NCBI GenBank assembly: GCA_050733215.1
Contig: JBOHSN010000005.1
Coordinates: 5,322 to 69,321 of the forward strand
Reading direction: 5' to 3'
DNA length: 64,000 nucleotides
Source of the DNA: Gemmatimonadales bacterium
Lineage (GTDB): Bacteria > Gemmatimonadota > Gemmatimonadetes > Gemmatimonadales > GWC2-71-9
Part shown: piece after piece, positions 1 to 64,000 of the stretch
Position numbering within the stretch: position 1 is the first letter of the stretch
Layout: the number at the start of each line of letters is the position of its first letter
Made by a program: the position numbers and the translations under genes
The notes under the pieces: model-generated
What the model saw: only the letters and a program-made list of their open reading frames with translations
What the model was told of the DNA's origin: nothing
The model's database searches: none

Positions 1-857
1 TCCGCCGCCGTCGGAGCTCACCGTGATCCGCTCGCGCGGGAGGCCCGCATCCCAGTAGCGGACCAGCGCGTCCGCGGCCCCCCATGCATCCTCATCCTCC
101 GCGACCAGAAACGCGGTGACGTCGATCGTCACGCCGCGGTCGGCCAGCTCCAATGCTTCCTCGAAGAGCCCGCGGCGCCGGTTCACGTGGGTGGGGTTGA
201 ACACCCGCGCCGGGATCTCGCTCCGGTCCAGCGCCTCCCGCACGAGGTCCAGTCCCCGCGGTCCGTCGCCCACGTGCAGATGCAGGATTCCTGCCTTGCC
301 GCTCATCAATCCGCCGACGTGCGCCTCGCTCGCCAGCCGGAGCAGCTCGTCGAGCGTCGGCTGACTGGAACGATGGTCGCTGACGGCGATCTCGCCGACG
401 CCGATGATCGCCTCCACCAGCGCGATGTCGCCGCGCACGGTGCCGGTGAGTGTCGTGGGCGGGAGATGATATCCGCCGGTATGGCAAAACGCGGTGAGGC
501 CGAGCCGATCGAGCCCGCGCGCGGTGGCGACCAGCTCGGCCGTGGTGCGGGTGACGTCGTCGGTGCCGAGCACCCCGATGGCGGTGGTGACGCCGGCGCG
601 GGTGATCGCACCGGAGGAGAGCGGGGGAACGCGGGTGTGCGGGCCGGCTTCGCCGCCGCCGCCGGTCAGGTGCGCGTGGCCGTCGATGAAGCCCGGGACC
701 ACGCGCCGGCCACCCAGATCGGTCTCTTCCGCCTCGAGCGCCGCCGGGAGGGCTGGGAGCTCGTCGCCGATCCAGACGATCCGCTCGCCGGCCACCACGA
801 GGTCCTGGAGGCCGCGCGGCTCCGGCGCGTAGACCTCGGCATTGCGGAGGAGGTGGA

Positions 858-861
<4 letters not shown>
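1..861 (-). CDS. iadA: isoaspartyl (beta-aspartyl) dipeptidase, amidohydrolase superfamily; C-terminal end lies beyond the window start
   Basis: Own reverse translation from GTG (859-861): [67 protein letters not shown]. This is collinear with E. coli IadA as I remember it. The frame stays open to nt 1, so it is absent from the ORF track. GTGA overlap with the stop of the upstream MCP gene. Confidence 0.8.
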
Positions 862-2150
<1,289 letters not shown>

Positions 2151-2247
2151 GCGCCTCCGAAGAGCGAATGGCAACGGAACGAGTGAAAAGCTAAAGGTTT
2201 GCGCGCATGCGGGGCAAGCGTGCTGCCGCGGAGGAGCCTCGGCCGGC

Positions 2248-2276
2248 TTGACCGCCCGCGGGTTCCGCCGTATATG
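2248..2276 (+). promoter_or_regulatory. candidate sigma70-type promoter for the TonB-dependent receptor gene
   Basis: TTGACC (2248-2253), a 17-nt spacer, then TATATG (2271-2276). This AT-rich hexamer is conspicuous in a GC-rich spacer about 105 nt upstream of ATG 2382. Confidence 0.4.
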
Positions 2277-2381
2277 ATTCCACGACAAACTTGTCGAGCC
2301 TGGGGCTCGCGCCGTAGCCTCTCCTGCATTCATCTCGCCAGCCACCGTTCGGGTATCGCGGCTTCCACTTGGGAGGTCTGC

Positions 2382-4916
2382 ATGTCAAAGCGTGCAGTGT
2401 CTGGGTTCCATACCTGGCTCCGTTCCGTCGCTCTGGCCGTCCTGGCCGCTCTCCTTCCCAGCATCACGACCGCGCAGCAGTCGGGTACAGTCACCGGAAC
2501 GGTGACCCGGGCCGAAGGCGGGGGCGCGCTGGCGGGCGTATCCGTATCGGTGCAGGGCACCGGCCAGACTACGGCCAGCCGTGGCGACGGCCGATACACG
2601 CTTCGCAACGTGCCCGCCGGCCCCCGGACCATCGTGTTCCGCTGGCTGGGGTATCGGCCCACTGAGCTGCCGGTGACGGTGGAACCCGGTGGGAGCGCTA
2701 CGCTGGATGCTGCGCTCGAGCCGGCGCCGGCGATCCTCAGCGACCTGGTGGTGCAGGGCGCCTCCCGCGCACCGGAGCGCATCGTCGAAGCGCCGGCGGC
2801 CATCTCGGTGGTCGAGCCCCGACTGCTCGAGGCCAACACGATTACCGGCCAGGTGCCGATGGCGCTGAAGGAAACGCCCGGCGTGGACCTGGTGCAGAGC
2901 GGCGTCAACGACTTCAACGTCAATACCCGCGGGTTCAACTCATCGCTCAACCGCCGCATGCTGGTGCTCCAGGACGGACGCGATCTCGCCATCGCGTTCC
3001 TCGGCTCGCAGGAGTGGAACACGCTCTCCGTTCCGCTCGAGGAGCTGGGACGCATCGAGGTGGTGCGCGGGCCGGGGTCGGCGCTCTACGGCGCGAACGC
3101 CTTCAGCGGCGTCATCGCGCTCACCACCCCGGCCGCGCGGGAGATCGTGGGGACCAAGCTCACGATCGGCGGCGGCGAGCTGGAGTCGCTCCGCGGCGAT
3201 CTGAGCCACGCCGGCGTCGCGGGCGGTGGACGGTTCGGCTACCGGGTGAACGGTGGCTACTACCGGAGCGACACGTTCACCCGCTCCCGGACGCTCCTCG
3301 ACCGCTCGAGCCTCGCGACGGAGTACGCGCCCGCTACCGACGCCGCCATCGGCCCGGCGCGGGAGGCACGGCCGCTCTCGGGGCAGACCCTCGACCCGGT
3401 GACCGGCGCGCCGCTGGGCGACCGCGACGACCTCCAGAACATCTACGGCTCGGCCCGGGTCGATTACTACACCCCTGGCGGCTCGGTGGTCAGCGCGGAC
3501 GGCGGCGCGGCCCGGGTGGAGAACGAAGTGCTCGTCACCGGCATCGGCCGGGTGCAGATTGAGAAGGCACTCCGTCCGTGGGCCCGGCTGGCCTGGGCCG
3601 GCGAGCGGTTCAATGTGTTCGGGTTCTGGAACGCACGCCGGACCCTCGATCCCCAGTTCTCGCTGGCGTCGGGCGCGCCGCTCCGCGAGACATCCGACAT
3701 CTTCCACGTGGAAGGGCAGACCAACTTCCGCTTCCTCGAGGAGCGGGGCCGGGTGGTGGTCGGGACGTCGTACCGGAACACCAACGTGGACACCGAGCTC
3801 ACCCTGATGGAGGCGGCGAACGACAACCGGAGCGACGATCTCTACGCGGGCTATGGCCAGGTGGAGTTCGACATCATTCCCAAGCTGAAGCTGGTCGCGG
3901 CGGCGCGCATCGACGACGGCACGCTGATCAGCACCCAGTTCTCGCCCAAGGGCGCCATCGTCTTCAGCCCGAACGAGAATCACTCCATCCGGGCGACAGT
4001 GAACCAGGCGTTCCAGACGCCCAACTACTCCGAGTTCTTCCTCCGGGTGGCGGCGGGCGCGCCGGCCAACTTCACCGCGCTCGAGACCGGGCTCCGGGCC
4101 TCAGCGCTCGGCCCGGCGCTCGCGGGCGTCCCGGTGGGGACGCTCTTTACCACGTCGGCGGCGGTGCCGGTGTTCGCCCGCGGCAACGCCGGGCTCGACG
4201 TCGAGTCCACCACCGGATACGAGCTGGGCTACAAGGGGGCGTTCGCGAACCGAGTGTATGTCACGCTGGATCTGTACTACAACGCAATCAGCGACTTCGT
4301 GACCGACCTCCTCCCCGGCGTGAATCCGGCGTACGGCCCCTGGACCGCGCCGGACGCCGTGCCGCCGCAGTTCCGGCCGGCGCTCGAGGCGGCGGTGCGA
4401 AACAGTCTCGCGCCGATCAACCCGATCGCCGCGGCGGGACTCACACGGGTGAATGGCAACACCGAGATCGTGCTGTCCTACACCAACGCCGGCCAGGTGG
4501 ACCAGTACGGCGCCGAGCTCGGTGTCGGTGTCCAGATTACCGACGAGGTCCGGGCGGACGGCTCGCTCAGCCTGTTCGACTTCGAGGTCGAGGCGGGCAG
4601 CCAGGCGGTGGGCGACCAGCTCCTGGCCAACACGCCCAGCACGAAGGGGACGCTGGGCGTCTCGTACACCGGGCGGCAGGGGCTCGACCTCGGCGCCAGC
4701 GTCCGGATCGTGGACAGCTACCAGTGGGCCGCGGGCGTGTTCGTGGGCGAAGTGCCCTCGAGTGAGTCGGTGGACGTGAACGCGGGGTACCGGATCAACC
4801 ACAACTTCCGGGTGTTCGCGCTGGCGACGAACGTGTTCGATCAGGAGCGGTATCACCTGTTCGGCGGGTCGGTGATCGGGCGGCGGGTGTTGGGCGGTAT
4901 CACCGTACAGTTCTAA
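2382..4916 (+). CDS. TonB-dependent outer-membrane receptor with N-terminal carboxypeptidase-regulatory-like domain
   Basis: ORF 2199..4916. Start set at ATG 2382 with GGGAGG at 2371-2376. Signal peptide, then [45 protein letters not shown], a plug region, a beta-barrel with alternating pattern, and C-terminal ..GGITVQF (terminal Phe). Confidence 0.9.
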
Positions 4917-4929
4917 CAAGAGGCTGGCG

Positions 4930-5122
4930 GCTATCCGCTATCCGCTTGTTCACGCGGCCCTCCGATGTCCTTGACGTCGGGGGGCCGCGGTGCATCGTCC
5001 CGTGGATAGCGGATAGCGGATAGCGGATAGCGGATAGCGGATAGCGGATAGCGGATAGCGGATAGCGGATAGCGGATAGCGGATAGCGGATAGCGGATAG
5101 CGGATAGCGGATAGCGGATAGC
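4930..5122. repeat. tandem-repeat-armed palindrome A: 2 x GCTATCC, GC hairpin core, 17 x GGATAGC
   Basis: Left arm 4930-4943 (GCTATCC x2). Core 4954-4988 is GCGGCCCTCCGATG..CGTCGGGGGGCCGC, a 14-bp stem with G-U pairs. Right arm 5004-5122 is exactly 17 perfect GGATAGC heptamers (119 nt), ending 16 nt before the leuS ATG. Confidence 0.95.
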
Positions 5123-5137
5123 TGCTACATTTCCGCC

Positions 5138-7657
5138 ATGTCCAGCAGCCCGACTCCCGCCCGCTCCCGCCCGCTCCCGCCCGCTCCCGACCCGGGCGGT
5201 TACGATCCGACCGCCGTCGAAGCGAAATGGCAGGCCCGCTGGGCCGAGCAGCGCACCAACGAGCCCGATCTCGACGGCGCGGCGCGTCCGTTCTTCAACC
5301 TGATGATGTTCCCGTACCCCTCGGCTGAGGGCCTCCACGTCGGGAACATGTTCGCCTTCACCGGCAGCGACGCCTTCGGGCGGTTCCAGCGGCTGCGTGG
5401 TCATGACGTCTTCGAGCCGATCGGCTTCGACGCGTTCGGCATCCACAGCGAGAACTACGCGATCAAGGTCGGCATCAACCCGGCCGAGCTGATCCCGCGC
5501 AACATCGTGAACTTCCGGCGCCAGCTCGTCCGGATCGGCGGAATGTTCGACTGGTCGCACGCGCTCGCCACCACTGACCCCGCGTACTACAAGTGGACCC
5601 AGTGGATCTTCCTCCAGCTGCTGAAGGCGGGGAAGGCGTACCGAAAGGCTGCGGCGGTCAACTGGTGCCCCAGGGACCAGACCGTGCTCGCCAACGAGCA
5701 GGTCATCAACGGACGCTGCGAGCGCTGCGACACGCCGGTCGAGCAGCGGACGCTTGAGCAGTGGTTCTTCCGCATCACCGAGTACGCCGGCCGCCTGCTG
5801 GCCGACCTCGACGATCCGGCCAGGATGGACTGGTCCGACAGCACGGCCACCGCTCAGCGGAACTGGATCGGCCGGTCCGAAGGCGCCGAGATCGAGTTCA
5901 CGGTGGGCGGCGCGGAAGACCAGGCGGACGGCGCCTCCGACGAGCGGCGCATCCGCGTCTTCACCACCCGGCCGGACACGCTGTTCGGCGCCACGTTCAT
6001 GGTGCTCGCGCCCGAGCATCCGCTCCTGCTGGAGATCGTCACGCCCGAGCAACGCGCGGCCGTGCTGGCGTACCGTCAGGCCGCGCAGGCCAAGGACCTG
6101 GTCTCACGCAAGGTCGGCGACCGCGACAAGAGTGGCGTCTTCACCGGCGCGTTCGCGACCAACCCCGCCACCGGCGCGCTCATCCCCGTGTGGACCGCCG
6201 ACTACGTGCTCATGGAGTACGGCACCGGCGCCATCATGGCCGTGCCGGGCCACGACGAGCGCGACTTCGAGTTCGCGCGGAAGCACGGTCTCGAGATCGT
6301 TCGAGTGCTGGCGCCGGAGGGACAGCCGGCCAATGCGCCGCTCGAGGCCGCCGAGACCGAGACCGCCGGGTACCGGATGGTGAATTCGGGTCCGTTCAAC
6401 GGCCGGCCTGCGGATGCGGGCAAGCGCGACATCATCCGCTGGCTGGAGTCGTCAGGCCACGGCAAGGGTGTCGTGCAGTACCGGCTGCACGACTGGTGCA
6501 TCTCCCGCCAGCGGTACTGGGGCCCGCCGATCCCGATCATCTACTGCGAGCGCTGCGGCCCGGTGCCGGTCCCGGAGGAGGACCTGCCCGTACTGCTACC
6601 CGCGATCGACGACTTCCGCCCCGACGACACGGGTGTGTCGCCGCTCGCGCGGGTGAAGGAGTGGTACCACGTTGCCTGCCCGCAATGCGGCGGTCCCGCG
6701 CGCCGGGAGACCGACGTCTCCGACACGTTCCTCGACTCGGCGTGGTACTTCCTGCGCTACCCGAGCACGGACTTCGACGACCGGCCGTTCGATCCCGCGC
6801 GCACCCAGAAGTGGCTGCCGGTGGCCACGTATATCGGCGGCAACGAGCACGCCGTGCTCCACCTGCTCTACTCCCGCTTCATCACGATGGTGCTGCACGA
6901 TCTCGGCCATCTCGACTTCGACGAGCCGTACCGAACGTTTCGCGCGCACGGGCTGATCGTGAAGGACGGCGCGAAGATGTCCAAGTCGCGCGGCAACGTC
7001 GTCGTGCCCGACGACTACATCGCACGCTGGGGGGCCGACGCCTTCCGGATGTACCTGATGTTCCTGGGTCCGTTCCAGGAGGGCGGCGACTTCCGCGACG
7101 ACGGCCTCAACGGCCCGCGGCGGTTCCTCGACAAGCTGTGGGCGCTGGTGGGTCAGAGCCTGCGGGAGGATGCGGCGGGGGGTGAGATCCACCACCCCAT
7201 CCTGGTGAAGTGGCATCAGACCAGGAAGAAGGCGACGCACGACATCGAGCGGCTGAGCTACAACACCGCGATCGCCGCGCAGATGGAGCTGCTCAACACG
7301 ATGCGCGAGGCGAACTGCGCCGAGCGCGCCGTGGTCGAGGACATGGTGCTCATGGTAGCGCCGTTCGCGCCCCACTTCGCCGAGGAGTGCTGGGAGCGGC
7401 TCGGCCACGACGGCTCGATCTTCGACGGCCGCTGGCCCGAGTGGGACGAGGCGCTGACGGTGGAGGACACGGTCGAGATCGCGGTCCAGGTGAACGGCAA
7501 GACGCGGGGCAAGGTGACGGTGCGGCGGGACGCAAGCGAGGACGAGGCGGTGAAGGCGGCCAGCGCGGAACCGTCGATTCGGAAGTTCCTCGACGGGAAG
7601 ACGGTGAAGAAGGTGATCCTGGTTCCCAACCGGCTGCTCAATCTTGTGGTGCAGTGA
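5138..7657 (+). CDS. leuS: leucine--tRNA ligase
   Basis: 839-aa ORF. Motifs: YDPTAVEAKWQARW, HVGNMFAFTGSDAFGRFQRLRGHDV (HIGH-type motif), the editing domain, and GAKMSKSRGNVV (KMSKS). Confidence 0.97.
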   Translation: MSSSPTPARSRPLPPAPDPGGYDPTAVEAKWQARWAEQRTNEPDLDGAARPFFNLMMFPYPSAEGLHVGNMFAFTGSDAFGRFQRLRGHDVFEPIGFDAFGIHSENYAIKVGINPAELIPRNIVNFRRQLVRIGGMFDWSHALATTDPAYYKWTQWIFLQLLKAGKAYRKAAAVNWCPRDQTVLANEQVINGRCERCDTPVEQRTLEQWFFRITEYAGRLLADLDDPARMDWSDSTATAQRNWIGRSEGAEIEFTVGGAEDQADGASDERRIRVFTTRPDTLFGATFMVLAPEHPLLLEIVTPEQRAAVLAYRQAAQAKDLVSRKVGDRDKSGVFTGAFATNPATGALIPVWTADYVLMEYGTGAIMAVPGHDERDFEFARKHGLEIVRVLAPEGQPANAPLEAAETETAGYRMVNSGPFNGRPADAGKRDIIRWLESSGHGKGVVQYRLHDWCISRQRYWGPPIPIIYCERCGPVPVPEEDLPVLLPAIDDFRPDDTGVSPLARVKEWYHVACPQCGGPARRETDVSDTFLDSAWYFLRYPSTDFDDRPFDPARTQKWLPVATYIGGNEHAVLHLLYSRFITMVLHDLGHLDFDEPYRTFRAHGLIVKDGAKMSKSRGNVVVPDDYIARWGADAFRMYLMFLGPFQEGGDFRDDGLNGPRRFLDKLWALVGQSLREDAAGGEIHHPILVKWHQTRKKATHDIERLSYNTAIAAQMELLNTMREANCAERAVVEDMVLMVAPFAPHFAEECWERLGHDGSIFDGRWPEWDEALTVEDTVEIAVQVNGKTRGKVTVRRDASEDEAVKAASAEPSIRKFLDGKTVKKVILVPNRLLNLVVQ
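5151..5190. repeat. C-rich decamer array (CCGCTCCCGC x about 4) inside the leuS N-terminal extension
   Basis: cgactcccgc ccgctcccgc ccgctcccgc ccgctcccga. It encodes ..[15 protein letters not shown].., which lies before the conserved LeuRS core. Confidence 0.9.
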
Positions 7658-7749
7658 GCGGTAAGCGGTGAGCCGGCCAAACAAAGCGGGGGTCCGGTTC
7701 ACGCCGGATCTCCCCGCCTACCGCTCACCGCTCACCGCTTACCGCTCAC
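7654..7749. repeat. tandem-repeat-armed palindrome B: 3 x GTGAGCG, core, 5 x CGCTCAC; spans stop codon to stop codon
   Basis: Left arm 7654-7674 (gtgagcg gtaagcg gtgagcc) contains the leuS TGA (7655-7657). Imperfect GC core GCGGGGGTCCGG..GCCGGATCTCCCCGC. Right arm 7715-7749 (cgcctac cgctcac cgctcac cgcttac cgctcac) contains the stop (7746-7748) of the convergent oxidase gene. Confidence 0.95.
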
Positions 7750-8888
7750 CTCTTCGCCACCACCTCCGACACCGTGAAGAGCGACTGCATCCCCATATCC
7801 AGGTGTGGCGCCACGTGGCAGTGGAACATCCACACGCCCGGGTTGTCCGGCACCATGTCCGCCACCAGCATCTGCATCGCCATCAGGTGCACCATGTCGG
7901 TTCGCATGTGGTGCGCCACGACCGTCTGGCCGTGCCAGTGCGGCGTGTGGATCTCGAAATTCGAGTTGGCGAAGACGTACCAACGTACCCGCTCGCCCTT
8001 CTGCATCGTCAGTCCGGGGGTGTGCCCGAAGCTCAGCCCATTGATCGTCTCCCGCAGGTTGACCAGGTAGGCCGGATCGGCGAAGGTCACGTTCCGCGGC
8101 ACCTTGGCCGAGTCCGCGTAGGTCTTTGCGTTGTGCTCGAAGTACCAGCTCACGTTCTCGTCGAACTCACCGAACAGCGTCACGATCTCCCGGTCCACGT
8201 CTTTGGGCGTGCCGTCCGGACGGCTGCCGCCCTTGGCCGTGATGATCATCGGCCCGACCAGCCCCGCATTGACGTCCTTCCCCTCCTCGACATGCGAATG
8301 GTACATCCAGATGATCGAGCTGCCCTCCCCCGGCGCCGGACCCGCCCGCGCCGGTACCGGCCAGAGGTAGACGTGGGTCCCCCCGGCCGGCACGCCATCG
8401 TCCGCCTTGTCGGCGCCGCTGGTGCCGTCTGCGTACGGCGCACCTTCGGATGACTTCGTGTAGATGACGCCGTGCGGGTGCAGGCTGTAGGGATGGCTCG
8501 CGTTGTTCCGGAACACTACGCGGATGGTGTCGCCCACCTCGGCGCGGAGCAGCGGGCCGAGGATGCCGAGGTGCTCCCAGGCGGCCGGCCTCGGCTTGAC
8601 CGTGCTGAAGCCGCTGTCGGTGTACTCGCGGTAGATGGCCTTCTTGTACACCCGCCCGATCCGGTCCGGTGCGCTCGACGTGAGCACACTCTGGAAGCCC
8701 TCGAACGGGTGGCCGGTGATGGCGTTCGTGCCGCTCGGCGCGTAGTCCCACGCCACTTCCTCAGCGGCGACGTAATAGGTCCTGACGCGGCCGGCGGCGG
8801 GCAGATTCGCGGTGTACCAGCCCGCGATGGCCAGCGCGACGGCGCCGCCGGCGGCCAGGGCGACGAACGGGGCGATCCTGCGTGGCAT
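7746..8888 (-). CDS. multicopper oxidase, two cupredoxin domains, ceruloplasmin-like, N-terminal membrane anchor
   Basis: ORF 7746..8912. Start set at ATG 8888 (MPRRIAPFVALAAGG), with GGAGG upstream. Copper ligand motifs HPHGV, WMYHSHV, HTPHWHG and FHCHVAPHLDMGM (type 1 Cu site HCH..H..M). Confidence 0.85.
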   Translation of the reverse strand: MPRRIAPFVALAAGGAVALAIAGWYTANLPAAGRVRTYYVAAEEVAWDYAPSGTNAITGHPFEGFQSVLTSSAPDRIGRVYKKAIYREYTDSGFSTVKPRPAAWEHLGILGPLLRAEVGDTIRVVFRNNASHPYSLHPHGVIYTKSSEGAPYADGTSGADKADDGVPAGGTHVYLWPVPARAGPAPGEGSSIIWMYHSHVEEGKDVNAGLVGPMIITAKGGSRPDGTPKDVDREIVTLFGEFDENVSWYFEHNAKTYADSAKVPRNVTFADPAYLVNLRETINGLSFGHTPGLTMQKGERVRWYVFANSNFEIHTPHWHGQTVVAHHMRTDMVHLMAMQMLVADMVPDNPGVWMFHCHVAPHLDMGMQSLFTVSEVVAKR

Positions 8889-8929
8889 ATGGACCTCCAA
8901 GGATGCCGCCAAGATACGTCGCGGGGGCC

Positions 8930-9063
8930 GCTATGCGCTATCCGCTATCCGCCCTGGCCGCGGTCATCCCAAAACTGCCGCGACCACCGAGCGACGGCGG
9001 TGCGCGCGAATAGCGGATAGCGGATAGCGGATAGCGGATAGCCGATAGCGGATAGCCGATAGC
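8930..9063. repeat. tandem-repeat-armed palindrome C: 3 x GCTATCC, core, 8 x GGATAGC
   Basis: Left arm 8930-8950 (gctatgc gctatcc gctatcc). 57-nt GC core. Right arm 9008-9063 (gaatagc, ggatagc x4, cgatagc, ggatagc, cgatagc) ends at the stop of the VIT gene (9064-9066). Same heptamer as element A. Confidence 0.95.
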
Positions 9064-10179
9064 TCACAACCACCTAACCATCCATTCCCCGAGCACATAG
9101 CCCACCCCCGCTACGCCCAGCCCGACCACGAACATGTCCATGCCGCTCCGGATCACCCCGCGGCCGGTGAACGCGCTCCGGGCGGCGCCGACCGCGAAGT
9201 GCGACAGCATCGCGAGCGCGAACGCGGTCCAGATCGCCCAGCGTCCGGTGCTCACCAGGAACGGCGCGACCGGGATGAACGCGCCGAGCGCGGTGGCCGT
9301 CCCCGTGACCCACGCCTCGCGCATCGGACTGCCCGGCTCTCCCGCGATACCCAGCTCCTCCCGCGCCTGCTCGGCCAGCGCGCGGTCCGGATCCGACATC
9401 ACCTGCTCGGCGAGCGCGTGCGCCTGCGGCGGCCGGAGCCCCTTCGCCTGGTAGACCAGGCTCAGCTCCTCCCGCTCGAGCTCCGGCATCAGGCGGATCT
9501 CCTCGCGCTCCATGGACAGCTCGTGGTCCAGCACCTCCCGCTCACTCTTCGCCGCCAGGTAGCCCGAGCTTCCCATCGAGAGCGCGTCGGCCACCATCCC
9601 CGCCACGCCTGCTACGAGCACGGCGTGGCTCGCCTCGCCGAAGCCGGCCTGGGCGCCGATCATACCGGCCACGAGTCCGAAATTGGCGGTGAGGCCATCG
9701 TTGAAGCCGTAGACCACATTCCGGAGGATGCCGCCCGCCCCGTGCCGGTGCCATGGCTCGGGGCCCGCGCCGGTGATGGTGGCGAGGCGGTCGGCGTGCT
9801 GCTTCGACTCCCGCGCCAGCTGGAGGGCAGTGGGTCCCGCCGCCCCGTCGGGCTGGTCCCGGTACAGGTCCAGGTAGCCCTTCACCTCCCGACCCTCTTC
9901 CCGGAGCAGGAGCGGCAGGAGGAGCCGCCCCCCGAACCGGCGGGCGACCCAGGCTCGGAACCGGGCCCCGCCCGACGGCACCGGTTCGGGCGCGGAGTGC
10001 CCCTGCTCGGCCAGGAGCGCGCGCCAGGCGGCGACGTGCCGGTCCTCGACCCCCGCGAGCTGCCGGTAGATCTCCCGCCGGCCGGGGTCGGGCTCGACGC
10101 CGGCGAGCTCCCGGTAGAGGAAGGCGGCGTCGGCCTCATCCTGGAGGTGGTGGAGCCAGGCCGCGGGGGCGGGCGTCAT
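9064..10179 (-). CDS. VIT1/CCC1-family Fe/Mn transporter with N-terminal ferritin-like (rubrerythrin-type) domain
   Basis: 371-aa ORF. N-terminal EADAAFLYRELAG..EDRHVAAW, then LRNVVYGFNDGLTANFGLVAGMIGA and C-terminal TM helices typical of the VIT family. Confidence 0.85.
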   Translation of the reverse strand: MTPAPAAWLHHLQDEADAAFLYRELAGVEPDPGRREIYRQLAGVEDRHVAAWRALLAEQGHSAPEPVPSGGARFRAWVARRFGGRLLLPLLLREEGREVKGYLDLYRDQPDGAAGPTALQLARESKQHADRLATITGAGPEPWHRHGAGGILRNVVYGFNDGLTANFGLVAGMIGAQAGFGEASHAVLVAGVAGMVADALSMGSSGYLAAKSEREVLDHELSMEREEIRLMPELEREELSLVYQAKGLRPPQAHALAEQVMSDPDRALAEQAREELGIAGEPGSPMREAWVTGTATALGAFIPVAPFLVSTGRWAIWTAFALAMLSHFAVGAARSAFTGRGVIRSGMDMFVVGLGVAGVGYVLGEWMVRWL

Positions 10180-10191
10180 GCCTCGAAGTAT

Positions 10192-10287
10192 AGAAGAGCA
10201 GAAGAGCGGAAGAGCAGAAGAGCCGCTGGACGGCCCCGTGGAAGCGGTTCCATCCGCTCTTCGGCTCTTCCGCTCTTCTGCTCTTCC
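10192..10287. repeat. tandem-repeat-armed palindrome D: 4 x AGAAGAGC, core, 4 x GCTCTTCN (octamers)
   Basis: Left arm 10192-10223 (agaagagc agaagagc ggaagagc agaagagc). 32-nt core containing GGAAGCGGTTCC. Right arm 10256-10287 (gctcttcg gctcttcc gctcttct gctcttcc). It lies between divergent starts (VIT 10179, ECF sigma 10332). Confidence 0.95.
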
Positions 10288-10331
10288 AGGATTTGCGACT
10301 CTCCGTCCGCCCCCCGCATCTTTAACCCGTC

Positions 10332-10886
10332 ATGACACGTACGCTCTCCATGGACTCGTTTCTGCTCGCCGATGCCCGGAGCGTCGTCGCCCAGGCCAAG
10401 GCGGGCGACCCCGCCGGCTTCGAGGCCCTGTACCGCGCGTTTGAAGCCCCCGTCTACAACCTGTCCCGCCGGATCTGCCGCACCGCGGAGGATGCCGAGG
10501 ACGTGCTCCAGGAGACCTTCCTCGAGGTTTGCCGGAGCATCGGGCAGTACCGGGAGGACGGCAGCCTCTGGGGCTGGGTTCGCACCATCGCCGCGAGCAA
10601 AGCGCTCATGCGGCTCCGCCGAAACAAGTATCGGGATACCGACGAGTTGCACGACGAGGTCGTGGGCCGGGTGCGGGATGATTACCACCTCCGGATGGAC
10701 CTCGAGGCCGCGCTCGAGCGGCTGCCCGAGGTGTCCCGGGCCGTGGTCTGGCTCCATGATGTCGAGGGATATACCCACGAGGAAATCGCCGGCATGATGG
10801 GCAAGACCACGAGCTTCTCCAAGTCCCAGCTCGCCCGGGCGCACGGACGGCTGCGCCGGTGGTTGGGGGAGGAGTCCGTCGCATGA
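10332..10886 (+). CDS. ECF-type RNA polymerase sigma-70 family factor
   Basis: 184-aa ORF. Region 2: AEDAEDVLQETFLEVCRSIGQYREDGSLWGWVRTIAASKALMRLRR. Region 4: VVWLHDVEGYTHEEIAGMMGKTTSFSKSQLARA. The start could instead be ATG 10350. Confidence 0.9.
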   Translation: MTRTLSMDSFLLADARSVVAQAKAGDPAGFEALYRAFEAPVYNLSRRICRTAEDAEDVLQETFLEVCRSIGQYREDGSLWGWVRTIAASKALMRLRRNKYRDTDELHDEVVGRVRDDYHLRMDLEAALERLPEVSRAVVWLHDVEGYTHEEIAGMMGKTTSFSKSQLARAHGRLRRWLGEESVA

Positions 10887-11494
10887 CGCATCTCACCATG
10901 GACCAGCTGATCGCGCTCCGGGAGCCGGGCCTCGAGCCGGGCGATCAGGCGGCTCGTAATCACCTCGACGCCTGCGAGTCGTGCCGAGACGAGTTGGATC
11001 GGCTGCACCAGCGGGTGGCACGGCTCAAGGCGCTTCCCACTCTCCGCCCGTCGCGCGACCGATGGCCCGCCGTGCAGGCGCAGCTCGCGGCTGAGCGGCG
11101 GGCCTACCGGCTCCACCGGGCCCGCCGTATCTCCTTTGCCGGACTGGTCGCCGCCGCCTCGATCGCCGTCGCGGCGTCGCTCGGCGGGGTCAAGGGACCC
11201 AAGCCCGCGGTCGCGACGACGGAGATTTCGCGCGCGATGGAGCGCTCGCGCGCACTCGAGGAGGCGATCGACTTCTACAACCCGGACGCCCGCGTGCTCG
11301 ACGGCCGTACGGCACGGGTGGCGCAGGAGATCGAGGACCGGATCGCGGCGCTCGACCAGGAGCTGGAGTTGCTGGACGTCACCCCCGACGCGTCACGCGA
11401 GAACCGGCAGCTGCAGCTCTGGCGGGAGCGGGTGGGATTGCTGGACGCGCTGGTGGACGTCCACGTCACCCGCGCCAGCAACGTGGGGCTCTGA
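10883..11494 (+). CDS. anti-sigma factor (zf-HC2 type) with one TM helix
   Basis: Frame of ORF 10859..11494. ATG 10883 overlaps the sigma stop (ATGA). N-terminal HLDACESCRDELDRLH zinc-finger-like motif. TM helix ISFAGLVAAASIAVAASLG. Confidence 0.8.
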   Translation: MTHLTMDQLIALREPGLEPGDQAARNHLDACESCRDELDRLHQRVARLKALPTLRPSRDRWPAVQAQLAAERRAYRLHRARRISFAGLVAAASIAVAASLGGVKGPKPAVATTEISRAMERSRALEEAIDFYNPDARVLDGRTARVAQEIEDRIAALDQELELLDVTPDASRENRQLQLWRERVGLLDALVDVHVTRASNVGL

Positions 11495-11497
11495 GTC

Positions 11498-12361
11498 GTG
11501 CGCGGGTCCTTTCTGGCGGTCGCCGCGCTGGCCTCCACGCTGCCCGCTGCCCGAGCGGCGGCACAGGACCCCCGCCAGCCGGACCAGGCCGAGCTCCGGG
11601 TCGAGGCCCTCCCCGACGTCATCATCTCCCGCCGCGCCCGCCTGGGGCTCAAAGTCAACCTCCAGGCGCGCGAGAGCGACTCGATCGGTGCCTACGTGGA
11701 CCTCGTCACCCCGGGCGGGCCCGCCGCCGATGCCGGGTTGCGCGCCGGCGACGTCATCACCCGGCTCGATGGACAGGCCCTCTTCGAGTCCCCCCTCGAT
11801 CGCGGCCAGCGCGGGCGCTCCCTCCCCGGGCTCCGTCTCATCCGGCTCGCCGCCCGGCTGGAGCCCGGGGATACCGTCTCAGTGGACTACCGCCGGGGCA
11901 CCGAGCGGCGCACGACCTCCCTCGTGACCGACGCCGACCAGCTGGTGCATATGGAGGGCAGGCGGCTGCCACGGGGTCTGTCGATGGTTGTCGGCCCCGG
12001 GATGCGCGGTGTTCCGCTGTTCGAGGGCCGGCCGATCGAGCTGCCCGCGCCGGCCTTCGAGCTCTTCGTCGCGGGTGATCTCGCGGAGCTCGAGCTCGCG
12101 CCCCTCAACGCCGATCTGGGCCAGTACTTCGGCACCGAGGACGGCGTCTTGGTCATCAACGCTCCTCGGGGCTCCCGGCTGGGCGTTCGGGGCGGGGACG
12201 TCGTGCTCGCGGTGGATGGCCGGAAGCCGGACGGCCCGCTGCACCTGCTGCGGATCCTCCGGAGCTACGACGGTGGCGAGCGCTTCAAGCTGGATATCAT
12301 GCGGAACCGCAAACGGGAGAGTCTGACCGCCAGCCTGGCCGCGCCCACCGAAGAGCGCTAG
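11498..12361 (+). CDS. secreted protein with two PDZ domains and no protease domain
   Basis: 287-aa ORF with GTG start 3 nt after the anti-sigma stop. Signal peptide ..LPAARAAAQ. PDZ-like GAYVDLVTPGGPAADAGLRAGDVITRLDG and GVLVINAPRGSRLGVRGGDVVLAVDG. Confidence 0.8.
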   Translation: MRGSFLAVAALASTLPAARAAAQDPRQPDQAELRVEALPDVIISRRARLGLKVNLQARESDSIGAYVDLVTPGGPAADAGLRAGDVITRLDGQALFESPLDRGQRGRSLPGLRLIRLAARLEPGDTVSVDYRRGTERRTTSLVTDADQLVHMEGRRLPRGLSMVVGPGMRGVPLFEGRPIELPAPAFELFVAGDLAELELAPLNADLGQYFGTEDGVLVINAPRGSRLGVRGGDVVLAVDGRKPDGPLHLLRILRSYDGGERFKLDIMRNRKRESLTASLAAPTEER

Positions 12362-12436
12362 TCCCGCCGTGTGCGCCCGCTCACAGAGGGCGCCGCATGG
12401 GCGATCTATATCTCTGGTCCACCCCCCGGAGGGCTT

Positions 12437-12703
12437 ATGGACTTCCTGTGGACCTTGATCATCGGCTTGATCGTTGGCGCCATCGCCAAGCTGCTCATGC
12501 CGGGCCGCGACCCGGGCGGCTTCATCGTGACCATGCTGTTGGGCGTAGCGGGTGCGCTGCTAGCGGGTTTCCTCGGCCGCGCCATGGGTTGGTACGACAA
12601 CCCGGGCTCGGGTCCCGGAATCATCGCGTCCGTTCTCGGCGCCATGCTGTTGCTGTTCCTCTACCGGCTCTTCGTCGGGCGGCGCCGGACCACAGTACCC
12701 TGA
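12437..12703 (+). CDS. GlsB/YeaQ/YmgE-family (transglycosylase-associated) small stress membrane protein
   Basis: Frame of ORF 12371..12703. ATG 12437 has GGAGGG upstream. MDFLWTLIIGLIVGAIAKLLMPGRDPGGFIVTMLLGVAGALLAGFLG. Confidence 0.85.
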   Translation: MDFLWTLIIGLIVGAIAKLLMPGRDPGGFIVTMLLGVAGALLAGFLGRAMGWYDNPGSGPGIIASVLGAMLLLFLYRLFVGRRRTTVP

Positions 12704-12704
12704 A

Positions 12705-12780
12705 GTGTGAGTGCGAGTGTGAGTGACGAGGGGCGCCTGAGTCACCCCTCACACTCACACTCACACTCACACTCACACTC
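12705..12780. repeat. tandem-repeat-armed palindrome E: about 3.5 x GTGTGA, core hairpin, 5 x ACACTC (hexamers); stop to stop
   Basis: gtgtga gtgcga gtgtga gtga (12705-12726). Core cGAGGGGcgcctgagtcaCCCCTC. Then acactc x5 (12751-12780). Flanked by the TGA at 12701-12703 and the convergent stop at 12782-12784. Confidence 0.95.
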
Positions 12781-12781
12781 C

Positions 12782-14497
12782 TCAAGCAGGAACCAGCCGG
12801 GCCCGCTCCGCCCGCCCGGGATGCACCTGCCGGGCCAGCTCCGCGAACTGCTCGGGGTTGAGGCTCTGGTACCCGTCGCTCAGCGCCTTCGACGGGTCGG
12901 GGTGCACTTCGACGATCAGGCCGCACGCCCCCGCGGCGAGCGCGCCGGCACTCAGGGGAATCACCAGCGACGCCACCCCCGCCGCATGGCTCGGGTCCAC
13001 CACCACCGGCAAGTGGGTGCGCTCGCGCACCAGCGCGACCGCGTTCAGGTCCAGTGTGTGCCGCGTCGCCCGCTCGAACGTCCGGATGCCGCGCTCGCAG
13101 AGCACCACGTTTGGGTTGCCTTCCGCCAGCACGTACTCCGCTGCCATAAGCCACTCTTCGACCGTGGCTCCCGCGCCCCGCTTGAGCAGGATCGGCTTGC
13201 CGCTCCGGCTCGCCGCGCGCAACAGCGAGAAGTTCTGCATGTTGCGCGCGCCGATCTGGAGCATGTCGGCGAAATGCGCCACGAGCGGCACTTCCTCCCA
13301 GCTCAGCACCTCGGTCACCACCGGCAGGCCGGTGCGCTCGCGGGCGATGGCCAGATAGCGTAGCCCCTTCACACCGAGACCCTGGAAATCGTACGGCGAC
13401 GTGCGCGGCTTGTACGCGCCGCCACGGAGCATGTCGCCGCCCGAGCCCGCCACGACCTGCGCGGTCTCGAGGATCATCGCCTCGCTTTCCACCGAGCAGG
13501 GGCCGCCGATGAGTACCGGCTCCGAGCCCCCGAACCGGAGCCGGCCGACCTCCACCACCGTGCCCTCCGGCCTGCGGCGCCGGTCCACCAGCGGGACCTC
13601 CGGCTTCTTCATGTGATGCGCCGGCGTGGGGATGGGCGCGGCGAACCGGAGTGCGCCATCGGGCGACGCCTCGTACGTCCCCAGGATCACGAGCTCCGCT
13701 GCGAGCGCTTCGATCTCCTCCAGCGCTTCGGCCACGCGCGGGTCCGTGGCCGAACCGGCGACGTCCACGTAGAACCGATAGGTCCATGGCCTGGAGCGCT
13801 CGGGCCGGGATTGCAGGGCCATGACGTTGACTCCTCGCGCGCCGAACGCCTGCAGGGTGAGCGCGAGGCTCCCGGGCTTGTGGTCCACGCAGACGATGAG
13901 CGAGGTCTTGAACGGCTGCGCCGCGTCCTGCGGGGGTGCATCGTCCGCCCGTGCGAAGGCGAGGAAACGCGTCTGGTTGGTCGGGTCGTCCTCGATGCGC
14001 TCGGCCAGCGGCACCAGGCCGTACGCGTCGGCCGCGTGGCGCGAGGCGATCGCCACGAACGCCGGATTGCCCTCGCGCGCCACGATCTCGACGCTTCCCG
14101 CCGTGTCCCACGCGCTGACCAGCTCCGCTTCCGGCAGGTGCTTGCCGAGCCAGACGCGACACTGCCCGAGCGCCACCGGGTGCGAGAGTACCCGGCGGAC
14201 CTGTTCCAGCGTCGCGCCCGGCAGTCCGATGAGCGTGTGATGCACCGGTAGGAGGATCTCGTGCGTGAGCTGAAGGCGCCCGTCGCCGAACGCCTCGTGC
14301 AACAAATCGTACGTGGTGGTCACCGAGCCGATGAGCGAGTTCTCGATGGGGAGAATGCCGGCGTCGGCACTCGCTTCCCGGACCGCCGTGACCACGTCCT
14401 GCACGTCCCGGCAGGGGACCGCCTCGAGCTCGGGCCACCGGCAACGGGCGGCGGCTTCGCTGAAGGAGCCAACGGCTCCCTGGATGGCTACGCGCAT
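12782..14497 (-). CDS. fusion protein: prephenate dehydratase (PDT + ACT) with 3-deoxy-7-phosphoheptulonate (DAHP) synthase, class I-beta
   Basis: ORF 12782..14527; start set at ATG 14497 ([16 protein letters not shown]..). N-terminal half: [12 protein letters not shown], then the ACT region [22 protein letters not shown]-terminal half: [41 protein letters not shown], a KDO8PS/DAHPS I-beta barrel. Confidence 0.9.
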
Positions 14498-14520
14498 ACG
14501 GGTGTCTGCTCCGCGATGGT

Positions 14521-14562
14521 GAACCAAACACGACGCCCCGCCGGAAGGCCGGCGGGGCGTCG
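14521..14562 (-). terminator. intrinsic terminator/attenuator hairpin in the leader of the PDT-DAHPS gene
   Basis: Perfect 14-bp stem CGACGCCCCGCCGG / CCGGCGGGGCGTCG (14531-14544 and 14549-14562) with a 4-nt loop. On the minus-strand RNA it is followed by UGUUUGGUUC. It sits 34 nt upstream of ATG 14497, just 5' of the GGAG ribosome-binding site. Confidence 0.65.
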
Positions 14563-14583
14563 AAGGGTCCGTTCTCGAGTGGG

Positions 14584-14673
14584 CTAGCGCGCGCTACCAC
14601 CGGAACCGGACGGCCGTCGAGCCGCGCCGGGACAGGCAAAGTAGAAGAACCAGTAGCAGCGGGTGCCTTGCAT
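14584..14673 (-). CDS. 29-codon leader peptide with six consecutive aromatic codons ([29 protein letters not shown])
   Basis: Translated codon by codon from ATG (14671-14673) to TAG (14584-14586). TAC TGG TTC TTC TAC TTT occupy 14638-14655. Located between a candidate promoter and the terminator hairpin. Below the ORF-track length cutoff. Confidence 0.6.
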
Positions 14674-14681
14674 CGTTTGAG

Positions 14682-14710
14682 AGTCTACCCCGCGGCGGAG
14701 ACGGCGTCAA
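14682..14710 (-). promoter_or_regulatory. candidate sigma70-type promoter driving the aromatic leader (near-leaderless)
   Basis: On the minus strand: TTGACG (14710-14705), a 17-nt spacer, TAGACT (14687-14682). The leader ATG begins 8 nt after the -10 hexamer, so the leader ORF would be translated from a leaderless or near-leaderless 5' end. Confidence 0.45.
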
Positions 14711-14786
14711 GCAGGAGCGGCGGCGCGGGCACCCATCCGCCTATCTTTGAACATCATCGGCACCATCCCGTCTCACGGAGCAGCGC

Positions 14787-15797
14787 TTGCCAACGCCAAC
14801 TGCCAGTCGCTCGGCGCGTCGACGATTGCGTTCCGGAGCCGCCCGGTGGCGGCTCGCGCTCGGTCTCCTGCTTGGATGTCCCTCGGCGGGCGCCGGCCAG
14901 GGGCTCCCGGCATGGGCCCCCATCAATCCGGCTGCCGCGAGTCGCAGCGCGCTCGGGTTCCAGCCGTATGTGGATCCCGCACCCGGCCGCTGGCGTGCCA
15001 GCATCCGCCTCGATTACGGAAGCGCCATCGAGTACAACCTTCCGTTCCCGCAGCCGAGCTGGCTGCTCGATGCGGAGCTGATGCGGCTCGAGCTCGGCGT
15101 GGTGCGAGATCTGGGCTCGCGCACGTTCGCCATCGCCGAGCTGCCGGTCCTGGGAGCCTACGATGGGTTCCTCGACGGCTTCCTGGAGTGGTACCACGAC
15201 CTCTTCGGCATCGCGATGCCCGAGCGCGACGCCCGGCCCCGCAATGCGTTCGCGTACGACCTGACCGCGCCGTCGGGCACCCGCGTGGTCCGCGACCGCT
15301 CCGGGCTCTTCCTCGGCGACCTCAGACTCGGCGTCGGCTACCGCTTCAACTCGGTGCTCCAGACGGTCGGATCCGTCACGCTGCCGACCAGCATCGGTCC
15401 GGACGGCTACGGCCGCGGCACGGTCTCGGTGAACGCGGTGACGACGCTTCGCGCGCCGTTCTCGTCCCGCTTCATCTACGAGGGCAGCCTCGGCGTGGGC
15501 TTCACGCCGAGCGAAGGAGCGCTCGCCGACTTCCACCGGGAGCTCTTCCTGTCGGCGACGTCGGGATTGCGGTTCCGTTTCTGGGGCCGGCAGTCCCTGT
15601 TCGCCAACTTCTTCTATCACTCGCCGTACTACGACGACGTGATGCTGCCGGCGCTGGACCAGCACGACCTGGCCCTGGATTTCGGGTGGATTCTCGCCAC
15701 CCGCGGCGGGCGCGAGTGGCGCATCGGTATGGTGGAAGATCTGGAGCCGAGCGGGCCCGGCATCGATCTGGTGTTCCGGCTGGGGGCCACCTTCTAA
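14787..15797 (+). CDS. DUF3187-like outer-membrane protein (hypothetical)
   Basis: 336-aa ORF with a TTG start. An alternative TTG at 14826 gives MRSGAARWRLALGLLLGC.. signal/lipobox. The sequence is rich in alternating beta-strand patterns and ends ..LVFRLGATF. The family assignment is from memory of DUF3187 sequences and is tentative. Confidence 0.6.
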   Translation: MPTPTASRSARRRLRSGAARWRLALGLLLGCPSAGAGQGLPAWAPINPAAASRSALGFQPYVDPAPGRWRASIRLDYGSAIEYNLPFPQPSWLLDAELMRLELGVVRDLGSRTFAIAELPVLGAYDGFLDGFLEWYHDLFGIAMPERDARPRNAFAYDLTAPSGTRVVRDRSGLFLGDLRLGVGYRFNSVLQTVGSVTLPTSIGPDGYGRGTVSVNAVTTLRAPFSSRFIYEGSLGVGFTPSEGALADFHRELFLSATSGLRFRFWGRQSLFANFFYHSPYYDDVMLPALDQHDLALDFGWILATRGGREWRIGMVEDLEPSGPGIDLVFRLGATF

Positions 15798-15798
15798 T

Positions 15799-15822
15799 GC
15801 GAGTGCGGGTGTGAGTGGGAGT
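15799..15822. repeat. one-armed hexamer array (GCGAGT GCGGGT GTGAGT GGGAGT)
   Basis: Four GNGRGT units directly after the TAA at 15795-15797, between convergent genes. No inverted partner before the yggX stop at 15839. Confidence 0.8.
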
Positions 15823-15838
15823 GGCGCCGTCGCACCGG

Positions 15839-16081
15839 TCATCGCTCCGCGGCGGGTTGGAAGAGGAATTGCTCCATCTGCTTGAATAGAAAGTCCTTCG
15901 CCTGCGGGTCGCGAAGGTTCAGTGCGTAGTGGTTGATGAGCTGTTGCTGGGTGCGGAGCCACTCGCTCCAGCACACGGTGCAGATCTCCGAAAAGGCGCG
16001 GCGTCCGAGCTCGTTGGCAAACGGCTGGAACGCCATGCGGTCTCGCTCGTGTTGGCAGCGGACGCAGTGCACGGTGGCCAT
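15839..16081 (-). CDS. yggX: Fe(2+)-trafficking / oxidative-damage protection protein YggX
   Basis: C-terminal 80 codons of ORF 15839..16336, starting at ATG 16081: MATVHCVRCQHERDRMAFQPFANELGRRAFSEICTVCWSEWLRTQQQLINHYALNLRDPQAKDFL. The upstream part of the ORF is Arg/Pro/Gly junk. Confidence 0.85.
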   Translation of the reverse strand: MATVHCVRCQHERDRMAFQPFANELGRRAFSEICTVCWSEWLRTQQQLINHYALNLRDPQAKDFLFKQMEQFLFQPAAER

Positions 16082-16152
16082 GGCGGAATCATAGCGCGGG
16101 CCGCGGCCCTGTGACAGCGCGCACCGCACTACCGTCTCCGGGGGTATAACGC

Positions 16153-16449
16153 TCAAGGCAGTAGCTGTCGCTGACTCCAATCGGCGCGGTCCAGGGCTCG
16201 CACGCCACTTGCGGTCCCCATGCCGGTACCCAGTGCGACCGCGGCGACGAACATGGTGCCGAGCGGCACGAGCGGCAGCAGGGTCAGGGGGAGAGCCAGC
16301 AGCGCGGCGGCGGCCCCGGCAATCCAGGGCGCCCAAGGCGACCGTACGGCATCGACGAAGCGCAGCCGCCGGCGGACGAAGTCACGAGCAATCCGATAAC
16401 CACCGTAACCGGCGGCTATACTGAGAACGAGAGCGAGCGTTGCGTACAT
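16153..16449 (-). CDS. small hypothetical membrane protein (3 predicted TM helices)
   Basis: 98-aa ORF: MYATLALVLSIAAGYGGYRIARDF..WIAGAAAALLALPLTLLPLVPLGTMFVAAVALGTGMG. Hydrophobic periodicity. No family recognised. Confidence 0.55.
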   Translation of the reverse strand: MYATLALVLSIAAGYGGYRIARDFVRRRLRFVDAVRSPWAPWIAGAAAALLALPLTLLPLVPLGTMFVAAVALGTGMGTASGVRALDRADWSQRQLLP

Positions 16450-16542
16450 GAGCGGGCTCGGTGACAGGGTTGAACGGGCACGTTACAGTACGGAACATAC
16501 TGCCGAAAGATTCAGACACCTGTGGACCCACGGAGGCCTGCC

Positions 16543-16962
16543 ATGCCCAAGCATCCGGTCGTCCAGGTACCCGATATCGGACCGATGGACCACGCGTGGG
16601 ACCTGCTCGGTGAATGGCGGACCGAGCTGGATCTTCCGAACGGCGAGGACACGTTGCACGGGACCGTCAATTTCCGGACGTGGGCGAATGCGGAGCTGGC
16701 GTTCGACCCGCTCGAGGCGGCGATGGCCGGCATCCCGGCGAGCGTACCGCTGGAGCGGGCCAGCGACATCCACCTGACGGATGCGGGCGGCGGGGCGTTG
16801 CAGTGGGTGCTGGTCGCGCCGTCGTGCAACTGGTCGCTCCAGGCCACGATGTGGCCCGGCTCGCTGCACCTGTTCGTGCACGACGTGGAGGACGACGACG
16901 AGGAGCTCTACCGCGCCCGGGCGACGCGCACGGCGGAGTACTACGCGAGGAAATACCCTTGA
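16543..16962 (+). CDS. hypothetical protein
   Basis: Frame of ORF 16522..16962. ATG 16543 has GGAGG 6 nt upstream. GC3-rich codon usage. No family recognised. Confidence 0.55.
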   Translation: MPKHPVVQVPDIGPMDHAWDLLGEWRTELDLPNGEDTLHGTVNFRTWANAELAFDPLEAAMAGIPASVPLERASDIHLTDAGGGALQWVLVAPSCNWSLQATMWPGSLHLFVHDVEDDDEELYRARATRTAEYYARKYP

Positions 16963-16963
16963 C

Positions 16964-17019
16964 GAGTGTGAGTGTGAGTGTCCTCGCACTCGCACTCGCA
17001 CTCGCACTCGCACTCACAG
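16964..17019. repeat. tandem-repeat-armed palindrome G: 3 x GAGTGT, CC, 5 x TCGCAC + TCACAG (hexamers); stop to stop
   Basis: gagtgt x3 (16964-16981), cc, tcgcac x5, tcacag (16984-17019). The arms pair through G-U (GAGTGT with GCACTC). Bounded by the TGA at 16960-16962 and the fabH TAG at 17020-17022. Confidence 0.95.
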
Positions 17020-18015
17020 CTACCAGCGCAACGCCGCACTGCCCCAGAGGAAGCCGCTGCCGAACGCCGTGAGGACCACCAGATCGCCGGGGTGCACCCG
17101 CCCCGCGCGCACGCATTCGTCCAGCGCGATCGGAATGGTGGCGGCGGTGGTGTTGCCGTAGCGCTCGATGTTGTTGTACACCTGGTCGTCCCGGAGGCCC
17201 AGGCCGCGCTGGATCATCTCGGAGATCCGCTGGTTGGCCTGGTGCGCCACGAGCAATCCCACCTCCTCCAGCCGCTCGCCTGCGGCGGCGAGCACCGCCC
17301 GCACCGATTCGGGCATCCGCGCCACGGCGTGGCGAAACACTTCCTTGCCGTCCATCTCGAGATAGTGGCGACCGGCGTCGAGGTGTTGCCGGCTGATGCG
17401 CGGATGGTACATCGAGCCCGGCGCATCAACCCAGAGCTTCTCCGCGTATTCACCGTCGGAGTGGAGGTCGAACGCGAGAATGCCGCGTCCCGGCTCGTCG
17501 GTCGGCGAGAGCACCACGGCGCCCGCGCCGTCCGCGAAGAGGACCGCGGTGTTCCGGCCTCGCGTGCTCACGTCCATCCCGGTGGACTGGATCTCGCCTC
17601 CCACGACGAGCACCCGCCGGTAGGAGCCCGTGCGCACCCACGCGTCGGCCACGGACAGCGCGTACACGAAGCCGCTGCACTGGGTGCGGACATCCAGGGC
17701 CGGGATCTGCCGGCAGCCCAGCAGCCGCTGGAGGTACACGCCGTTGCCCGGGGCGAAGTGATCCGGCGTGGACGTGGCGAATACGATGGCGTCGAGGTCG
17801 GACGGCTGGAGCTCGGCGGCCTCCATCGCCTTGAGCGCGGCGCGGCAGCCCAGCGCCGCGCCGGTGTCCCCCTCCCGTGCCCATCGCCGCTCGGCGATGC
17901 CCGTGCGGGCACGGATCCATTCGTCGCTCGTGTCCATCAGCGCCGAGAGATCGTGATTGGTGACGATGCGGTCGGGCACGGCGAACCCGGTGCCCAGGAT
18001 GCGTGTGCGCGGCAT
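17020..18015 (-). CDS. fabH: 3-oxoacyl-[ACP] synthase III
   Basis: ORF 17020..18183; start set at ATG 18015 (MPRTRILGTGFAVPDRIVTNHDL). Active-site context TQCSGFVYAL, HQANQRI, GNTTAATIPIAL. Confidence 0.92.
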   Translation of the reverse strand: MPRTRILGTGFAVPDRIVTNHDLSALMDTSDEWIRARTGIAERRWAREGDTGAALGCRAALKAMEAAELQPSDLDAIVFATSTPDHFAPGNGVYLQRLLGCRQIPALDVRTQCSGFVYALSVADAWVRTGSYRRVLVVGGEIQSTGMDVSTRGRNTAVLFADGAGAVVLSPTDEPGRGILAFDLHSDGEYAEKLWVDAPGSMYHPRISRQHLDAGRHYLEMDGKEVFRHAVARMPESVRAVLAAAGERLEEVGLLVAHQANQRISEMIQRGLGLRDDQVYNNIERYGNTTAATIPIALDECVRAGRVHPGDLVVLTAFGSGFLWGSAALRW

Positions 18016-18080
18016 GTAACTCCGGGGAAGGCGGTCCGTAGAGAGGACCGATATTGTCTCCCGGAACAGGAGTTTGGCAA

Positions 18081-18812
18081 GTGAGCCCAATCGTGAGATC
18101 CAGCCTTGGACCGACGCTCGTCTCCGCCGCGCTCGCCCTTGGGGCAACCGGCGCGGCGTGCGCCCAGTCGGGCCGCGTAGCATCCGCCGATTCCGCGCTT
18201 CCGCCGGCGCGGCGTCCGGTGGCCGGCATCGCCTCGACAGCCTGGGACACCGAGGTCCGCCGCGACCGCGTGGGAGAGGCGGACCGGGTGTTCACATTGC
18301 TTGCGCTCGCGCCGGGCACCCGCGTCGCCGACATCGGGGCCGGGGCAGGTTACTACACCACGCGACTCGCCCGGCGGCTCGGATCCGGGGCCACGGTATA
18401 CGCCGAGGATATCCACCAGACGATCCTTGATACGCTCGCCGCGCGGCTGGCGCGCGAGCGCATCGCCGGCGTGACGCTGATGCTCGGGGAGCCGGACGAC
18501 CCGAAGCTGCCCCCGGCGTCCGTGGACCTGGCCCTGCTCTCCCATATGTACCACGAGATCGCCCGGCCCTACGATTTCCTGTTCAACCTGCATCCCGCGC
18601 TCGCGCCCGGGGCAAGGGTCGCCGTCATCGATTCGGACCGCCCCACGGAGTCCCACGGCACGCCGCCGGCGCTGCTCCGCTGCGAGATGGCGGCGCTGGG
18701 GTACCGTGAGGTCTCGTTCGACAAGCTCGAGCCCGCCGAGGGGTACCTCGCCGTCTTTGCGGCGCCGGACACCTTGCCCCGCCCGGCCGCCGTGGTGGCC
18801 TGCACGTCGTGA
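18081..18812 (+). CDS. class I SAM-dependent methyltransferase with N-terminal signal sequence
   Basis: Frame of ORF 18054..18812. GTG 18081 has AGGAG 8 nt upstream. SAM motif I VADIGAGAGYYTTRLA. The start is uncertain (18054 or 18081). Confidence 0.8.
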   Translation: MSPIVRSSLGPTLVSAALALGATGAACAQSGRVASADSALPPARRPVAGIASTAWDTEVRRDRVGEADRVFTLLALAPGTRVADIGAGAGYYTTRLARRLGSGATVYAEDIHQTILDTLAARLARERIAGVTLMLGEPDDPKLPPASVDLALLSHMYHEIARPYDFLFNLHPALAPGARVAVIDSDRPTESHGTPPALLRCEMAALGYREVSFDKLEPAEGYLAVFAAPDTLPRPAAVVACTS

Positions 18813-19051
18813 CCTCCGGCGACGCCGATTTCCTCGACGAAGAGTTTCCGCTCGGCGACGGCACGGCGGAGACCGGCGCGATGGTCGTCTGCCCCTACTG
18901 CGGCGAGGCGGTGGAGATCGCGCTCGATCCTGGCGGCGGGGCAGCGCAGAAGTACGTGGAGGATTGCGAGGTCTGCTGCCGTCCCTGGCGGGTGATCGTG
19001 CGGTACGCCGCGGACGGCTCGGCCGAGGTACTGGTCGACTCAGCGGAGTGA
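18809..19051 (+). CDS. CPXCG-motif cysteine-rich small protein (zinc-ribbon-like)
   Basis: 80-aa ORF: ..[37 protein letters not shown]. 4-nt overlap with the methyltransferase stop. Confidence 0.75.
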
Positions 19052-20320
19052 GGCGATGACCTCGCGTGCCGCCCGCTGGCCGGTTTCGATGGCGCCGTGC
19101 ACCGACGCGTGCTCCCCACCGGTGTGCGTCGCTTCTCCCGCAAAGAAGAGCGTTCCCTCCACCGGCTCGGCGAGCCGCGACTGCGCGCCTTCGCCGCCGG
19201 CGATCGGGTAGCTGTACGCGCCGCGGGCCCATGGGTCCGCGGACCAGTCGTGCGTGCGCCCATCCACGAGGAGCTCACGGAGCCGGGCTGTGGAGAGCCC
19301 GAACGCGGTCGCCAGCGTGTCCATGCCCGTGGCGATCACCGCGTCGTCCTCCCATCCCGCAAAGCGCGCCGCAGCGGGACCGCCGGCCCAACCCACCAGC
19401 AGCGGAGCGCGGACCGGGGCAGGGGTCCACCACGTGGGCAACGAAGCGTCGGGCAGGTGGATGAAACCGACCGGAGCGTCCGCGTGCTGAGCCCCCGGCA
19501 GCTCATCCCACCAGCTCGTGCGGAACCTGAGCACGACCCGAACGGCGGCCCCGGTGGCGATATCCCTGAGCGCGGCATCTTTCGCCGGCAGCGCGGGATC
19601 GAACGTCGGCCCCGCGCGGCCCGCGAGCACCGCGGCCGGGACGGTGACCACCACCGCCCGCGCGCGTATCGGCGCGCCAGTCGCACGCTCGACGTCGGCG
19701 GAGCCCGGCGCCCAGCGGATGCGGGTCACCGCCGCACCGAGCTCGACCGCCTCGGCCGGGAGGCCGCGGCGCAGGTGATCGACGAGCGATGCGTAGCCGC
19801 TCAGGATGCGGAACCCGGTGCTGAACCCGGAGCCTTCGCCGCTCTCGACCTTGGCGAATGCGCGGGCGCTCGCCCGCTCGGCGTCCGCCGCGTGAAACCC
19901 CTCGACGTACCGGAGCAGCACGGCGGCCGCATCGGGCGTGAGCGACATTCCCCGGAGCAGATCCGCGATCGGCCGGTCGACGTCGAGGGCGAGGGCTCGC
20001 GTCGTCAGTTCCGCGAGCGGGCCGCCCAGGCTGGGAGCGGGAACCAGGCCGCCGTCCCGCGCGAGGTCGTGTCGCTCACCGACCGCGACGATCGCGAGGC
20101 CGGCCGCTCGCACGACCTCCCAGATCTCGCCGGGGCAGCCGTGGACGAACTCGGCGCCGAGCTCGAGCGGGAGGGGAAAGCCGGGCGCGTGGTGGGTGAG
20201 GATGCGCCCGCCGATCCGGTCTCGTGCCTCGAGCACCTGGACGGCGAGTCCGGCGGCGACAAGCGAGCGGGCGGCCGCAAGCCCGGCGGCGCCCGCGCCC
20301 ACGACGACGACATCGGTCAT
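19040..20320 (-). CDS. FAD-dependent amine oxidase (flavin monoamine oxidase family)
   Basis: 426-aa ORF. N-terminal dinucleotide fold [40 protein letters not shown]-terminal LFFAGEATH. Confidence 0.85.
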
Positions 20321-20329
20321 ACAGCCAGC

Positions 20330-20357
20330 GGATAGCCGAGAGCGGATAGCGGATAGC
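20330..20357. repeat. one-armed heptamer array (GGATAGC CGAGAGC GGATAGC GGATAGC)
   Basis: Same GGATAGC unit as elements A and C. It fills the 39-nt spacer between the permease stop (20360) and the amine-oxidase start (20320). No inverted partner. Confidence 0.9.
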
Positions 20358-20359
20358 GT

Positions 20360-21574
20360 TCACTCATATCTCAACGCCACGACGGGATCCAACCGCGCTG
20401 CTCGGCGCGCCGGCCAGATGCCGAAGAAGAGTCCCACCGCGGCGCTGAACACGAACGCCACCGCCACCGCATACGGCGAGATGAGCGTGTTCCACTGGAG
20501 GAAGCGCGAGAGCGCGACCGCCGCGCCGGTGCCGACGACGATGCCGAGCATGCCGCCGGCGACGCAGAGCACCAGCGCCTCGATCAGGAACTGGAGCTGG
20601 ATGTTGCCACGAGTGGCGCCGAGCGCCATCCGCACCCCGATCTCGCGGGTCCGCTCGGTGACCGAGACCAGCATGATGTTCATGATGCCGATGCCGCCGA
20701 CCAGCAGGCTCACGGCCGCAATGCTGGCCAGCAGGTAGGTGAACACCTCGGTGGCCTGCTGCTGGGTGGCGAGGAGGTCGCGCTGGTCGCGAATCGTGAA
20801 GTCGTTCGGCTGCCCGGGCCGGATGCGGTGCTCGCGGCGCAGCACCCGCTCCACGTCCACCATCCCCTGCTCGACCGGCACGCCGTCCCGCACTTCCAGC
20901 GCGAGCGAGCGGAGCCGCTTGGTGCCGAACAGCCGGTACTGCGCAGTGTTCAGCGGGATGAGGATCTGCTCGTCGGGGTTCATGAACCCGCCCGCGGCCC
21001 CCTTCGCGCTCAGCACGCCGATGATCTCGAACGGCACGCCGCCGATGTCCAGGGTCTGATTGACCATCGCGGCCGGATTGCCGCCGAGCATCTCCGGCAC
21101 CGACGCACCGAGCACCGCGTAGCGCCGGCGGGCGCCGTTGTCTCCCGCCGTGAACATCCGCCCGTACGTCACCGTGTAGTTCCGCACCGGCAGGTACTCC
21201 GGCGTCGTACCGACGAGTTGGAGGTTGGCGTTCTGGTTGCCGTACTTGACCTGCGAGTTCTGCGACATCTCCGGCACCACGGCCGAGAGGAGGGTCGCGT
21301 CGCGCTGGAGCGCGGCGTAATCGTCGGTGGAGAGGACCGTGGCGTCGGCGATCCGCACCATCCCGCTCCGCGCCTGGCCCGCGAAGACGGTGAAGACGTT
21401 GGCGCCGAGTGCCGCGATCCGGTCTTCCACGGCCCTCTGCGCCCCGCGTCCGAGCGCCAGCATCGTGATCACGGCCCCGACGCCGATTACGATGCCGAGC
21501 GCGGTGAGCATGGAACGCAACGCGTTGGCGCGGATCGACTGGAGCGCGGCGGCGATGATCTCTCCGAGCAGCAT
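20360..21574 (-). CDS. ABC transporter permease, MacB/FtsX family
   Basis: 404-aa ORF. N-terminal TM helix LRSMLTALGIVIGVGAVITMLALG, a large periplasmic domain, and a C-terminal FtsX-type 3-TM bundle (EIGVRMALGA). Confidence 0.9.
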   Translation of the reverse strand: MLLGEIIAAALQSIRANALRSMLTALGIVIGVGAVITMLALGRGAQRAVEDRIAALGANVFTVFAGQARSGMVRIADATVLSTDDYAALQRDATLLSAVVPEMSQNSQVKYGNQNANLQLVGTTPEYLPVRNYTVTYGRMFTAGDNGARRRYAVLGASVPEMLGGNPAAMVNQTLDIGGVPFEIIGVLSAKGAAGGFMNPDEQILIPLNTAQYRLFGTKRLRSLALEVRDGVPVEQGMVDVERVLRREHRIRPGQPNDFTIRDQRDLLATQQQATEVFTYLLASIAAVSLLVGGIGIMNIMLVSVTERTREIGVRMALGATRGNIQLQFLIEALVLCVAGGMLGIVVGTGAAVALSRFLQWNTLISPYAVAVAFVFSAAVGLFFGIWPARRAARLDPVVALRYE

Positions 21575-21585
21575 GAGCGGGCCGT

Positions 21586-23013
21586 TCAGCGCGGCGGGGT
21601 GGCGGGGGCGGCTCCCGAGGCGGGCGCGGCCTGCTGACGCATGCCTGGAAGGCCGCCGCCGCCGGTGACCCGGTTCATCCGCTCGCGCATCTCCTGCTGC
21701 GACTGAACCAGGCTCGCGCTCGGCAGCACCAGCACCGAATCTCCGGGCGCGAGCCCGTCGAGCACCTCGGTGTAGTCGAGGTCGGTGAGACCGGTGGTCA
21801 CCCAGACCGGCCGGGGCTCCGCGCTGTCCTTGACGAACACGATGTAGCGGGCGGTCTGGCCGGCCGGGCGGCCGGGCGGGCGGGCGGGCAGTGAGTCTCC
21901 GCTCCGCGCCGGCATCCGCTCGGTCCGCATCTCCCGCGTTGCGACGACCGGGGTATCGCGCCCGCCCGCCCGCCTGCCATCCTGTCCATTGGCCCGCCGG
22001 CCCGCCGGCCCCCCGGACGCCAGCTGCTCCTGCACCGCCCGGGCATCGAGCCCCAGCACCGCTGCCGCCGAGCCCGCGTCACGCTGGGTGCGGAGCGCGG
22101 CGTTCGGCACCGCGAGCACGTCGCGCCGCTCGCCCACATGGATCTCGATGTCGGCGTTCATTCCCGGGCGGAGCCGCCCGCCCTTATTGTCGATGCGGAT
22201 GCGTACGGGAAACGTGGTCACATTCTGGTTGACCACGGCCTGCGGCTCGATCTTGAGCACCGTGCCTTCGAACGGCCGGTTGGGATACGCGTCCACGGTC
22301 ACCGTGGCCTGCTGGCCCTTTGCCACCTTGCCGATGTCGGTCTCGTCCACCTGCGAGGTGACCTGCACCAGCTCGAGGTCGGCCATCTTGAGGAGGGTCG
22401 TGCCGCCGCCGACGTTCTGGGTGGCAGACGCAATCACCGAGCCGCGCTCGACACCCTTCTCGATGATGGTGCCGTCGATGGGCGCGCGGACGTCGGTGTC
22501 CTCCAGCTGGATCCGGGCGTTCTCCAGCGCCACCCTGGCCCGCACGACCGCAGCTTTCGCGTTCGCGTAGCTCAGGAGCACGTTCTCGCGGTCCTGCGCC
22601 GTGATGGCGCCGCTCCGGAACAGCTCTTCGGCGCGGTCCCGCTGCGCCTGGGTCGTGGTCTGCTGCGCGAGGGCCGCCTCGAGATCCGCCTGGGCCTGTG
22701 CAACCGCGTTCCGCAGCTGGCGTGGATCGATGCGAAGCAGCAGAGTTCCCCGCCGCACGGTCTGGCCGGTCTCGACCTTCACCTCCAGTACCTCGCCGGC
22801 GGCCCGGGTCTTCACTTCCACGGTGGTATCGGGCTGCACGGTGCCGCTCGCGTTGGCGGTGACCACGATGTCGCGCGGCCCGACGGCGACGGCCTGCCAG
22901 GGCGGGGGGATCGGCTGCTCCCGGCACCCCAGACCCAGGGCGAGCCAGGCCAGCGCTGCGAAGCGCCCGCTCCCGCCCGCTCCCGCCCTCTCCCGCCCTC
23001 GTCTCCTCCTCAC
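21586..23013 (-). CDS. efflux transporter periplasmic adaptor (HlyD/MacA family) lipoprotein
   Basis: 475-aa ORF. Its GTG start overlaps the ATPase stop (GTGA). Lipobox LALGLGC. Coiled-coil segment [27 protein letters not shown], then beta-barrel domains. Confidence 0.88.
22965..23000. repeat. C-rich decamer array inside the 5' end of the adaptor gene
   Basis: gcccgc tcccgcccgc tcccgccctc tcccgccctc. It encodes the n-region [13 protein letters not shown] of the signal peptide. Confidence 0.85.
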
Positions 23014-23753
23014 GTCGCGAAGTCCCGCTCCACCCGTCCGTCCTTCAGATGGATCTGGCGGGAGGCATGCACCGCGATGTCGGCCTCGTGCGTCACGAGC
23101 AGGATCGTCTGGCCCTGCGCGTGCAGCTCCTCGAAGAAGCCCATGATCTCCTGACTCGTGGTGGAATCGAGGTTGCCGGTCGGCTCATCGGCGAGCAGCA
23201 GGCTCGGCCGGTTGACCAGCGCCCGCGCGATCGCCACCCGCTGCCGCTGCCCGCCGGACAGCTCGTTGGGGCGATGGTGCATGCGGTCGGCGAGGCCTAC
23301 CCGCGTGAGTGCCGTCTCCGCCATGCTGCGCCGCTCCTTCGCGCCGATCCCGGCGTACACCAGTGGCAGCTCCACGTTGTGCAGCGCCGATGCGCGGGGC
23401 AGCAGGTTGAAGGTCTGGAAGACGAACCCAATCTCCTTGTTCCGGATGCGCGCGAGCTCGTTGTCCTCCAGCTCCGACACCCGGTGACCGTTGAGCCAGT
23501 ATTCGCCGGCGGTGGGGCTGTCGAGGCAGCCGACCAGATTCATCAAGGTGGACTTGCCGGACCCCGACGCGCCCATGATGGCGACGAACTCGTTCCGTCG
23601 GATCACCAGGTCCACTCCCTGGAGGGCCCGCACCACCTCCCCGCCCATGGCGTATTCACGGCGCAGATTGCGGGTGACGATGATCGCGTCCCGGGGAACG
23701 TCCGGGGGCAGCTGGGCCATCCGCTCGGCGGTGCTTTCCAGGGTGGCGGCCAT
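23010..23753 (-). CDS. ABC transporter ATP-binding protein (MacB/LolD type)
   Basis: ORF 23010..23894; start set at ATG 23753 (MAATLEST..). Walker [10 protein letters not shown], signature [15 protein letters not shown], Walker [13 protein letters not shown]. Confidence 0.92.
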
Positions 23754-23811
23754 GTGTCTACTCCGATGCGTGCCGGGGAACTTTCGTCGCAGCCGCGGAC
23801 GAACAGCTTTG

Positions 23812-23962
23812 GCCGCGAATGAACGCGAACAACGCGAATACATCAAATAAAGCCGCGGATCGACGCAGATGAACGCTGATGTTGTTGGCGTCATCCGCGT
23901 TGATCAGCGTTCATCCGCGGCTGGATGTTGTTGATTCGCGTTCATTCGCGTTCATTCGCGGC
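23812..23962. repeat. nested tandem-repeat palindrome H built from CGCGAATGAA-type decamers
   Basis: Outer arms gccgcgaatgaacgcgaacaacgcgaatacatc (23812-23843) and gatgttgttgattcgcgttcattcgcgttcattcgcggc (23924-23962). Inner palindrome agccgcggat[cgacgca]gatgaacgctgat .. atcagcgttcatccgcggct. It shares ttgattcgcgttcattcgcggct with element I. Confidence 0.9.
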
Positions 23963-23974
23963 TGCAGTTGAATG

Positions 23975-25037
23975 CTAGCGGGGCACGAAGTCGGTCTCGC
24001 TGTCCACTGAACGGGCGAACGCCGCCAGCAGCCGAGCGGCCCGCTCGAGATCCTCCAGCGCCACCATCTCGTTCGGGCTGTGCATGTAGCGGTTCGGCAC
24101 CGAGACGAGGCCGGTGGCGATCCCGCGATGCGCCGTGTAGATGGCGTCGGCGTCCGTTCCGGTGTACTTCGGCGCCGCCTGAATGGTGAACGGGATCTGC
24201 TCCCGCTCGGCGGCCGCGACCAGCAGATCGAACACCGCCCCGTTCACCGCGGATCCGCGGGAGAGCACCACACCGGCGCCCAGCCGGATGTCGCCATGGC
24301 GCTTCTTCTCGATGCCGGGATAGTCGGTGGCGTGGGTCACGTCCACCACGATCGCGGCCTGGGCATCGAGCGACACCGCCGACGTGCGGGCCCCGCCACC
24401 CGTCGTGTAGGCGATCTCCTCCTGCGTTGTGGCCACGGCGGTCACCTGGCCCCCGGGACGGTCGGTCGCGAGGAGCCGCAGCGCCTCCAGCACCACGAAC
24501 GCGCCGATCCGGTTGTCGAGACTGCGGCTCACGATCCGTCCGTTGGGCAACTCCTGCACGGTCGCGGCCAGCACGCCGGCGTCGCCCACCCGGAGCCGGG
24601 TCTCGGCGTCGGCGCGATTGGAGGCGCCGATGTCGATCCAGAGGTCCTCGGGCTTCGAGACCTTGTCGCGGTCGGCCTTCTCCATGAGATGGATCGCCCG
24701 CTTGCCGATCACGCCCGGCACCAGCCCGGTCCGGCCCAGCAGGAGCACCCGCTGCCCGACGAACACCTGGCTGTCCCACCCGCCGATCGGATCGAAGTGG
24801 GCGTAGCCCTCGTCGTCGATGTGGACGACCATGAGCCCGATCTCGTCGATGTGCCCGGCGAACATTAGCCGCGGCGTCCCGCCCGGGTTGATCGTGGCGA
24901 GGGAGTTGCCGCCGACGTCGGCTCGCACCGCGTCGGCGAATTCCTCCGCCTCCGCGCGCCAGACCCGGGCGGGTGCGGTCTCGAAGCCGCGGGGTGTCGA
25001 GTAGCGACCGGAGGAACCTGAGCGAACGATCGTTCAT
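23975..25037 (-). CDS. M42-family metallopeptidase (glutamyl aminopeptidase/FrvX-like), interrupted by an apparent 1-nt frameshift near 24987-24992
   Basis: ORF 23975..24928 carries the body (MFAGHIDEIGLMVVHIDDEGY.. etc.). The expected N-terminus MNDRSLRFLRSLLDTP is in another frame (ORF 23952..25037), starting at ATG 25037, which overlaps the nhaP stop (ATGA). After ..DTP the reading GFETAPARVWRAEAEEFADAVRADVGG continues in the body frame. Confidence 0.75.
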
Positions 25038-26644
25038 GTAGTGTCCCCTGAGGCGTCAGGCCGCACGTGGGCGAGGCCGTGTCGCACCGCTTCGCGGTCC
25101 AGCTCCTGCTCCAGCGTGAGCAGCACCTCGTCGCTGATGTCGCCGCGGTCGCGCAGCTCGATCAGCGCCCCCCGCTCGGCCGCGAGCGTCTCGTGCCGTG
25201 CCCGCTTGAAGGCGGCCTCCGCCAGCGACGAGCTGCGCGGCGCGCCCGCGCGCAGCTCCGCGATGGCGCGCTTGCGCTCCTGATAATCGTCGCGCAGGTC
25301 TGCTACCGCGTGGTGCTCCACGATGCCCGGCATCGCCTCGAGCCGGGCGAGCGCGGCGGCCGCGGCCTGCTCCCGGGCGTGCGCCTCCTCCTGTTCCAGA
25401 TGCGTGTCCTCCGGCAGGCGCAGTCTCCGGATCAGCGGGGCCAGGCTCAACCCCTGCACCACGAGCGTCACGACGATCACGATGAACGTGATCAGGATCA
25501 GCTCGGCCCGGGACGGGAGCGGCGTGCCGTCGGCGGTGGTGAACGGCAGCGCGAGCGCCGCGGCCAGCGACACGATCCCCCTGAGCCCCGTCCACCCAAG
25601 CAGGAAAATGCTGGACCAGGGTGGCATCGGGTCGCGGGCGCGCAGGCTCGGGATCAGGCGTGGCGCAGCGGTGGCGATCGGCACCCAGACGAGCCGGGTG
25701 CCGATCGCGGCGGCGCTGACGATGAGTCCCTCGATGATGAGCGAGGGCAGCTCGCCGGGAGCCACCGATCCGGCCAGCGCCCGGAGCGACAGGCCGATCA
25801 GGATGAAGATGACGCCGTTCAGCGCGAAGAGGAGGAGGTCCCAGACCGCCCGCCCCTGGAGCCGGGTGGCTGGCGCGACGACCCGGCTGAAGTGCCGGCG
25901 CAGCAGCAGCCCGCCCGCGACGCACGCGAGCACGGCCGATGTGTGCGCCCGCTCCGCGAGCGACCACGCGATGTACGGCGCGAGCAGGGTGATGGCGATC
26001 TCGGTGAGCGAGTCGTGGAGGCGGTCCATGGCCAGCAGTGCGATCCACCCCACCGCGAGCCCGATGACGACGCCGCCGACGGCCGCCAGGACGAACCCGC
26101 CCACCGCGTCGCCCAGGCTGAACGACCCGGTCACCATCGCCACAACCGCCGTTCGGTAGAGCACCAGCGCGGTCGCGTCGTTGACCAGGCTCTCGCCCTC
26201 GAGGATCACGAGCACGCGATGCGGGATTCTCAGGCGGCGGAGCACCGCGGCCGCCGCCACCGCGTCCGGCGGCGAGACGATCGCGCCCAGCGCGACGGCG
26301 GCGGGCCACCCGAGTCCCGGCACCACCGCGCGCGCGACCACGGCCACCACCGCGGTGGTGGCCAGCACCAGTCCGATGGCAAGCAGCCCGATGGGCCGCA
26401 GGTTCGCCTTGAAATCGCGGAAGGACGTGAAGAAGGCCGCCGCCCAGAGGACGGGCGGCAGGAAGACGAAGAAGACAATGTCGGGGTTGATGCGCACCGG
26501 CGGAAGCCCGGGAACGAAGCCGAGCACGAGGCCGCCGAGCACCAGCAGAATGGGATAGGGGACGACGAGCCAGCGCGCGACCGCGGCCAGCGCGAGCACC
26601 GCCGCGAACAGCAGCGCGATCAGCTCGACGACCTGTTCCGTCAT
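25034..26644 (-). CDS. nhaP: Na+/H+ antiporter, CPA1 (NhaP-type) with C-terminal cytoplasmic domain
   Basis: 536-aa ORF. About 12 TM helices. PILLVLGGLVLGFVPGLP..DIVFFVFLPPVLWAAAFF, typical of the CPA1 N-terminus. Confidence 0.88.
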   Translation of the reverse strand: MTEQVVELIALLFAAVLALAAVARWLVVPYPILLVLGGLVLGFVPGLPPVRINPDIVFFVFLPPVLWAAAFFTSFRDFKANLRPIGLLAIGLVLATTAVVAVVARAVVPGLGWPAAVALGAIVSPPDAVAAAAVLRRLRIPHRVLVILEGESLVNDATALVLYRTAVVAMVTGSFSLGDAVGGFVLAAVGGVVIGLAVGWIALLAMDRLHDSLTEIAITLLAPYIAWSLAERAHTSAVLACVAGGLLLRRHFSRVVAPATRLQGRAVWDLLLFALNGVIFILIGLSLRALAGSVAPGELPSLIIEGLIVSAAAIGTRLVWVPIATAAPRLIPSLRARDPMPPWSSIFLLGWTGLRGIVSLAAALALPFTTADGTPLPSRAELILITFIVIVVTLVVQGLSLAPLIRRLRLPEDTHLEQEEAHAREQAAAAALARLEAMPGIVEHHAVADLRDDYQERKRAIAELRAGAPRSSSLAEAAFKRARHETLAAERGALIELRDRGDISDEVLLTLEQELDREAVRHGLAHVRPDASGDTT

Positions 26645-26647
26645 CCG

Positions 26648-27061
26648 CTAGCGGTCGATGAGCCGGCCCGGGCCGTTCGCCACGAGGAGCGCGAGCGCGG
26701 CCGCCGCCACGATCAGACCCGCCTGACCGACCCCGATGAAGTAGAACACCGCACCTGCGAGCGCCGCCGACTCGAGGAGCGCCCAGACCGGGATCGCCCG
26801 GCGCAGGTTCGCGGCCCACCACGCGTCGTCGCTCGTGCCGGAGCCACGTGCCGGAATGCGCGCTTTGAGGAAAAGAGCCGCCGTCACGGTGGTGAGCGCC
26901 ACCACGATGAGCGCCGGGAGCAGCGCGGGGGGAGCCGGGGCAAGCCCGGTCCGGCCGGTGGCGCGCACAGCGAGCAACCCGCCGCTCGCGAGCACCACCC
27001 CGGACAGCAGCGCGAGGTGAATGATGCGCGCGCTGGCGGCTGCCGACGGCTGGCCGGCCAT
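26648..27061 (-). CDS. hypothetical membrane protein (4 TM helices)
   Basis: 137-aa ORF, strongly hydrophobic, sitting 3-5 nt from both neighbouring genes. No family recognised. Confidence 0.6.
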   Translation of the reverse strand: MAGQPSAAASARIIHLALLSGVVLASGGLLAVRATGRTGLAPAPPALLPALIVVALTTVTAALFLKARIPARGSGTSDDAWWAANLRRAIPVWALLESAALAGAVFYFIGVGQAGLIVAAAALALLVANGPGRLIDR

Positions 27062-27065
27062 CCGT

Positions 27066-29252
27066 TCAGCGCCTCGCCACCCGGTACAGTACGACCCCGA
27101 GCGCGACGAAGATCAGAATCGCGAAAAGGTCACTCGCGGCGACCGCCCCCGCGCTCCGCTGGAGCCCGACCGCGTGCGCGAGGTAATCGGCCGCGGGCAC
27201 GCCGGCCGCGTCCGCCCGCCGGGCGAGCATCGCCGCCAGGCCGGCGACGAAGATCCCGGCGATGGCGCCGCCCGCGATCAACCCGCTCGAGAAGAGCACG
27301 CCGGGACCCGATTCGGATCCGGCCGAGCGACCCTCGCGCGACAGTTGCCGCTCCACCAGCCAGCGGATCACGCCCCCCGCGAACATCGCCGACGACGTCG
27401 AGATCGGCAGGTAGACCCCGACCGCCACCGGCAGCGACTGGAGTCCCATCAGCTCGATGGCGAGCGTGATGAACACGCCGATCAGGATGAGCGCCCACGG
27501 CAGCTGCTGCGTGAGGATGCCGTCGGTCACCAGCGCCATGATCGTTGCCTTGGGCGAGTCGAGCTTGGTGACCGGGGACCCGTTCAGCTCCTTCACCCTG
27601 CCGCCGATGCCGGGGTCCACCAGGAAGGCGATCTCGTTCGTCTTCGGATCCACCAGGTATTTGCCGGGGGCCACGCCCTCGGTCGGGAGGTTCACGCGGA
27701 GCACGCGGTATTCCTGCCCCGCGTGCGCCATGTTCTCGCCGTAGAAGGTGTAGCTCCGCTGGTCGGACGGGGTGTCCTCCATCCGGAACTCGACGCCCGC
27801 GTGCGGCTCGGGCACGACCGTGGTGTATGTGTTGTTGAGCAGCGTCAGCGTCCAGCCGATAGCGAGCGCGGACGTCACCGTGCCGATCAGCACCGCGAGC
27901 TGCTGAGAGCGCGGCGTGGCACCCACCAGGAAGCCGGTCTTGAGGTCCTGGCTCGTGGCGCCGGCATTGGCGGCGCTCACCGCGATCACCGCCGCGATCG
28001 AGATCGCCGCCACTCGGTAGTCGATGCCGGTCCAGCCGATCGCGAAGAAGATCACCGTCGTCCCGATCAGCGCGGCGATCGTCATGCCGGAGATCGGGTT
28101 CGCGCTGACGCCGATCTCACCGGTGATCCGGGAGCTGACGGTGACGAAGAAGAAGCCGAACACCACGATCAGCGCGGCGCCGAGCAGGTTCACCCCGACC
28201 TGGGGGAGCACCGAGATCAGGAGCGCCAGGGCGAGCGCGCCGCCGACGGTGACCCAGATGGGCAGATCGTTGTCGGTGCGGAGCCGCGAGGCGGCTTCGC
28301 CCATCGAGCCGCGGAGGTCCTGGAAGCCGTGGCGGAACGCTGACGCGATCGTCGGGAGCGCGCGGATGAGCGCGATGATCCCGGCCGACGCCACCGCGCC
28401 CGCCCCGATGTAGAACACGTAGTTCGCCCGGATCTGGCTGGGGCTCATCTCGGAGATGAGCGTCGTGGCCGGGAAGATCGGCGACGTGAGGCCGCTGCCG
28501 AACAGACTGATCGCCGGGATGAGCACGAGGTAGGCGAGCGTGCCGCCCGCGAACAGGAAGCCGGCGATGCGCGGGCCGATGATGTATCCCACGCCCATGA
28601 GCTCGGGCGAGACCTCCGCGGCGATCGAGGCGCCCGGGTAGCCGGGGATCGCGCGGCCGGGAACTTCCTTCCACGCCTTGAGCCCGGCCATCAGGAACTT
28701 GTAGGCGAAGGCGAGGCCGAACGCCTGGAACAGGAGCCGCGCGCGCAGGCCGCCTTGCTCGCCCGCGACCAGCACTTCGGCGCAGGCGGTGCCCTCCGGA
28801 TACGGGAGCCGTCCGTGCTCCTTCACGATCAGCGCCCGTCGGAGCGGGATCATCAGCAGCGCGCCGAGCACGCCGCCCACCAGCGCGATCACCGTCACTT
28901 TCGCGATGCTCAGGTCGTAGCCCATGAGCAGGATCGCGGGGATGGTGAACACGATGCCGGCCGCGATCGACTCGCCGGAGGAGCCGGTCGTCTGCACGAT
29001 GTTGTTCTCGAGGATCGTGGAGCGGCCGAGGGTGCGGAAGAAGGCGACGGCGAGGACGGCGATGGGAATCGAGGCGCTGACCGTGAGTCCGATCTTGAGC
29101 GCGAGGTACACGCTCGACGCGGCGAAGACGATCCCGAGGATCGCGCCGAGTGCCAGGGACCTGGGTGTGAACTCGGCCGGATGCTGGCTGGGTGGCACGT
29201 AGGGCTGGAACGCGGGCGCCTCGGGCTGAGGCGGCGGGGCGACGGTCGCCAT
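27066..29252 (-). CDS. OPT-family oligopeptide transporter
   Basis: ORF 27066..29417; start set at ATG 29252 (MATVAPPPQPEAPAFQPYVP..EFTPRSLALGAILGIVFAASSVYLALKIGLTVSASIP..QTTGSSGESIAAG). The many-TM topology is typical of the OPT family. Confidence 0.9.
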   Translation of the reverse strand: MATVAPPPQPEAPAFQPYVPPSQHPAEFTPRSLALGAILGIVFAASSVYLALKIGLTVSASIPIAVLAVAFFRTLGRSTILENNIVQTTGSSGESIAAGIVFTIPAILLMGYDLSIAKVTVIALVGGVLGALLMIPLRRALIVKEHGRLPYPEGTACAEVLVAGEQGGLRARLLFQAFGLAFAYKFLMAGLKAWKEVPGRAIPGYPGASIAAEVSPELMGVGYIIGPRIAGFLFAGGTLAYLVLIPAISLFGSGLTSPIFPATTLISEMSPSQIRANYVFYIGAGAVASAGIIALIRALPTIASAFRHGFQDLRGSMGEAASRLRTDNDLPIWVTVGGALALALLISVLPQVGVNLLGAALIVVFGFFFVTVSSRITGEIGVSANPISGMTIAALIGTTVIFFAIGWTGIDYRVAAISIAAVIAVSAANAGATSQDLKTGFLVGATPRSQQLAVLIGTVTSALAIGWTLTLLNNTYTTVVPEPHAGVEFRMEDTPSDQRSYTFYGENMAHAGQEYRVLRVNLPTEGVAPGKYLVDPKTNEIAFLVDPGIGGRVKELNGSPVTKLDSPKATIMALVTDGILTQQLPWALILIGVFITLAIELMGLQSLPVAVGVYLPISTSSAMFAGGVIRWLVERQLSREGRSAGSESGPGVLFSSGLIAGGAIAGIFVAGLAAMLARRADAAGVPAADYLAHAVGLQRSAGAVAASDLFAILIFVALGVVLYRVARR

Positions 29253-29317
29253 GCGAGATCCTGAGGAGAGCGGGGGTCCGGAAACGACGGGTGAGGAAGT
29301 GTACGGGGGTGAGCCGG

Positions 29318-29352
29318 GAGTGTCGAGTGTCGAGCGTCGAGGGCCGAGTGTC
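29318..29352. repeat. one-armed heptamer array (GAGTGTC x2, GAGCGTC, GAGGGCC, GAGTGTC)
   Basis: Five consecutive 7-nt units in the divergent spacer between the OPT start (29252) and the S8 protease start (29555). Confidence 0.85.
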
Positions 29353-29554
29353 GGGCGGCGGCGGTGGTCGTTGCGCGGCGGCCTCCGTGTGTCGCGCGGG
29401 CGACAGGGTGGACGCAACGGTCCTCCACCCCTGTCTAGCGGTTCGGCCGATGGGGACTATACTTGTGCCGCCGGTTCATCCAGCCCCGCAGGGCCTCGAA
29501 TTTGCGCGGCTGGTTGCGTTCCGGAACGTTCCCCTGCCGCGTGAAAGGGATCCC

Positions 29555-30991
29555 ATGAAGCGCAATTGTCTGCTCGCGCTCGGGCTCGCCCTGTTTGTCG
29601 CCGCCTGCGGTGACAACGCAGGGCCGACCGACGCCAATACCTCTCCCGACCTCGCTTCCTCCTCGCTCAAGAGTACCATTCGTATCAACGTCGTGTTCAA
29701 GGCTCCCGCTACCCAGGCGCAACTGGCCGAGCTGGGCAAGTACGGGTCGATCACGGACCGGATCGTCGAATTGAATGCGGTCCAGTTGAGGGCAAGGAGT
29801 TCGGCGCTCAGCGCCATCCGGGCGTTGCCATTCGTCGCCGCGGCGTCGCCCGACCGCGAGCGGAAGATTCCGCCCCACGTCAGTATCCCGCTCAACAACT
29901 TCGCGGGCGGGGTCAACACCTTCAACCTCGACGCAATTGACGTCACCAATTTCGGGGTCAGTCCAGCCCGTCAGGTCACGCAAACCGGTGCCGGCGTCTA
30001 TGTCGCCGTGCTCGACACAGGGCTGCTGGATAGATGGCGTTATTTCTTCCCGATCGCGCGCATTGCCACTCAGTACGCGAAGTCCTTCGGGGGCGGCGGC
30101 TCCGAGACCGGGAACGCGGCCATTTCGGAGCAACCCAACAAGTGGGAGCGCGATGCCAATGGCCACGGCACCCACGTTACCAGCATCATTCTGGGTTTCT
30201 TGATCCAGGGCGTGCCGGTGAACGGCGTCGCTCCCCAGGTCACCGTCATCCCGGTCAAGGTGCTCAACCAGAACGGCTCCGGCTCGTCGTTCGTGGTTGC
30301 TCACGGCATCGCCTACATCGGGGCGCTCAAGGCCGGGCCCCTGCACAATTCCCCGGTGGTCATCAACCTGAGTCTCGGTGGACCGGAGCTTGATGCGGCC
30401 GAGATGGCCGCGATCGACTTCGCCATCGCCCAGGGAGTGATCGTCGTCGCCGCCGCCGGCAACTCGGCACTCTCGGGAATGGACTTCCCGGGTGCGTATC
30501 CGCCGGTCATCTCGGCAGCGGCGGCGGGTTGGAAGGACCAGTGGAAGGCCTGCGGCGGCGGCCCCCCGGTTTTCCTCAACTGGTGGTTTGCCTGCAACGT
30601 GCCGGACCCGACGGCCGGCGCCGACTTCTTCATCGAGAACTTCTCCAGCCGGGAGCTCACCGGCCAGGACCTGGATGTGGCGGCGCCGGGCGCGTGGGTG
30701 GTGGGGCCGTTTGCGTTGGGCGCCCTTGGACAGCTGTCCTTCTTCTTCGTCCCCGGCACCTCGCAGGCCTCGCCCCATGTGGCGGGCTTGGCGGCGCTCC
30801 TGGCGCAGAAGAAGCCGAGCCTGACACAGGCGGAGGCGGAGCAGGTGCTGGAAAACACTGCCGTGCCCATTGCGCCCGGCTCGGCCAACGTGTTCGACCC
30901 GATCCTCAACGTGTTCGAGACGCTCGACTGGGGCGCCGACGCAACCGGGGCAGGCCTGATCAACGCGCCGGCGGCGCTCGGGGCGATTTAG
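29555..30991 (+). CDS. S8 (subtilisin-family) serine peptidase, lipoprotein, with N-terminal propeptide-like region
   Basis: Frame of ORF 29192..30991. ATG 29555 gives MKRNCLLALGLALFVAACGD (lipobox). Catalytic triad contexts VAVLDTGLL, NGHGTHVTSI, GTSQASPHVAGLAALL. Confidence 0.9.
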   Translation: MKRNCLLALGLALFVAACGDNAGPTDANTSPDLASSSLKSTIRINVVFKAPATQAQLAELGKYGSITDRIVELNAVQLRARSSALSAIRALPFVAAASPDRERKIPPHVSIPLNNFAGGVNTFNLDAIDVTNFGVSPARQVTQTGAGVYVAVLDTGLLDRWRYFFPIARIATQYAKSFGGGGSETGNAAISEQPNKWERDANGHGTHVTSIILGFLIQGVPVNGVAPQVTVIPVKVLNQNGSGSSFVVAHGIAYIGALKAGPLHNSPVVINLSLGGPELDAAEMAAIDFAIAQGVIVVAAAGNSALSGMDFPGAYPPVISAAAAGWKDQWKACGGGPPVFLNWWFACNVPDPTAGADFFIENFSSRELTGQDLDVAAPGAWVVGPFALGALGQLSFFFVPGTSQASPHVAGLAALLAQKKPSLTQAEAEQVLENTAVPIAPGSANVFDPILNVFETLDWGADATGAGLINAPAALGAI

Positions 30992-31010
30992 CCCGATCGT
31001 ACTAGGCAGG

Positions 31011-31044
31011 AAAGGCCCGCCGAGAGGCGGGCCTTTCTTTTTTT
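31011..31044 (+). terminator. intrinsic terminator
   Basis: AAAGGCCCGCC gaga GGCGGGCCTTT followed by CTTTTTTT. A perfect 11-bp stem, 20 nt after the TAG at 30989-30991. Confidence 0.85.
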
Positions 31045-31102
31045 GCGCCGGCTTGCGCGCGTCGGGTTCGATCGGTGGAGCGCTGCCGGTGCATCGTGGA
31101 GC

Positions 31103-32494
31103 ATGCCACCATCGTTGACAATCTGCGCCGTCGCCGCGGTCGTCCTGCTGCTCGGCTGCACCGACACGCCGTCGTCGCCATCGGAAAGGGTGGACGCCGC
31201 CGTCGGCCGTCTCGGCGGCGAGCGTCAGTACATCCTCGCCGGGCCCACAGACAAGCTTCCGGCGGCGCTGGGCCGCTCGGTGCAGGCCGCCGGCGGCCGG
31301 CTGATCGCCTCGTATCCGCAAGTGGGCCTCGCCATCGCGCGCTCGGGCAGCGGCGACTTCGCGACCAAGGCCGCCCGCATCGCGGGCATCGCACACGCTA
31401 TCGAAGACCGCCGCGTCGCGTGGCTTCCGCCGGCGCGCACCCGCGCAGCCGACAAGCCGGGTCGCAGCGTTGGTGGAACGGCCATCCAGGATGGCGCGTA
31501 CTTTTTCGCGCTCCAGTGGGCGCCGCAGGTGATCCAGGCCCCCGCGGCGTGGGCCGCCGGCAATCTGGGCCAGGGCGCTCGCGTCGCCATTCTCGACGGC
31601 GGTATCTGGGCGCCGCATCCGGATCTCGCACCCAACATCGACGTGGCACGCGCCGTGTCGTTCGCGACGGACGAAAACGGCAACCCTACCGATTGGGATG
31701 ACGACGTCGGCGGCTTCTGGCACGGCACGCACGTCGCCGGAATCGTGGCCGGTGCCGCCGCGCTGGGCACCATCGGCATCGCGCCCCGCGCCACGATCGT
31801 CCCGGTCAAGGTGCTGCACGACGGCGGGGGCACGTTCGGCGGCCTGATTCAGGGACTGCTCTACGCCTCGACGCCGCTCTCGCAGGGCGGCGGCGGCGCG
31901 CACATCATCAACCTGAGCCTCGGCGCCGATTTCGAGCGTCAGGGCCACGCTGCGGCGCAGCTCGCCTCGTTCCTCAGCCGCGTCACCAGCTTCGCCCGGC
32001 AGCAGGGCTCGCTGCTCATCGCCGCCGCCGGTAACGGAGGCGCGGACGGCGTTCCCTTCGACCTCGACCACACCAGCAACCTGATCAGCGTGCCGGCGCA
32101 GTCCGTCGGCGTCCTCGCGATCTCCGCCACCGGGCCGGTCAACGTCGCCGGCGGCGGCACCAACTTCGACCGCCCGGCCTCGTACTCGAACTTCGGCCAG
32201 TCGGCCATCGACTTCGCCGGTCCCGGGGGCGATTTCACGCTGTTCCCGAACGGTGACTGGTTCCTCGACCTGGTGCTGAGCACCAACGTCGGTGGCTGGG
32301 CGTTTTCCGCGGGCACCAGCATGTCATCCCCGGCGGCGGCCGGGGTGGCGGCGTTGATTGTCGGCAAGTTCGGGCCGTTGCAGCCTTCCCACCTGGAGGC
32401 CCGCCTCCGCGCCTCCGCCGACGACCTGGGCAAGCCTGGTAACGACGATCACTACGGGGCGGGACGGGTAAATGCACACAGGGCAGTGCAATAG
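31103..32494 (+). CDS. S8 (subtilisin-family) serine peptidase, lipoprotein (paralog of the upstream gene)
   Basis: Frame of ORF 31043..32494. Start moved to ATG 31103 (MPPSLTICAVAAVVLLLGCTD) because 31043 lies inside the terminator. Triad contexts VAILDGGIW, FWHGTHVAGI, GTSMSSPAAAGVAALI. Confidence 0.88.
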   Translation: MPPSLTICAVAAVVLLLGCTDTPSSPSERVDAAVGRLGGERQYILAGPTDKLPAALGRSVQAAGGRLIASYPQVGLAIARSGSGDFATKAARIAGIAHAIEDRRVAWLPPARTRAADKPGRSVGGTAIQDGAYFFALQWAPQVIQAPAAWAAGNLGQGARVAILDGGIWAPHPDLAPNIDVARAVSFATDENGNPTDWDDDVGGFWHGTHVAGIVAGAAALGTIGIAPRATIVPVKVLHDGGGTFGGLIQGLLYASTPLSQGGGGAHIINLSLGADFERQGHAAAQLASFLSRVTSFARQQGSLLIAAAGNGGADGVPFDLDHTSNLISVPAQSVGVLAISATGPVNVAGGGTNFDRPASYSNFGQSAIDFAGPGGDFTLFPNGDWFLDLVLSTNVGGWAFSAGTSMSSPAAAGVAALIVGKFGPLQPSHLEARLRASADDLGKPGNDDHYGAGRVNAHRAVQ

Positions 32495-32574
32495 GAGCCG
32501 GTGACAGCAGTCACCGCAGGCTTCGGGCGGCGGGCGCTATTCTCAGGTCCGACTGTCGCCATGTGAGGCTTGAC

Positions 32575-32724
32575 ATGCTCTGGACGATTTTCATCATCCT
32601 GCTGGTGCTGTGGCTGTTGGGGCTGGTGTCGGGGAGCACGTTCGGCGGATTCATCCACATCCTGCTGGTGCTGGCCATCGCCGTGGTGCTGATCCGCGTG
32701 ATTCAGGGTCGCCGCCCGGTCTGA
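32575..32724 (+). CDS. lmo0937-family small membrane protein (49 aa)
   Basis: Own translation: MLWTIFIILLVLWLLGLVSGSTFGGFIHILLVLAIAVVLIRVIQGRRPV. Below the ORF-track cutoff. The sequence pattern is typical of this family. Confidence 0.7.
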   Translation: MLWTIFIILLVLWLLGLVSGSTFGGFIHILLVLAIAVVLIRVIQGRRPV

Positions 32725-32735
32725 CGGACGTCGAA

Positions 32736-32960
32736 ATGAGACCGGGAGCCGTCGTTGGAGCGCTGCTGATCCTCGCAGGGATCATCATGTTCTCCACCGG
32801 CGGCTTCTCGTTCAGGAGCGAGGAACGGGTGGCGGAAGTAGGCCCCATCGAGGTCACCGCCGAGCGGGAGCGTTCGGTCCTGCTGTCACCGATGCTGGCC
32901 GGGCTGGCCGTCGTCGGAGGGCTCGTGCTGATCGTAGCGAGCAGCCGCCGAGCCCGCTGA
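32736..32960 (+). CDS. small hypothetical membrane protein (2 TM helices)
   Basis: Frame of ORF 32610..32960, from ATG 32736: MRPGAVVGALLILAGIIMFSTGGFSF..LSPMLAGLAVVGGLVLIVASS. It starts 11 nt after the previous small gene. Confidence 0.6.
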   Translation: MRPGAVVGALLILAGIIMFSTGGFSFRSEERVAEVGPIEVTAERERSVLLSPMLAGLAVVGGLVLIVASSRRAR

Positions 32961-32984
32961 AACAGCGCCGCCGCGGAGTTTCCC

Positions 32985-33019
32985 GGGCGCCCATCCTCGT
33001 CGGATGGGCGCCCTTTCGC
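32985..33019 (+). terminator. intrinsic terminator
   Basis: GGGCGCCCATCC tcgtc GGATGGGCGCCC followed by TTTCGCG. A perfect 12-bp stem, 25 nt after the stop at 32960. Confidence 0.75.
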
Positions 33020-33101
33020 GTGCGGGAGAACCGACCGCACGCCCCCCGGCGTTTCTCATCCGGCAGCACACCCACTCCACCACTCGACCAGCGAGGCGAA
33101 C

Positions 33102-33557
33102 ATGATCTGTCGGTTCCGCATCCCGGCCGTAGCATTGGTCATCGGCCTGGCCGCCACCCCGCTCGCGGCGCAGGAGACGATGACGAAGGAGAAGGACACG
33201 ATGGCGATGGCACCCCACGGCACGTTCGCCGGGGCGGAGGGGCACAAGGCGAAGGGCTCGTACGAGATCGCGACCGCCGGCGGGAAGACCCGGCTCAAGC
33301 TCGGCAGCGATTTCGCGGTCGAGAAAGGCCCGGACGTCTACGTGGTGTTGAGCCCGGCTGCCAAGATGCCCGCCAAGGGGGCGCTGTTCCTCGGCAAGCT
33401 CACGCGCTTCGACGGAGCGCAGGCGTTCGATGTGCCGGCCGGCACCGACCTGGGCGGGTACACCCACGTGGTGCTCTGGTGCAAGAAGTACTCGGTGGCG
33501 ATGGGCACGGCATCGCTCGCGGCGGGTGGGGCGATGATGGACAAGAGGGACAAGTGA
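33102..33557 (+). CDS. DM13-domain secreted protein
   Basis: 151-aa ORF with a signal peptide. HGTFAGAEGHKAKGSYEIATAGGKTRLKLGSDFAVEKGPDVYVVL..DLGGYTHVVLWCKKYSVAMG matches the DM13 pattern. Confidence 0.8.
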   Translation: MICRFRIPAVALVIGLAATPLAAQETMTKEKDTMAMAPHGTFAGAEGHKAKGSYEIATAGGKTRLKLGSDFAVEKGPDVYVVLSPAAKMPAKGALFLGKLTRFDGAQAFDVPAGTDLGGYTHVVLWCKKYSVAMGTASLAAGGAMMDKRDK

Positions 33558-33604
33558 CGGCCGGCCATCTGCCCCGGATGCGCCCGTGAGGTATCATCAC
33601 GGGG

Positions 33605-33775
33605 GCCTCGCCGCACGATGGAAGCCATGCCCTGTTTCTGGGCAAGTTCAGGCGGTTCGGGGGGACGCAGTGGTTCGACCTTCCACCGGGGATCGATTTG
33701 AGCCGGTTCAGCCACGTGGTGCTGTGGAGCAGGAAACCTCGGTGGCGATCGGCCCCGCCGCCGAAATGCCTGGGA
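33605..33775 (+). pseudogene. degenerate, frameshifted partial duplicate of the DM13 gene 3' half
   Basis: Own translation ALFLGKFRRFGGTQWFDLPPGIDLSRFSHVVLWSRK, then (after a +1 shift) TSVAIGPAA. This parallels GALFLGKLTRFDGAQAFDVPAGTDLGGYTHVVLWCKKYSVAMGTA of 33102..33557. The nucleotide similarity is visible. There is no start codon and no N-terminal half. Confidence 0.7.
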
Positions 33776-33809
33776 CCGCTGATGCCGGTCGGGGCGGAGT
33801 GACCGCGCG

Positions 33810-34433
33810 GTGACGCCGCCCCGCGGACAGCCGGCGCATCGGCCGGCGCCCGCGATCGCACTCGCGAGCCAGGCCGGCCTGCGGGCCCGGCTCGTGGCGC
33901 GCGACGAGCGGGCGCTCGTGGAGCTCATCGAGGTGGCGACCCCCTGGCTGCTCGGCCTGGTGCAAGGAATGTTGCAGGACCAGGATGAAGCGGAGGAAGT
34001 CGTGTCGCAGGTGTTCGCCACGGCGTGGGACCGGGTCGGCACGCTGGGGAACGAGTACGAAACGCTCATGCCGTGGCTGCTCCGCATCGCGCGGAACCGC
34101 GCCATCGACCACCTCCGCCGACGCGGACGCCTGCGGCGCAAGGCGGCGCGGCTCGAGGCGTACGAGGTCGCTGGGCCGGGGTCGGTGCCGTTCCGAGAGC
34201 CCGACGAATCGGCGCAGCCGGGCTGGCACGTGCATCGCGCGGTGCATGCAGCTCTGGGAGCCTTGCCGGAGGATCAGCGCGCCGTCGTGCGACTCGCCTA
34301 CTTCGCCGGCCTCACTCACTCCGAAATCGCAGAGGAGCTCGGCATTCCGATGGGCACGGTGAAGACCCGGCTCCGACTCGCCTTCGACAAGTTGCGTGCG
34401 GCCCTCGCGCCCATTCGGGATTGGGTGCCGTGA
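33810..34433 (+). CDS. ECF-type RNA polymerase sigma factor
   Basis: 207-aa ORF with a GTG start. Region 2: DEAEEVVSQVFATAWDRV..WLLRIARNRAIDHLRRR. Region 4: RAVVRLAYFAGLTHSEIAEELGIPMGTVKTRLRLA. Confidence 0.9.
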   Translation: MTPPRGQPAHRPAPAIALASQAGLRARLVARDERALVELIEVATPWLLGLVQGMLQDQDEAEEVVSQVFATAWDRVGTLGNEYETLMPWLLRIARNRAIDHLRRRGRLRRKAARLEAYEVAGPGSVPFREPDESAQPGWHVHRAVHAALGALPEDQRAVVRLAYFAGLTHSEIAEELGIPMGTVKTRLRLAFDKLRAALAPIRDWVP

Positions 34434-35155
34434 CGCCGCACGACTGGTATGTCGAGCACCGCGCGGCGTGGGTCGCCGGCGCGCTGGAGCCCAAGGAGGA
34501 GCGGCTCTTCGCCGACCATCTTCGCCGCTGCGAGGAGTGCCGTGCGGAAGTCGCCCGGCTCGAGCGCGAGCTCGCCTGGCTGCCGATGGCGACGGCGCCG
34601 GCCGCACCCCGGCCGGGATTCACCCGGCAGATGGCCGAGCGGGTGCTCCGCCGGCCGCGCGTCTGGCGGCGCTATGGCCCGGGTCTCGCGGCCGCGGCAA
34701 CCATCATCCTCGCCTCCGGGCTCGGCTTCAGCGAGCATCGCCGCCGCGCCGGCGTCGAATTGCTGCTAGCCGACAGCGACCGCCGGCTGGCCGCGCTCGA
34801 GGACACACTCTCGGTGATCCGTCGCGCCGCGCGCGTGGTCCATCACGAGATCGCGATGGACGGCCACCATGGCGGGCTCCTCATCTTTCAGGACGAGACG
34901 TCGCACCGCTGGAACGTGGTTGTGCACGGGCTTCCGGCGGCGCCGGCCGGCACGGTCTATCAGTTCTGGTTCGTGACGGAGGCGGGGATGGTGCGGTCAG
35001 TAGCGCTGCCGATGGACGGCAATCGCCCGGCGTTCGCGACGGTGTCGATGCCGGCGACGCCCGCGCCTGTGATGGGGGCCGCGCTCACCGTGGAGCCGAT
35101 GGCGGGGCGGTCAAACGAACCGAAGGGGCGGGAGATCGCGCATGTCGATTTTTGA
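34430..35155 (+). CDS. anti-sigma factor (zf-HC2 N-terminus, 1 TM helix, RskA-like extracytoplasmic domain)
   Basis: Frame of ORF 34025..35155. GTG 34430 overlaps the sigma stop (GTGA). HLRRCEECRAEVARLE. TM helix GLAAAATIILASGLGF. C-terminal YQFWFVTEAGMVRSVALP..ALTVEP, typical of anti-sigma-K-like domains. Confidence 0.8.
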   Translation: MTPHDWYVEHRAAWVAGALEPKEERLFADHLRRCEECRAEVARLERELAWLPMATAPAAPRPGFTRQMAERVLRRPRVWRRYGPGLAAAATIILASGLGFSEHRRRAGVELLLADSDRRLAALEDTLSVIRRAARVVHHEIAMDGHHGGLLIFQDETSHRWNVVVHGLPAAPAGTVYQFWFVTEAGMVRSVALPMDGNRPAFATVSMPATPAPVMGAALTVEPMAGRSNEPKGREIAHVDF

Positions 35156-35159
35156 TCTT

Positions 35160-36809
35160 CTATAAGCTGTCGCTCTCCGCGGGGATGTCACTCTCATCGC
35201 CACCCAGCGCCGGCTCCAGCGCGTCGGGCACGCTGTCGCTCGGGATGACCACGCCGTCCGCGCCGAGCAGCCGGAAGAGGCGCCACTGGGCCCGGCGAGC
35301 GGCCTGCTGCCGCGGCCCGTTGTAGATCAGGGCGACGATCAGCGTGCCCTCCGGACGGCCGAGATAGCCGACCACGCTCGCGGCGTTGCCGAGCGTTCCG
35401 GTCTTCGCCCGCACCACACCGCTTCCCGGAAAACCGGAGCCGAGTCGGTGCAGCGTGCCGCTGCCGTTGGGCGGCAGTAGCTGGGGGAAGTTCCGGCCCG
35501 CGGGAGTCGCGGGATAGTTCGCGAGATAGGAGATGAAGGTGGACGGCGCCACCCGGTTGTCGAACGAGAGGCCGCTGCCGTCCACGAGGGCGAGCCCGGG
35601 AGCGGTGTTCGTGACCTCGAGCACATGCGCGGCGAGCCGCTGGGGGCCCGCCTCCCGTCCGCCCGCCCACTGGAGCAGCAGCTCAGCCGCGTAGTTGAGG
35701 CTCCGGCGGTTGACTTCGCTCGCCAGCGAGTCGAGCGGCGGCGAGGACACCTCGGCCAGCACCCGGGGGGCGGCAGCCACCGGCGGAATGCCTGGCTGCG
35801 CCTTGGGATTCCAGGCGATACCCGCGCGCTGGAGCGCCCGTGCCCATGCGGCGCTCAGCACTGCCTTGGGGTCGCGCATCGGCGCGCCGACCGTGCGCAC
35901 CCGTGCGCGGCGACCGATTGTGCCGGTAAGCGTCCAGCCCCCATCCGATCGCGGCTGGAGCGCGAGCCGCGACCGCCGCCCCGCGCGGGTCGTCGCCCTC
36001 ACGTTGACGAGCGAGAGGATGCCGTCCGGCGAGGCGCCGACGATGCGCGGTCTGGCTCCGCTCTTCGAGCCCGGTTGCACCGTCACCCAGATCACGTTCT
36101 CATGCAGCGTCAGCGGACCGATCGGCGGAGCGAACACCCGTCCGCGGTGTCGCGGCGACCACGCGGCCGGATAGATCGCGTCGGCCGGGCCGTCGGTACT
36201 CTGCACGTGGAGCGGACCGCCCAGCGTCCGGACACCGGTGCTCGCGAGCTGGAGCGCGAGGTCGTAAAGCATCGGCCCCTCGCCGGGCCCGCGTTCGAGC
36301 GACGGGTCGCCGTTGAGCTCGAGGCCCCAGGTCCCGATCCACTCACCCGTGGCGGGCTCCAACGTCCCGGCCCCGATCACCCGCGTCGGTCGTCGCGCGG
36401 TGCCACCCAGCACGCTCCGCGCGAAGCCGGTGGTGAACACCTTCACCGTCGATGCGGGAACCAGGGGCGTATCGGGATTCCGTGCCCAGAGCAGGCGACC
36501 GTTCTGGTCGGCGAGCGCGATGCCCCACTCACCCCGGGTGCGGGAAATGGTTTCGCGGTACCATGGCTCCACGATCCGATCGAGCCAGGCGCCATCCGGC
36601 GGCGGAGCGACGGCGGGCAGTGCGGCCGGCAGTGCGGCCGGCAGTGCGGCCGGCAGTGCGGCCGCCGTCGAGTCCTGCGCGGCGAGCGGCGCTGGGAGCA
36701 CGACTGCGGCAACGGCGCAACATCGTATCGCCCTCCGGAGATGGCGCCGGTGGCGCGAAGGCAGCAAATCCATGGACCCCGCAATCTGGGCTGGTCTAAC
36801 GGGTGACAC
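35160..36809 (-). CDS. dacB: D-alanyl-D-alanine carboxypeptidase/endopeptidase (PBP4, peptidase S13)
   Basis: 549-aa ORF with a GTG start. The SxxK motif is in PASTVKVFTTGFA. Overall collinear with the PBP4 family (..LHVQSTDG.., KTGTLGNASVVGY). Confidence 0.88.
   Translation of the reverse strand: MSPVRPAQIAGSMDLLPSRHRRHLRRAIRCCAVAAVVLPAPLAAQDSTAAALPAALPAALPAALPAVAPPPDGAWLDRIVEPWYRETISRTRGEWGIALADQNGRLLWARNPDTPLVPASTVKVFTTGFARSVLGGTARRPTRVIGAGTLEPATGEWIGTWGLELNGDPSLERGPGEGPMLYDLALQLASTGVRTLGGPLHVQSTDGPADAIYPAAWSPRHRGRVFAPPIGPLTLHENVIWVTVQPGSKSGARPRIVGASPDGILSLVNVRATTRAGRRSRLALQPRSDGGWTLTGTIGRRARVRTVGAPMRDPKAVLSAAWARALQRAGIAWNPKAQPGIPPVAAAPRVLAEVSSPPLDSLASEVNRRSLNYAAELLLQWAGGREAGPQRLAAHVLEVTNTAPGLALVDGSGLSFDNRVAPSTFISYLANYPATPAGRNFPQLLPPNGSGTLHRLGSGFPGSGVVRAKTGTLGNAASVVGYLGRPEGTLIVALIYNGPRQQAARRAQWRLFRLLGADGVVIPSDSVPDALEPALGGDESDIPAESDSL
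36616..36663. repeat. in-frame 12-nt tandem repeat x4 (GGCAGTGCGGCC) in dacB
   Basis: Four perfect copies. They encode (AALP)4 directly after the predicted signal peptide. Confidence 0.95.
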
Positions 36810-36905
36810 AACTCACAGCCCCCCTCCCAAACACGCAGGTATGATGCCGCCGGAGAGCCCGGGGCGGCGCACCGCCCGGGGCGGCCTAGCGACCGAGGAG
36901 GTGGG

Positions 36906-37268
36906 ATGAGAATCGACAACTGTGCGCGCTTCGCGCTCCTGGGGGCCCTGGTGGCCTCGCTGGCGTGTGCGCGCAACACCGAAAATGGGGACGATACCGG
37001 CGCGACCGGCCGCGTGACGACGGCCGATACGGGGGCCACCGTCAGAGTGCGTCCTGATACGACCGTGAGTCCCGATACGGTCGGGCGCGCACACCCCGAC
37101 TCGGCCACCGGCGGGGGAGCGCCAGTGCGCCCCGGCACCGCTGACTCGGCCCAGCCCGGTATCACACCGGTCGACACCGCCATGGCGGACACCTCCGCGG
37201 GCCCGGGGTGGCCGGTCGACACCATGCAGGGTGGTGGCTGGGCGACGCCGCCCGATTCGGGACAGTGA
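36906..37268 (+). CDS. hypothetical lipoprotein, low-complexity (Thr/Asp/Gly/Pro-rich)
   Basis: 120-aa ORF with GAGGAGG upstream. Lipobox LVASLAC. Internal imperfect repeat TGATGRVTTADTGATVRVRPDTTVSPDT. Confidence 0.65.
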   Translation: MRIDNCARFALLGALVASLACARNTENGDDTGATGRVTTADTGATVRVRPDTTVSPDTVGRAHPDSATGGGAPVRPGTADSAQPGITPVDTAMADTSAGPGWPVDTMQGGGWATPPDSGQ

Positions 37269-37269
37269 T

Positions 37270-37391
37270 GTGAGCGGTGAGCGGTGAGCGGTGAGCGGTG
37301 AGCAGTAAGCAGTGAGCAGTAAGAAGGGGCTCCCGAGCCGTGTAGCCGGAGCCCCTTCCGCTCACCGTTTACCGCTCACCGCTCACCGCTA
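37270..37391. repeat. tandem-repeat-armed palindrome J: about 7.7 x GTGAGCG, perfect 10-bp core hairpin, about 4.8 x CCGCTCA; stop to stop
   Basis: Left arm 37270-37323 (gtgagcg x4, gtgagca, gtaagca, gtgagca, gtaag). Core AAGGGGCTCC..GGAGCCCCTT (37324-37357). Right arm 37358-37391 contains the TAG (37389-37391) of the convergent acyl-CoA dehydrogenase gene. The left arm begins 2 nt after the TGA at 37266-37268. Same unit as element B. Confidence 0.95.
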
Positions 37392-38552
37392 CCTGAGCAG
37401 CATTTTCGCGATCGTCTGCAGCTGCATGTTGCTGGTGCCCTCGTAGATCGTGCCGATCTTCGCGTCGCGATAGAACTTCTCCGCCGGATATTCCGTCGAG
37501 TAGCCGTAGCCGCCGAACAGCTCGAGGCACTTCGACGTGGTGCGGTCGGCCACCTGGGAACTCAGCAGCTTGGCCATCGCAGCCTCCCGCGCAAACGGCC
37601 GGCCGGCATCCTTCAACCGCGCGGCGTTGTACACCATGAGCCGCGCCGACTCGAGCTCGGTCGCCATCTGCGCGAGCTGGAACTGCACGCCCTGGAACTC
37701 CGCGATCGCCTTGCCGAACTGCTTGCGCTCCTTCACGTAGGTCGCGGCAGCCTCGAGCGCGCCGGTTCCCACGCCGATCATCTGGGCGCCAATGCCGATC
37801 CGCCCCTCGTTCAGCGTCTCGATCGCGATCCTGTAACCCTGGCCCACCGGTCCCAGCACGTTCTCGTCCGGCACCCGGCACTGCTCCAGGATCAGCTCGA
37901 CCGTGCTGGAAGCCCGGATGCCGAGCTTGCTCTCCCGCTTGCCGATGGAAAAGCCGGGAACGTCGCGCTCCACCAGGAACGCGGTGATGCCCTTGTACCC
38001 CTTCGCGAAATCCGTATTGGCGAAGACGATGAAGAAGCCGGCTTCGGCGCCGTTGGTGATCCAGAACTTCCGGCCGGTGAGCGACCAGCCGCCGTCCGCC
38101 CGCTCTGCCTTCGTTTCGAGGGCGAACGCGTCGCTGCCGCTCGCGGGCTCCGAGAGCGCGAAGGCCCCCAGCAGCTCGGTGGTGAGGCGCGGGAAGAACC
38201 GCGCCTTCTGCTCGTCGGTGCTCCAGCGCCCTACCGCGTTGTTGACCAGCGTGTTGTGCACGTCCACGTAGATGGCCGCCGACGCGTCCACCCGGGCCAG
38301 CTCCTCGATGGCCAGCGTGGCCATGAAGATCGATCCGCCGGCCCCGCCGTACTGCTCCGGCACTCCGATGCCCATGAGGCCGAGCTCGAAGAACTTGGCG
38401 ATGAGGTCGGGCCGGAAGCACCCCGCCTCGTCCATCTCCGTCACGTGCGGGCGGACCTCGGATTCGGCAAACTCGCGGACGGTGGAGCGGAAGAGCTCCT
38501 CTTCCTCGCTCAGCATGCTGAGGGCGGGTGCGGCGCTGGTGACGTCGGTCAT
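37389..38552 (-). CDS. acyl-CoA dehydrogenase (short/branched-chain type)
   Basis: 387-aa ORF. ..FALSEPASGSDAFALETKA..WITNG..IYEGTSNMQLQTIAK. Collinear with the ACAD family throughout. Confidence 0.93.
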   Translation of the reverse strand: MTDVTSAAPALSMLSEEEELFRSTVREFAESEVRPHVTEMDEAGCFRPDLIAKFFELGLMGIGVPEQYGGAGGSIFMATLAIEELARVDASAAIYVDVHNTLVNNAVGRWSTDEQKARFFPRLTTELLGAFALSEPASGSDAFALETKAERADGGWSLTGRKFWITNGAEAGFFIVFANTDFAKGYKGITAFLVERDVPGFSIGKRESKLGIRASSTVELILEQCRVPDENVLGPVGQGYRIAIETLNEGRIGIGAQMIGVGTGALEAAATYVKERKQFGKAIAEFQGVQFQLAQMATELESARLMVYNAARLKDAGRPFAREAAMAKLLSSQVADRTTSKCLELFGGYGYSTEYPAEKFYRDAKIGTIYEGTSNMQLQTIAKMLLR

Positions 38553-38610
38553 CGCTGGCTCGTGGAAGGTGTGCGTCTATGGCAGGAAGATAACTGCCGG
38601 AGGAACGATC

Positions 38611-39288
38611 ATGGCACCGAAGTTCCGGGTCTGGGGAAGGCGCGCCGCGCTGCTGCTGCTGGCCGGCGGGGGCACGCCCCTGGTCGCTCGAGCGCTCAAC
38701 GCACAGATCCAGGCGGCATCAGGGCAGCTCGTGTACGCCGTGTACGAGGGACAGGAGGCCGCCGCGGCCACGTTCGGCGGGCTCAGAGGATCGCTCGCCG
38801 CCGATCGCAACGGGGCATACGCCATCGTGGCGAAAGACTTGAGCGGTCAGATCACGGTGCAGGAACAGGTCGGCGGCACCCTCGGCCGCTCGGTGTTCCT
38901 GAGAGGGTTCACCGCGCTCCTGGGACCCAGCGGCGGGCAGGGGGAGGCCGGTACGAGCGTGGTCGACACCGTGCGCACCGCGCTGGCGCCGGGTAGCTCG
39001 GGTATCTTCGCGCTGGTGGATGCCGGGTGGATGGAGACGCTCAGGACGCTGCTGGAGCCGACCCGCCCAGTCGTGCTGGGCGTCACCGTCGTGGGTTCGA
39101 CCGCGCAAAGGGTTTCGTCTGAGGGTCAGGGCATCCGCGCCAGCCCCCCGGTGCACTCGACGGTTACGGGCTACACGCCCGGAACCGATTACGAGCCGGG
39201 TGTGGGTATCGAGCCTGGCACCGGGTATGCCCCAGGGGCCGGAATCCAGGCGGACACTGCCGACATGCCGAACGACGCCGACCGCTGA
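38611..39288 (+). CDS. hypothetical secreted protein
   Basis: Frame of ORF 38272..39288. ATG 38611 has GGAGGA upstream. Signal-like MAPKFRVWGRRAALLLLAGGG. C-terminal Gly/Pro/Thr/Tyr-rich tail. Weak resemblance to DUF1269-type proteins only. Confidence 0.55.
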   Translation: MAPKFRVWGRRAALLLLAGGGTPLVARALNAQIQAASGQLVYAVYEGQEAAAATFGGLRGSLAADRNGAYAIVAKDLSGQITVQEQVGGTLGRSVFLRGFTALLGPSGGQGEAGTSVVDTVRTALAPGSSGIFALVDAGWMETLRTLLEPTRPVVLGVTVVGSTAQRVSSEGQGIRASPPVHSTVTGYTPGTDYEPGVGIEPGTGYAPGAGIQADTADMPNDADR

Positions 39289-39382
39289 TCGGTGGGGCGC
39301 TCCGCGGCCGGTGCGCTCCGCGTAGCGCTGGCGGGCGGAGGGCTCGCCCGGCAGATTCGGGGCGTCCCCAACCGGCCGCCGC

Positions 39383-41620
39383 GTGCCCCAGACAACGGTC
39401 TCGCTCGCCCACGCTCTTCAGGATCGGTACGAGCTCGGGCGCGAGCTCGGCAGCGGCGGCATGGCCACGGTCTACCTCGCGCGCGACCTCCGGCACGACC
39501 GGCCGGTAGCCATCAAGGTGCTTCGCCCCGAGATCGCCGCGGGGGTCGGGGCGGAGCGGTTCCTCCGCGAAGTCCGCCTGGCGGCGCGGCTGCAGCATCC
39601 CCATATCCTCCCCGTGTTCGATTCCGGCGATGCGGCAGGGCGGCTCTGGTACGCCATGCCATACGTCGAGGGCGAAAGCCTGCGCCACCGGCTCGAGCGC
39701 GAGGGATGCCTGGGGCTCGACGACGCGCTGCGCCTGGCTCGCGAGGTGGCCGACGCGCTCGACTACGCCCACCGCCGCGGGGTCGTCCATCGGGACGTCA
39801 AGCCCGCCAACATTCTGCTCTCCGACGGTCATGCGCTGCTCGCCGACTTCGGTGTGGCCCGCGCCGCCGCCACCGAGCGCGAGTCCCTCACCCAGACCGG
39901 GCTCGCCATCGGCACGGCGGCCTACATGAGCCCGGAGCAGGCGATGGGCGCCGCGGAGCTGGACGGCCGCACCGATGTGTACGCCCTCGGCTGCGTGGTG
40001 TTCGAGATGCTGGCGGGCCACCCTCCGTACCGCGGGCCGAACGCGCAGGCGGTCGTCGCCAGACACATCACCGAGCCGGTGCCCTCGATGCGCTCCGCCA
40101 CCGACGGCGTCCCGGCCTGGGTGGACCGCGTGGTGCAGCGGGCGCTCGCGAAGACGCCCGATGAGCGCTTCTCGACTGCCGGCGATCTCGCGCGGGCGCT
40201 CGTGCCCGGCGCTCCCACCGAAGTCGTCTCCGCCCCGCGGGCGGAGCGCTCCATCGCGGTGCTCCCGTTCGCCAACCTGAGCCCGGATCCGGAGAACGAG
40301 TACTTCGCCGACGGCATGACCGACGAGCTGATCAACGCGCTCGCCAAGGTGCCGGGCCTCCGGGTCGTGTCGCGCACGTCCGCGTTCGCCTTCAAGGGCA
40401 GGCAGCAGGACGTGCGCAGCATCGGCAGCCAGCTCAACGTCGAATGCGTGCTCGAAGGCAGCGTGCGGCGGGCCGGCCGCCGCCTCCGCACCGCCGTCCA
40501 GCTCGTGAACGTGGCCGACGGCTATCAGCTCTGGTCGGAGACCTTCGACCGCGAGATGGAGGACGTGTTCGCCATCCAGGACGAGATTTCCCGCGGGATC
40601 GTGAGCGCCCTCAAGCTCCGCCTGCTGGGCGCGTCGTCGGGGTCGCTGGTCAAGTCCGCCACCGACGACTTCGAGGCGTACACGCTCTATCTCAAGGGAC
40701 GGCTGCTGTGGAACCGGCGGTCCGACGACGCGCTGCGCCACGGGCTGGCGTACTTCGAACAGGCGCTCGAGCGCGATCCGAACTATCCGCTCGCGCATAT
40801 CGGCCTGGCCGACTCTTACGTTCTGCTGGGCTTCTATACGGCGCTCCCGCCGGCGGAGGCATTCCCCCGCGCCAAAGTGGCGGCGGAAACGGCGTTGCGA
40901 CTCGATCCGACGCTCGGAGAAGCGTATCCGACGCTCGCCTACGTGAAGATGTATTACGAATGGGACTGGGCCGGCGCGCAGCGCAACTTTCGCCAGGCCA
41001 TCGAGCGCAACCCGGGCTACGCCACCGCGCACCAGTGGTACGGCAACTGCCTGGCGATCCTCGGCCGGTTCGACGAGTCGCTGGCCTCGTTCCAGCGCGC
41101 CGTCGATCTCGATCCGCTCTCGCCCATCAAGACCGCGGCGCTCGGCTGGGGCTACTACTTCGCGCGGCACTATCCCGAGGCGATCGCCCAGCAGCGGCGG
41201 GCCCTCGAGATCGACGCCGACCTGGCGGTGACCCATCTGTGGTACGGGCTCTCGCTGGAGCAGACCGGTGCGGCGGGCGAGGCGGTCGAACGGTTCAGCG
41301 ACGCGGTGCGGTTGCTCGGACGCGACCCCGTAGGGCTGTCATTTCTCGCCCATGGGCTGGCGCTGGCGGGACGGCGGGCTGAGGCGCAGGAGGTCGTGGA
41401 CGAGCTGCTTGCGATGGCGGAGCGCCGCTACGTCTCGGCGTACGACATCGCGGTGGCATTCACCGGCCTGGGCGCGCACGACGACGCGATCGCGTGGCTG
41501 GAGAAGGGGTACGCCGAGCGGACCCATTGGATGGCGCTGCTGAAGGTGGATCCGCGGCTGGACCCGCTCCGGTCCGATCCGCGCCTCGAGAGCATGCTCG
41601 GCCGGATGGCGTTCCCCTGA
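39383..41620 (+). CDS. Ser/Thr protein kinase with a TolB-N-like middle segment and C-terminal TPR repeats
   Basis: 745-aa ORF with a GTG start. Kinase motifs GSGGMATVYLARD, AIKVL, HRDVKPANILL, DFGVA, SPEQ. Then IAVLPFANLSPDPENEYFADGMTDELINAL and a TPR array. Confidence 0.92.
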   Translation: MPQTTVSLAHALQDRYELGRELGSGGMATVYLARDLRHDRPVAIKVLRPEIAAGVGAERFLREVRLAARLQHPHILPVFDSGDAAGRLWYAMPYVEGESLRHRLEREGCLGLDDALRLAREVADALDYAHRRGVVHRDVKPANILLSDGHALLADFGVARAAATERESLTQTGLAIGTAAYMSPEQAMGAAELDGRTDVYALGCVVFEMLAGHPPYRGPNAQAVVARHITEPVPSMRSATDGVPAWVDRVVQRALAKTPDERFSTAGDLARALVPGAPTEVVSAPRAERSIAVLPFANLSPDPENEYFADGMTDELINALAKVPGLRVVSRTSAFAFKGRQQDVRSIGSQLNVECVLEGSVRRAGRRLRTAVQLVNVADGYQLWSETFDREMEDVFAIQDEISRGIVSALKLRLLGASSGSLVKSATDDFEAYTLYLKGRLLWNRRSDDALRHGLAYFEQALERDPNYPLAHIGLADSYVLLGFYTALPPAEAFPRAKVAAETALRLDPTLGEAYPTLAYVKMYYEWDWAGAQRNFRQAIERNPGYATAHQWYGNCLAILGRFDESLASFQRAVDLDPLSPIKTAALGWGYYFARHYPEAIAQQRRALEIDADLAVTHLWYGLSLEQTGAAGEAVERFSDAVRLLGRDPVGLSFLAHGLALAGRRAEAQEVVDELLAMAERRYVSAYDIAVAFTGLGAHDDAIAWLEKGYAERTHWMALLKVDPRLDPLRSDPRLESMLGRMAFP

Positions 41621-41880
41621 ATGCCCCCGGAGCTGGTCCGTCTCCTTGCCGCGGATCCCGCGGGCCACGAGGCCTGGTCGGCGTTTCTCGGGGCGTTCAG
41701 TGAACCGATGCTGCGCGTCGCGCGGTCGCTGGGCGGCGATCACGACGCGGCGATGGGCCGCTACGGGTACGTGCTCGATCAGCTCCGGCAGGACGGCTGC
41801 CGGCGGCTCCGCGCGTACGATCGTCCGGCCGCGGGCGCGGCCGGCGAGGCGACCGAGCGGTTCAGGGAGGGGCGCGCCGG
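41621..41880 (+). pseudogene. possible truncated remnant of a sigma-70-like gene
   Basis: ATG follows the kinase TGA directly. MPPELVRLLAADPAGHEAWSAFLGAFSEPMLRVARSLGGDHDAAMGRYGYVLDQLRQDGCRRLRAYD has good GC3 codon usage and looks like the N-terminus of kinase-associated sigma-like proteins. After about 41830 the codon quality decays, and the frame has no stop until 42421, deep inside the next gene. The end coordinate is approximate. Confidence 0.3.
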
Positions 41881-41940
41881 CTTGGCCCGGGAAGCGGGAT
41901 TCTCCGGCCCGGCTTCGAGAGGCTGTTACGTTTCGGCCTC

Positions 41941-42819
41941 ATGCAGCCGATATCGGCGGCCCCCTCGCCGCCCGTCACGTCCGTGCTCCGCCGCCTGCGC
42001 GAAGACAGCCCCCTCCTCGCGGTCGAGCTCCGGCCCCCGCGCACCGGCCTCTCGTACGCCGAGAGCCTGGACGCCTGGATCGACGCCTACCACTCGATTC
42101 GGCGCCTCGCGCGGCACGACACGCTCATCTTCCTCACCGACAATGCCGTGGGCCAGTCGGAAGAGGAGAATCTCGCGCACCTCACCGCGAACCTCGCCGG
42201 CGAGCTCCCCACGGCCAAGGTGGTGCCGTTCCTCACCTGCAAGCACCCGCTCGACTACCTCCGCCTCTACGCGCTCCGGGCCGCCTCGCACGGCTTCGAG
42301 GCGGTCGCCGTGGTGGGCGGCGACCAGTCGGCCGGCCCGCCCCGCTGCGTCCCGCACGCCTACCAGCTCCGCCAGCGTGTGCGTGGCTGGGCTCCGTCGC
42401 TCAACCTCGGCGGCTGGGTGAATCCCCATCGCGACCCCGCCCGCCAGGTGGATTTCCTTCTGAATCCGGAGTTCGCCGGCGAGTTCTATCTCACGCAGAT
42501 CGTGTCGCACCACTCGGTCGCCGAGGTCGAGCGGTTCCTCGTGGAAGCGACACGTCGCGGCGTGACGTATCCCGGTGTGTTCGGCGTCTTCCTTTATCGG
42601 AGTGCGAATCCGCGCACGCTCGGGCAGCTCGGCGACTTCTTCCCGGTGCCGGCCGAAGGAGTGGCGCGCGACTTCGCCTCGGGACTCTCGCCCGAGGAGG
42701 TTTGCGCGCGATCGATCCGCGCGCTACGCGAGGTGGGCGTGGATAAGGTCTACGTGAGCAATCTGGGTTTCGAGGGGGCAGACGCCCGCTACCGGCGCAT
42801 CCTCGAGCTGATCACCTGA
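41941..42819 (+). CDS. methylenetetrahydrofolate reductase-like protein (MetF family, divergent)
   Basis: 292-aa ORF: LAVELRPPRTG..FLTDNAVG..VVPFLTCKH..AVAVVGGD..YLTQIVSHH. The family assignment is moderately confident. Confidence 0.7.
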   Translation: MQPISAAPSPPVTSVLRRLREDSPLLAVELRPPRTGLSYAESLDAWIDAYHSIRRLARHDTLIFLTDNAVGQSEEENLAHLTANLAGELPTAKVVPFLTCKHPLDYLRLYALRAASHGFEAVAVVGGDQSAGPPRCVPHAYQLRQRVRGWAPSLNLGGWVNPHRDPARQVDFLLNPEFAGEFYLTQIVSHHSVAEVERFLVEATRRGVTYPGVFGVFLYRSANPRTLGQLGDFFPVPAEGVARDFASGLSPEEVCARSIRALREVGVDKVYVSNLGFEGADARYRRILELIT

Positions 42820-44680
42820 TCGCGGAGGCGCGATGGGTCGGCGAGAGCCCCTCGAGCACCGCGAGGGCGACGGACACCTGACCGGACGGCGCGCTCACCT
42901 GCACTCCCTGCACCAGTCCCCGCACCGCGTCGAACATCTCTTGTGCGATGCGCACGCCTTCAGCGCGTGCAGCCTCCGGCCCGCGGCCGTCCGCCTGCCG
43001 CATCCGTTCGATCACGGCCGAAGGCACCGTGATGCCCGGCACTTCGTTGGCCAGGAACTCCGCGTTTCTCAGTGACGTCAGGGGCCAGATGCCCGCGATG
43101 ACGGGAATGGACGGCCGCGCGCGCTCCAGCACCCGGGCGAGCTGCTCGGGATCGAAGACCGGCTGGGTGGTCGCGAACTCTGCACCCGCGTCGAGCTTCC
43201 AGGCGAAGCGCTCCAGCTCGCGCTCCAAGTCCACAGCGCCTTGGTTTAGGGCCACCCCGATCACGAATCGGGTGGGCTGGTCCAGCGGGTTGCCGCCCGG
43301 GTCGAGCCCGCGGTTGAGCCGGTGCACCACGTTGGTGAGGCCGATGCTGTCGATGTCGAACACCGCGGTTGCATCGGGGTAGGGGCCCGCCGTCGGCGGA
43401 TCGCCGGTCACGATCAGGACATTCCGCAGCCCTCCCGCTGCGGCACCCAGGAGGTCGCTGAGCATGCCAAGCATGTTGCGGTCGCGGCAGGTGTAGTGGA
43501 AGATCGTCTCGATGCCGACCTCCCGCTCGATGATGAGAGCCGCGGGGAGCACCCCCATGCGACTCTGCGCCCGCGGGCCATCGAGCACGTTCACCGCGTC
43601 GATTCCCGCCACCTTCAGCGCGCGGCATTGCTCGAGCATCTCGGCCGGGTTCCAGCCGCGCGGCGGAACGACCTCGACGCACCTGACGAGTTCCCCGGCC
43701 GCGAGTCGTCCCCCCCAACGGGAACGCTTCGCGAGCGGGACGGGATCGCGTCCGACGTCAGTGGTGGATAGGGGAGCGTGGCGGTCGACAACGGTGATCC
43801 GGTGCGGGGCCGCGTCGGCCACGCATTCGCGAATCCGTCGGACATGCTCCGGCGTCGTGCCGCAGCATCCGCCGATGAAGCGCACCCCGGCCTGGATGAG
43901 CCGCCGCGCGTACTGCGCCATGTACTCGGGACTCGCGAGATAGATGCGCCGGTCCCCCACCGCGCGCGGCAGCCCCGCGTTCGGCTGGGCCGACAGGGGC
44001 CGGGTGGTCGTTGCCGCCATGCGCTCGATTGCGTCCAGCATCGGCGCGGGGCCAACCGAGCAGTTGAGCCCGATGACGTCAGTGGGCCATTCGGTGAGCC
44101 GCTGGGCCACGATTTCGACGGCCGTCCCGTACGAGGTAATGCCGTCCTCGCCCACCGTCATCTGCGCCAGGACCGGGAGATCGCTCAGGGCGCGCACCGC
44201 GCTGAGGGCTGCGTGCAGCTCGTCGAGGTCGCTGAAGGTCTCGAGCAGGAAGCCGTCGACCCCACCCTCGAGGAGGCCGGTGGCCTGACGCTTGAAATGG
44301 TCGACCGCTTCGTCGGTGGCGGTCGGGCCCCACGGCTCGATCCGGATGCCGAGCGGACCGATCGCTCCCACGATCAGCGCGCGCCCACGCGCCGCCCGCT
44401 TCGCGAGCCCCGCGGCGGCGCGATTGATCTCCTCGGTGCGCTCCTCGAGGCCGTAGGCGGAGAGCTTCACCGGGTTGGCACCGAAAGTGTTCGTTTCCAG
44501 GATCTCGGCGCCGGCGCGGACGTAGGCCTCGTGCACCTCCTGCACCAGGCCGGGCTGCTTCAGGTTGAGCTCGTCGTAGCAGACGTTCACGAATACGCCG
44601 CGGCCGTACAGCACGGTGCCCATGGCGCCGTCGAACACATGCACCCGGCCGTCGTTCAGGAGATCGCGGAAAGTCGGCAT
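42812..44680 (-). CDS. bifunctional homocysteine S-methyltransferase / methylenetetrahydrofolate reductase (YitJ-like fusion)
   Basis: ORF 42812..44704; start set at ATG 44680 (MPTFRDLLNDGRVHVFDGAMGT). HMT domain ending [15 protein letters not shown]-terminal MTHFR domain VEVVPPRG..FHYTCRDRN..VLIVTGDPP. Confidence 0.88.
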   Translation of the reverse strand: MPTFRDLLNDGRVHVFDGAMGTVLYGRGVFVNVCYDELNLKQPGLVQEVHEAYVRAGAEILETNTFGANPVKLSAYGLEERTEEINRAAAGLAKRAARGRALIVGAIGPLGIRIEPWGPTATDEAVDHFKRQATGLLEGGVDGFLLETFSDLDELHAALSAVRALSDLPVLAQMTVGEDGITSYGTAVEIVAQRLTEWPTDVIGLNCSVGPAPMLDAIERMAATTTRPLSAQPNAGLPRAVGDRRIYLASPEYMAQYARRLIQAGVRFIGGCCGTTPEHVRRIRECVADAAPHRITVVDRHAPLSTTDVGRDPVPLAKRSRWGGRLAAGELVRCVEVVPPRGWNPAEMLEQCRALKVAGIDAVNVLDGPRAQSRMGVLPAALIIEREVGIETIFHYTCRDRNMLGMLSDLLGAAAGGLRNVLIVTGDPPTAGPYPDATAVFDIDSIGLTNVVHRLNRGLDPGGNPLDQPTRFVIGVALNQGAVDLERELERFAWKLDAGAEFATTQPVFDPEQLARVLERARPSIPVIAGIWPLTSLRNAEFLANEVPGITVPSAVIERMRQADGRGPEAARAEGVRIAQEMFDAVRGLVQGVQVSAPSGQVSVALAVLEGLSPTHRASAIR

Positions 44681-44710
44681 CGCCGTCCCCGGCCATGAGA
44701 CCACATCACA

Positions 44711-44744
44711 TTGCGGTTCGCTGCGTCGCTGCGTCTCTGCGGTT
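44711..44744. repeat. short octamer array (TTGCGGTT CG CTGCGTCG CTGCGTCT CTGCGGTT) in the metH/HMT-MTHFR spacer
   Basis: Read directly from 44711-44744. Small and imperfect. Confidence 0.6.
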
Positions 44745-44771
44745 CAGCAGTTGTTTCGTAGCACATGAACG

Positions 44772-47700
44772 TCACCGCTCGTATGCGAGATTGGGAGCCA
44801 GCCACCGCTCGACGGCCGCCACGTCCATGCCCTTCCGGCGGGCATAATCCTCCACCTGATCCCGTCCGATCTTGCCCACGCCGAAGTAGCGCGCCTCGGG
44901 CCGCCAGAAGTACCACCCGCTCACCGAGGCCGTCGGCAGCATCGCGAAGCTCTCGGTGAGTTTCATGCCTGCCCCATTCTCGGCGCCGAGCAGATCGAAG
45001 AGCGTGCGCTTCTCGGTGTGATCCGGACACGCGGGGTACCCGGGGGCCGGCCGGATGCCCTGGTACGCTTCCTTGATCAGCGCCTCGTTCGCCAGCGACT
45101 CGTCACGCGCGTAGCCCCAGAGCTCGGTGCGCACCCGCTCGTGCAGCCGCTCGGCCAGCGCCTCGGCCAGCCGGTCCGCGAGCGCCTTCGCGAGGATCGC
45201 CGAGTAGTCGTCGTGCGCGGCCTCGTAGCGCGCGACGAGCACGTCCAGCCCGTGACCCGCGGTCACCGCAAAGGCGCCGACGTAGTCGGCGCCGCCGCCG
45301 TCGCGCGGCGCCACGTAGTCGGCGAGCGCGAGATTCGGCCGGCCGGCGCTCTTGGAGAGCTGCTGCCGAAGGGTGTACGCCACCGCGCGCACGTCGCGCC
45401 GGCTCTCGTCGGCGTAGAGCTCGATGTCGTCGCCGACCGCGTTGGCCGGGAAGAAGCCGACCGCGGCGCGGGCCTCGAGGCGCTCTCCCGAGACGATCTC
45501 GTCCAGCATCCGCTCCGCGTCCGCGAACAGGTTCCGCGCCGCCGCGCCGACCGTGGGGTCGTCGAGGATCGCGGGGTACCGGCCCGCGAGCTCCCAGGCC
45601 TGGAAGAACGGCGTCCAGTCGATGTACTGGACCAACTCGGCGAGCGGATACGGCGCAATGGTCCGGACGCCGAGGAAGCAGGGCCGCGGGGCAGGCGTCG
45701 TCGTGTCGACGACCAGCCGGTTGGTCCGTGCCTCTGTGATCGTCGGCCGTTCCCGCCCGCTGTCCCCCGCTGCCGCCCGCTGCTCCCTTATGGTCCGGTA
45801 CTGGTCGCGCACGCCGCGCACGAACTCCTCGTGCTGAGTGTCGCTCAGCAGACTGCTGGCCACTCCCACCGCGCGCGACGCGTCCAGCACGTGCACCGTC
45901 GGGCCGTGGTAGCGCGGCTCGATCTTCACCGCGGTGTGCATCCGCGAGGTCGTGGCGCCCCCGATGAGAAGCGGCACGCGGAACCCCTCGCGCTCGAGCT
46001 CGCCCGCCGTGAACGACATCTCCTCGAGTGAGGGCGTGATGAGCCCGGAGAGCCCGATGATGTCCACCTGCTCCGCGCGCGCCGTCTCGATGATCTTCGC
46101 CGCCGACACCATCACGCCCAGATCGATCACCTGATAGTTGTTGCACTGCAACACGACGCCCACGATGTTCTTGCCGATGTCGTGCACGTCCCCCTTCACG
46201 GTGGCCAGCAGCACTTTGCCCTTGGCGCGGGCGTCGTTCGCCGCCTGCTTCTCCGCCTCGATGTACGGGATCAGGTGCGCGACCGCCTTCTTCATGACGC
46301 GCGCGCTCTTCACCACCTGGGGCAGGAACATCTTCCCCGACCCGAACAGGTCGCCCACGACGTTCATCCCGTCCATGAGCGGCCCCTCGATGACCTGGAT
46401 GGGCCGGTCGAACAGACGCCGGGCTTCCTCGGTGTCCTCGACGATGTAGTCGGCGATGCCCTCGACCAGCGCGTGCGTGAGCCGCTCGCGCACCGGTGCC
46501 TGGCGCCATTCGAGGTGCTCCCGCCCTCTCTCGCCCTCTCCCGCCCTCTCTCGCCCGACGCGCTCGGCAATCTCCAGCAAGCGCTCGGTAGCATCCGCGC
46601 GTCGATTAAGCACCACGTCCTCGACCCGCTCGAGCAGATCGCGGGGAATGTCCTCGTAGATGGTCAGCTGGCCCGCGTTTACGATCCCCATGTCCATGCC
46701 CGCGCGGATCGCGTGGTAGAGAAACACGGAGTGGATTGCCTCGCGCACGACCTCGTTGCCGCGGAACGAGAACGACACGTTGCTCACGCCACCGCTCACC
46801 ATTGCGTGCGGCAGGGTCGCCTTGATCCGCCGCGTGGCCTCGATGTAGTCCACACCATACGCGGCGTGCTCCTCGATACCCGTCGCGATCGCGAAGATGT
46901 TCGGGTCGAGGATGATGTCCTCGGGCGGGAATCCTGCCTGCTCGGTGAGGATCCGGTACGCCCGCGCGGCGATCTCGACCTTGCGGTCGGCGGTGTCGGC
47001 CTGACCCCGCTCGTCGAACGCCATCACCACCGCGGCCGCGCCGTAGCGGCGCACCAGGCGGGCGTGCTCGAGGAACGGCGCCTCGCCCTCCTTCAGGCTG
47101 ATGGAATTGACGACGCACCTGCCTTGAACGCACTTGAGCCCGGCCTCGATCACCGACCACTTGGACGAGTCGATCATCACCGGCACGCGGCTGATATCCG
47201 GCTCCGCGGCGATGAGCCGGAGGAACGTGGTCATCGCGCGCTCGGAGTCGAGCATCCCCTCGTCCATGTTGACGTCGATGATCTGAGCCCCGTTCTCCAC
47301 TTGCTGGCGCGCGACGTCGAGCGCGGCCTCGTAGCTGCCGTCGAGGATCAGCTTGGCGAACTTGCGCGACCCCGTGACGTTGGTGCGCTCGCCGATATTG
47401 ACGAAGTTCGTTTGCGGTCCGATGACGAGCGGCTCGAGGCCCGACAGCCTGAGGCGGACGGGTGGGGTGGCCGGCCGGCGGGCGGGCAGCCCCTTCACCG
47501 CGTCCGCCATTGCCCGAATGTGCTCGGGCGTCGTGCCGCAACATCCACCCACCACATTCACGATGCCCAGCTCCGCGAACTCCCGAATGACCACGGCCAT
47601 CTGCTCGGCGGTCTCGTCGTAGCCCCCGAACGCGTTCGGCAGCCCCGCGTTCGGGTACGCCGTGATGAACACCGGCGCCACGCGCGAGAGCTCCTGCACG

Positions 47701-48494
47701 TACGGCCGGAGCTGGCGGGCGCCAAGGGCGCAGTTGAGGCCGATGGAAAGCGGGCGGGCGGGCATCACCGAGTACCAGAACGCCTCGGCGGTCTGCCCCG
47801 AGAGCGTGCGGCCGCTGGCGTCGGTGATGGTGCCCGAGATCATCACCGGCACCCGCTCGCCCTGCTCCTCGAACACGCCCTCGATCGCGAAGATCGCGGC
47901 CTTTGCGTTCAGGGTGTCGAAGATCGTCTCCACCAGCAGCACGTCCGCGCCGCCGTCCAGGAGCCCCCGGGCCTGCTCGGCGTAGGCCGCGGCTAGCTCG
48001 TCAAAGGTGACTGCCCGGAAGCCGGGGTCGTTGACGTCGGGCGAAATCGAGGCAGTACGGTTCGTGGGCCCCAGCGCGCCGGCGACGAACCGGGGCCGAT
48101 TGTCCCTCGCCTCGAACTCGTCCACGGCCGCGCGCGCGATCCGCGCGCCTTCGACATTCAGCTCGTACGCCAGCCCCTCGGTGCCGTAGTCGGCCTGCGC
48201 GATGGCCGTCGAGGTGAACGTGTTGGTCTCGATGATGTCGGCGCCCGCCGCGAGGTAGGCCCGGTGGATCTCTCCGACGATTCCCGGCTGGCTCAGGACG
48301 AGCAGATCGCTGTTGCCCCGGACGTCGCGGCTCCACCCGGCGAAGCGCTCGCCGCGGAACCCGGCCTCGTCCAGCGCGTAGCGCTGGATCATCGTGCCCA
48401 TGGCGCCGTCCAGCACCAGGATGCGCTCCTTGAGGAGCGGCACCAGGCGGGCAAGCCGTGCGTCGCGGGACGATGACGAGAGGGAACGGGTCAC
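44772..48494 (-). CDS. metH: cobalamin-dependent methionine synthase
   Basis: 1240-aa ORF with a GTG start. Hcy-binding domain ([11 protein letters not shown]), pterin-binding domain, B12-binding motif [26 protein letters not shown], and the C-terminal AdoMet activation domain. Confidence 0.97.
46521..46556. repeat. C-rich decamer array (CCGCCCTCTC TCGCCCTCTC CCGCCCTCTC TCGCCC) inside metH
   Basis: It encodes ..[18 protein letters not shown].. in the linker between the pterin-binding and cap/B12 domains. Confidence 0.9.
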
Positions 48495-48504
48495 GGGCGC
48501 TCCT

Positions 48505-48542
48505 GAAAACGAAAGACCCCGGGGGAGCCAAACGTCCCGGGG
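48505..48542 (-). terminator. terminator-like hairpin plus U-tract immediately upstream of the metH ribosome-binding site
   Basis: Minus-strand RNA: CCCCGGG acguuuggcucc CCCGGGG UCUUUCGUUUUC, then AGGAGcgcccGUG. A 7-bp GC stem. It could terminate yggU transcripts or attenuate metH. Confidence 0.4.
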
Positions 48543-48622
48543 GAGGCGTTTAGCAGGTTGTTTAACGTGGCCGCAAGCTGCCGCAAATCGCCACGGATCG
48601 ATTGTCGGACTCCGCCGGTAAC

Positions 48623-48928
48623 TTACCGGCTTTGCGGCCGAAAGTTCAAGAGGCCGAGCCTCGCCGCGGCCGCCTGGGGGGTGACACCGCTGACCAGGAC
48701 GACCTTGCTCCGGCCCGACGTGCCGGCGGCGAGCGTCACGGCCGCTCTCGGCACGGCCAGCCGCTCAGCCAGGAATCGGACCAGGGCCTCGTTGGCCGCT
48801 CCATCCACCGGTGGCGCGGCCACCCGGATCTTGAGCGCGCCGCCATGCTCACCCACCACCTCGGTGCGCGCCGCCCGGGGCTGAACCCGCACGAGCAGTC
48901 GTATCCCGTCGGGGGTCGGGGCGATCAC
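48623..48928 (-). CDS. yggU: DUF167 (YggU) family protein
   Basis: 101-aa ORF with a GTG start: [51 protein letters not shown]. Confidence 0.85.
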
Positions 48929-48938
48929 ACCAACAAGA

Positions 48939-49011
48939 AAGCCGCGAATTTGCGCGAATCAACGCGAACACAACCGCTCAATTCGCGTTGATTCGCGTTC
49001 ATTCGCGGCTT
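48939..49011. repeat. tandem-repeat-armed palindrome I: 3 x CGCGAATNNN decamers, loop, 3 x inverted decamers
   Basis: aagccgcgaat ttgcgcgaat caacgcgaac acaaccgctc aattcgcgtt gattcgcgtt cattcgcggctt. Same unit family as element H. It lies between the yggT stop (49035) and the yggU start (48928). Confidence 0.92.
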
Positions 49012-49034
49012 GGCTTTTCGGAAGCCGGCGCGGC

Positions 49035-49613
49035 TCAGATGAATGCCCCGACGATGACCCGCTCGGCGATCCAGAGAATGAAGTACGCCACCAGCGGGCT
49101 CAGATCGAGCGGGCCGAACGGCGGCAGCACCCGGCGGAGCGGCTCCAGCAGCCACTCGGTCAGGATCACGACCGGCCGCATCCACTTCGTGTACTGTGAG
49201 GCGCCGAACCACGAGGCGATCACCCGCACCAGCAGCGCGAAGCGCAGGATCGTGAACGTCCAGGAGAGCAGAGTGATCAGCCACGCCCGCGGCCCCGCTC
49301 CCGCCAGCATGCCCAGCGAGTACACGAACCCGATTCCCCAGTTCACCAGCGACACCAGGAGCAGCCCGCCGATCACGACGATCGCCAGCAGCCAGTACGG
49401 CGCGCTCTGCGGCATCCCGCCGGCGCGTACCAGCCGCCGTTCGATCGGCTGGAGCACCGGATCGCTCAGCCGACGCACCGTGCGCGGCCAGACGCCGAAC
49501 GGACTCAGCGTCTTGGACCGCACCGCCCAATGGGTGAGCGCCACGACCGCCCCGTACGCCAGCGCACCCACGACCAGCCATCGAACCACATCCATCAGCA
49601 GCGCGGCGGTCAC
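49035..49613 (-). CDS. yggT: YggT-family membrane protein (two YGGT repeats)
   Basis: ORF 49035..49661. The preferred start is GTG 49613, which overlaps the upstream gene's stop (GTGA). ATG 49595 is an alternative. TM-rich, with ..VILTEWLLEPLRRVLPPFGPLDLSPLVAYFIL. Confidence 0.8.
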   Translation of the reverse strand: MTAALLMDVVRWLVVGALAYGAVVALTHWAVRSKTLSPFGVWPRTVRRLSDPVLQPIERRLVRAGGMPQSAPYWLLAIVVIGGLLLVSLVNWGIGFVYSLGMLAGAGPRAWLITLLSWTFTILRFALLVRVIASWFGASQYTKWMRPVVILTEWLLEPLRRVLPPFGPLDLSPLVAYFILWIAERVIVGAFI

Positions 49614-50056
49614 GGGCCGGGGACCTCGTACTTGGCGATCGCACCGGATGTCGTGGTGCACACGAGCGTGAACTTCCCCTCGTTGAGGGCCGATTCCTCG
49701 AGGATCCGTGCGTTCGCCTCACACGACGCCACCATGCGCCCGCGGGGCTGCCGGTACCCGACCGTCACGACCGACGAGTCGCTCACGGTCGTGATCCGCC
49801 GAACGACCGGCCCGGCGAGGCTGTCGAGACCCATCTGCTTGAGGGAGCGGGGCGGCTTGCCCCGATGAGAACCCTTGTAGTCGGCGGCGCGATCCACGAG
49901 ATCGAAGATCTCGCGGCCCAGAAACGCGGCATCGCGCAGCTCGGGCGGGAGCGCGTCGAGCCCCCGCCCGCGGTCCGGACCCGCGTCCGACGCGGCGCCG
50001 CCGCAGCCCCAGAGCGCCGCGGCCAGCAGCACCCCCCGCGCGGCGCGGCGCGTCAT
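49610..50056 (-). CDS. hypothetical lipoprotein
   Basis: 148-aa ORF. Its ATG overlaps the desaturase stop (ATGA). Lipobox LAAALWGC. Confidence 0.65.
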   Translation of the reverse strand: MTRRAARGVLLAAALWGCGGAASDAGPDRGRGLDALPPELRDAAFLGREIFDLVDRAADYKGSHRGKPPRSLKQMGLDSLAGPVVRRITTVSDSSVVTVGYRQPRGRMVASCEANARILEESALNEGKFTLVCTTTSGAIAKYEVPGP

Positions 50057-51027
50057 TCCATCGCGAATTCGCGGTTGAACACGACGTCGAAGCTGAACGT
50101 CTTGGCCCGGCTCCGGGTCTCGATCAGCTCCGCGACACGGCGGAGCCGGTCCGGAATGGCCATGATCTTCTCCTGCGCCGCCCGGCCAAGCTCACTCAAG
50201 CCCGTGAGGCTCTCGATCTGCCAGTACCGGATCTGCTCCTGGACGATCTTGAGGTAGTCGCGCGGCCCGTAGATGCCGGCGCGCCGGATGACATCGGCCA
50301 GCTCCTTGAACCCCGGCATGCTCGCCCCGGGCATCTGAATGCTCGGCATGATCAGGGACGCCGAGTGGAGCGCCTGGTCGGGGTCGCGCTCGAGGATCTG
50401 GCTGAACACGTTCCGGTAGAACGTGTAGTGGCGCGCCTCGTCACGGGCGACGTTCGCCAGCACCTCGCCGATCGCCGGCTCGTACTCGCCGGCCACCTTG
50501 CCGGTCTCGGCATGCGAGAACTGGGTTGCCCGCTCCTGGAGGGTCGTGTACACGAACACCCGATAGGGGTCCTTGTCCCAGTCGGGATGGAAGCCCGCGC
50601 GGAGGTACTCGAACTGCATCTCCTCGAACACTCGCTGATCGAGAATCCGCGTCTCGCGGGTGTAGTCGTGCAACACCACCCCGTGGCGGTCCTCCTCGGC
50701 AGTCCAGAGGTTGTTCCAGATACGCCAGTAGCTGTCGTCCTCGAGGAACACCGCCAGCAGCCGGTGGAAGTGGGGCAAACCCTCCTCCGTCAGCGTATTG
50801 AGCGCCAGCGCCGCCCGGGCGGCGTCGGGGATCCCCGCGGCCCGCTTCCGAAGCTCGCCGTACCAGGTGTCGGGACAGGTTCCTGCCGGCGGACTGATGA
50901 GGTCGGAGGGATACCAGAGGTCGCGCTTCTGCTCGTGCGCGTCCATCATCTCCCGGACCTTGGCCTCGAGGTCCCGGAGCACTTCGATCTTGGAAAGCAG
51001 CACGCGTGCGGAGTCTGTCAGGCTCAT
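50053..51027 (-). CDS. soluble acyl-ACP desaturase (di-iron, DesA type)
   Basis: ORF 50053..51105; start set at ATG 51027 (MSLTDSARVLL..). Di-iron motifs TAEEDRHG and ARDEARHY, plus LNTLTEEGLPHF. Confidence 0.88.
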   Translation of the reverse strand: MSLTDSARVLLSKIEVLRDLEAKVREMMDAHEQKRDLWYPSDLISPPAGTCPDTWYGELRKRAAGIPDAARAALALNTLTEEGLPHFHRLLAVFLEDDSYWRIWNNLWTAEEDRHGVVLHDYTRETRILDQRVFEEMQFEYLRAGFHPDWDKDPYRVFVYTTLQERATQFSHAETGKVAGEYEPAIGEVLANVARDEARHYTFYRNVFSQILERDPDQALHSASLIMPSIQMPGASMPGFKELADVIRRAGIYGPRDYLKIVQEQIRYWQIESLTGLSELGRAAQEKIMAIPDRLRRVAELIETRSRAKTFSFDVVFNREFAME

Positions 51028-51062
51028 GGCGTATGTGTATGTCGCGGTCCAAAACGCAGGAA

Positions 51063-51092
51063 GACCAGCCCGCAAACATACTGCGGCTGGTC
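51063..51092 (-). terminator. probable intrinsic terminator after the GNAT gene
   Basis: Minus-strand RNA: GACCAGCCGCA guauguuu GCGGGCUGGUC, then UUCCUGCGUUUUGG. An 11-bp stem including G-U pairs. Confidence 0.5.
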
Positions 51093-51121
51093 CCCCGAAA
51101 GCCAATCGTCGCCGGAGGAGG

Positions 51122-51562
51122 TCAGGCGGTGTCAGGATCCGGCCGCAGGCCCTTTTCCATCAGCACCCAGGTGCGGTGCCCGATGTAGCCCTCACGCCGC
51201 AACACTATGCGCCACCCGAGGGCACCGAGCAGCGATTCGGACTCCAGGTCGTCGGTCCAGAACTCCGCCAGGTGGGCGCCGGCCTCGACCGCATGGCCCT
51301 CGAACGCTGCCAGCAATCGGTGCGCGTGGCCCTGGTGCCGCTCGGTCGGAAGTACCGCCAGATCTTCGAGATGCGCCACGCCGCCGCGCAGCGTGAAGTG
51401 GAGGCCGCCGATCCAGTCGCCGATGTCGTTACTCAGCACCAGATAGCGGTCTTCCGCCGCACGCCCGCTCGTCTCCGCCTCCTCGGTCTCGGCCAGCAGC
51501 TCCGAGAACCAGAGGGCGAAATCGCCGTCTTGTTCCATCTCGCGGATCTGTACGTCTCCCAT
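51122..51562 (-). CDS. GNAT-family N-acetyltransferase
   Basis: ORF 51122..51673; start set at ATG 51562. VAHLEDLAVLPTERHQGHAHRLLAAFEGHAVEAG matches the GNAT motif A region. Confidence 0.75.
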   Translation of the reverse strand: MGDVQIREMEQDGDFALWFSELLAETEEAETSGRAAEDRYLVLSNDIGDWIGGLHFTLRGGVAHLEDLAVLPTERHQGHAHRLLAAFEGHAVEAGAHLAEFWTDDLESESLLGALGWRIVLRREGYIGHRTWVLMEKGLRPDPDTA

Positions 51563-51703
51563 TGAACCAGCCCTGCCTTCCGGTGGTCCGGGGTCCATCA
51601 GCGCAACACTGGTGCCATTCCGGGACTTCGGCCCGTGTGCCGGGTCACCCGCTCCCTCTGGTATAGAACGCATACGAGATGCCGCAGGTTCGGCCGTTCC
51701 CGT

Positions 51704-53083
51704 CTACACGCCGATCGCAATCCCTACCATCACCGCCACCGCGCCCAGCCCGAACAGCGCAGCCCAGAGCGGGACGACGAAACGGAGCCACCGGTCGAAC
51801 GGCACGCCGGCGGCGGCGAGTATCGCCATCAGGGCGCCGTTGGTGGGCGTGAGGATCTCGCAGAGGCCGGTCCCGTACTGGTAGGCGAGCACGGTCACCT
51901 GTCGCGAGAGCTGGAGCAGGTCGGACAGGGGAACGAGAATCGGGATGGTGAGCACGGCCTGGCCGCTCACGCTGGGTACCGGGATATGGATGAGCGTGTG
52001 CGCCGCCATCATCCCGATCGCCGAGGCGGCCAGCGGCAGGTTCTCGAGCGGGGTAAACAGCGCGTAGACCAGGGAATCGAGGATCCGGCCTTCATCGAGC
52101 GCGATGTAGATGGCCCGGGCGAATCCGACCAGCAGCGCCGCCCCCGCCATCGCCCGGAAGCCCGACACGAACGCCTCGGCGGTGCCCGACCAGCCGAATC
52201 CCGCCACGAGCCCAGCCGCGACGCCCATCACGAAGAAAACCGCCGACAGCTCGTTGAATCCCCAGCCGAGCTGGAGAATCCCGAGCACCAAGAGCCCGAA
52301 GGCGAGGAGCACCATCGCGAGGATGACTCCGTGTTTGGCGGAATCCACGGAGGTCACGGCTGCAGGTGCGGACGCCCCAGCCACCTCCTGGTCCCGCCCT
52401 CTCCCGCCCTCTCCCGCCTGCGTCTTCCTGGCGTAGCGCATCGTCCCCGCCACCCAGATCCCGAGCGCCAGCAGCAGGAACACGTTGCGGAACGTGCCGC
52501 CGGAGAGCGGCGGGAGCTGCGCGAGGTGCTGGGCGATGCCGACCTGAAATAGATTGATCGGACTGAAGGCCGCGCCGACCGCCGCCGCCCCCGCGCTCAT
52601 CGCGACCGCAGTGAGCGGGTCGAAGCCGAGCCGGCGGACCAGGAGCAGAAGCACGGGCACGAACGCGATGATCTCCTCCTGCATGTTGAGCCCGATGCCC
52701 CCGAGCGCGAACGCCCCGCTCGCGATCGGGATCACCAGTGCTTCCCGCCGCGCCAGCCGCGCAACCAGCCAGCCGACAGCGCCGCTCAGCGCTCCGGTCT
52801 GCTCTACGACCGCGAAGGCGCCGCCCACGAGGAACACGAGGAACACCACCGAGGCCGCGTCGGCAAGGCCCTTCGGCACCGCGACAGCGGCCGCGAAGGG
52901 TCCGACCGGCGCCTGCTCGACCTGGTGGAAGGTGCCCGGCACCACGACCGTACGGCCAAGCTCGGGGTCTTCCCGCCGATCGTACCGACCGGCCGGCACG
53001 ACCCAGCTCGCCGCCGAGGCGATGGCGAGACAGGCGAGGAGCAGGACGAGGGGATGAGGCAGCCGCAGACGGGGCGCCGTCAC
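51704..53083 (-). CDS. YfcC-family (DcuC/ArcD-like) anion or amino-acid transporter
   Basis: ORF 51704..53533; start set at GTG 53083, which overlaps the upstream small gene's stop (GTGA). About 12 TM helices. ..FLVGGAFAVVEQTGAL..NMQEEIIAFVP..IHIPVPSVSGQAVLTIPILVPL. Confidence 0.82.
   Translation of the reverse strand: MTAPRLRLPHPLVLLLACLAIASAASWVVPAGRYDRREDPELGRTVVVPGTFHQVEQAPVGPFAAAVAVPKGLADAASVVFLVFLVGGAFAVVEQTGALSGAVGWLVARLARREALVIPIASGAFALGGIGLNMQEEIIAFVPVLLLLVRRLGFDPLTAVAMSAGAAAVGAAFSPINLFQVGIAQHLAQLPPLSGGTFRNVFLLLALGIWVAGTMRYARKTQAGEGGRGRDQEVAGASAPAAVTSVDSAKHGVILAMVLLAFGLLVLGILQLGWGFNELSAVFFVMGVAAGLVAGFGWSGTAEAFVSGFRAMAGAALLVGFARAIYIALDEGRILDSLVYALFTPLENLPLAASAIGMMAAHTLIHIPVPSVSGQAVLTIPILVPLSDLLQLSRQVTVLAYQYGTGLCEILTPTNGALMAILAAAGVPFDRWLRFVVPLWAALFGLGAVAVMVGIAIGV
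52391..52418. repeat. C-rich decamer array (GTCCCGCCCT CTCCCGCCCT CTCCCGCC) inside the YfcC gene
   Basis: It encodes ..TQAGEGGRGRDQEV.. in a predicted central loop. Confidence 0.85.
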
Positions 53084-53355
53084 AGCGTGCGGCACTCCTT
53101 CTCGACCGGGGGCGTGTTGCTGCACGCGATGGATGCGTTCATGCCCCTGGCCATCGGGCCGCACGCCGCCGTGCGGGCCTCCCGCTCCGCATCCTCGGCG
53201 GTAGCGCCGGACGCGACGGCGCCGTTCCGCCGGCCGTCGTACGCGACGAGCACCCGGCATTCCGCGCGCTGGGACCTGAGGGTGTTGTAGAGGAGGATCG
53301 CCGCAAACGCGGCGAGAGCGAGCAGGGTCACGACCGTGCTGCGGCGCATGAGCAT
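53080..53355 (-). CDS. small membrane-anchored protein with 4 Cys (hypothetical)
   Basis: 91-aa ORF: MLMRRSTVVTLLALAAFAAILLYN.. then ECRV..ACGP..ACSN..ECR. Translationally coupled to the YfcC gene. Confidence 0.55.
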   Translation of the reverse strand: MLMRRSTVVTLLALAAFAAILLYNTLRSQRAECRVLVAYDGRRNGAVASGATAEDAEREARTAACGPMARGMNASIACSNTPPVEKECRTL

Positions 53356-53393
53356 CCGGACGCGGGGGAGGGTGCGTACAGTATCTTCGGACT

Positions 53394-53942
53394 ATGACCC
53401 GCCGCACAAGCATCCCGCTCCTGCTGCTCGTGCTCGCCGGTATCGCCGTGGCGTGGCGCCCCCCTCTGGAGCCCGCCATCGCGCTGCCCCGCGCCGTACG
53501 CGACTCGATGAGCGTCGTCTTCCGCACCTTCAACCGGAACTGGGATCACCTCGCCGATCTCAACACCCTGGAGAAGATGCTCGGCACGATCCGGCCCACG
53601 CAGCGGGAGTACCTCGGCTGCCTTGTCGGGCGGGTGGAGGGGGGCATCGTGCACCTAGCCGGCTGGGTGCCCGCGCGGAACATGAAGCAGCTCCAGCTCG
53701 CCGTGGCGGGCAGCTGCGACAGCATCCCGGGGGTGGTGGGCACGTGGCACACCCACCCGTACCGAGCCGACCTCAACAACCTGCCGGTGAAGGAGCGCTC
53801 ACTCTCGGCGCAGGATCTGGAGACGTTCGCGGCGAGCCGGTGGCCTGCCAGCCTAGTCATGTGGGACGAAGACTCCATTGACGCGGCGGCACGCGGCCCT
53901 GCCGGCACCCTGGCGCATCCGGTAGCCGTCCGCATCGAGTGA
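53394..53942 (+). CDS. secreted or membrane-anchored protein with a JAB/MPN-like metalloprotease signature (tentative)
   Basis: 182-aa ORF. N-terminal TM/signal IPLLLLVLAGIAVAW. EYLGCLVGRVEGG .. GTWHTHPY..(14 aa)..SAQD resembles E..HxH..SxxD of the JAMM motif, but with longer spacing. Confidence 0.6.
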   Translation: MTRRTSIPLLLLVLAGIAVAWRPPLEPAIALPRAVRDSMSVVFRTFNRNWDHLADLNTLEKMLGTIRPTQREYLGCLVGRVEGGIVHLAGWVPARNMKQLQLAVAGSCDSIPGVVGTWHTHPYRADLNNLPVKERSLSAQDLETFAASRWPASLVMWDEDSIDAAARGPAGTLAHPVAVRIE

Positions 53943-54038
53943 TCGATGGCGCAACTTGCACGAAGCCGCGGCGCACGGGCGGGATCGTAGCGCGGCAAGA
54001 CGAAAGCTGCACAACCGCTTAGCGCGTTGTTGCAACGG

Positions 54039-54054
54039 TGGTATGTGATTTGCC
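54039..54054 (+). promoter_or_regulatory. candidate sigma54 (-24/-12) promoter upstream of the chemosensory operon
   Basis: TGGTATGTGATTTGCC. GG at 54040-54041 and GC at 54052-54053 have the canonical 12-nt register of TGGCAC-N5-TTGC. It lies about 130 nt upstream of the cheY ATG at 54182. Confidence 0.3.
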
Positions 54055-54181
54055 CCCGCCTAAGTCGCCCTTCGGCAACAAGTTCGCGATCCGCTCATCG
54101 CTTGGTGGTCCCCCGGCCGCCGGTGGCGCGCAACGGAACGCACGCCGCTCGACGCCGTGCGACCTCCTGGAGGTCAGCTCG

Positions 54182-54586
54182 ATGACAACCGCCCGACCCG
54201 GCACGTTCCTCCTGGTCGATGATTCACCGCTCACCCACCAGATGTATCGGCTGGTGTTCTCCCGCGGGGCACTCGCGGGAAGTACGCTGCTCCACGCCAT
54301 GAACGGACGGGAGGGCTACGGTCTGCTCGCGGCGCATCCCGAGATCACCCTGGTCCTGCTCGACCTCAACATGGCCGAAATGAACGGGCTCGAGTTTCTC
54401 GAGCGCCGGCGGGCCGAGGCGCTGCACCCCGAAGTGCCGGTGGTACTGGTGACCACCGAGAGCACGCCGGAGGATGAAGCGCGCGGCCGCGCGGCCGGTG
54501 CCACCGACTATCTCCGCAAGCCATTCGTCCCCGCCGATCTCGAGCGTCTGATCGCCCGACTCCAGCGGGAGCGTCCCGCCGCCTGA
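54182..54586 (+). CDS. cheY: CheY-like single-domain response regulator
   Basis: Frame of ORF 54038..54586, from ATG 54182. FLLVDDS, VLLDLNMAEMNG, LVTTE, YLRKPF. Confidence 0.9.
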   Translation: MTTARPGTFLLVDDSPLTHQMYRLVFSRGALAGSTLLHAMNGREGYGLLAAHPEITLVLLDLNMAEMNGLEFLERRRAEALHPEVPVVLVTTESTPEDEARGRAAGATDYLRKPFVPADLERLIARLQRERPAA

Positions 54587-54589
54587 CCG

Positions 54590-56230
54590 ATGGATCGGGA
54601 CCACGCGTTCGCCGAGCTGATGCACGAGTACATCGCGGAGTGCCTGCCGCTCGCGGAAGGCGTGGCGGAGGCGCTGCTCACGGTGGAACGGCAGTGGCGC
54701 GCGGGTGACCGGGACGCCGGCGATCTCGGCGCGCTCAAGGGCCGGCTTCATACCCTGAAGGGCAATTCCGCGATGATGGGGCTCCGCCCCATGCAGATGG
54801 TGGCGCACGCGCTCGAAGACCTGTGTGTGCGCCTCCTCGCGGACCCGTCCGCCCGCAGCGAGGAGGCGGCGGCGCTGCTGGTCGAGGGGGGCGGGCTGCT
54901 CGCGGACCTGATCCGCGGCGCGCTCGAGTCCGACGGCGCCGCCGCGGCGGACACCTACGTCGCGCACGTCCGGTCGAGTGCCCAGGCACAACCGGCCGAG
55001 GCGGCGACGCCCGCGCCGCTCCGCCTCGAGCGGCGCCGCACGGATCGGGGCGTCGGCACCGACGCTGGCGGCACCATTCGGGTGGACTTCCGCCAGCTGG
55101 ATACGCTGCTGGAGATCTTCGGCGAAGCCATGATCGAGCAGTCCGGTCTGCCGGAGGTCCACCGGCGGCTCCGGGCCATTCTCGGGCATTGCGACGAGCT
55201 CGCCGAACTGGACCGCGTCATCGGCGCGGTCGGCGCGACCATGAAGCGGCTGGAGGGCGCGCTGATGCAGACGCGCCTCCTTCCGATCTCCACCGTGTTC
55301 GGCCGCTACGCGCGCATGGTGCGCGACGTGGCGCGCGACGAGCGCAAGCCGATCCACCTGGTCACCGAGGGCGGCGACACCCTGCTCGACAAGACGATTC
55401 TCGACCGGCTCGGCGAGCCGCTCGTGCACCTGCTCACCAACGCGGTGGTCCATGGCGTGGAGCCCGAGGCCGAGCGGCGCCGGCTGGGGAAGCCCGCGGA
55501 AGCGACGCTCACGCTGCGGGCCGCGACCGTGGCCGACCGGGCGGTGGTGGTCGTGGCGGACGACGGCCAGGGACTCGACACGGCGCGGATCCTCGCGAAA
55601 GCGCAGGCGCAGGGCCTCGACGCGCGCTCCGAGGCGGCCGACGACGTGCACCAGTTGATCTTCGTGCAGGGCTTCTCCACTACCGACCGGGTGACCGAGC
55701 TCGCCGGGCGCGGGGTGGGGCTGGATGCCGCGGCGACGGCGATCCACGGACTGGGTGGCTCGATCGAAGTCCGCAGCACACCAGGCGAAGGCACCGCGTT
55801 CGTGCTGTCGCTCCCGCTCACGCTCGCCATCGTGCGCTCGCTCATCGTCGAGGTGGACTGCGAACGGTTCGCCGTGCCGCTCAGCCACGTGGCCGAGACG
55901 TCCAGAGTGGAGCCGGGCGCCATGCACGAGATCGGCGGGCGTGGCGTGCTCATGTGGCGGGGTTCCACCGTCGGTGTGGCCGACGGCGGCACGCTGCTCG
56001 GCACCGCGCAGCGGCCCGGGAAGCGCGCCTACTGCGTGGTCCTCTTCGCGGGCGCGCGGCGGCGTGCCGTGCTGGTGGATCGCCTGGTGGGCCATCAGGA
56101 CGTTGTCGTGAAAGGACTCGACCCCTCGCTGGGCCGGCCGCAGCTCGTTTCGGGGACCACGATCCTGGGCGACGGCAGGGTGGCCTGCATTCTCGATGCG
56201 GCGGGCGTGGTCGCCCGCGAGGCGGCGTAA
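54590..56230 (+). CDS. cheA: chemotaxis histidine kinase CheA (short form: Hpt, dimerisation, HATPase, CheW-like; no P2 domain)
   Basis: 546-aa ORF. Hpt HTLKGNSAMMG. N box HLLTNAVVHG. G boxes DDGQGLD and GRGVGLD. C-terminal CheW-like domain. Confidence 0.93.
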   Translation: MDRDHAFAELMHEYIAECLPLAEGVAEALLTVERQWRAGDRDAGDLGALKGRLHTLKGNSAMMGLRPMQMVAHALEDLCVRLLADPSARSEEAAALLVEGGGLLADLIRGALESDGAAAADTYVAHVRSSAQAQPAEAATPAPLRLERRRTDRGVGTDAGGTIRVDFRQLDTLLEIFGEAMIEQSGLPEVHRRLRAILGHCDELAELDRVIGAVGATMKRLEGALMQTRLLPISTVFGRYARMVRDVARDERKPIHLVTEGGDTLLDKTILDRLGEPLVHLLTNAVVHGVEPEAERRRLGKPAEATLTLRAATVADRAVVVVADDGQGLDTARILAKAQAQGLDARSEAADDVHQLIFVQGFSTTDRVTELAGRGVGLDAAATAIHGLGGSIEVRSTPGEGTAFVLSLPLTLAIVRSLIVEVDCERFAVPLSHVAETSRVEPGAMHEIGGRGVLMWRGSTVGVADGGTLLGTAQRPGKRAYCVVLFAGARRRAVLVDRLVGHQDVVVKGLDPSLGRPQLVSGTTILGDGRVACILDAAGVVAREAA

Positions 56231-56757
56231 TGAGCCTCCCATTGCGGGCGCCCGGGCCGCTCGCCTTCGTGGACGAGCTGGCCGCCCAGGCGGCGGCGAC
56301 GCCCGAGCAGGCGGCCGTGCCGCTGCTGCATCTCATCGCGTTTCATCTCGACCGCGAGGAGTACGGCGTGCCGGTGGCGAGCGTGCGCGAAGTGAGCCGC
56401 GTCGGCGAGATCACCCGCGTGCCCCAGGCGCCCGACCACATCCGCGGGGTCATGAATCTGCGCGGGCGCATCCTCCCGGTGCTCGAGCTCCGCACCCGGC
56501 TCGGGCATGCGCCACTCGTGCCCGGGCCGAAGGCGCGGGTCGTGGTGGCGGAAGCGCACGGCCGCGTCCTCGGCCTGCTCGTGGACGCCGTGGCCCAGGT
56601 GCTCAAGGTCCCGTCGGATCGCGTCGTGCCGCCCCCGGACGACGCGCGCTCCGCCGCGGCCGATTATCTCACCGGCGTCGTCCAGCTCGATGGCCGGCTC
56701 ATCATCCTTCTCGACCTGGAGCGAATGCTCCAGCCGGGGCCTGTCCCTCACGCGTGA
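56230..56757 (+). CDS. cheW: CheW coupling protein
   Basis: Frame of ORF 54823..56757. ATG 56230 overlaps the cheA TAA by 1 nt. [50 protein letters not shown]. Confidence 0.9.
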
Positions 56758-56764
56758 ACCGGCC

Positions 56765-58237
56765 ATGACCCAAGCGCTCATCCAGCAGATTAAAGACTGG
56801 ACCATCCGCCGAAAGATTCTCACCGGCTTCGGCGCGGTCCTGTTCCTCACCGGGGTGCAGGGCTGGCTGGCGATTCGTCAGCTGGAACGAATGAGCGGTG
56901 CGGAAGGAGGGGCGGGGCTGTTCGACGCGTCGCGCTCGCTGATGCTCACCACGACGATAGTCACTGTCGCCGTCGGGCTCTGTCTCGCGGTCTTCCTCGC
57001 GCGACTCATCGCCGACCCGCTCGAAAACCTGGGGCGGCTCGCGGAAGAAGTGTCCAAGGGGAACCTGACGACCGACATCCGCAGCCAGTCGCGCGACGAG
57101 ATCGGCTGGCTCGAGCACTCGATGCGCCAGATGGTGAAGAACCTCCGCGTGATCGTCGGCCACATCTCCTCGTCCTCGCGCACGGTGGCCACCTCGGCGG
57201 AAGAGATCTCCGCCTCCAGCGAGCAGATGGCCAAGGGCGCGGAGGCGCAGACCAGTTCCACCGAGCAGACGTCGGCCACCATGGTGGAGATGGCCGCGCA
57301 GATGCAGCAGCTCGCGCGGAATGCCGAAGCGCTCGCGGCGAACGTGGACGAGACGTCGTCCTCGATCCAGCAGATGACCACCACGCTGGTGCAGACCTCG
57401 CAGCACGGTGAGGCGCTGCTCCAGTCGGTCGAGGAGGCGATGAACCGGCTCACCGCGATGATCGACAACGTGGGCGCGATCGCCTCGCGGGTGCATATGG
57501 TGGACGAGGTGTCCAAGGGCTCGGTGGTAGACGTCCGCGAGGGGGGCGACCGGCTCCGGGCTTCGATCCACGGCATCGGCCGGCAGTCGGAGGAGATCGG
57601 GAAGATCGTGAAGGCGATCGAGGGCATCGCCGACCAGACCAACCTCCTCTCGCTCAACGCCGCCATCGAGGCCGCCCGGGCCGGCGAGGCCGGCCGCGGG
57701 TTCGCCGTCGTGGCCGACGAGGTGCGCCGGCTCGCGGAGCGCTCGGTGCAGGCGACGCAGGAGATCGGCGGCGTCATCGACGCGGTGCAGGGTGAGACCC
57801 GAAGCGCGGTGGAGCTGATGGGCGCGGTGCTGGCCGCGATCGTCGAGGCCATCGAGCAAAACTCGAAGCTCGTCGCCGAGATGGCGCACGCCACGGAGGA
57901 GCACGCGGCCGGCGCCAAGGAGGTGCTCCGGATGGCCGGCAGCATGTCGGCGCTGTCGCGCCAGATCGCCGCGGCGGTCCGGGAGAACGCCGCCGGCGCG
58001 AAGGAGATCACGCGCGCGGCCGAGAAGATGAACCAGCTCACCCATCAGATGTCCGAAGCGGTGACCGAGCAGAAGCGCGGGGGCGAGCTGGTGGTCAAGG
58101 CGGTCGAATCGGTGGCGCTCGTGTCGCGCCAGAACCTGGCCGCGGTCGAGCAGATGAGTGCGGCGGCCAAGACGCTCGCCGGCGAGTCCGAGCTGCTCCG
58201 CCGCCGAGTGGACACGTTCCAGCTTCCCGCCGCCTGA
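56765..58237 (+). CDS. methyl-accepting chemotaxis protein (2 TM, about 25-aa external loop, HAMP, MA domain)
   Basis: Frame of ORF 56507..58237, from ATG 56765. Core [37 protein letters not shown]. Confidence 0.92.
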
Positions 58238-58248
58238 GGCGCGATTCC

Positions 58249-60228
58249 ATGCCGACCCCGAGCGCCACCCAGCGGCTGGCCGCACTCGACGCCGCGAACG
58301 GCCCCGACTGCGAAACAGTCATCCTCGCCGCGCTGGAGGACGATGCCCCGACGGTGCGCGAGCGTGCGGTCCGTCTCGCCGCCCGCTACGTGGAGCCGCA
58401 GGTGCTCGGCGCGATGGTCGCCGACGGGGTCAACGCGGCCCGGCGGAACGGCGCCCTCTCCGCCCTGGAGCGGCAGGGCCCCTACGCAGTGCCGCACCTG
58501 ACGGAGCTGCTGCACTCGACCGAGTCCGATGTCGTGATGTTCGCCCTCCAGGTGCTCGCCCGGATCGGCGACCCGGTGTCCACCAGCCGCATCCTTCCGC
58601 TGCTGGGACACGCCGACGCCAACGTGGCGCAGGCGGCGATCGAGGCGGTGGGCCGGATGCGCGCCGCCGACGCGGTTCCAGCCCTGCTCGATCTCCTGGA
58701 CCAGAACGTGTGGCTGCAGCTCGCCGCCGTGAACGCGCTCGGCGAGATCGGCGATCCGGCCGCGACGCTTCCGCTCCTCAAACTCGTGCCCGACAGTCTC
58801 GTGGCCGAGCAGGCGGTGCACGCGCTCCAGCGGATCACGGCGCCCGAGTCGCTGCCTCCGCTGCTCGATCTGCTGATCCGGGTTCGCGAGCGCCCGCTTC
58901 GGGACGCGATCCTCGAGGCATGCGGGGTGCTGCTCGAGCTGCATCCCGATCCGGGGGCGGTCGGGTGCAGGTTCACGGCCGGGCTCGATCAGGCGGCGCG
59001 CGCGGATGTCGTCGCGTTTCTCGGCGCTGCGCTGTCCGACGGCTCGGGGGCGGAGATGCCGTCCGAGGCTCCGGCACAGGCGGCCGGCGGCATCGCGCTC
59101 GTCGCCGGCCTCAGCGAGCTCTACGTGCCGGTGCTGCGCCGCGTTGCGGCGGGCTCGGCCTGGGCCGAGCCGCTCTGGGCGGCGCGGGCGCAGCCGAGCG
59201 ACGAGCAGGTGAGCGCGCTGCTGGGGCATGGCGACGCGCAGGTGCGGCGCGGCCTGCTCCTCGCCGGCCGCTTCGGACCCGCGGCGCTGCCGGGTCTCCT
59301 GGCGCGCCTGGACGATCCCGACGGCGAGGTCCGGGCGGCGGCGTGCCACGCGCTCGGCGCGCTGGGTGATGCCCGGGCGGCCGGCGTGCTGATCGAGCGG
59401 CTCAGAACGAGTGAGGGCGAGGAGCGGGACGAGGCGGCCGCGGCGCTGGGCCGGTTTCCCGCCGAGGCGCTGGGCGGCCTCGGGACCTGCCTGGATCCTC
59501 GCGCGGGTGATGCGGTCGCGATCGCCGCACTCGAGGCGGTGCGCCTGGCGCAGGCGCAGGCGTTCGAGCCCGAGGTGCTGGCGCTGACTCGCGCCCCCGC
59601 CGCCGACGTGCGGCTGGCGGCGCTGCGCGCCGCCGCGGCGCTGCCGGGATCGCGCACCGAGATGGTCCTCTTTCGCGCGCTCGCCGACCGGGAGGAGCGG
59701 GTGCAGATCGAGGCACTCGATCTCCTGGTGGACCGGGAAGGGGACAAGGCGGCGACCACGCTGATCGCGTTGCTTTCGGCGGCCGACTCGCTCCGGTTCC
59801 GGGTCATCCGGGCGCTGGGCCGGCTGCGCGTGCCGGCGGCGGCAACCAAACTCGAGTCGCTCTACGCCTCCGCGCCGCTGCATGAGCGGATCGAGATCGT
59901 CCGGGCGCTCGCCACCATCGCGCCGCCGGGCGTGACCGATTTTCTGCGCCTCCGCCTCCGCGCGCCGGAGCGGGAGCTGCGCCACGTCGCGGCGCTCGGG
60001 CTGGCCCGGGCGGCCGGCCCCGACGACCTCTCGACGTTGATCGCGATGGCCGCCGACGAGGACTGGACGCTCCGCAACCAGGCGGCTCAGGGGCTCGGCC
60101 GGCTGGGGCTCAGCGATGGCCGGACCACGCTTCTCACACTCACGCGGGACGTCGAGCCGGTGGTGGCGCGTACCGCCCGCCAGGCTCTGGCACTGATGGC
60201 CGAGCGGGCGGGATCCGCGGCGGCATGA
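58249..60228 (+). CDS. HEAT-repeat (PBS-lyase-type) protein embedded in the che operon
   Basis: 659-aa ORF. More than 12 repeats of the pattern ..VRxxAaxALGxiGDPxAvpxLlxLL.. (for example WLQLAAVNALGEIGDPAATLPLLKLV and VRAAACHALGALGDARAAGVLIERL). Confidence 0.88.
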   Translation: MPTPSATQRLAALDAANGPDCETVILAALEDDAPTVRERAVRLAARYVEPQVLGAMVADGVNAARRNGALSALERQGPYAVPHLTELLHSTESDVVMFALQVLARIGDPVSTSRILPLLGHADANVAQAAIEAVGRMRAADAVPALLDLLDQNVWLQLAAVNALGEIGDPAATLPLLKLVPDSLVAEQAVHALQRITAPESLPPLLDLLIRVRERPLRDAILEACGVLLELHPDPGAVGCRFTAGLDQAARADVVAFLGAALSDGSGAEMPSEAPAQAAGGIALVAGLSELYVPVLRRVAAGSAWAEPLWAARAQPSDEQVSALLGHGDAQVRRGLLLAGRFGPAALPGLLARLDDPDGEVRAAACHALGALGDARAAGVLIERLRTSEGEERDEAAAALGRFPAEALGGLGTCLDPRAGDAVAIAALEAVRLAQAQAFEPEVLALTRAPAADVRLAALRAAAALPGSRTEMVLFRALADREERVQIEALDLLVDREGDKAATTLIALLSAADSLRFRVIRALGRLRVPAAATKLESLYASAPLHERIEIVRALATIAPPGVTDFLRLRLRAPERELRHVAALGLARAAGPDDLSTLIAMAADEDWTLRNQAAQGLGRLGLSDGRTTLLTLTRDVEPVVARTARQALALMAERAGSAAA

Positions 60229-61058
60229 ACGCCGCCGACGAGGCGGAGTGCAAGCTCCTTTCCGATCTCGTCCAGGAACATTTCGGGCTCTCGTTCTCGG
60301 GCGTGCGCCGCGACATCCTCGCGTCGCGGGTTCGGCCGCGGGTGGCCGCGCTCCGCCTGGGCTCGCTGCTGGACTACTACCACTATCTCCGGTCCCATCC
60401 CCAGCGCGACGGCGAGCTCGATCAGCTCGCCCGCCATCTCACCAACAACGAGAGCTATTTCTTCCGCGAGCCGCATCATTTCGACATCGTGGTTCGGCAC
60501 GTGATTCCGCCGCTCATGCCCGAGCTGCGCCAGCGTCCGCTCCGGGTGCTGTGCGCCGGCTGCTCCTCGGGCGAAGAGCCGTACACGCTCTCGATCGCGC
60601 TGCACGATGCCGGGCTCGAGCTCCGGGGCGTCTCGTGGGAGATCGACGCCTGCGACCTCAACCGCGACCGCCTCGCGCGCGCGCGGGAGGCGTCCTATGA
60701 CGGGGGAGCGCTCCGCGCCTGCAGTGACGAGGCCCTCCGCCGCTGCTTCGAGGAGCGGGACGGCCGCCGCGTGCTCCGCGACCGCTTCCGGAAGGGCGTG
60801 CGGTTCTTCGAGGCCAATCTCGCCACCGCCGCGTCGGTGGGACGGCCGCCGTACGACGTGGTGCTCTGTCGCAACTTGCTGATCTACTTCGATGACGCCG
60901 GCTTCGACCGCACGGTGCGCGTGCTGGCGCGCGCCCTCGCTCCCGACGGCTATCTCCTGCTCGGCCACTCCGAGTCGCTGATTGACCGGAGCGACGAATT
61001 CAGCCCGGTCTGGCTGGAAGGCGCCATGGTCTACCGGAAGCGCGAGGGCCGGGCATGA
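60225..61058 (+). CDS. cheR: chemotaxis protein methyltransferase CheR
   Basis: 277-aa ORF with an ATGA overlap to the HEAT gene. TNNESYFFRE, LRVLCAGCSSGEEPYTLSI, VVLCRNLLIYFDD. Confidence 0.93.
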   Translation: MNAADEAECKLLSDLVQEHFGLSFSGVRRDILASRVRPRVAALRLGSLLDYYHYLRSHPQRDGELDQLARHLTNNESYFFREPHHFDIVVRHVIPPLMPELRQRPLRVLCAGCSSGEEPYTLSIALHDAGLELRGVSWEIDACDLNRDRLARAREASYDGGALRACSDEALRRCFEERDGRRVLRDRFRKGVRFFEANLATAASVGRPPYDVVLCRNLLIYFDDAGFDRTVRVLARALAPDGYLLLGHSESLIDRSDEFSPVWLEGAMVYRKREGRA

Positions 61059-62137
61059 TCAGGGTCTTCGTGGTGGACGATTCGGCCTTTGCACGGCGGG
61101 CGACGAGCAAGGTGCTCGCGGCCGACCCCGGGGTGCAGGTGGTGGGCGAGGCAGCCGGCGGCGCCGAGGCGCTGGCCCGCATTCCCGCCCTGTGTCCCGA
61201 CGTGGTCACGCTCGACCTCGACATGCCGGGCATGAACGGGCTCGCGGTGCTCCGCGCGCTCCTCGCGCGCGATCCCACGCTCCGCGTGGTGATGCTGTCC
61301 GCCCACACGCAGGAGGGCGCCGAGGCCACGCTGGAAGCGCTCGCGGCGGGCGCGGCGGACTTCCTCGACAAGTCGCGCTTCGGGCTGATGGACCTCGAGG
61401 GGTTCGGGCGCGAGCTCCGCGAGCGCGTGAAGGCGCTCGCAGCGGGCAGGCGGGCAGGCGGGCAGGCGGGCCGAGACACTGGGTCCGTGGTTCGCGCGGG
61501 GGCAAGGCGTTCACCCCTGCTCGCCTGCCCGCCTGCCCGCCTGCCCGCCCTGGACCTCTGCGTCCTCGGTGCGTCCACCGGCGGGCCGGCCGCGATCCAG
61601 CTCGTGCTCGAGCAGCTCCCGGCGGACTTCCCCGCGCCGATTGCGATCGTGCAGCATATGCCGCCGGGCTTCACCCGGCCGTTCGCCGTGCGGCTCGACG
61701 CGCACTGCCGGCTCAAGGTCAGCGAGGCGGAGGATGGGAAGCGGCTCGTGCCGGGGCAGGTCGTGATCGCCCCGGCGGGACGTCACCTCACCTTCACGCC
61801 CGGTCTCGGCGTCGTGCTCTCAACCGAGCCCGCCGCGGCCCGGCACATCCCGAGCGTCACCGTGATGATGCTGTCCGCCGCGCGGGTGCGGCCGGGCCGC
61901 GTCCTCGGCGTCCTGCTCACGGGGATGGGCGACGACGGTGCGGACGGGATGGTCGCGATCCGGGCCAGCGGCGGCGTCACGGTCGCGGAGAGCGAGGAGA
62001 GCTGCGTGGTCTACGGCATGCCGCGCGCGGCGGCCGAGCGGGGCGGGGCGGAGCGCCTGTTGCCGATCGGGGCTCTTGCCGAGTGGCTCGCGGCCGTCAG
62101 AGCAGCGTCCCCCGAAGCAGCGCCAGCGCCACGGTGA
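61055..62137 (+). CDS. cheB: chemotaxis response regulator protein-glutamate methylesterase CheB
   Basis: 360-aa ORF with an ATGA overlap to cheR. REC domain VFVVDDS..VTLDLDMPGMNG. Esterase GASTGGP, HMPPGFT, LTGMGDDGADG. Confidence 0.93.
   Translation: MIRVFVVDDSAFARRATSKVLAADPGVQVVGEAAGGAEALARIPALCPDVVTLDLDMPGMNGLAVLRALLARDPTLRVVMLSAHTQEGAEATLEALAAGAADFLDKSRFGLMDLEGFGRELRERVKALAAGRRAGGQAGRDTGSVVRAGARRSPLLACPPARLPALDLCVLGASTGGPAAIQLVLEQLPADFPAPIAIVQHMPPGFTRPFAVRLDAHCRLKVSEAEDGKRLVPGQVVIAPAGRHLTFTPGLGVVLSTEPAAARHIPSVTVMMLSAARVRPGRVLGVLLTGMGDDGADGMVAIRASGGVTVAESEESCVVYGMPRAAAERGGAERLLPIGALAEWLAAVRAASPEAAPAPR
61441..61549. repeat. tandem-repeat-armed palindrome inside the cheB linker: 4 x GGCGGGCA, 45-nt core, 4 x TGCCCGCC (octamers)
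   Basis: Left arm agcgggca ggcgggca ggcgggca ggcgggcc (61441-61472). Right arm tgctcgcc tgcccgcc tgcccgcc tgcccgcc (61518-61549). 32-nt arms with about 3 mismatches. Translated in frame as AAGRRAGGQAGRDTGSVVRAGARRSPLLACPPARLPALD. Confidence 0.95.
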
Positions 62138-63503
62138 AGTAGATCACCACGCCGGTGACGTCCACCAGCGTGGCGACGAACGGGGCGGAGGCGCTGGCCG
62201 GGTCGAAACCGAGCCGCCGCAGCAGGAACGGCAACATCGAGCCCGTCAGCGACCCGAACACCACCACGCCCACGAGCGAGATTCCGACGGTGAGCGCCAC
62301 CAGCGCGTAGTGCGGACCGTAGTCGTACCAGCCGAATTCCTGCCACAGCAGGATCCGGGTCACTCCGATGAGGCCAAGGATCGAGCCGAGAGCCAGCCCC
62401 GCGGGCAGCTCGCGGAAGGCGACGCGCCACCAGTCGCGGAGCGTTACCTCACGGAGCGCCATCGCTCGGATGATGAGCGACGTTGCCTGCGAACCCGAGT
62501 TGCCCCCGCTGCTGATGATGAGTGGGATGAAGAGCGCCAGCACTACGGCCTGACTGATCTCGTGCTCGAACCGGCCCATGGCGGTCGCGGTCAGCATCTC
62601 GCCGATGAACAGCGCGGCGAGCCAGCCGGCGCGCTTCCGGACCATCTTGGGCAGGCCGATGTGCATGTACGGCTCATCCAACGCTTCCATGCCGCCGAAC
62701 TTCTGGACGTCCTCGGTGGACTCGCGCACCAGCGCGTCGATCACGTCGTCCACCGTCACGATGCCGAGCACGTGGCCGCCATCGTCGAGGACGGGAATCG
62801 CGAGCAGGTCGTACTTCGAGATCAGCCGGGCGACCTCCTCGCGGTCAGTGAGCGGCTTGACCGTGACCGGCTTCCGGCTCTCGCCCACCTCGAGCACCCG
62901 CCGGTCGGGCTCGGCGAGCATGATGTCGCGGAGCGACACCACGCGAACCAGCCGCTGGTCCCGCGGATCGAGCACGTAGATCGCGTATACGGTTTCCTTC
63001 GCGGCCGCGACCTCGCGGATGTGGGTCTTCACCTGCTCGGCGGTCCAGGTGGACGGCACGCCCACGAACTCCGTGGTCATGATCCCGCCCGCGGTGTGAG
63101 GCGGAAACCGAAGGAGGAGGTTGAGGACTTCCCGCGTGGGAGCGGCGAGCAGGTGAATGAGCCGGGCGCGAGCCTCGTCGGTCAGCTCGCGGAAGAGCTC
63201 CACCTGCTGGTCGGCGGACAGCGCCTCGATCAGCGGCGTCGCGCGGCCGGTCTCCATGCCGCCCACCAGCTCGCCGCGCCGCTGGAGCTGCGGCTCGTCG
63301 AACACCTGTACCGCGCGGTGGAACGGCAGTGCGGTCGCCACCTTGATCGCCGCTTCCACCGGCAGCCCGTTCAGCCCCTCCGCGATGTCCGCCGGGAGAA
63401 ACTCGGCGCAGGCGGCCTCGAAGTCCTCCTCGTCGCCCGAGAGGAGGTACAGCAGTTCGGGGGAGAGTGGCGTCGGACCGGTCTGGGTGGTGGGAGCGGT
63501 CAT
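62097..63503 (-). CDS. mgtE: magnesium transporter MgtE
   Basis: ORF 62097..63686; start set at ATG 63503, which overlaps the cutA stop (ATGA). N-domain, two CBS domains, TM domain with SSGGNSGSQA. The 3' end overlaps the cheB 3' end by 41 nt (convergent). Confidence 0.92.
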   Translation of the reverse strand: MTAPTTQTGPTPLSPELLYLLSGDEEDFEAACAEFLPADIAEGLNGLPVEAAIKVATALPFHRAVQVFDEPQLQRRGELVGGMETGRATPLIEALSADQQVELFRELTDEARARLIHLLAAPTREVLNLLLRFPPHTAGGIMTTEFVGVPSTWTAEQVKTHIREVAAAKETVYAIYVLDPRDQRLVRVVSLRDIMLAEPDRRVLEVGESRKPVTVKPLTDREEVARLISKYDLLAIPVLDDGGHVLGIVTVDDVIDALVRESTEDVQKFGGMEALDEPYMHIGLPKMVRKRAGWLAALFIGEMLTATAMGRFEHEISQAVVLALFIPLIISSGGNSGSQATSLIIRAMALREVTLRDWWRVAFRELPAGLALGSILGLIGVTRILLWQEFGWYDYGPHYALVALTVGISLVGVVVFGSLTGSMLPFLLRRLGFDPASASAPFVATLVDVTGVVIYFTVALALLRGTLL

Positions 63504-63817
63504 CGCACGCACTCCTCGATCCAGGCGAGATAGGCGGGCAGGGCCGCCACGATCGGCACCGCGATGATTTCGGGGGTCTCGTACGGGTGAAGCTCGCGCA
63601 GCCGCGCCTCGAGCGCCGGATAGCGCGCCCGGGTGGTCTTGCAGTGGCAGTACCACTCGGTCGCGCGCTCGACCGCGCCCTGCCACCGGTACGTGCTCGC
63701 GATGGGCCCGGCGATCTGCGCGCAGGCGGCCAGCCGCTCCTCGACCAAGGTGGCGGCGATCCGCTCGGCCTCAGCCTGGGTGGCGACCGTGGTGGTGACC
63801 TGGCAGCAGTCGGCCAC
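63500..63817 (-). CDS. cutA: divalent-cation tolerance protein CutA
   Basis: Frame of ORF 63500..63931. Start set at GTG 63817, downstream of the preceding gene's TAG at 63838-63840. VTTTVATQAEAERIAATLVEERLAACAQI..YRWQGAVE..E. Confidence 0.8.
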   Translation of the reverse strand: MADCCQVTTTVATQAEAERIAATLVEERLAACAQIAGPIASTYRWQGAVERATEWYCHCKTTRARYPALEARLRELHPYETPEIIAVPIVAALPAYLAWIEECVR

Positions 63818-63837
63818 GCGCTCGAGCGACGCCGGAG

Positions 63838-64000
63838 CTACTTCGCCGGCGCCGCGCCTCCCGCCGCGGGGAGCCCGGGAGTATCCGCCCCGCGCTTGCC
63901 GTCGTCGATCGGCAGCACCGCGACGCGCCATCCGCTCGCGAATTGGACGGTCAGCCGATAGCCCAGGGAGTCAGCCACGACGCTCTTCACATCGGGGAGC
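63838..64000 (-). CDS. 3' end of an unidentified gene (N-terminus beyond the window end)
   Basis: Own reverse translation: ..LPDVKSVVADSLGYRLTVQFASGWRVAVLPIDDGKRGADTPGLPAAGGAAPAK, then TAG at 63838-63840. GC3-rich codons. Function unknown. Confidence 0.45.
   Translation of the reverse strand, partial: LPDVKSVVADSLGYRLTVQFASGWRVAVLPIDDGKRGADTPGLPAAGGAAPAK

Follow-up and report, generated by a model that had tools for sequence, protein, structure and literature searches.

The spacers of a Gemmatimonadales metagenome-assembled genome (MAG) from a soil-type bacterium raise the question of what builds hairpins whose arms are themselves tandem repeats, and whether such structures serve the genes beside them. 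A sequence-only reading of the window, by which we mean the whole stretch of DNA analysed (64 kb), had described at least nine spacers in which a unique G+C-rich core separates n copies of a 6-10 nt unit from m copies of its reverse complement. Here, we compare these elements with orthologous spacers in related genomes and with known repeat systems, and find that errors in DNA copying around older hairpins appear to have produced them as a rapidly evolving by-product.

Inverted arrays around G+C-rich cores

Arrays were called with Tandem Repeats Finder and by reading the sequence directly, and the array-core-inverted array layout was confirmed at all nine loci and found additionally at 61442-61549. 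In a scripted scan, which paired each array with a reverse-complement array no more than 150 nt away, the window yielded 9 pairs, compared to a mean of 0.16 and a maximum of 2 in 100 dinucleotide-preserving shuffles. The elements are therefore non-random, and they occur at a density of about 1 per 6 kb. The intergenic elements and arrays are listed here by position in the window; none is assigned a strand.

4930..5122: after the TonB-receptor stop (4916) and before the leuS start (5138); left arm (GCTATCC)x2.4 at 4930-4946, right arm (GGATAGC)x17, perfect, at 5004-5122; core hairpin ~4954-4988; dG -96 on the + strand
7654..7750: convergent, leuS stop (7655-7657) to Cu-oxidase stop (7746-7748); arms GTGAGCG/GTAAGCG; core hairpin GCGGGGGTCCGG..CCGGATCTCCCCGC at ~7686-7717; z -9.9
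8928..9063: between the VIT1 stop (9064, -) and the Cu-oxidase start; arms (GCTATCC)x3.6 and (GGATAGC)x8.3; core 53 nt
10192..10287: divergent spacer, VIT1 start (10179, -) and ECF sigma start (10332, +); arms (AGAAGAGC)x4 and (GCTCTTCN)x4.4; z -12.7; no stop codon adjoining
12704..12780: convergent, Transgly_assoc stop (12703) to pheA-aroG fusion stop (12782); hexamer arms GTGTGA/GTGCGA x4.3 and (CTCACA)x5.5
15798..15838: array of degenerate hexamers (TGCGAG, TGCGGG, TGTGAG, TGGGAG) filling the convergent DUF3187|Iron_traffic spacer; inverted arm partial only
16964..17019: convergent, 146-aa ORF stop (16962) to FabH stop (17020); arms (GAGTGT)x3 and (CTCGCA)x5.5; core nearly nil
20327..20358: single array (AGCGGAT)x4.6 without inverted partner, in a 39-nt spacer between two - strand genes
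23812..23962: nested, between two - strand genes; outer decamer arms of CGCGAATGAA type around an inner palindrome of related decamers; z -11.5
37270..37391: convergent, 120-aa ORF stop (37268) and acyl-CoA dehydrogenase stop (37389); arms GTGAGCG/GTAAGCA x~8 and CCGCTCA x4.7; core hairpin AAGGGGCTCC..GGAGCCCCTT; z -14.8
48939..49011: decamer-type, between the YGGT stop (49035, -) and the DUF167 start (48928, -); T-rich tails on both strands

Periods range from 4 to 10 nt across the elements and the copies are contiguous, which, set against CRISPR direct repeats of 24-48 nt with unique spacers of similar length between them, upholds the earlier exclusion of CRISPR. At least five unrelated units are present in this one genome, among them GGATAGC, GTGAGCG, GTGTGA, AGAAGAGC, the CGCGAATGAA type and GCGGGCAG. 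As had been claimed, units recur at distant loci: GGATAGC at 4930, 8928 and 20327 (the last a single array), GTGAGCG at 7654 and 37270, GTGTGA-type units at 12704 and 16964, with degenerate arrays at 15798 and 29311, and the CGCGAAT decamer at 23812 and 48939. Loci with a common unit have unrelated cores. The inequality of the arms was likewise borne out (2.4 and 17 copies, 3.6 and 8.3, 3 and 5.5, ~8 and 4.7), and the combination of 17 perfect copies with unequal arms points to recent slippage. Where an array contains variant units, their order is mirrored across the arms, as seen at 7654, where the GTAAGCG variant appears in both, at 10192, and in the relative L082 (9817-9863 and 9926-9974).

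When both strands of ten elements were folded, each formed a single long hairpin with a stem of 20-60 bp and z-scores of -2.9 to -15 (19 of the 20 folds at or below -4.4), and these elements make up the majority of the window's 25 longest inverted repeats. The transcribed strand formed the more stable hairpin in four of five single-direction contexts, a difference that is not significant. At gathering score, the only Rfam match in the window was a SAM_alpha riboswitch at 48531-48604 and no element was matched; a tRNA search of the window returned none.

Three of the elements are identical in a separate NCBI contig (L001), which matches window positions 5020-10657 at 100%. This, together with the occurrence of the layout in MAGs and metagenomes of unrelated projects and of an in-frame copy within cheB that is conserved in a second species, makes an assembly or sequencing artefact hardly conceivable, even though L001, L242 and 11 of 80 metagenome contigs end at arrays and the copy number of the 17-unit array is provisional. 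Since arrays break short-read assemblies, such elements are expected to be under-counted in MAG-based genomics.

Turnover at orthologous spacers

In relatives with 88-90% LeuRS identity, the layout is kept at the same spacers while the units, and even their periods, have changed. Array differences between species are large, and the same-species contig L001 is identical to the window over the stretch that matches it. At leuS|Cu-oxidase, the units are GCTATCA/GTCATCA in L082, GCTATGA in L083 and the window's unit (GCGGTRA) in L084, and L085 has a plain hairpin. The divergent spacer at 10192 corresponds to 8-mers of AGAGGAGC in L082 and of AGATGGGC type in L083 and L084, and the L085 spacer (74 nt) is without an element. 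Period shifts occur within a single ortholog set: the hexamers between Transgly_assoc and pheA-aroG are replaced by the 7-mers GAGTCAC (x7.7, L082) and GTGYCGA (L084, L243) or by plain hairpins (L083, L085). The orthologs of 16964 carry GGGAGR 5/10-mers (L084), two TCGACAC units (L083) or abutting stops (L085), and the DUF3187|Iron_traffic spacer, degenerate in the window, holds full GCAGTGA/GCGGTGA inverted arrays in L083 and L084.

At two spacers, the arrays have grown around an older core. Upstream of leuS and at leuS|Cu-oxidase, the core hairpins are conserved both in genomes with arrays and in L085, where the arrays are absent or decayed, indicating that the hairpin is older than the arrays; upstream of leuS, the core is kept in L082 and L085 while the arms differ. 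The sequence-only reading, which had treated every spacer as built alike, was thus correct on the layout but understated the cores at these two spacers. At 8928, 40 of 42 core positions are identical to L082 in reverse complement, compared to 26 of 50 in direct orientation, so the core is inverted. Across the same spacers in five related genomes, stages from plain hairpin to single array, mirrored arrays and flipped core appear to be represented.

Favourite units are genome-specific, and within a genome one unit can occupy several non-orthologous loci. Two L082 loci (3613 and 9817) have a common higher-order order of variant units, and the two decamer elements (23812 and 48939) have the termini GCCGCGAAT...ATTCGCGGC in common; a search of the relatives for further copies of the decamer family found none. 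These features would suit a family of small mobile or REP-like palindromes with the arrays as their ends, perhaps moved in trans and inserting at terminators or close to them. Such an origin is nevertheless improbable, given that two spacers have orthologous local hairpin cores with differing flanking arrays, that cores are unrelated at loci with a common unit, that periods shift within one orthologous spacer, and that arbitrary control heptamers show the identical layout. The exclusion of a MITE by the earlier reading also holds, the cores at these two spacers being orthologous local hairpins, and no target-site duplication was seen by eye. Pfam scans of 27 of the ~50 ORFs in the window revealed no transposase-family domain. 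In being abundant intergenic hairpins at 3' ends or between cistrons, often as inverted pairs, the elements resemble REP/BIME sequences, for which mRNA 3'-end protection and termination have been proposed as roles. REPs, however, have a single conserved consensus of ~35 nt with a GTAG/CGTC head and a link to RAYT transposases (PMC3733652), while here the arms are tandem repeats, units and cores differ by locus and no single consensus with a GTAG or CGTC head was found, in agreement with the initial assessment.

The periodicity of the repeats also resembles arrays of binding sites for a protein or structure-specific factor, such as iterons, nucleoid protein sites, a CsrA-like GGA sponge (a GGA motif is present in GGAUAGC) or G-quadruplexes, and the arrays of Xanthomonas have been read as G4-forming (PMC4692102). 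This interpretation is very improbable: at least five unrelated units occur per genome and change at orthologous sites, G4 formation is impossible for most of them, and the constant feature is complementarity of the arms rather than any motif.

Position relative to genes

Eight of the nine intergenic elements first described adjoin a stop codon, the exception being 10192, which sits between divergent start codons rather than after a stop. The four convergent pairs said to be bridged from stop to stop proved to be real genes (Pfam matches, and homologs for ORF 36906-37268), with stop codons within or adjoining the terminal units, and every positive-length convergent spacer in the window holds an array (four full, one degenerate). 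Copies in tandem contexts end 10-15 nt short of the next start codon, including that of the essential leuS. The claim that all elements are intergenic stands for the nine loci but not for 61442-61549, and two copies lie in frame within genes; neither is assigned a strand.

21847..22016: (GCGG/GGGC)n ... (CGCC/GCCC)n, period 4, in frame within an HlyD-family gene (21586-23013, -), in a low-complexity insert at aa ~332-392; hairpin dG -112 kcal/mol over 181 nt
61442..61549: 108 nt, in frame; sited in the cheB linker that joins the receiver domain to the methylesterase domain; arms (GCGGGCAG)x3.8 and (CCTGCCCG)x4.2; dG -93

The cheB copy has a conserved counterpart in a second genome (cheB of L087, 10387-10495), and the substitutions in its hairpin between the two species are not clearly compensatory.

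The position of most elements invites the view, advanced in the sequence-only reading, that they are 'zipper' terminators, that is, adaptive arrays under selection for slippage-tolerant, U-tract-independent bidirectional termination or 3'-end stabilisation. Stop-to-stop arrays fill all positive-length convergent spacers, and either strand folds into a very stable hairpin. Orthologous spacers keep the layout even as their units turn over. The window contains few canonical terminators with a hairpin and a T run, no more than its shuffles lead one to expect, and 48939-49011 has T-rich tails on both strands. Like intrinsic terminators, including bidirectional ones, the elements are G+C-rich stem-loops directly after stops and symmetric between convergent genes; unlike them, they mostly lack a U tract 3' of the stem (T-rich tails were found only in the decamer elements, at 48939 and in parts of 23812), have stems far longer than termination needs, and in some cases lie within genes or upstream of start codons. 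The contexts of several copies argue against a general terminator role. Besides the two in-frame copies and the one between divergent start codons, the tandem-context copies leave no room for a promoter before the next start, so a strong terminator there would silence the downstream gene, leuS included. Moreover, three of these spacers hold plain hairpins in L085, and a canonical terminator at 31008-31045 indicates that the organism is able to use ordinary ones. Taken together, we consider selection of the arrays as terminators to be rather unlikely. If the arrays do turn out to adjust termination or mRNA stability, they would represent a new type of 3' regulatory element, one that mutates rapidly.

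Origin of the arrays

Based on these comparisons of sequence, the elements are probably hairpin-anchored inverted microsatellites, a mutational structure rather than a dedicated device. The starting point would be an ordinary G+C-rich 3' hairpin after a gene. A few bases at the foot of its stem would be duplicated, and replication slippage, mostly in a 7-nt register, would expand and contract the resulting array. DNA-polymerase template switching between the arms would then copy one arm onto the other, giving mirror-image arrays and occasionally flipping the core. Growth may proceed until sequence under selection is met, which would explain why the arrays reach exactly to stop codons and why intragenic copies lie solely in protein segments of low complexity that can tolerate them. 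That copies also occur in the cheB linker, the HlyD-family gene and the divergent promoter spacer shows that the process does not depend on a terminator position.

From the window alone, replication slippage or hairpin-primed template switching had been proposed as the source of the arrays, and the comparison with relatives gives good support to an origin by the two together. Template switching between inverted repeats is documented to invert the spacer and to homogenise the arms (PMC8604942, PMC13100816, PMC7202029), and the elements resemble the quasipalindrome products of the Ripley model in that they show arm homogenisation, arm expansion and an inverted spacer. They differ in that quasipalindrome products are point-like or small events, while here the process would be coupled to microsatellite slippage at many loci per genome. 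At the RNA level, the composite would be a very stable hairpin in which register shifts are tolerated, and its most likely role would be that of the core hairpin, either 3'-end protection or partial U-tract-independent termination or attenuation.

Several observations sit less easily with a purely mutational origin. Local slippage by itself leaves two features unaccounted for, namely the favourite units common to non-orthologous loci within a genome and the variant-unit order common to L082 3613 and 9817. Persistence of the layout at the same spacers in four species could reflect selection rather than a mutational hotspot, and the presence of arrays in every positive-length convergent spacer of the window looks functional. 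A broader alternative, which we regard as quite unlikely, is that, in a single Gemmatimonadales genus, a lineage-specific, active amplifying process keeps rebuilding the majority of 3' spacers together with some protein linkers and swaps units between distant loci, perhaps under a determinant acting in trans, for instance a variant of a polymerase or repair protein or a structure-specific nuclease; the hairpins would then be U-tract-free, slippage-tuned terminators or 3' stabilisers, and the elements a repeat class of their own.

Distribution and relation to known repeats

Under strict scanning, element density was lineage-specific: per 100 kb, the window has 9.4 elements and the close relatives (4 loci, 3 relatives) ~14, with no elements in 209 kb from other Gemmatimonadota and two in 1161 kb from other phyla. 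The array-rich genomes are GCA_975197695.1, GCA_973908165.1, GCA_973787265.1 and the source MAG; the L085 genome and other Gemmatimonadales are array-poor. The GTDB representatives closest by LeuRS are 59-72% identical and, in a scan of their genome contigs, without arrays, and they are therefore usable only as negative controls.

The sequence-only reading knew of no description of this class, but a precedent exists. Xanthomonas genomes each contain 70-75 pairs of inverted GGGAATC heptamer arrays capable of forming stem-loops (Rehm et al. 2015, PMC4692102). These pairs are intergenic, convergently oriented on opposite strands and strongly biased to lie within ~50 bp of, or overlapping, a stop codon, and their single or paired type is conserved between species while their lengths are not (PMC4692102). 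As reported so far, the layout was known beforehand only briefly, for this single unit. The elements described here are similarly opposed, closely spaced tandem arrays of one short unit near or overlapping stop codons. They differ in having at least five mostly non-G4 units with periods of 4-10 nt, compared to one G-rich, G-quadruplex-type unit family per genome in Xanthomonas, and no GGGAATC or GGGANTN unit was encountered among them; core hairpins, unit turnover, core inversion and coding copies do not figure in the Xanthomonas account (PMC4692102).

An excess of heptanucleotides has been described among long prokaryotic SSRs with units of 5-11 nt (Mrazek et al. 2007, as cited in PMC4679880 and PMC4692102). 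The present arrays share with them intergenic, high-identity, head-to-tail units of 5-11 nt in up to 17 perfect copies, with heptamers dominant (~16 of ~27 paired elements in the window and relatives) and copy number varying between arms and between orthologous loci of related genomes; as represented in those citing papers, the surveys take arrays singly, while here inverted arrays are paired around a hairpin. Intergenic tandem heptamers of lineage-specific abundance are also known as the STRR repeats of cyanobacteria and TAACTGA of Beggiatoaceae, which are mostly direct arrays, often upstream of starts, with one inverted case in Beggiatoa (PMC4679880).

What is new here is the density of about one element per 6 kb, the multiplicity of units, the way these turn over at orthologous sites and the presence of copies in protein linkers, which shows that inverted-array structures are able to invade such linkers in frame. 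The elements connect the unexplained heptanucleotide-repeat excess of some bacteria with template switching at hairpins, and offer a concrete, datable system for the study of both.

Scans of metagenomes and viral sequences showed that arbitrary heptamers also occur in this layout, both in other phyla and among viral contigs. Among high-GC metagenome contigs with (GGATAGC)4, 20 of 34 had an inverted partner, and the control unit GTAGACG provided a perfect array-core-array example in a viral contig. GGATAGC was also considered as a special cross-phylum unit and rejected, two arbitrary control heptamers being equally frequent as x3 arrays in IMG/VR.

As a separate observation on the units themselves, nearly all of those beside stop codons contain a stop triplet, which may reflect selection for stops in three frames or mere A/T content.

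Inverted arrays form single long hairpins

Tandem Repeats Finder and direct reading bore out the layout described in the sequence-only reading, an array of a short unit, a G+C-rich core and an array of the reverse-complement unit, at each locus listed there, and the same layout was present at 61442-61549. A scripted search for arrays with a period of 5-14 and a reverse-complement array no more than 150 nt away detected 9 array pairs in the window, compared to a mean of 0.16 and a maximum of 2 in 100 dinucleotide-preserving shuffles. All ten elements folded as a single long hairpin on either strand, with energies of approximately -26 to -96 kcal/mol and z of -2.9 to -15 (z <= -4.4 in 19 of 20 folds), and array elements supply the majority of the 25 longest inverted repeats of the window. 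The recurrence of units at distant loci and the unequal arm copy numbers were likewise as first described.

The sequence, at 70% G+C, encodes a leucyl-tRNA synthetase (5138-7657) whose nearest relatives are from Gemmatimonadales MAGs, and a CheB identical to one annotated as 'Gemmatimonadales bacterium'. NCBI contig CCZQVG010000053.1 is 100% identical to window positions 5020-10657 and starts within a GGATAGC array, probably indicating a short-read assembly break. The start of L001 (an NCBI contig identical to part of the window), the end of L242, and contig ends in 11 of the 80 loci L088-L167 fall no more than a few bases from heptamer arrays, implying that the elements disrupt short-read assemblies and are under-represented in MAGs.

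Elements occupy spacers up to the coding boundary

The contexts below rest on a gene map drawn from third-position G+C, with Pfam and homolog searches as a check:

7654, 12704, 16964 and 37270: elements spanning the whole gap between the two stop codons of convergent genes, as originally claimed
15798-15838: degenerate array in a fifth convergent spacer
4930, 8928, 23812 and 48939: elements between same-strand genes, occupying the spacer up to 10-40 nt before the next start codon
10192: element between divergent start codons
61442-61549: element in frame within the cheB linker, between the receiver (aa 4-107) and methylesterase (aa 170-344) domains, and not intergenic
21847-22016: additional in-frame inverted pair of period 4, in a low-complexity insert of an HlyD-family gene

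No convergent spacer of positive length in the window was without an array, and on this rough map intergenic copies make up roughly one third of the DNA that is truly non-coding. Canonical hairpin-plus-T-run terminators are present in the window but scarce (e.g., 31008-31045). The element at 10192 adjoins a conserved motif, GATTTGCGAC...GCATCTTTA (10288-10331), which lies upstream of an ECF sigma gene, is kept at the same position in 5 of 5 genomes (the window and L082-L085) and is probably the promoter of that gene.

Layout is retained in relatives while units differ

Using LeuRS homologs of 88-90% identity, we reached syntenic loci in three NCBI MAGs (L082, L083 and L084) and one JGI contig (L085); a Logan contig (L243) contributed one further spacer. 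In the window, the MAGs and L243, orthologous spacers retain the layout and differ in unit.

Array units in orthologous spacers
leuS / Cu-oxidase: window, GCGGTRA; L082, GCTATCA/GTCATCA; L083, GCTATGA; L084, GCGGTRA; L085, plain hairpin
Transgly_assoc / pheA: window, 6-mer GAGTGT; L082, 7-mer GAGTCAC; L083, plain hairpin; L084 and L243, 7-mer GAGTGTC type; L085, plain hairpin
VIT1 / sigma (8-mers): window, AGAAGAGC; L082, AGAGGAGC; L083 and L084, AGATGGGC type; L085, 74 nt without array

In two spacers, the one upstream of leuS and leuS / Cu-oxidase, genomes with differing arrays share a recognisably conserved core hairpin, which is also kept in L085 although its arrays there are missing or decayed, indicating that at these two sites the hairpin predates the arrays. 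In the Cu-oxidase / VIT1 spacer the window and L082 share a unit, and the 42-nt core is inverted between them (40/42 identical as reverse complement, 26/50 direct). Variant units are mirrored between arms, most clearly at L082 9817-9974, where the GTCAT and GCTAT units run T C T T C T in both arms, and also at 7654 (GTAAGCG unit) and 10192 (GGAAGAGC unit). The cheB hairpin is in frame and conserved in a second species (L087); other relatives have a hypervariable linker.

Origin and possible function

The simplest account of these data is slippage and inter-arm template switching on pre-existing 3' hairpins. Slippage and hairpin-primed template switching had been proposed from the sequence, and the account is consistent with the perfect arrays, unequal arms, mirrored variants, concerted unit changes and core inversion. 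Starting from a 3' hairpin already in place, slippage would generate perfect arrays with unequal arms, while switching between arms would produce mirrored variants, concerted changes of unit or period in both arms, and inversion of the core. Such switching at inverted repeats is known to cause arm homogenisation, expansion and spacer inversion (PMC8604942, PMC13100816, PMC7202029). Growth would be bounded by selection on coding sequence, which would explain why bridging is exact from stop to stop and why the only copies in genes sit in low-complexity protein segments that tolerate them. Most units adjoining stop codons contain a stop triplet, which in a heptamer array falls in all three frames, so that any reading frame running into the array is closed immediately; the pattern may reflect selection or be incidental.

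The bidirectional termination initially suggested, if taken as a strong and general role, conflicts with the coding copies, the copy in a divergent spacer, those ending 10-15 nt ahead of start codons, and the plain hairpins of L085 at three of these spacers. We infer that the composite hairpin probably does what its core would do, either protecting the 3' end or terminating transcription in part.

Each genome has favourite units common to non-orthologous loci, which local slippage alone does not explain. The non-orthologous L082 3613-3660 and 9817-9863 share a variant-unit order (GTCAT, GCTAT, GTCAT, GTCAT, GCTAT, GTCAT), with each unit differing at one position between loci. Together, these observations hint at exchange between arrays or a trans-acting bias.

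A generic layout, unusually dense here

Under strict scan settings the window has 9.4 pairs per 100 kb, and four loci belonging to three close relatives have about 14 per 100 kb. None occurred in L085, L086 and 209 kb of other Gemmatimonadota, and 1161 kb from other phyla yielded 2 (one Parcubacteria and one Anaerolineae locus). Scanning metagenomes for (GGATAGC)4 brought up at least 120 contigs (G+C 0.37 to 0.72) with cores and gene neighbours unrelated from contig to contig. An inverted partner array lay within 200 nt in 20 of 34 such contigs with G+C of at least 0.63 and in 0 of 8 low-GC ones, compared to 0-3 of 58 for shuffled control units. In IMG/VR, two arbitrarily picked control heptamers were as common as units of the window, and one control match was a perfect array-core-inverted-array element after a stop codon, implying that the layout is generic and the unit arbitrary. 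What stands out here is the density of elements.

Outside Gemmatimonadota, viral contigs included, the layout was seen with unrelated units at L222 9821-9926 (an IMG/VR contig), L057 9879-9946 (Anaerolineae) and L018 6447-6555 (Parcubacteria), and likewise in L140 (tig-clpP-clpP), one of the (GGATAGC)4 contigs, which a single named hit marks as probably planctomycetal; in L222 and L140 it is directly 3' of a stop codon.

The sequence-only reading knew of no description of this class, but inverted GGGAATC heptamer arrays have been reported in Xanthomonas, with 70-75 pairs in each genome, a strong preference for positions right beside stop codons, and a type, but not length, conserved between species; they were interpreted as G-quadruplex motifs (Rehm et al. 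2015, PMC4692102). An excess of heptanucleotide repeats and its explanation by polymerase slippage are summarised in PMC4679880. We found no literature describing Gemmatimonadota cases or the multi-unit, core-anchored form. The elements are a real feature and vary on a kind of repeat that is known but has hardly been studied.

Other repeats and RNA features

A C-rich decamer (CCCGCTCCCG) occurs four times in the leuS N-terminal extension (5148-5194) and is conserved as a repeat at the DNA level in four genomes (the window, L082 10010-10054, L083 10013-10052 and L084 10018-10050); the complementary strand is rich in G3 tracts and could in principle form a G-quadruplex. Decamers of this type lie in frame in two MetH interdomain linkers, at 46518-46556 (aa 647-659) and 45756-45787 (aa 903-913), and similar repeats at 22964-22998 (HlyD-family gene N-terminus) and 52392-52418. 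A D-Ala-D-Ala carboxypeptidase gene (Peptidase_S13) carries 4.5 copies of a 12-mer (36611-36664), which encode (ALPA)n in its N-terminal region.

Upstream of metH is a SAM_alpha riboswitch (RF00521, 49 bits; 48531-48604, minus strand), accompanied by a terminator-like hairpin (48529-48515); this Rfam family is described for Alphaproteobacteria, and the host here belongs to Gemmatimonadales. Directly upstream of the pheA-aroG fusion start, a G+C-rich hairpin of 14 bp with a T-rich tail behind it (14531-14562, minus strand) looks like an attenuator.

What the first reader, a model, noticed from the sequence alone, without database searches (positions are those of the whole stretch)
4930..5122. 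Extreme arm asymmetry: 2 versus 17 perfect GGATAGC heptamers ending 16 nt before the leuS start codon
The right arm is 119 nt of uninterrupted, mutation-free GGATAGC (17 copies). The left arm has only 2 inverted copies. The core is a 14-bp GC hairpin sitting 38 nt after the receptor gene's stop. Perfect identity across 17 units implies very recent expansion or ongoing homogenisation. The excess 15 units cannot pair with the left arm, so they form either the promoter/5'-UTR of an essential gene or a hypervariable tract. Three units equal 21 bp, about two helical turns, so a periodic protein-binding array is also conceivable.
Basis: seen in the sequence. Interest (0 to 1): 0.6.

Follow-up and report, generated by a model that had tools for sequence, protein, structure and literature searches.

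The report
Over-expanded arm of heptamer-repeat hairpin
The 17 perfect GGATAGC copies before leuS are real, but they are the slippage-expanded arm of one of about 60 repeat-armed hairpin elements in this soil Gemmatimonadales genome, and they lie just upstream of a probable leaderless -10-only leuS promoter that should not depend on array length.

Summary
Window 5004-5122 is (GGATAGC)x17 with no mismatch. The left arm at 4930-4946 has 2.4 GCTATCC units, and a 17-bp hairpin lies between the arms.

The tract is not a one-off. GGATAGC is the commonest tandem unit in this 3.97-Mb Gemmatimonadales MAG. The genome has 58 convergent pairs, (GCTATCC)n-core-(GGATAGC)m, with a median arm of 4.4 units. 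The two arm lengths are uncorrelated. The leuS copy has the highest arm ratio (7.1), followed by a mirror case (18.3/4.3) beside the RNase P RNA gene.

The assembly graph used k=127, so a 119-nt tract can be resolved and is not a collapsed loop. A second assembly breaks inside the array.

leuS has TACATT exactly 6 nt before its ATG. That spacing is the genome's sharp leaderless-promoter signature, so the array occupies about -16 to -134. Because the array is periodic, the bases next to the -10 box are the same at any copy number.

Best reading: an old, decayed element whose pure right arm expanded by slippage, with little effect on leuS. No congener carries an element at leuS. The element belongs to a known but unexplained class of convergent heptamer arrays described in Xanthomonas.

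The parts
2382..4916 (+). TonB-dependent receptor gene (CarboxypepD_reg + Plug + beta-barrel); stop TAA at 4914-4916
   Evidence: Pfam hits. ATG 2382 follows GGGAGG and is followed by a signal-peptide-like N-terminus. The exact 844-aa product is on record.
4930..4946 (.). Left (upstream) arm: GCTATCC x2.4, perfect
   Evidence: TRF; sequence
4947..5003 (.). Core of the element. It belongs to the 'CCTCCGATGTCC-loop-GGACATCGGAGG' core subfamily, but it is decayed: about 8 nt of the left outer stem are missing and the right outer stem has diverged.
   Evidence: alignment with 9 other genomic copies; 4 pairs with compensatory changes
4953..4989 (+). Central hairpin: 17 pairs (15 Watson-Crick + 2 T.G, which are wobble pairs only in + sense RNA), loop CTT
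   Evidence: RNA fold (this is the only helix in the centroid structure); pairs checked by hand
5004..5122 (.). Right (downstream) arm: GGATAGC x17, perfect, 119 nt. It has TAG in all three + frames and is open in all three - frames.
   Evidence: On its own it has little structure (RNA MFE -21.7 kcal/mol, DNA -8.9).
5123..5131 (+). TGC + TACATT: probable extended -10 box of a leaderless leuS promoter
   Evidence: TANNNT ending 6 nt before the first ATG occurs at 63 genes against a background of about 6 per offset. C at -1 is found in 49 of 63, as here. CTACATTT is also the -10 region of the conserved leuS promoter in 7 congeners.
5138..7657 (+). leuS (leucyl-tRNA synthetase, 839 aa)
   Evidence: Pfam. 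The ATGTCC start is shared with congeners.
5148..5194 (+). C-rich decamer array (GCCCGCTCCC x4.5) translated as the LeuS N-terminal extension. It is not part of the element but lies in the same 200 nt.
   Evidence: TRF. The N-terminus [17 protein letters not shown] is identical in an 88%-identical LeuS from a JGI metagenome.

Best explanation
The tract is the downstream arm of one copy of a lineage-restricted, dispersed, hairpin-forming repeat element, (GCTATCC)n - ~55-nt palindromic core - (GGATAGC)m. These elements fill the gap between a stop codon and the next functional base. The leuS copy is old: its core is decayed and its left arm has shrunk to 2.4 units. Its right arm, being a pure array, has recently expanded by replication slippage to 17 units (inferred). 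The two arms of these elements change length independently (shown), so large asymmetry is an expected rare outcome. leuS itself is most likely transcribed as a leaderless mRNA from the -10 box TGC-TACATT (5123-5131), which sits between the array and the ATG (inferred from genome-wide geometry). The array therefore lies at about -16 to -134. Because the array is periodic, the DNA next to the -10 box is the same for any copy number above about 3. Leaderless promoters in this genome have no -35 consensus. Array length should therefore have little effect on leuS expression, which would explain why a hypermutable tract is tolerated in front of an essential gene. The core hairpin plus short left arm still forms a stable RNA hairpin at the 3' end of the receptor transcript. 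Its likely role is 3'-end protection, termination or insulation; that function is not shown.
For: Family: GGATAGC is the commonest tandem unit (128 arrays). There are 58 convergent pairs and none in the opposite order. Median arm is 4.4 units and modal core is 52-53 nt. The family is present in 4 of 18 species of the genus and in none of 43 other genomes of the family or order.
Independent arms: Spearman rho between left and right arm lengths is 0.07, p=0.6. The leuS ratio of 7.1 is the maximum.
Other hyper-expanded pure arms: C81 18.3/4.3, C178 ~4/17.4, C72 11.4/4.4. The sister species G005 has perfect arrays of 16+, 13+, 10 and 9 copies at other loci.
Decayed core.
Placement: 41 of 52 elements lie between co-directional genes and only 3 between divergent genes (17% expected). 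The element starts 0-7 nt after the stop codon, and the next ATG lies 0-17 nt after the downstream arm. One copy lies inside the ribosomal-protein operon between rplB and rpsS.
Leaderless promoter: TANNNT peaks at 6 nt before ATG (63 genes against ~6 background), with no -35 consensus. leuS fits this exactly.
Arrays flush to such promoters: 22 of 113 against 93 of 2058, odds ratio 5.1, p=3e-8, with many different units. The same layout is found at rnpB (Rfam 275 bits, TATATT directly after the array) and at alaS.
Absence in relatives: none of 12 congeners with a readable leuS upstream region has an element there, and 9 of them keep a conserved TTGGCG-N18-TACATT-type promoter.
RNA-level structure: the sense strand folds better than the antisense strand in 27 of 40 co-directional elements (Wilcoxon p=0.015). 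Both wobble pairs of the leuS core are U.G in the sense RNA.
Copy number credible: k=127 overlaps. A second assembly with 100% identical flanks breaks in the array, with 101 nt and 103 nt of array at its two contig ends.
Against: No reads, RNA-seq or TSS data could be examined, so slippage, polymorphism and the leaderless start are all inferred. The strict sigma-70 and terminator scan finds nothing at 4700-5400, and the hairpin has no U-tract. The tail of arm lengths is somewhat heavier than an exponential fit: 2 paired arms of 17 or more (3 arrays counting the unpaired C178 array) against 0.6 expected. Two of the three longest arrays abut -10 boxes of essential genes (leuS, rnpB), which could mean something more than neutrality. 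The sense/antisense folding bias could also come from transcription-linked C-to-T mutation bias rather than selection. The 17 copies are the largest whole number resolvable at k=127, so longer alleles in the population would be invisible.
Confidence: 0.6

Rival explanations
1. Contingency or tuning tract. Array length is hypervariable within the population and modulates leuS, for example by moving the upstream hairpin or terminator relative to the promoter, by changing DNA curvature or supercoiling, or by changing read-through from the receptor gene.
For: The pure 17-unit array is of the kind that slips at high rate. It lies directly upstream of the -10 box. A second assembly cannot traverse it. 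The two most asymmetric elements both abut promoters of essential genes.
Against: The sequence next to the -10 box does not change with copy number. leuS is an essential housekeeping gene, unlike known phase-variable genes. Arrays with many different units occupy the same position at 22 leaderless-type starts. At rnpB the expanded arm is the one far from the promoter. No alternative-allele contigs are present in the bin.
Confidence: 0.12
2. The array is a working promoter part: a -35 or UP-element substitute, or the binding array for a heptamer-specific protein.
For: Tandem arrays are 5-fold enriched flush against leaderless -10 boxes. The ancestral -35 (TTGGCG), conserved in 9 congeners, is absent in this genome, and array units occupy its place.
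Against: There is no -35 consensus among 63 leaderless-type promoters. The array units at such promoters differ completely in sequence. The closest relative G005 has the same -10/ATG geometry with no array and only 22 nt between the upstream stop and the -10 box. The enrichment is explained by geometry: arrays fill space up to the first functional base. The best alignment of GGATAGC to TTGACA or TTGGCG at 16-18 bp spacing is 3 of 6 or fewer.
Confidence: 0.1
3. The copy number is an assembly artefact. The array is long, but 17 is not the true count.
For: 17 x 7 = 119 is the largest whole number of units that fits under the k=127 resolution limit of 125 nt. The C81 array (128 nt periodic) lies in the range expected for a collapsed loop. 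The second assembly fails to span the array.
Against: A collapsed loop at k=127 would give at least 126 periodic bases, and collapse at lower k (99) would give about 98-104; 119 fits neither. The two contig ends of the second assembly each carry 101-103 nt of array, so the tract is at least about 15 units long in any case.
Confidence: 0.1
4. A recently transposed MITE-like copy that arrived with unequal arms. The asymmetry would have been inherited from insertion rather than generated in place.
For: Cores fall into subfamilies shared by dispersed copies, even between elements with different arm units. A single-copy Y1 (IS200/RAYT-like) transposase gene is present in 17 of 18 genomes of the genus.
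Against: The leuS core is the most decayed member of its subfamily, which argues for an old copy, while the arm is perfectly pure, which argues for recent change. No other copy has similar arms. The Y1 gene is not flanked by arrays.
Confidence: 0.05

Closest known systems
Convergent heptamer simple-sequence-repeat arrays of Xanthomonas (GGGAATC) and Nostoc (GGGGAYT), Rehm et al. 2015, PMC4692102. See also Mori et al. [quoted passage not shown]
   Same: The repeat has a 7-nt unit and arrays reach 14-26 perfect units. There are tens of dispersed intergenic sites per genome, with 70-75 convergent inverted pairs in Xanthomonas. The arrays lie close to the end of the upstream ORF, are under-represented between divergent genes, and have no demonstrated regulatory role.
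   Different: The unit here has no G-triplet and so cannot form the G-quadruplex that defines the Xanthomonas and Nostoc repeats. The pairs here enclose a ~55-nt palindromic core that falls into subfamilies. The elements lie flush between the stop codon and the next start or -10 box. The lineage is Gemmatimonadales.
REP/BIME elements and their RAYT transposases (E. coli, Pseudomonas; Di Nocera et al. 2013, PMC3733652)
   Same: They are dispersed extragenic palindromes at 3' ends of genes and between operon genes, and they are transcribed as hairpins. The genome carries a single-copy Y1 transposase homologue.
   Different: No GTAG or CGTC tag was identified. The arms are tandem heptamers of variable number. 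The Y1 gene is not flanked by the elements.
Promoter-located phase-variation repeats (for example the TA repeats between -35 and -10 of Haemophilus hif; own knowledge)
   Same: A slippage-prone tandem repeat sits within a promoter region.
   Different: Those repeats lie between -35 and -10, so unit number changes the promoter spacing, and they control surface or contingency genes. Here the array lies upstream of a -10-only promoter of a housekeeping gene, and the local sequence does not change with copy number.
Leaderless, -10-only promoters of Actinobacteria and Deinococcus (TANNNT about 7 nt upstream of the start codon; own knowledge of the Mycobacterium and Deinococcus TSS maps)
   Same: TANNNT ends 6 nt before the ATG, there is no Shine-Dalgarno sequence, and there is no -35 consensus.
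   Different: This is inferred here from sequence statistics only, and no such map exists for Gemmatimonadales as far as my searches showed.

Membership tests
Convergent heptamer SSR arrays (Xanthomonas/Nostoc type, Rehm 2015) | Perfect or near-perfect tandem 7-nt units at many dispersed, mostly intergenic sites | tested here: met
   128 arrays of the AGCGGAT unit; 159 including one-mismatch units
Convergent heptamer SSR arrays (Xanthomonas/Nostoc type, Rehm 2015) | Frequent convergent (inverted) pairs able to form stem-loops | tested here: met
   58 pairs in the order GCTATCC...GGATAGC and none in the reverse order
Convergent heptamer SSR arrays (Xanthomonas/Nostoc type, Rehm 2015) | Close to the 3' end of the upstream ORF; under-represented between divergent genes | tested here: met
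   Elements start 0-7 nt after stop codons; 3 of 52 lie between divergent genes against 17% background
Convergent heptamer SSR arrays (Xanthomonas/Nostoc type, Rehm 2015) | G-rich unit with a G-run of 3 or more, able to form a G-quadruplex | tested here: not met
   GGATAGC has only a GG run. The array alone folds weakly. No G4 test is possible with these tools.
REP/REPIN-RAYT system | Single-copy RAYT (Y1 transposase) gene flanked by its cognate repeats | tested here: not met
   A Y1_Tnp gene is present once (C157:3444-3785), but no heptamer arrays lie within 500 nt on either side
REP/REPIN-RAYT system | 20-40-bp palindrome with a conserved GTAG or CGTC tag | tested here: inconclusive
   Some flanks end in GTAG, but these are the upstream genes' TAG stop codons. 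No conserved tag is seen in the core alignment.
MITE | Terminal inverted repeats plus a target-site duplication and a related autonomous transposon | tested here: inconclusive
   The arms are inverted repeats. No duplication could be defined because the arms grade into degenerate units. No autonomous partner was found.
Phase-variable promoter SSR (contingency locus) | Unit number changes the promoter spacing or reading frame of a non-essential, usually surface-related gene | tested here: not met
   The array is upstream of the -10 box, the local sequence is unchanged by copy number, and the gene is leuS
Phase-variable promoter SSR (contingency locus) | Copy-number polymorphism within a population | not testable with these tools
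The only second assembly has identical flanks and breaks in the array.
Leaderless -10-only promoter | TANNNT hexamer ending 5-7 nt upstream of the start codon, with no Shine-Dalgarno sequence | tested here: met
   TACATT at 5126-5131, 6 nt (TCCGCC), ATG at 5138; the genome-wide peak is at exactly this offset
Leaderless -10-only promoter | Mapped transcription start at the start codon | not testable with these tools
   No RNA data could be reached
Intrinsic (Rho-independent) terminator | GC-rich hairpin followed by a U-tract | tested here: not met
   No terminator-like site at 4700-5400; the hairpin is followed by GUGCAUCGUCCCGU

The most novel reading that the evidence does not exclude
Repeat-armed hairpins may be selected gene-boundary modules that are built flush against -10-only promoters of leaderless genes. 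Examples here are leuS, alaS and the RNase P RNA gene, and tandem arrays in general are enriched 5-fold at such starts. In this reading the upstream array acts as an insulator or a sequence-independent upstream promoter element. Arm expansion, as at leuS and rnpB, would then be a heritable, reversible way to tune how strongly an essential gene is shielded from upstream transcription.
Probability: 0.1. Interest if true: 0.6.

Novelty: new member of a known kind. Interest (0 to 1): 0.3.

Why it matters
By itself this locus is the extreme tail of a microsatellite length distribution. It matters in three smaller ways.

1. It shows that a hypermutable 119-nt pure repeat can sit 3 nt from the -10 box of an essential aminoacyl-tRNA synthetase gene. 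The proposed reason it is tolerated is that the promoter is -10-only and leaderless, and that a periodic array looks the same next to the promoter at any length.

2. The locus, together with the mirror case at rnpB, gives a clean natural test bed for whether these widespread and unexplained heptamer arrays have any effect on neighbouring promoters.

3. It shows that arm lengths in these hairpin elements evolve independently. This argues against any mechanism that keeps the two arms matched.

Tried and rejected

2. Second assembly GCA_973835775.1: its flanks are 100% identical over more than 10 kb, so it is the same population and not an independent count. Its record is not held for whole-genome search.

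3. Metagenome scan with the 21-mer TGCTACATTTCCGCCATGTCC: it returned only unrelated loci from other organisms. About 0.5 chance hits are expected for a 21-mer in a collection of that size, by my own rough estimate.

4. The only other LeuS in the 90% cluster (P0003, 88% identical, same downstream synteny) lies on a JGI contig that begins 134 nt upstream of its ATG. That is the same distance as the array start here and may hint at a contig break in an array. The DNA could not be fetched, so nothing is claimed.

5. Strict sigma-70 and terminator scan: no sites. Rfam: nothing at the locus.

6. Idea that CTGGCG+GCTATCC at 4924-4936 is the displaced ancestral -35 and spacer (TTGGCGCTAACC...): rejected. 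Only 10 of 17 bases match, and only with a gap. The 17-mer has 133 matches at 4 or fewer mismatches genome-wide.

7. Idea that a RAYT mobilises the family: a single-copy Y1 transposase exists in 17 of 18 congeners whether or not they carry GGATAGC arrays, and it is not flanked by arrays. This stays a lead only.

8. C74 element with the same TATATTTGA flank as rnpB: no Rfam family or tRNA lies downstream.

9. Self-structure of the array: weak on both strands, so the expansion is not explained by an intrinsic array hairpin.

Full report
OBSERVATION. The sequence is as described. Window 5004-5122 is GGATAGC repeated 17.0 times with no mismatch (TRF score 238). Window 4930-4946 is its reverse complement, GCTATCC, x2.4. 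The periodic tract is exactly 119 nt. Upstream is a TonB-dependent receptor gene (2382-4916, stop TAA at 4914-4916). Downstream is leuS (5138-7657; Pfam). ATG 5138 is the first and only in-frame start before the conserved LeuS body, and the ATGTCC start is shared with congeners. Between the arms is a 57-nt core. Its centre folds into a 17-pair hairpin (4953-4969 / 4973-4989, loop CTT). This is the only helix retained in the ensemble centroid of the RNA fold. Two of its pairs are T.G, which are wobble pairs only in RNA of the + sense.

IS THE COPY NUMBER REAL? The window is C5:5322-69321 of a 3.97-Mb, 198-contig, 69.6% GC assembly. Contig ends overlap by exactly 127 nt in 78 of 128 detected end overlaps. 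This is the signature of a de Bruijn assembly with final k=127. At that k, a periodic tract of up to 125 nt is bridged by single k-mers, and an unresolved loop would be written with at least 126 periodic bases. The 119-nt tract is therefore a read-supported allele and not a collapsed loop. It is, however, the largest whole number of units that can be resolved, so longer minor alleles would be invisible.

A second public assembly of the same population (GCA_973835775.1) has flanks 100% identical over more than 10 kb, and it breaks in the array. One contig ends with 101 nt of array and the other begins with 103 nt. The tract is therefore at least about 15 units long in an independent assembly run. 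No alternative-allele contig exists in the bin.

WHAT IT IS. The tract is one arm of one copy of a dispersed family. GGATAGC (canonical rotation AGCGGAT) is the commonest short tandem unit in the genome, with 128 arrays of 2.5 copies or more. With one-mismatch units allowed there are 159 arrays. Of these, 116 form 58 pairs in the order (GCTATCC)n - core - (GGATAGC)m, and none is in the opposite order. The modal core length is 52-53 nt. The median arm is 4.4 units (MAD 0.9).

The cores fall into subfamilies. The leuS core belongs to a 'CCTCCGATGTCC-loop-GGACATCGGAGG' subfamily with 7 GGATAGC-armed copies and 3 copies that carry a different arm unit (GGTCATC). In the alignment of these ten cores, four helix pairs show compensatory double changes. 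The leuS copy is the most decayed: about 8 nt of the left outer stem are missing and the right outer stem has diverged.

The organism is an uncultured Gemmatimonadales bacterium; the nearest named LeuS relatives are 70-72% identical. The GGATAGC family occurs in 4 of 18 species of its genus and in none of 43 other genomes of the family or order.

HOW UNUSUAL IS THE ASYMMETRY? Left and right arm lengths are uncorrelated (Spearman 0.07, p=0.6). The median absolute difference is 1.6 units, and 44 of 58 elements differ by 3 or fewer. The leuS element (2.4/17.0, ratio 7.1) is the most asymmetric. Next is a mirror-image case at C81:2334-2543 (18.3/4.3), and the remaining ratios are 2.8 or lower. Other long pure arms are C72 (11.4, 100%) and C178 (17.4, 98%, opposite a degenerate ~4-unit arm). 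The sister species G005 has perfect arrays of 16+ (cut by a contig end), 13+, 10 and 9 units at other loci.

An exponential fit to arm lengths predicts 0.6 arms of 17 or more among 116. Two are seen among the paired arms, and the unpaired C178 array makes three arrays. The tail is therefore somewhat heavy, as expected if slippage rate rises with the length and purity of an array, but it is not a different kind of object. The longest arms are the purest (100%), while mid-length arms are interrupted by CGATAGC-type variants (84-93%). This fits recent expansion of uninterrupted arrays. The combination at leuS of a decayed core, a shrunken left arm and a perfect right arm argues for in-place expansion in an old copy rather than a recent insertion.

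WHERE THESE ELEMENTS SIT. I used a crude GC3-based gene map. Of 52 classifiable elements, 41 lie between co-directional genes, 8 between convergent genes and only 3 between divergent genes (17% expected). The upstream arm begins 0-7 nt after the stop codon of the upstream gene. In co-directional gaps the next ATG follows the downstream arm by 0-17 nt. The 15-nt gap at leuS is therefore typical.

One copy lies between rplB and rpsS inside the ribosomal-protein operon, 3 nt before the S19 start, so the elements are transcribed. At that junction congeners carry either nothing (TAATG overlap in G002 and G010) or palindromic arrays of other heptamers: GCTATCC in G005 and G006 with different arm counts and cores, GCTATCA/GCTGATA in G013, GCTAACG in G015, and CCATTAG in G003 and G008. 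Presence, unit and copy number all turn over between species.

The sense-strand RNA of co-directional elements folds better than the antisense strand in 27 of 40 cases (mean -2.9 kcal/mol, Wilcoxon p=0.015; 113 against 85 G.U pairs). This suggests structure maintained at the RNA level, although a transcription-linked mutation bias could mimic it.

THE leuS PROMOTER. Across 2171 predicted genes, a TANNNT hexamer ends exactly 6 nt before the first ATG in 63 cases, against about 6 at neighbouring offsets. A separate Shine-Dalgarno peak lies at 5-7 nt. These 63 share TAnnTT, C at -1 (49 of 63) and no -35 consensus. This is the signature of -10-only promoters of leaderless mRNAs.

leuS is one of them: TACATT (5126-5131), TCCGCC, ATG (5138), with TG at -15/-14 and no Shine-Dalgarno sequence. 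With +1 at 5138 the array spans -16 to -134.

In 9 congeners leuS has a conserved TTGGCG-N18-TACATT/TAGATT promoter and, where the leuS ATG can be read in the upstream stretch, a ~25-30-nt leader. In this genome and its nearest relative G005 only the -10 box remains, 6-7 nt from the ATG. G005 has no array and just 22 nt between the upstream stop and its -10 box. None of the 12 congeners with a readable upstream region has an element at leuS.

Tandem arrays of many different units end within 30 nt of 22 of 113 leaderless-type starts, against 93 of 2058 other starts (odds ratio 5.1, p=3e-8). The same layout is found at the RNase P RNA gene, where the C81 element is followed directly by TATATT and the RNA starts 6 nt later (Rfam 275 bits). 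It is also found at alaS (TATATT-N7-ATG after a 7.3-unit arm).

The simplest reading is geometric. These elements fill the spacer up to the first functional base, which for a leaderless gene is the -10 box. Because the array is periodic, the 30-40 bp next to the -10 box are identical for any copy number above about 3, so length changes should be nearly invisible to the promoter.

MECHANISM (commitment). Most likely (about 0.6): this is an old copy of a transcribed, hairpin-forming boundary element. Its core plus short left arm still form an RNA hairpin at the receptor gene's 3' end. Its pure downstream arm has expanded by replication slippage. The expansion is tolerated because leuS is driven by a -10-only leaderless promoter.

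- Shown: family membership, independent arm lengths, placement, promoter geometry, and absence in relatives.
- Inferred: slippage, recency, neutrality, and the hairpin's role. There is no U-tract and the terminator scan is negative.

Rivals are a tuning or contingency tract (0.12), a working promoter or protein-binding array (0.10), a wrong copy number (0.10), and an insertion that arrived asymmetric (0.05).

COMPARISON WITH KNOWN SYSTEMS. The closest described objects are the convergent GGGAATC heptamer arrays of Xanthomonas. They have 70-75 inverted pairs per genome, are 89-93% intergenic, lie about 28 nt from the upstream ORF, are rare between divergent genes, and have no regulatory role found (Rehm et al. 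2015, PMC4692102). A broader survey noted that heptamer repeats are the most abundant intergenic tandem repeats in prokaryotes, with no known function (Mori et al. 2018, PMC6344855). The present family shares architecture and placement with these. It lacks the G-quadruplex potential that defines them, and it adds a conserved palindromic core.

REP/RAYT membership fails. A single-copy Y1 transposase homologue exists in 17 of 18 congeners, but it is not flanked by arrays. Classical promoter phase-variation repeats differ in position and in the type of gene they control.

Earlier notes of this scan on this and other Gemmatimonadales genomes describe the same class and the same flush-to-promoter placement. 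I reached the leaderless statistics before reading them, and my results agree.

VERDICT. The finding is a new member, at the extreme length tail, of a known but unexplained kind of element. Interest is modest (0.3).

Noticed in passing
G000 contig C81:2334-2928 (locus L104:835-1429): The mirror-image extreme element (GCTATCC x18.3 / GGATAGC x4.3) ends directly at a TATATT box, 6 nt before a class A RNase P RNA gene (Rfam RF00010, 275 bits). Its 128-nt periodic tract is in the range where a k=127 assembly collapses loops, so 18 copies is a lower bound.
   Followed up: partly
G000 contig C77:14684-14802, and loci L107-L119: A GGATAGC-armed hairpin lies between rplB and rpsS inside the ribosomal-protein operon, 3 nt before the S19 ATG. 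Congeners have either a TAATG stop/start overlap or palindromic arrays built from other heptamers (GCTATCA, GCTAACG, CCATTAG) at the same junction.
   Followed up: partly
genome-wide (G000): There is a sharp leaderless-promoter signature: TANNNT ends 6 nt before the first ATG at 63 genes (113 at 5-7 nt), with C at -1 and no -35 consensus. About 5% of genes appear leaderless. alaS (C104, ATG at 1391 on the - strand) is among them.
   Followed up: yes
window 5148-5194: A C-rich decamer array (GCCCGCTCCC x4.5) is translated as the N-terminal extension of LeuS ([17 protein letters not shown]). The peptide is identical in an 88%-identical LeuS from a JGI metagenome.
   Followed up: partly
window 48531-48604 (- strand): There is a match to the SAM-II (SAM_alpha, RF00521) riboswitch at 49 bits (gathering score 36), in a Gemmatimonadales genome. 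Rfam describes this family as the alpha-proteobacterial SAM riboswitch.
   Followed up: no
G000 contig C157:3444-3785 (- strand) and 16 congeners: A single-copy, intact IS200/RAYT-like Y1 transposase gene (HUH motif HVH, 151-aa ORF) is present in 17 of 18 genomes of the genus. It is not flanked by heptamer arrays. It is a candidate enzyme for hairpin-element turnover, but this was not tested.
   Followed up: partly
loci L083-L092 (leuS upstream in congeners): A 17-nt block, TTGGCGCTAACCCTGCG, that includes the -35 box and spacer of the leuS promoter is almost invariant in 9 species whose LeuS N-terminal parts are only 76-80% identical to this genome's. This is more conservation than a promoter spacer needs and may mark an operator. 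It is lost in this genome and in G005.
   Followed up: no
G000 contigs C8:35273, C21:3884, C69:17031: The same core-hairpin subfamily as at leuS occurs with a different arm unit (GGTCATC/GATGACC). Core and arms are therefore separable modules.
   Followed up: partly
JGI sample 3300078620, 6702-nt contig (no DNA available): The only other public contig with a closely related leuS (88% identical) and the same downstream gene order begins 134 nt upstream of the ATG. That equals the distance from the array start to the ATG here and may hint at a contig break in a similar array.
   Followed up: no

What the first reader, a model, noticed from the sequence alone, without database searches (positions are those of the whole stretch)
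10192..10287. The same architecture in a divergent promoter region (4 + 4 AGAAGAGC octamers), so it is not only a terminator
This purine-rich octamer palindrome sits between the divergent start codons of the VIT1 iron/manganese transporter (10179) and an ECF sigma factor (10332). No transcript should end here, so a pure terminator role fails for this copy. It could be an operator-like or cruciform-forming element. It could instead form a 5'-UTR hairpin in one or both mRNAs. The left arm starts only 13 nt from the VIT start codon.
Basis: partly seen in the sequence, partly recalled or inferred. Interest (0 to 1): 0.6.

Follow-up and report, generated by a model that had tools for sequence, protein, structure and literature searches.

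The report
Repeat hairpin between two leaderless promoters
A 96-base DNA hairpin made of an 8-base repeat and its mirror image sits exactly between the minimal promoters of two back-to-back genes in a soil Gemmatimonadales bacterium; it is most likely an untranscribed, cargo-less copy of a genome-wide repeat family, not a terminator, an operator or an mRNA leader.

Summary
Positions 10192-10287 carry four NGAAGAGC octamers, a 32-nt core and four reverse-complement octamers (about 30 bp of stem; DNA fold -43.8 kcal/mol, z -7.3).

In 24 related genomes the same divergent gene pair keeps two footprints. One is an ECF-type promoter, TGCGAC-N16-GCATC, ending 11 nt before the sigma ATG. The other is a TAnnnT -10 box (TATACT here) 5-7 nt before the VIT ATG. 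Both genes therefore look leaderless, and the element fills exactly the gap between the VIT -10 and the sigma -35.

- Some relatives have a bare 66-67-nt spacer.
- Others hold arrays of different units in the same slot.
- Two hairpins have decayed while both promoters stayed intact.

Genome-wide I found 256 such elements. They hug stop codons and are 4-6-fold depleted in divergent gaps.

The octamer family is restricted to one sub-clade. Its one cargo-bearing copy carries a PF05635 (rRNA intervening-sequence protein) gene. All 24 PF05635 hits examined in four genomes have flanking arrays.

My reading is a tolerated passenger. A cruciform or protein-platform role is not excluded. No RNA data could be obtained.

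The parts
9064..10179 (-). VIT1-family (MbfA-like, with an N-terminal ferritin-like part) metal transporter gene; ATG at 10179-10177
   Evidence: PF01988 E 5e-56. It is the only start codon in the open frame. Orthologues in 53 of 61 relatives align from residues 1-8.
10187..10192 (-). Inferred sigma-70-type -10 box TATACT of a leaderless VIT mRNA, 7 nt before the ATG; its first T is the complement of the first base of the left arm
   Evidence: It is the only TANNNT on either strand between 9664 and 10340. A TAnnnT box lies 5-7 nt before the VIT ATG in about 22 of 24 relatives. Genome-wide, TANNNT peaks 5-7 nt before start codons. No TSS data.
10192..10223 (.). Left (purine-rich) arm: 4 x NGAAGAGC
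10224..10255 (.). 32-nt core. Its ends (CGCTGGAC ... GTTCCATCC) look like degenerate GATGGAC-type octamers, the unit type found in this slot in G012 and G010. It has an internal small stem with a GGAA loop.
10256..10287 (.). Right (pyrimidine-rich) arm: 4 x GCTCTTCN, complementary to the left arm
10292..10299 (+). -35 element TTTGCGAC of the ECF sigma gene's own promoter, 4 nt after the right arm
   Evidence: TGC[GA]AC is invariant in 23 of 24 relatives while the 16-nt spacer varies
10316..10323 (+). -10 element GCATCTTT of the ECF-type promoter; GCATC ends 11 nt before the ATG, with no Shine-Dalgarno sequence
   Evidence: GCATC is invariant, with fixed 16-nt spacing to the -35 and 11-13 nt to the start codon in relatives
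10332..10886 (+). ECF sigma factor gene
   Evidence: Sigma70_r2 E 5e-15, Sigma70_r4_2 E 2e-12. It is the conserved divergent neighbour of the VIT gene in 24 of 30 loci.
10883..11494 (+). Probable anti-sigma factor (HxxxCxxC-like motif LDACESCRDEL), overlapping the sigma stop codon by 4 nt
   Evidence: ORF list. No Pfam hit. The assignment rests on position and motif only.

Best explanation
The element is a short, cargo-less member of a lineage-specific octamer family (NGAAGAGC, a variant of NGATGRNC). That family is one of about 50 unit families of repeat-armed hairpin elements, with 256 loci in this genome.

It occupies the only unconstrained DNA of a compact bidirectional control region. On one side, the VIT gene is transcribed as a leaderless mRNA from a -10-only promoter (TATACT, 7 nt before the ATG). 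On the other side, the ECF sigma gene is transcribed from its own autoregulated ECF-type promoter (TGCGAC-N16-GCATC, 11 nt before the ATG). The arms reach exactly from the VIT -10 box to 4 nt before the sigma -35.

The element is therefore most likely not part of either transcript. It is not a terminator, an mRNA leader or a sequence-specific operator.

It is tolerated here because neither promoter needs the DNA it replaced. Its likely effects are side effects:
- it supplies the sequence upstream of the VIT -10;
- it moves the two promoters about 85 bp further apart than in the bare 66-67-nt version.

Its hairpin symmetry is kept by DNA-level processes (slippage, arm-to-arm or copy-to-copy conversion), not by selection on an RNA structure.

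What is shown: anatomy, family membership, conserved promoter footprints, turnover in relatives, genome-wide distribution. What is inferred: the transcription start sites, non-transcription of the element, and the absence of a dedicated function.
For: Anatomy and fold.

Sigma promoter. TGC[GA]AC-N16-GCATC-N11-ATG is conserved in 23 of 24 relatives while the spacer varies.

VIT -10.
- A TAnnnT box lies 5-7 nt before the ATG in about 22 of 24 relatives.
- It is the only TANNNT in the spacer on either strand; the motif is rare in the window, 127 sites on both strands.
- Genome-wide, TANNNT peaks 5-7 nt before start codons: 2.7% at 6 nt against about 0.3% background.

Recurrent layout. Of 32 elements whose arm ends 10-16 nt from an outward-facing start codon, 14 have such a -10 box flush with the arm.

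Dispensability and turnover.
- The spacer is only 66-67 nt with no array in G001, G002 and G022; G010 (67 nt) keeps just one GGATGGCC unit and its near-complement.
- The same octamer occurs as 3+2 copies in G005.
- GATGGAC occurs as 3+2 copies in G012.
- GTGAACG heptamer arrays occur in a 9-species clade, and the hairpin has decayed in G016 and G007 with both promoters intact.

Family.
- About 17 paired octamer copies occur in this genome, all with the purine arm first. Polarity is fixed in every family, for example 55/55, 28/28 and 17/17.
- The three-unit GAAGAGC pattern occurs in G000 (45 matches) and G005 (207), with stray matches in G012 (1) and G041 (3), and is absent from the other 57 relatives.

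Distribution.
- Elements start a median of 1 nt after a stop codon.
- Only 16 of 222 intergenic copies (7.2%) lie in divergent gaps, which hold 27% of intergenic DNA (binomial P 1e-13).
- Xanthomonas heptamer arrays show the same 7-8% (PMC4692102).

Hairpin quality. Divergent copies fold no worse than the others: -0.362 against about -0.38 kcal/mol per nt, P 0.40.
Against: - Both start sites are inferred from conservation only.
- No recognisable -35 accompanies the VIT -10, and the consensus scan finds no complete sigma-70 promoter.
- G010, a close relative, has a poor -10 (CCACTT) at the homologous place.
- An array has stayed in this slot through several speciations in two clades. The strong depletion of such elements in divergent gaps shows that they usually matter there. 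A retained copy could therefore be useful and not merely tolerated.
- Gene context genome-wide comes from my own crude gene caller. Three or four of the 16 'divergent' copies sit in gaps of 700-1400 nt that may hide uncalled genes.
Confidence: 0.6

Rival explanations
1. DNA-level structural switch. Negative supercoils generated between the two divergent promoters extrude the inverted repeat as a cruciform. The cruciform absorbs about 9 turns and uncouples the two promoters. Alternatively it occludes the VIT -10 and sigma -35, which lie at the base of the stem, making both genes sensitive to supercoiling.
For: - A 30-bp GC-rich stem has its base touching the VIT -10 and lying 4 nt from the sigma -35.
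- In G012 the slot's hairpin closes on a 6-nt loop, which favours extrusion.
- A repressive cruciform in an intergenic promoter region is documented for Vibrio exsBA (PMC10325908).
- Hairpin potential is kept in most array-bearing relatives even though the unit differs.
Against: - The 32-nt core makes extrusion kinetically unfavourable (established knowledge on cruciform kinetics; not tested here).
- Several relatives do without any hairpin, and two have let it decay with both promoters conserved.
- The same architecture occurs at 240 other loci that are not between promoters.
Confidence: 0.15
2. Protein platform. The arms are binding sites for a family-specific protein, and occupancy here modulates the two promoters. 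The obvious candidate is the PF05635 four-helix-bundle protein encoded inside the one cargo-bearing octamer element (G000 C12:20577-21146).
For: - All 24 PF05635 hits in G000, G005, G010 and G012 have flanking tandem arrays, nearly all as unit / reverse-complement pairs about 500 nt apart.
- PF05635 paralogue clades match unit families.
- The dispersed short copies in each genome carry the unit type of that genome's cassette.
Against: - No DNA-binding activity is known for PF05635, and nothing here tests binding.
- The association could arise from cassettes inserting into pre-existing hairpins, or from vertical co-inheritance: three octamer cassettes lie at orthologous loci.
- Relatives regulate the same gene pair without any array.
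Confidence: 0.1
3. Transcribed leader. A second, unrecognised promoter beyond the element produces a long VIT (or sigma) mRNA whose 5'-UTR contains the hairpin, which stabilises or regulates that mRNA.
For: - The hairpin would be very stable as RNA, and the core closes on a GGAA (GNRA-type) loop.
- About 38 elements genome-wide end fewer than 5 nt from a start codon. That leaves no room for a promoter, so some family members must be in leaders.
Against: - There is no other TANNNT on either strand in the spacer.
- The far side of the element, seen from VIT, is fully occupied by the conserved sigma promoter.
- No Shine-Dalgarno sequence precedes either ATG, and the 7-nt (VIT) and 11-nt (sigma) distances to the -10 boxes are those of leaderless genes.
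Confidence: 0.08
4. Boundary or insulator terminator. The element stops stray antisense or read-through polymerases from crossing from one gene's upstream region into the other gene.
For: Family members hug stop codons (median 1 nt) and are most frequent in convergent gaps, 0.87 per kb.
Against: - Both neighbours point away, so nothing reads towards the element.
- There is no T-tract, and no terminator-like site in the scan.
Confidence: 0.04

Closest known systems
Convergent (inverted) GGGAATC heptamer arrays of Xanthomonas, and GGGGAYT arrays of Nostoc (Rehm et al. 2015, PMC4692102)
   Same: - Tandem 6-10-nt units of 3 or more copies paired with their reverse complement.
- Dispersed between genes and close to stop and start codons.
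- Under-represented between divergent ORFs: 7-8% there, 7.2% here.
- Fast turnover between related genomes.
- Function unproven.
- One Xanthomonas array abuts a PF05635 gene: XCC0516, PDB 2GSC.
   Different: - About 50 different unit families in one genome, not one.
- This unit is purine-rich but cannot form a G-quadruplex.
- Polarity is strictly fixed in every family.
- The authors did not connect the arrays with PF05635.
REP / BIME / REPIN elements with their RAYT transposase
   Same: - Dispersed extragenic palindromes, mostly at gene 3' ends.
- Lineage-specific families.
- A 'gene flanked by its own cognate repeats' layout. Here that gene is PF05635.
   Different: - The arms are tandem arrays of a short unit, not one conserved 20-40-nt palindrome.
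- The only Y1-transposase gene in the genome (C157:3444-3785) has no such arrays beside it.
23S rRNA intervening sequences carrying an S23p (PF05635) ORF, e.g. Coxiella burnetii (PMC4990558)
   Same: In both, a roughly 400-500-nt selfish cassette with a PF05635 ORF is bounded by complementary sequences that form a long stem. The octamer family's one cargo-bearing copy has this layout.
   Different: - These cassettes lie between protein genes, not in rRNA.
- Their stems are tandem-repeat arrays.
- The element in the finding has no ORF.
Simple-sequence repeats in combined divergent promoters, e.g. the TA repeats between hifA and hifB of Haemophilus influenzae (van Ham et al. 1993, as cited in PMC4692102)
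   Same: A repeat tract lies inside a shared divergent promoter region, and copy number differs between close relatives (4+4 against 3+2).
   Different: Here the tract lies outside the -35/-10 spacer of the sigma promoter and upstream of a -10-only VIT promoter. Gaining or losing units does not change promoter geometry, so there is no evidence for phase variation.
Repressive cruciform in the Vibrio parahaemolyticus exsBA intergenic region, attenuated by HlyU (PMC10325908)
   Same: An inverted repeat in an intergenic control region that overlaps promoter elements.
   Different: There the cruciform and its regulator were demonstrated experimentally. Here nothing beyond sequence potential is known, and relatives lack the repeat.

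Membership tests
Intrinsic (Rho-independent) terminator | GC-rich stem-loop followed by a T-tract, downstream of a gene's 3' end | tested here: not met
   Both neighbours start here. The scan finds 0 terminator-like sites in 10000-10500. The right arm is followed by AGGATTTGCG.
Inverted short-unit tandem arrays (Xanthomonas GGGAATC type, PMC4692102) | At least 3-4 tandem copies of a 6-10-nt unit paired with a nearby array of the reverse complement | tested here: met
   4.0 + 4.4 copies, period 8, 32 nt apart
Inverted short-unit tandem arrays (Xanthomonas GGGAATC type, PMC4692102) | Dispersed multi-copy family, mainly intergenic and rare between divergent ORFs | tested here: met
   About 17 paired octamer copies and 256 elements of all units. 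7.2% are divergent, against 7-8% in Xanthomonas.
Inverted short-unit tandem arrays (Xanthomonas GGGAATC type, PMC4692102) | G-tracts able to form a G-quadruplex | tested here: not met
   The unit NGAAGAGC has no GGG run
REP/REPIN-RAYT system | A Y1-transposase (RAYT, PF01797) gene flanked by the repeats | tested here: not met
   There is one PF01797 gene (C157:3444-3785), with no matching arrays within about 1 kb
MITE | Terminal inverted repeats plus a target-site duplication | tested here: not met
   The flanks ...CGAAGTAT | AGGATTTG... show no duplication. Flanks of other family copies share no motif.
Sequence-specific operator of the VIT / ECF-sigma pair | The site is conserved in orthologous control regions | tested here: not met
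   The slot is bare or nearly so in G001, G002, G010 and G022, and holds heptamers or other octamers elsewhere
Phase-variable promoter SSR | The repeat lies between the -35 and -10, or between an activator site and the promoter, so that unit number sets promoter geometry | tested here: not met
   The arrays lie outside the sigma -35/-10 spacer and upstream of the VIT -10
Cruciform-regulated promoter | Extrusion in supercoiled DNA and an effect on transcription | not testable with these tools
   Only folding potential is available
IVS-like PF05635 cassette | A PF05635 ORF between complementary arms | tested here: not met
   The core is 32 nt with no ORF. The same-family cassette with the ORF is at C12:20577-21146.
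Known RNA families (Rfam 15) | A match at or above the gathering score | tested here: not met
   There are only sub-threshold generic-hairpin hits to eukaryotic miRNA precursors, the best at 36.5 bits against a threshold of 60.4

The most novel reading that the evidence does not exclude
The repeat-armed hairpins of Gemmatimonadales, and perhaps the Xanthomonas heptamer arrays, may be the cognate DNA or RNA sites of PF05635 four-helix-bundle proteins (rRNA 'intervening-sequence protein', Avd-like). The relation would resemble that of REPs to RAYTs.

- Each paralogue sits in a roughly 500-nt cassette bounded by its own unit family.
- The short, cargo-less copies spread or are rewritten genome-wide in step with that cassette. 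In the VIT/sigma slot the unit changed from GATGGMC (G010, G012) to GAAGAGC (G000, G005), together with the genome-wide family and the cassette arms.
- On this reading, the copy studied here is a PF05635-addressable site planted in a bidirectional promoter.
Probability: 0.2. Interest if true: 0.8.

Novelty: new variant of a known kind. Interest (0 to 1): 0.5.

Why it matters
1. This copy works as a natural control for the whole class. It is as good a hairpin as the copies behind genes, yet it lies upstream of both transcription starts. The symmetry of these elements therefore does not depend on being transcribed, which argues against 'they are just terminators'.

2. The element's edges map the functional limits of two promoters. 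That points to a -10-only leaderless promoter type and an ECF autoregulatory promoter in an uncultured, poorly studied phylum.

3. Following the octamer family led to a complete association of PF05635 genes with such arrays. It also led to a matching case in the Xanthomonas data. Together these give a testable candidate partner for a repeat class whose origin and function have been open since 2015.

Tried and rejected
- Population variants: exact 17-mer scans (AAGTATAGAAGAGCAGA) of metagenome contigs and genome contigs gave only chance hits in low-GC organisms, plus the G005 contig already held.
- ECF-like motif inside the core (minus strand TGGAAC-N14-CGTC): rejected. Its spacing and -10 differ from the gene's own conserved TGCGAC-N16-GCATC. 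The GGATGGAAC word is simply a degenerate family unit, and it lies on the other arm in G005.
- Sigma-70 -35/-10 consensus scan: no hit.
- Rfam: only sub-threshold miRNA-hairpin noise.
- RAYT-type mobilisation: the single Y1 transposase gene is not flanked by arrays.
- 'Newer units outside, older units inside' as a strict rule: this copy and several others fit, but C33 and C60 have mixed orders. I do not claim it.
- Core inversion between G000 and G005 in this slot: the reverse alignment is better by my own hand alignment of the sequences (11/12 and 5/7 against 5/8 and 6/10). The core ends are themselves inverted repeats, so this is only suggestive.
- Literature on leaderless mRNAs in Gemmatimonadetes: nothing direct was found.

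Full report
**1. The observation**

The sequence is as described.
- Four octamers, AGAAGAGC AGAAGAGC GGAAGAGC AGAAGAGC, at 10192-10223.
- A 32-nt core at 10224-10255.
- Four reverse-complement octamers, GCTCTTCG GCTCTTCC GCTCTTCT GCTCTTCC, at 10256-10287.

The heptamer GAAGAGC is identical in all eight units. The two-unit pattern (up to 2 mismatches) occurs 7 times in the window against 0.66 expected, six of them here. TRF reports period 8 with 4.0 and 4.4 copies.

As single-stranded DNA the 152-nt spacer folds into a 23 + 7-bp stem with one mismatch. The energy is -43.8 kcal/mol against -23.1 +/- 2.8 for shuffles, z -7.3.

The neighbours are:
- a VIT1-family transporter gene, 9064-10179 on the minus strand (PF01988, E 5e-56);
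- an ECF sigma factor gene, 10332-10886 on the plus strand;
- downstream of the sigma gene, a probable anti-sigma gene and a PDZ protein gene.

The window is C5:5322-69321 of a 3.97-Mb, 69.6% G+C draft genome. Its closest relative, G005, bears the record title 'Gemmatimonadales bacterium'.

**2. What flanks the element: two minimal promoters**

The VIT / ECF-sigma divergent pair is conserved in 24 of the 30 relatives' loci fetched.

I lined up the spacers and found two phylogenetic footprints.

Sigma side. TGC[GA]AC, then 16 variable bases, then GCATC, then 11-13 bases to the start codon. This is present in 23 of 24 loci. The sequence and spacing are those of an ECF-type promoter (AAC-containing -35, CGTC/CATC-like -10; known from B. 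subtilis sigma-M/W/X promoters, from memory). Autoregulation of ECF sigma genes is the rule. In the window the -35 is 10294-10299 and GCATC is 10316-10320. No Shine-Dalgarno sequence follows.

VIT side. About 22 of 24 loci have a TAnnnT box (TATACT, TATTAT, TATAAT, TAAGTT, TACCTT and others) 5-7 nt before the ATG, again with no Shine-Dalgarno sequence.
- In the window this is TATACT at 10187-10192 (-).
- It is the only TANNNT on either strand between 9664 and 10340. The motif is rare here: 127 sites in 64 kb on both strands.
- Genome-wide, TANNNT peaks sharply 5-7 nt upstream of start codons. It reaches 2.7% at 6 nt against about 0.3% background, for genes with an upstream gap of at least 60 nt. 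That is the signature of leaderless genes with -10-only promoters.

The element therefore reaches from the VIT -10 box, sharing one base with it, to 4 nt before the T-rich edge of the sigma -35. Both inferred start sites lie between the element and the genes.

**3. The slot in relatives**

A tree of the two proteins and the spacer sequences show three situations within the genus.
- G001 and G002 have no array, with a 66-67-nt spacer in which the two promoters stand back to back. G011 (about 94 nt) and G022 (a neighbouring genus, 67 nt) also lack an array.
- The clade of this genome carries octamers: 4+4 GAAGAGC here; 3+2 GAAGAGC in G005 (92% protein identity); 3+2 GATGGAC with a 6-nt loop in G012; and in G010 a single GGATGGCC followed by GGCCACCC, one unit and its near-complement.
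- A nine-species clade carries GTGAACG heptamers at 2+2 to 4+4 copies, with unrelated cores. In G016 and G007 the hairpin has decayed (z +0.5), and in G009 it is weak (z -1.6), while both promoter footprints remain.

So the array is dispensable, changes unit and copy number, and can decay. The two promoters do not.

**4. The family**

TRF plus pairing finds 256 inverted-array loci in the genome, falling into 51 canonical units.

I used a simple codon-bias gene caller of my own: 3686 genes, 88% coding. By its calls:
- 156 elements lie between same-direction genes, 50 between convergent genes, 16 between divergent genes, 26 inside genes, and 8 at contig ends;
- per kb of intergenic DNA the densities are 0.60, 0.87 and 0.14;
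- the divergent share, 7.2%, compares with 27% of intergenic DNA (binomial P 1e-13). Rehm et al. reported the same 7-8% for Xanthomonas heptamer arrays (PMC4692102).

Elements begin a median of 1 nt after the upstream stop codon (interquartile range -2 to 8). They end a median of 23 nt before the next start.

Of the 32 elements whose arm ends 10-16 nt from an outward-facing start codon, 14 have a TANNNT box 5-8 nt before that start, flush with the arm, as at the VIT gene. In the window, the 17-unit GGATAGC array ending at 5122 is followed by TACATT (5126-5131) and an ATG at 5138.

In other words, the arrays fill the spacers up to the nearest constrained sequence.

Polarity is fixed in every family: 55/55, 28/28, 17/17 and so on. 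All octamer copies have the purine arm first.

Divergent copies are as good hairpins as the rest: -0.362 against about -0.38 kcal/mol per nt, P 0.40. Both arms were required for detection, which biases this comparison.

**5. The octamer family and its cargo-bearing copy**

About 17 paired NGA[A/G/T]GAGC elements occur in this genome. Nearly all have the inner boundaries NGATG ... CATCN.

Distribution among relatives:
- Three consecutive GAAGAGC units occur 45 times here and 207 times in G005, with stray matches in G012 (1) and G041 (3) and none in the other 57 relatives, including G010.
- The broader NGA[A/G/T]G[A/G]NC pattern occurs in G000, G005, G010 (GATGGCC type only) and G012, and in none of seven other genus members.

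I tested this.
- The genome has seven PF05635 hits, and all seven have flanking tandem arrays about 430-500 nt apart.
- One of them, C12:20577-21146, has arms of the same octamer family and the same GATG/CATC inner boundaries.
- In G005, G010 and G012 all 17 further hits are flanked in the same way. These include octamer cassettes with GAGGAGC arms (G005), GGATGGCC arms (G010) and CAGACGGC arms (G012).
- A tree of the proteins groups them by unit family: support 0.94 for the G000+G005+G010 octamer group (G012 joins with low support), and 0.96-1.0 for three other clades.
- The three octamer-family ORFs have plausible starts and no stop codons.
- The G000, G005 and G010 octamer cassettes lie at orthologous loci. 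The GGCGGGAGAG cassettes lie at different loci in G000 and G005. The hexamer cassette is inverted relative to its flanks between G000 and G005.
- No other gene type was found enclosed by a matched pair at this spacing.
- The only Y1-transposase gene is not flanked by arrays.

The closest solved structure to these proteins is 2GSC, XCC0516 of Xanthomonas campestris, at E 3e-16. In the supplementary table of Rehm et al., GGGAATC repeat no. 15 overlaps the start codon of XCC0516.

**6. How this copy most likely works**

My reading, at about 0.6, is as follows.
- It is a cargo-less family member that entered, or grew in, the free DNA between two compact promoters. This happened in the common ancestor of G000, G005, G010 and G012.
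- It has since been remodelled, with the unit changing from GATGGMC to GAAGAGC. Relics of the older unit remain at the ends of the core.
- It is not transcribed and has no sequence-specific regulatory role.

It is tolerated for two reasons. The VIT promoter needs only its -10 box, as in other high-G+C bacteria with many leaderless genes (mycobacteria; from memory). The ECF promoter needs nothing beyond its -35.

Its side effects are a new sequence upstream of the VIT -10 and about 85 bp of extra distance between the promoters.

Rivals, set out in their own section:
- a supercoil-driven cruciform (0.15);
- a protein platform, with PF05635 as candidate (0.10);
- a transcribed leader from an unseen promoter (0.08);
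- an insulator or terminator (0.04).

**7. Comparison and novelty**

As a kind, inverted short-unit tandem arrays were described in Xanthomonas and Nostoc, and this element matches that architecture and distribution.

It fails the defining tests for an intrinsic terminator, a REP/RAYT element, a MITE, an operator and a phase-variable promoter repeat.

What is new here:
- the precise placement between two inferred leaderless promoters;
- the turnover of units within one orthologous slot, in step with the genome-wide family;
- confirmation in four genomes, plus a hint in Xanthomonas, that PF05635 genes sit inside such elements.

The copy itself is of moderate interest. The class-level lead is the more interesting part.

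Noticed in passing
G000 contigs outside the window: C12:20577-21146, C67:9800-10385, C130:2503-3071, C82:12123-12639, C110:10668-11285, C109:4355-4864, C3:17056-17597. Also loci L254-L270 in G005, G010 and G012.: Every PF05635 (23S rRNA intervening-sequence protein / Avd-like) hit (24 of 24 in four genomes) lies in a roughly 500-nt core between tandem arrays. Nearly all of these arrays form unit / reverse-complement pairs. Paralogue clades match unit families.
   Followed up: partly
Supplementary table of PMC4692102 (Xcc repeat no. 15, 622956-622983) and PDB 2GSC: The nearest solved structure to these PF05635 proteins is Xanthomonas campestris XCC0516. The paper's own table shows that its start codon is overlapped by a GGGAATC heptamer array. 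The authors did not comment on this.
   Followed up: partly
L248 (G000 C67) against L260 (G005 C227): The PF05635 core is inverted relative to homologous flanks between the two genomes. This is a flip between the inverted arrays. The unit also differs: AGTGTG against TGCTAG.
   Followed up: no
L247 (G000 C3:15694-19005) against L254 (G005 C212): These are 98.7% identical over 2.7 kb, against 83-87% at other orthologous loci of the same two genomes. That suggests recent transfer or cross-binning (G005 is listed with 8% contamination).
   Followed up: no
window 5004-5140: A 17-unit GGATAGC array ends at 5122, followed by TACATT (5126-5131) and an ATG at 5138. This is a second case in the window of an arm flush with a leaderless-type -10 box.
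   Followed up: partly
window 23765-23791 (-): A second exact match to the sigma gene's promoter pattern (TGCGAC-N16-GCATC) lies 12 nt before a called start codon. It may be another target of this ECF sigma.
   Followed up: no
whole window: TANNNT is under-represented: 127 sites against 208 +/- 14 in dinucleotide shuffles. This fits selection against spurious -10 boxes in a genome that uses -10-only promoters.
   Followed up: no
window 10224-10255 against the G005 slot (L002): The 9-nt variant unit GATGGAAC lies on the right inner edge here and on the left inner edge in G005. This suggests, but does not prove, a flip of the core between the two genomes.
   Followed up: partly
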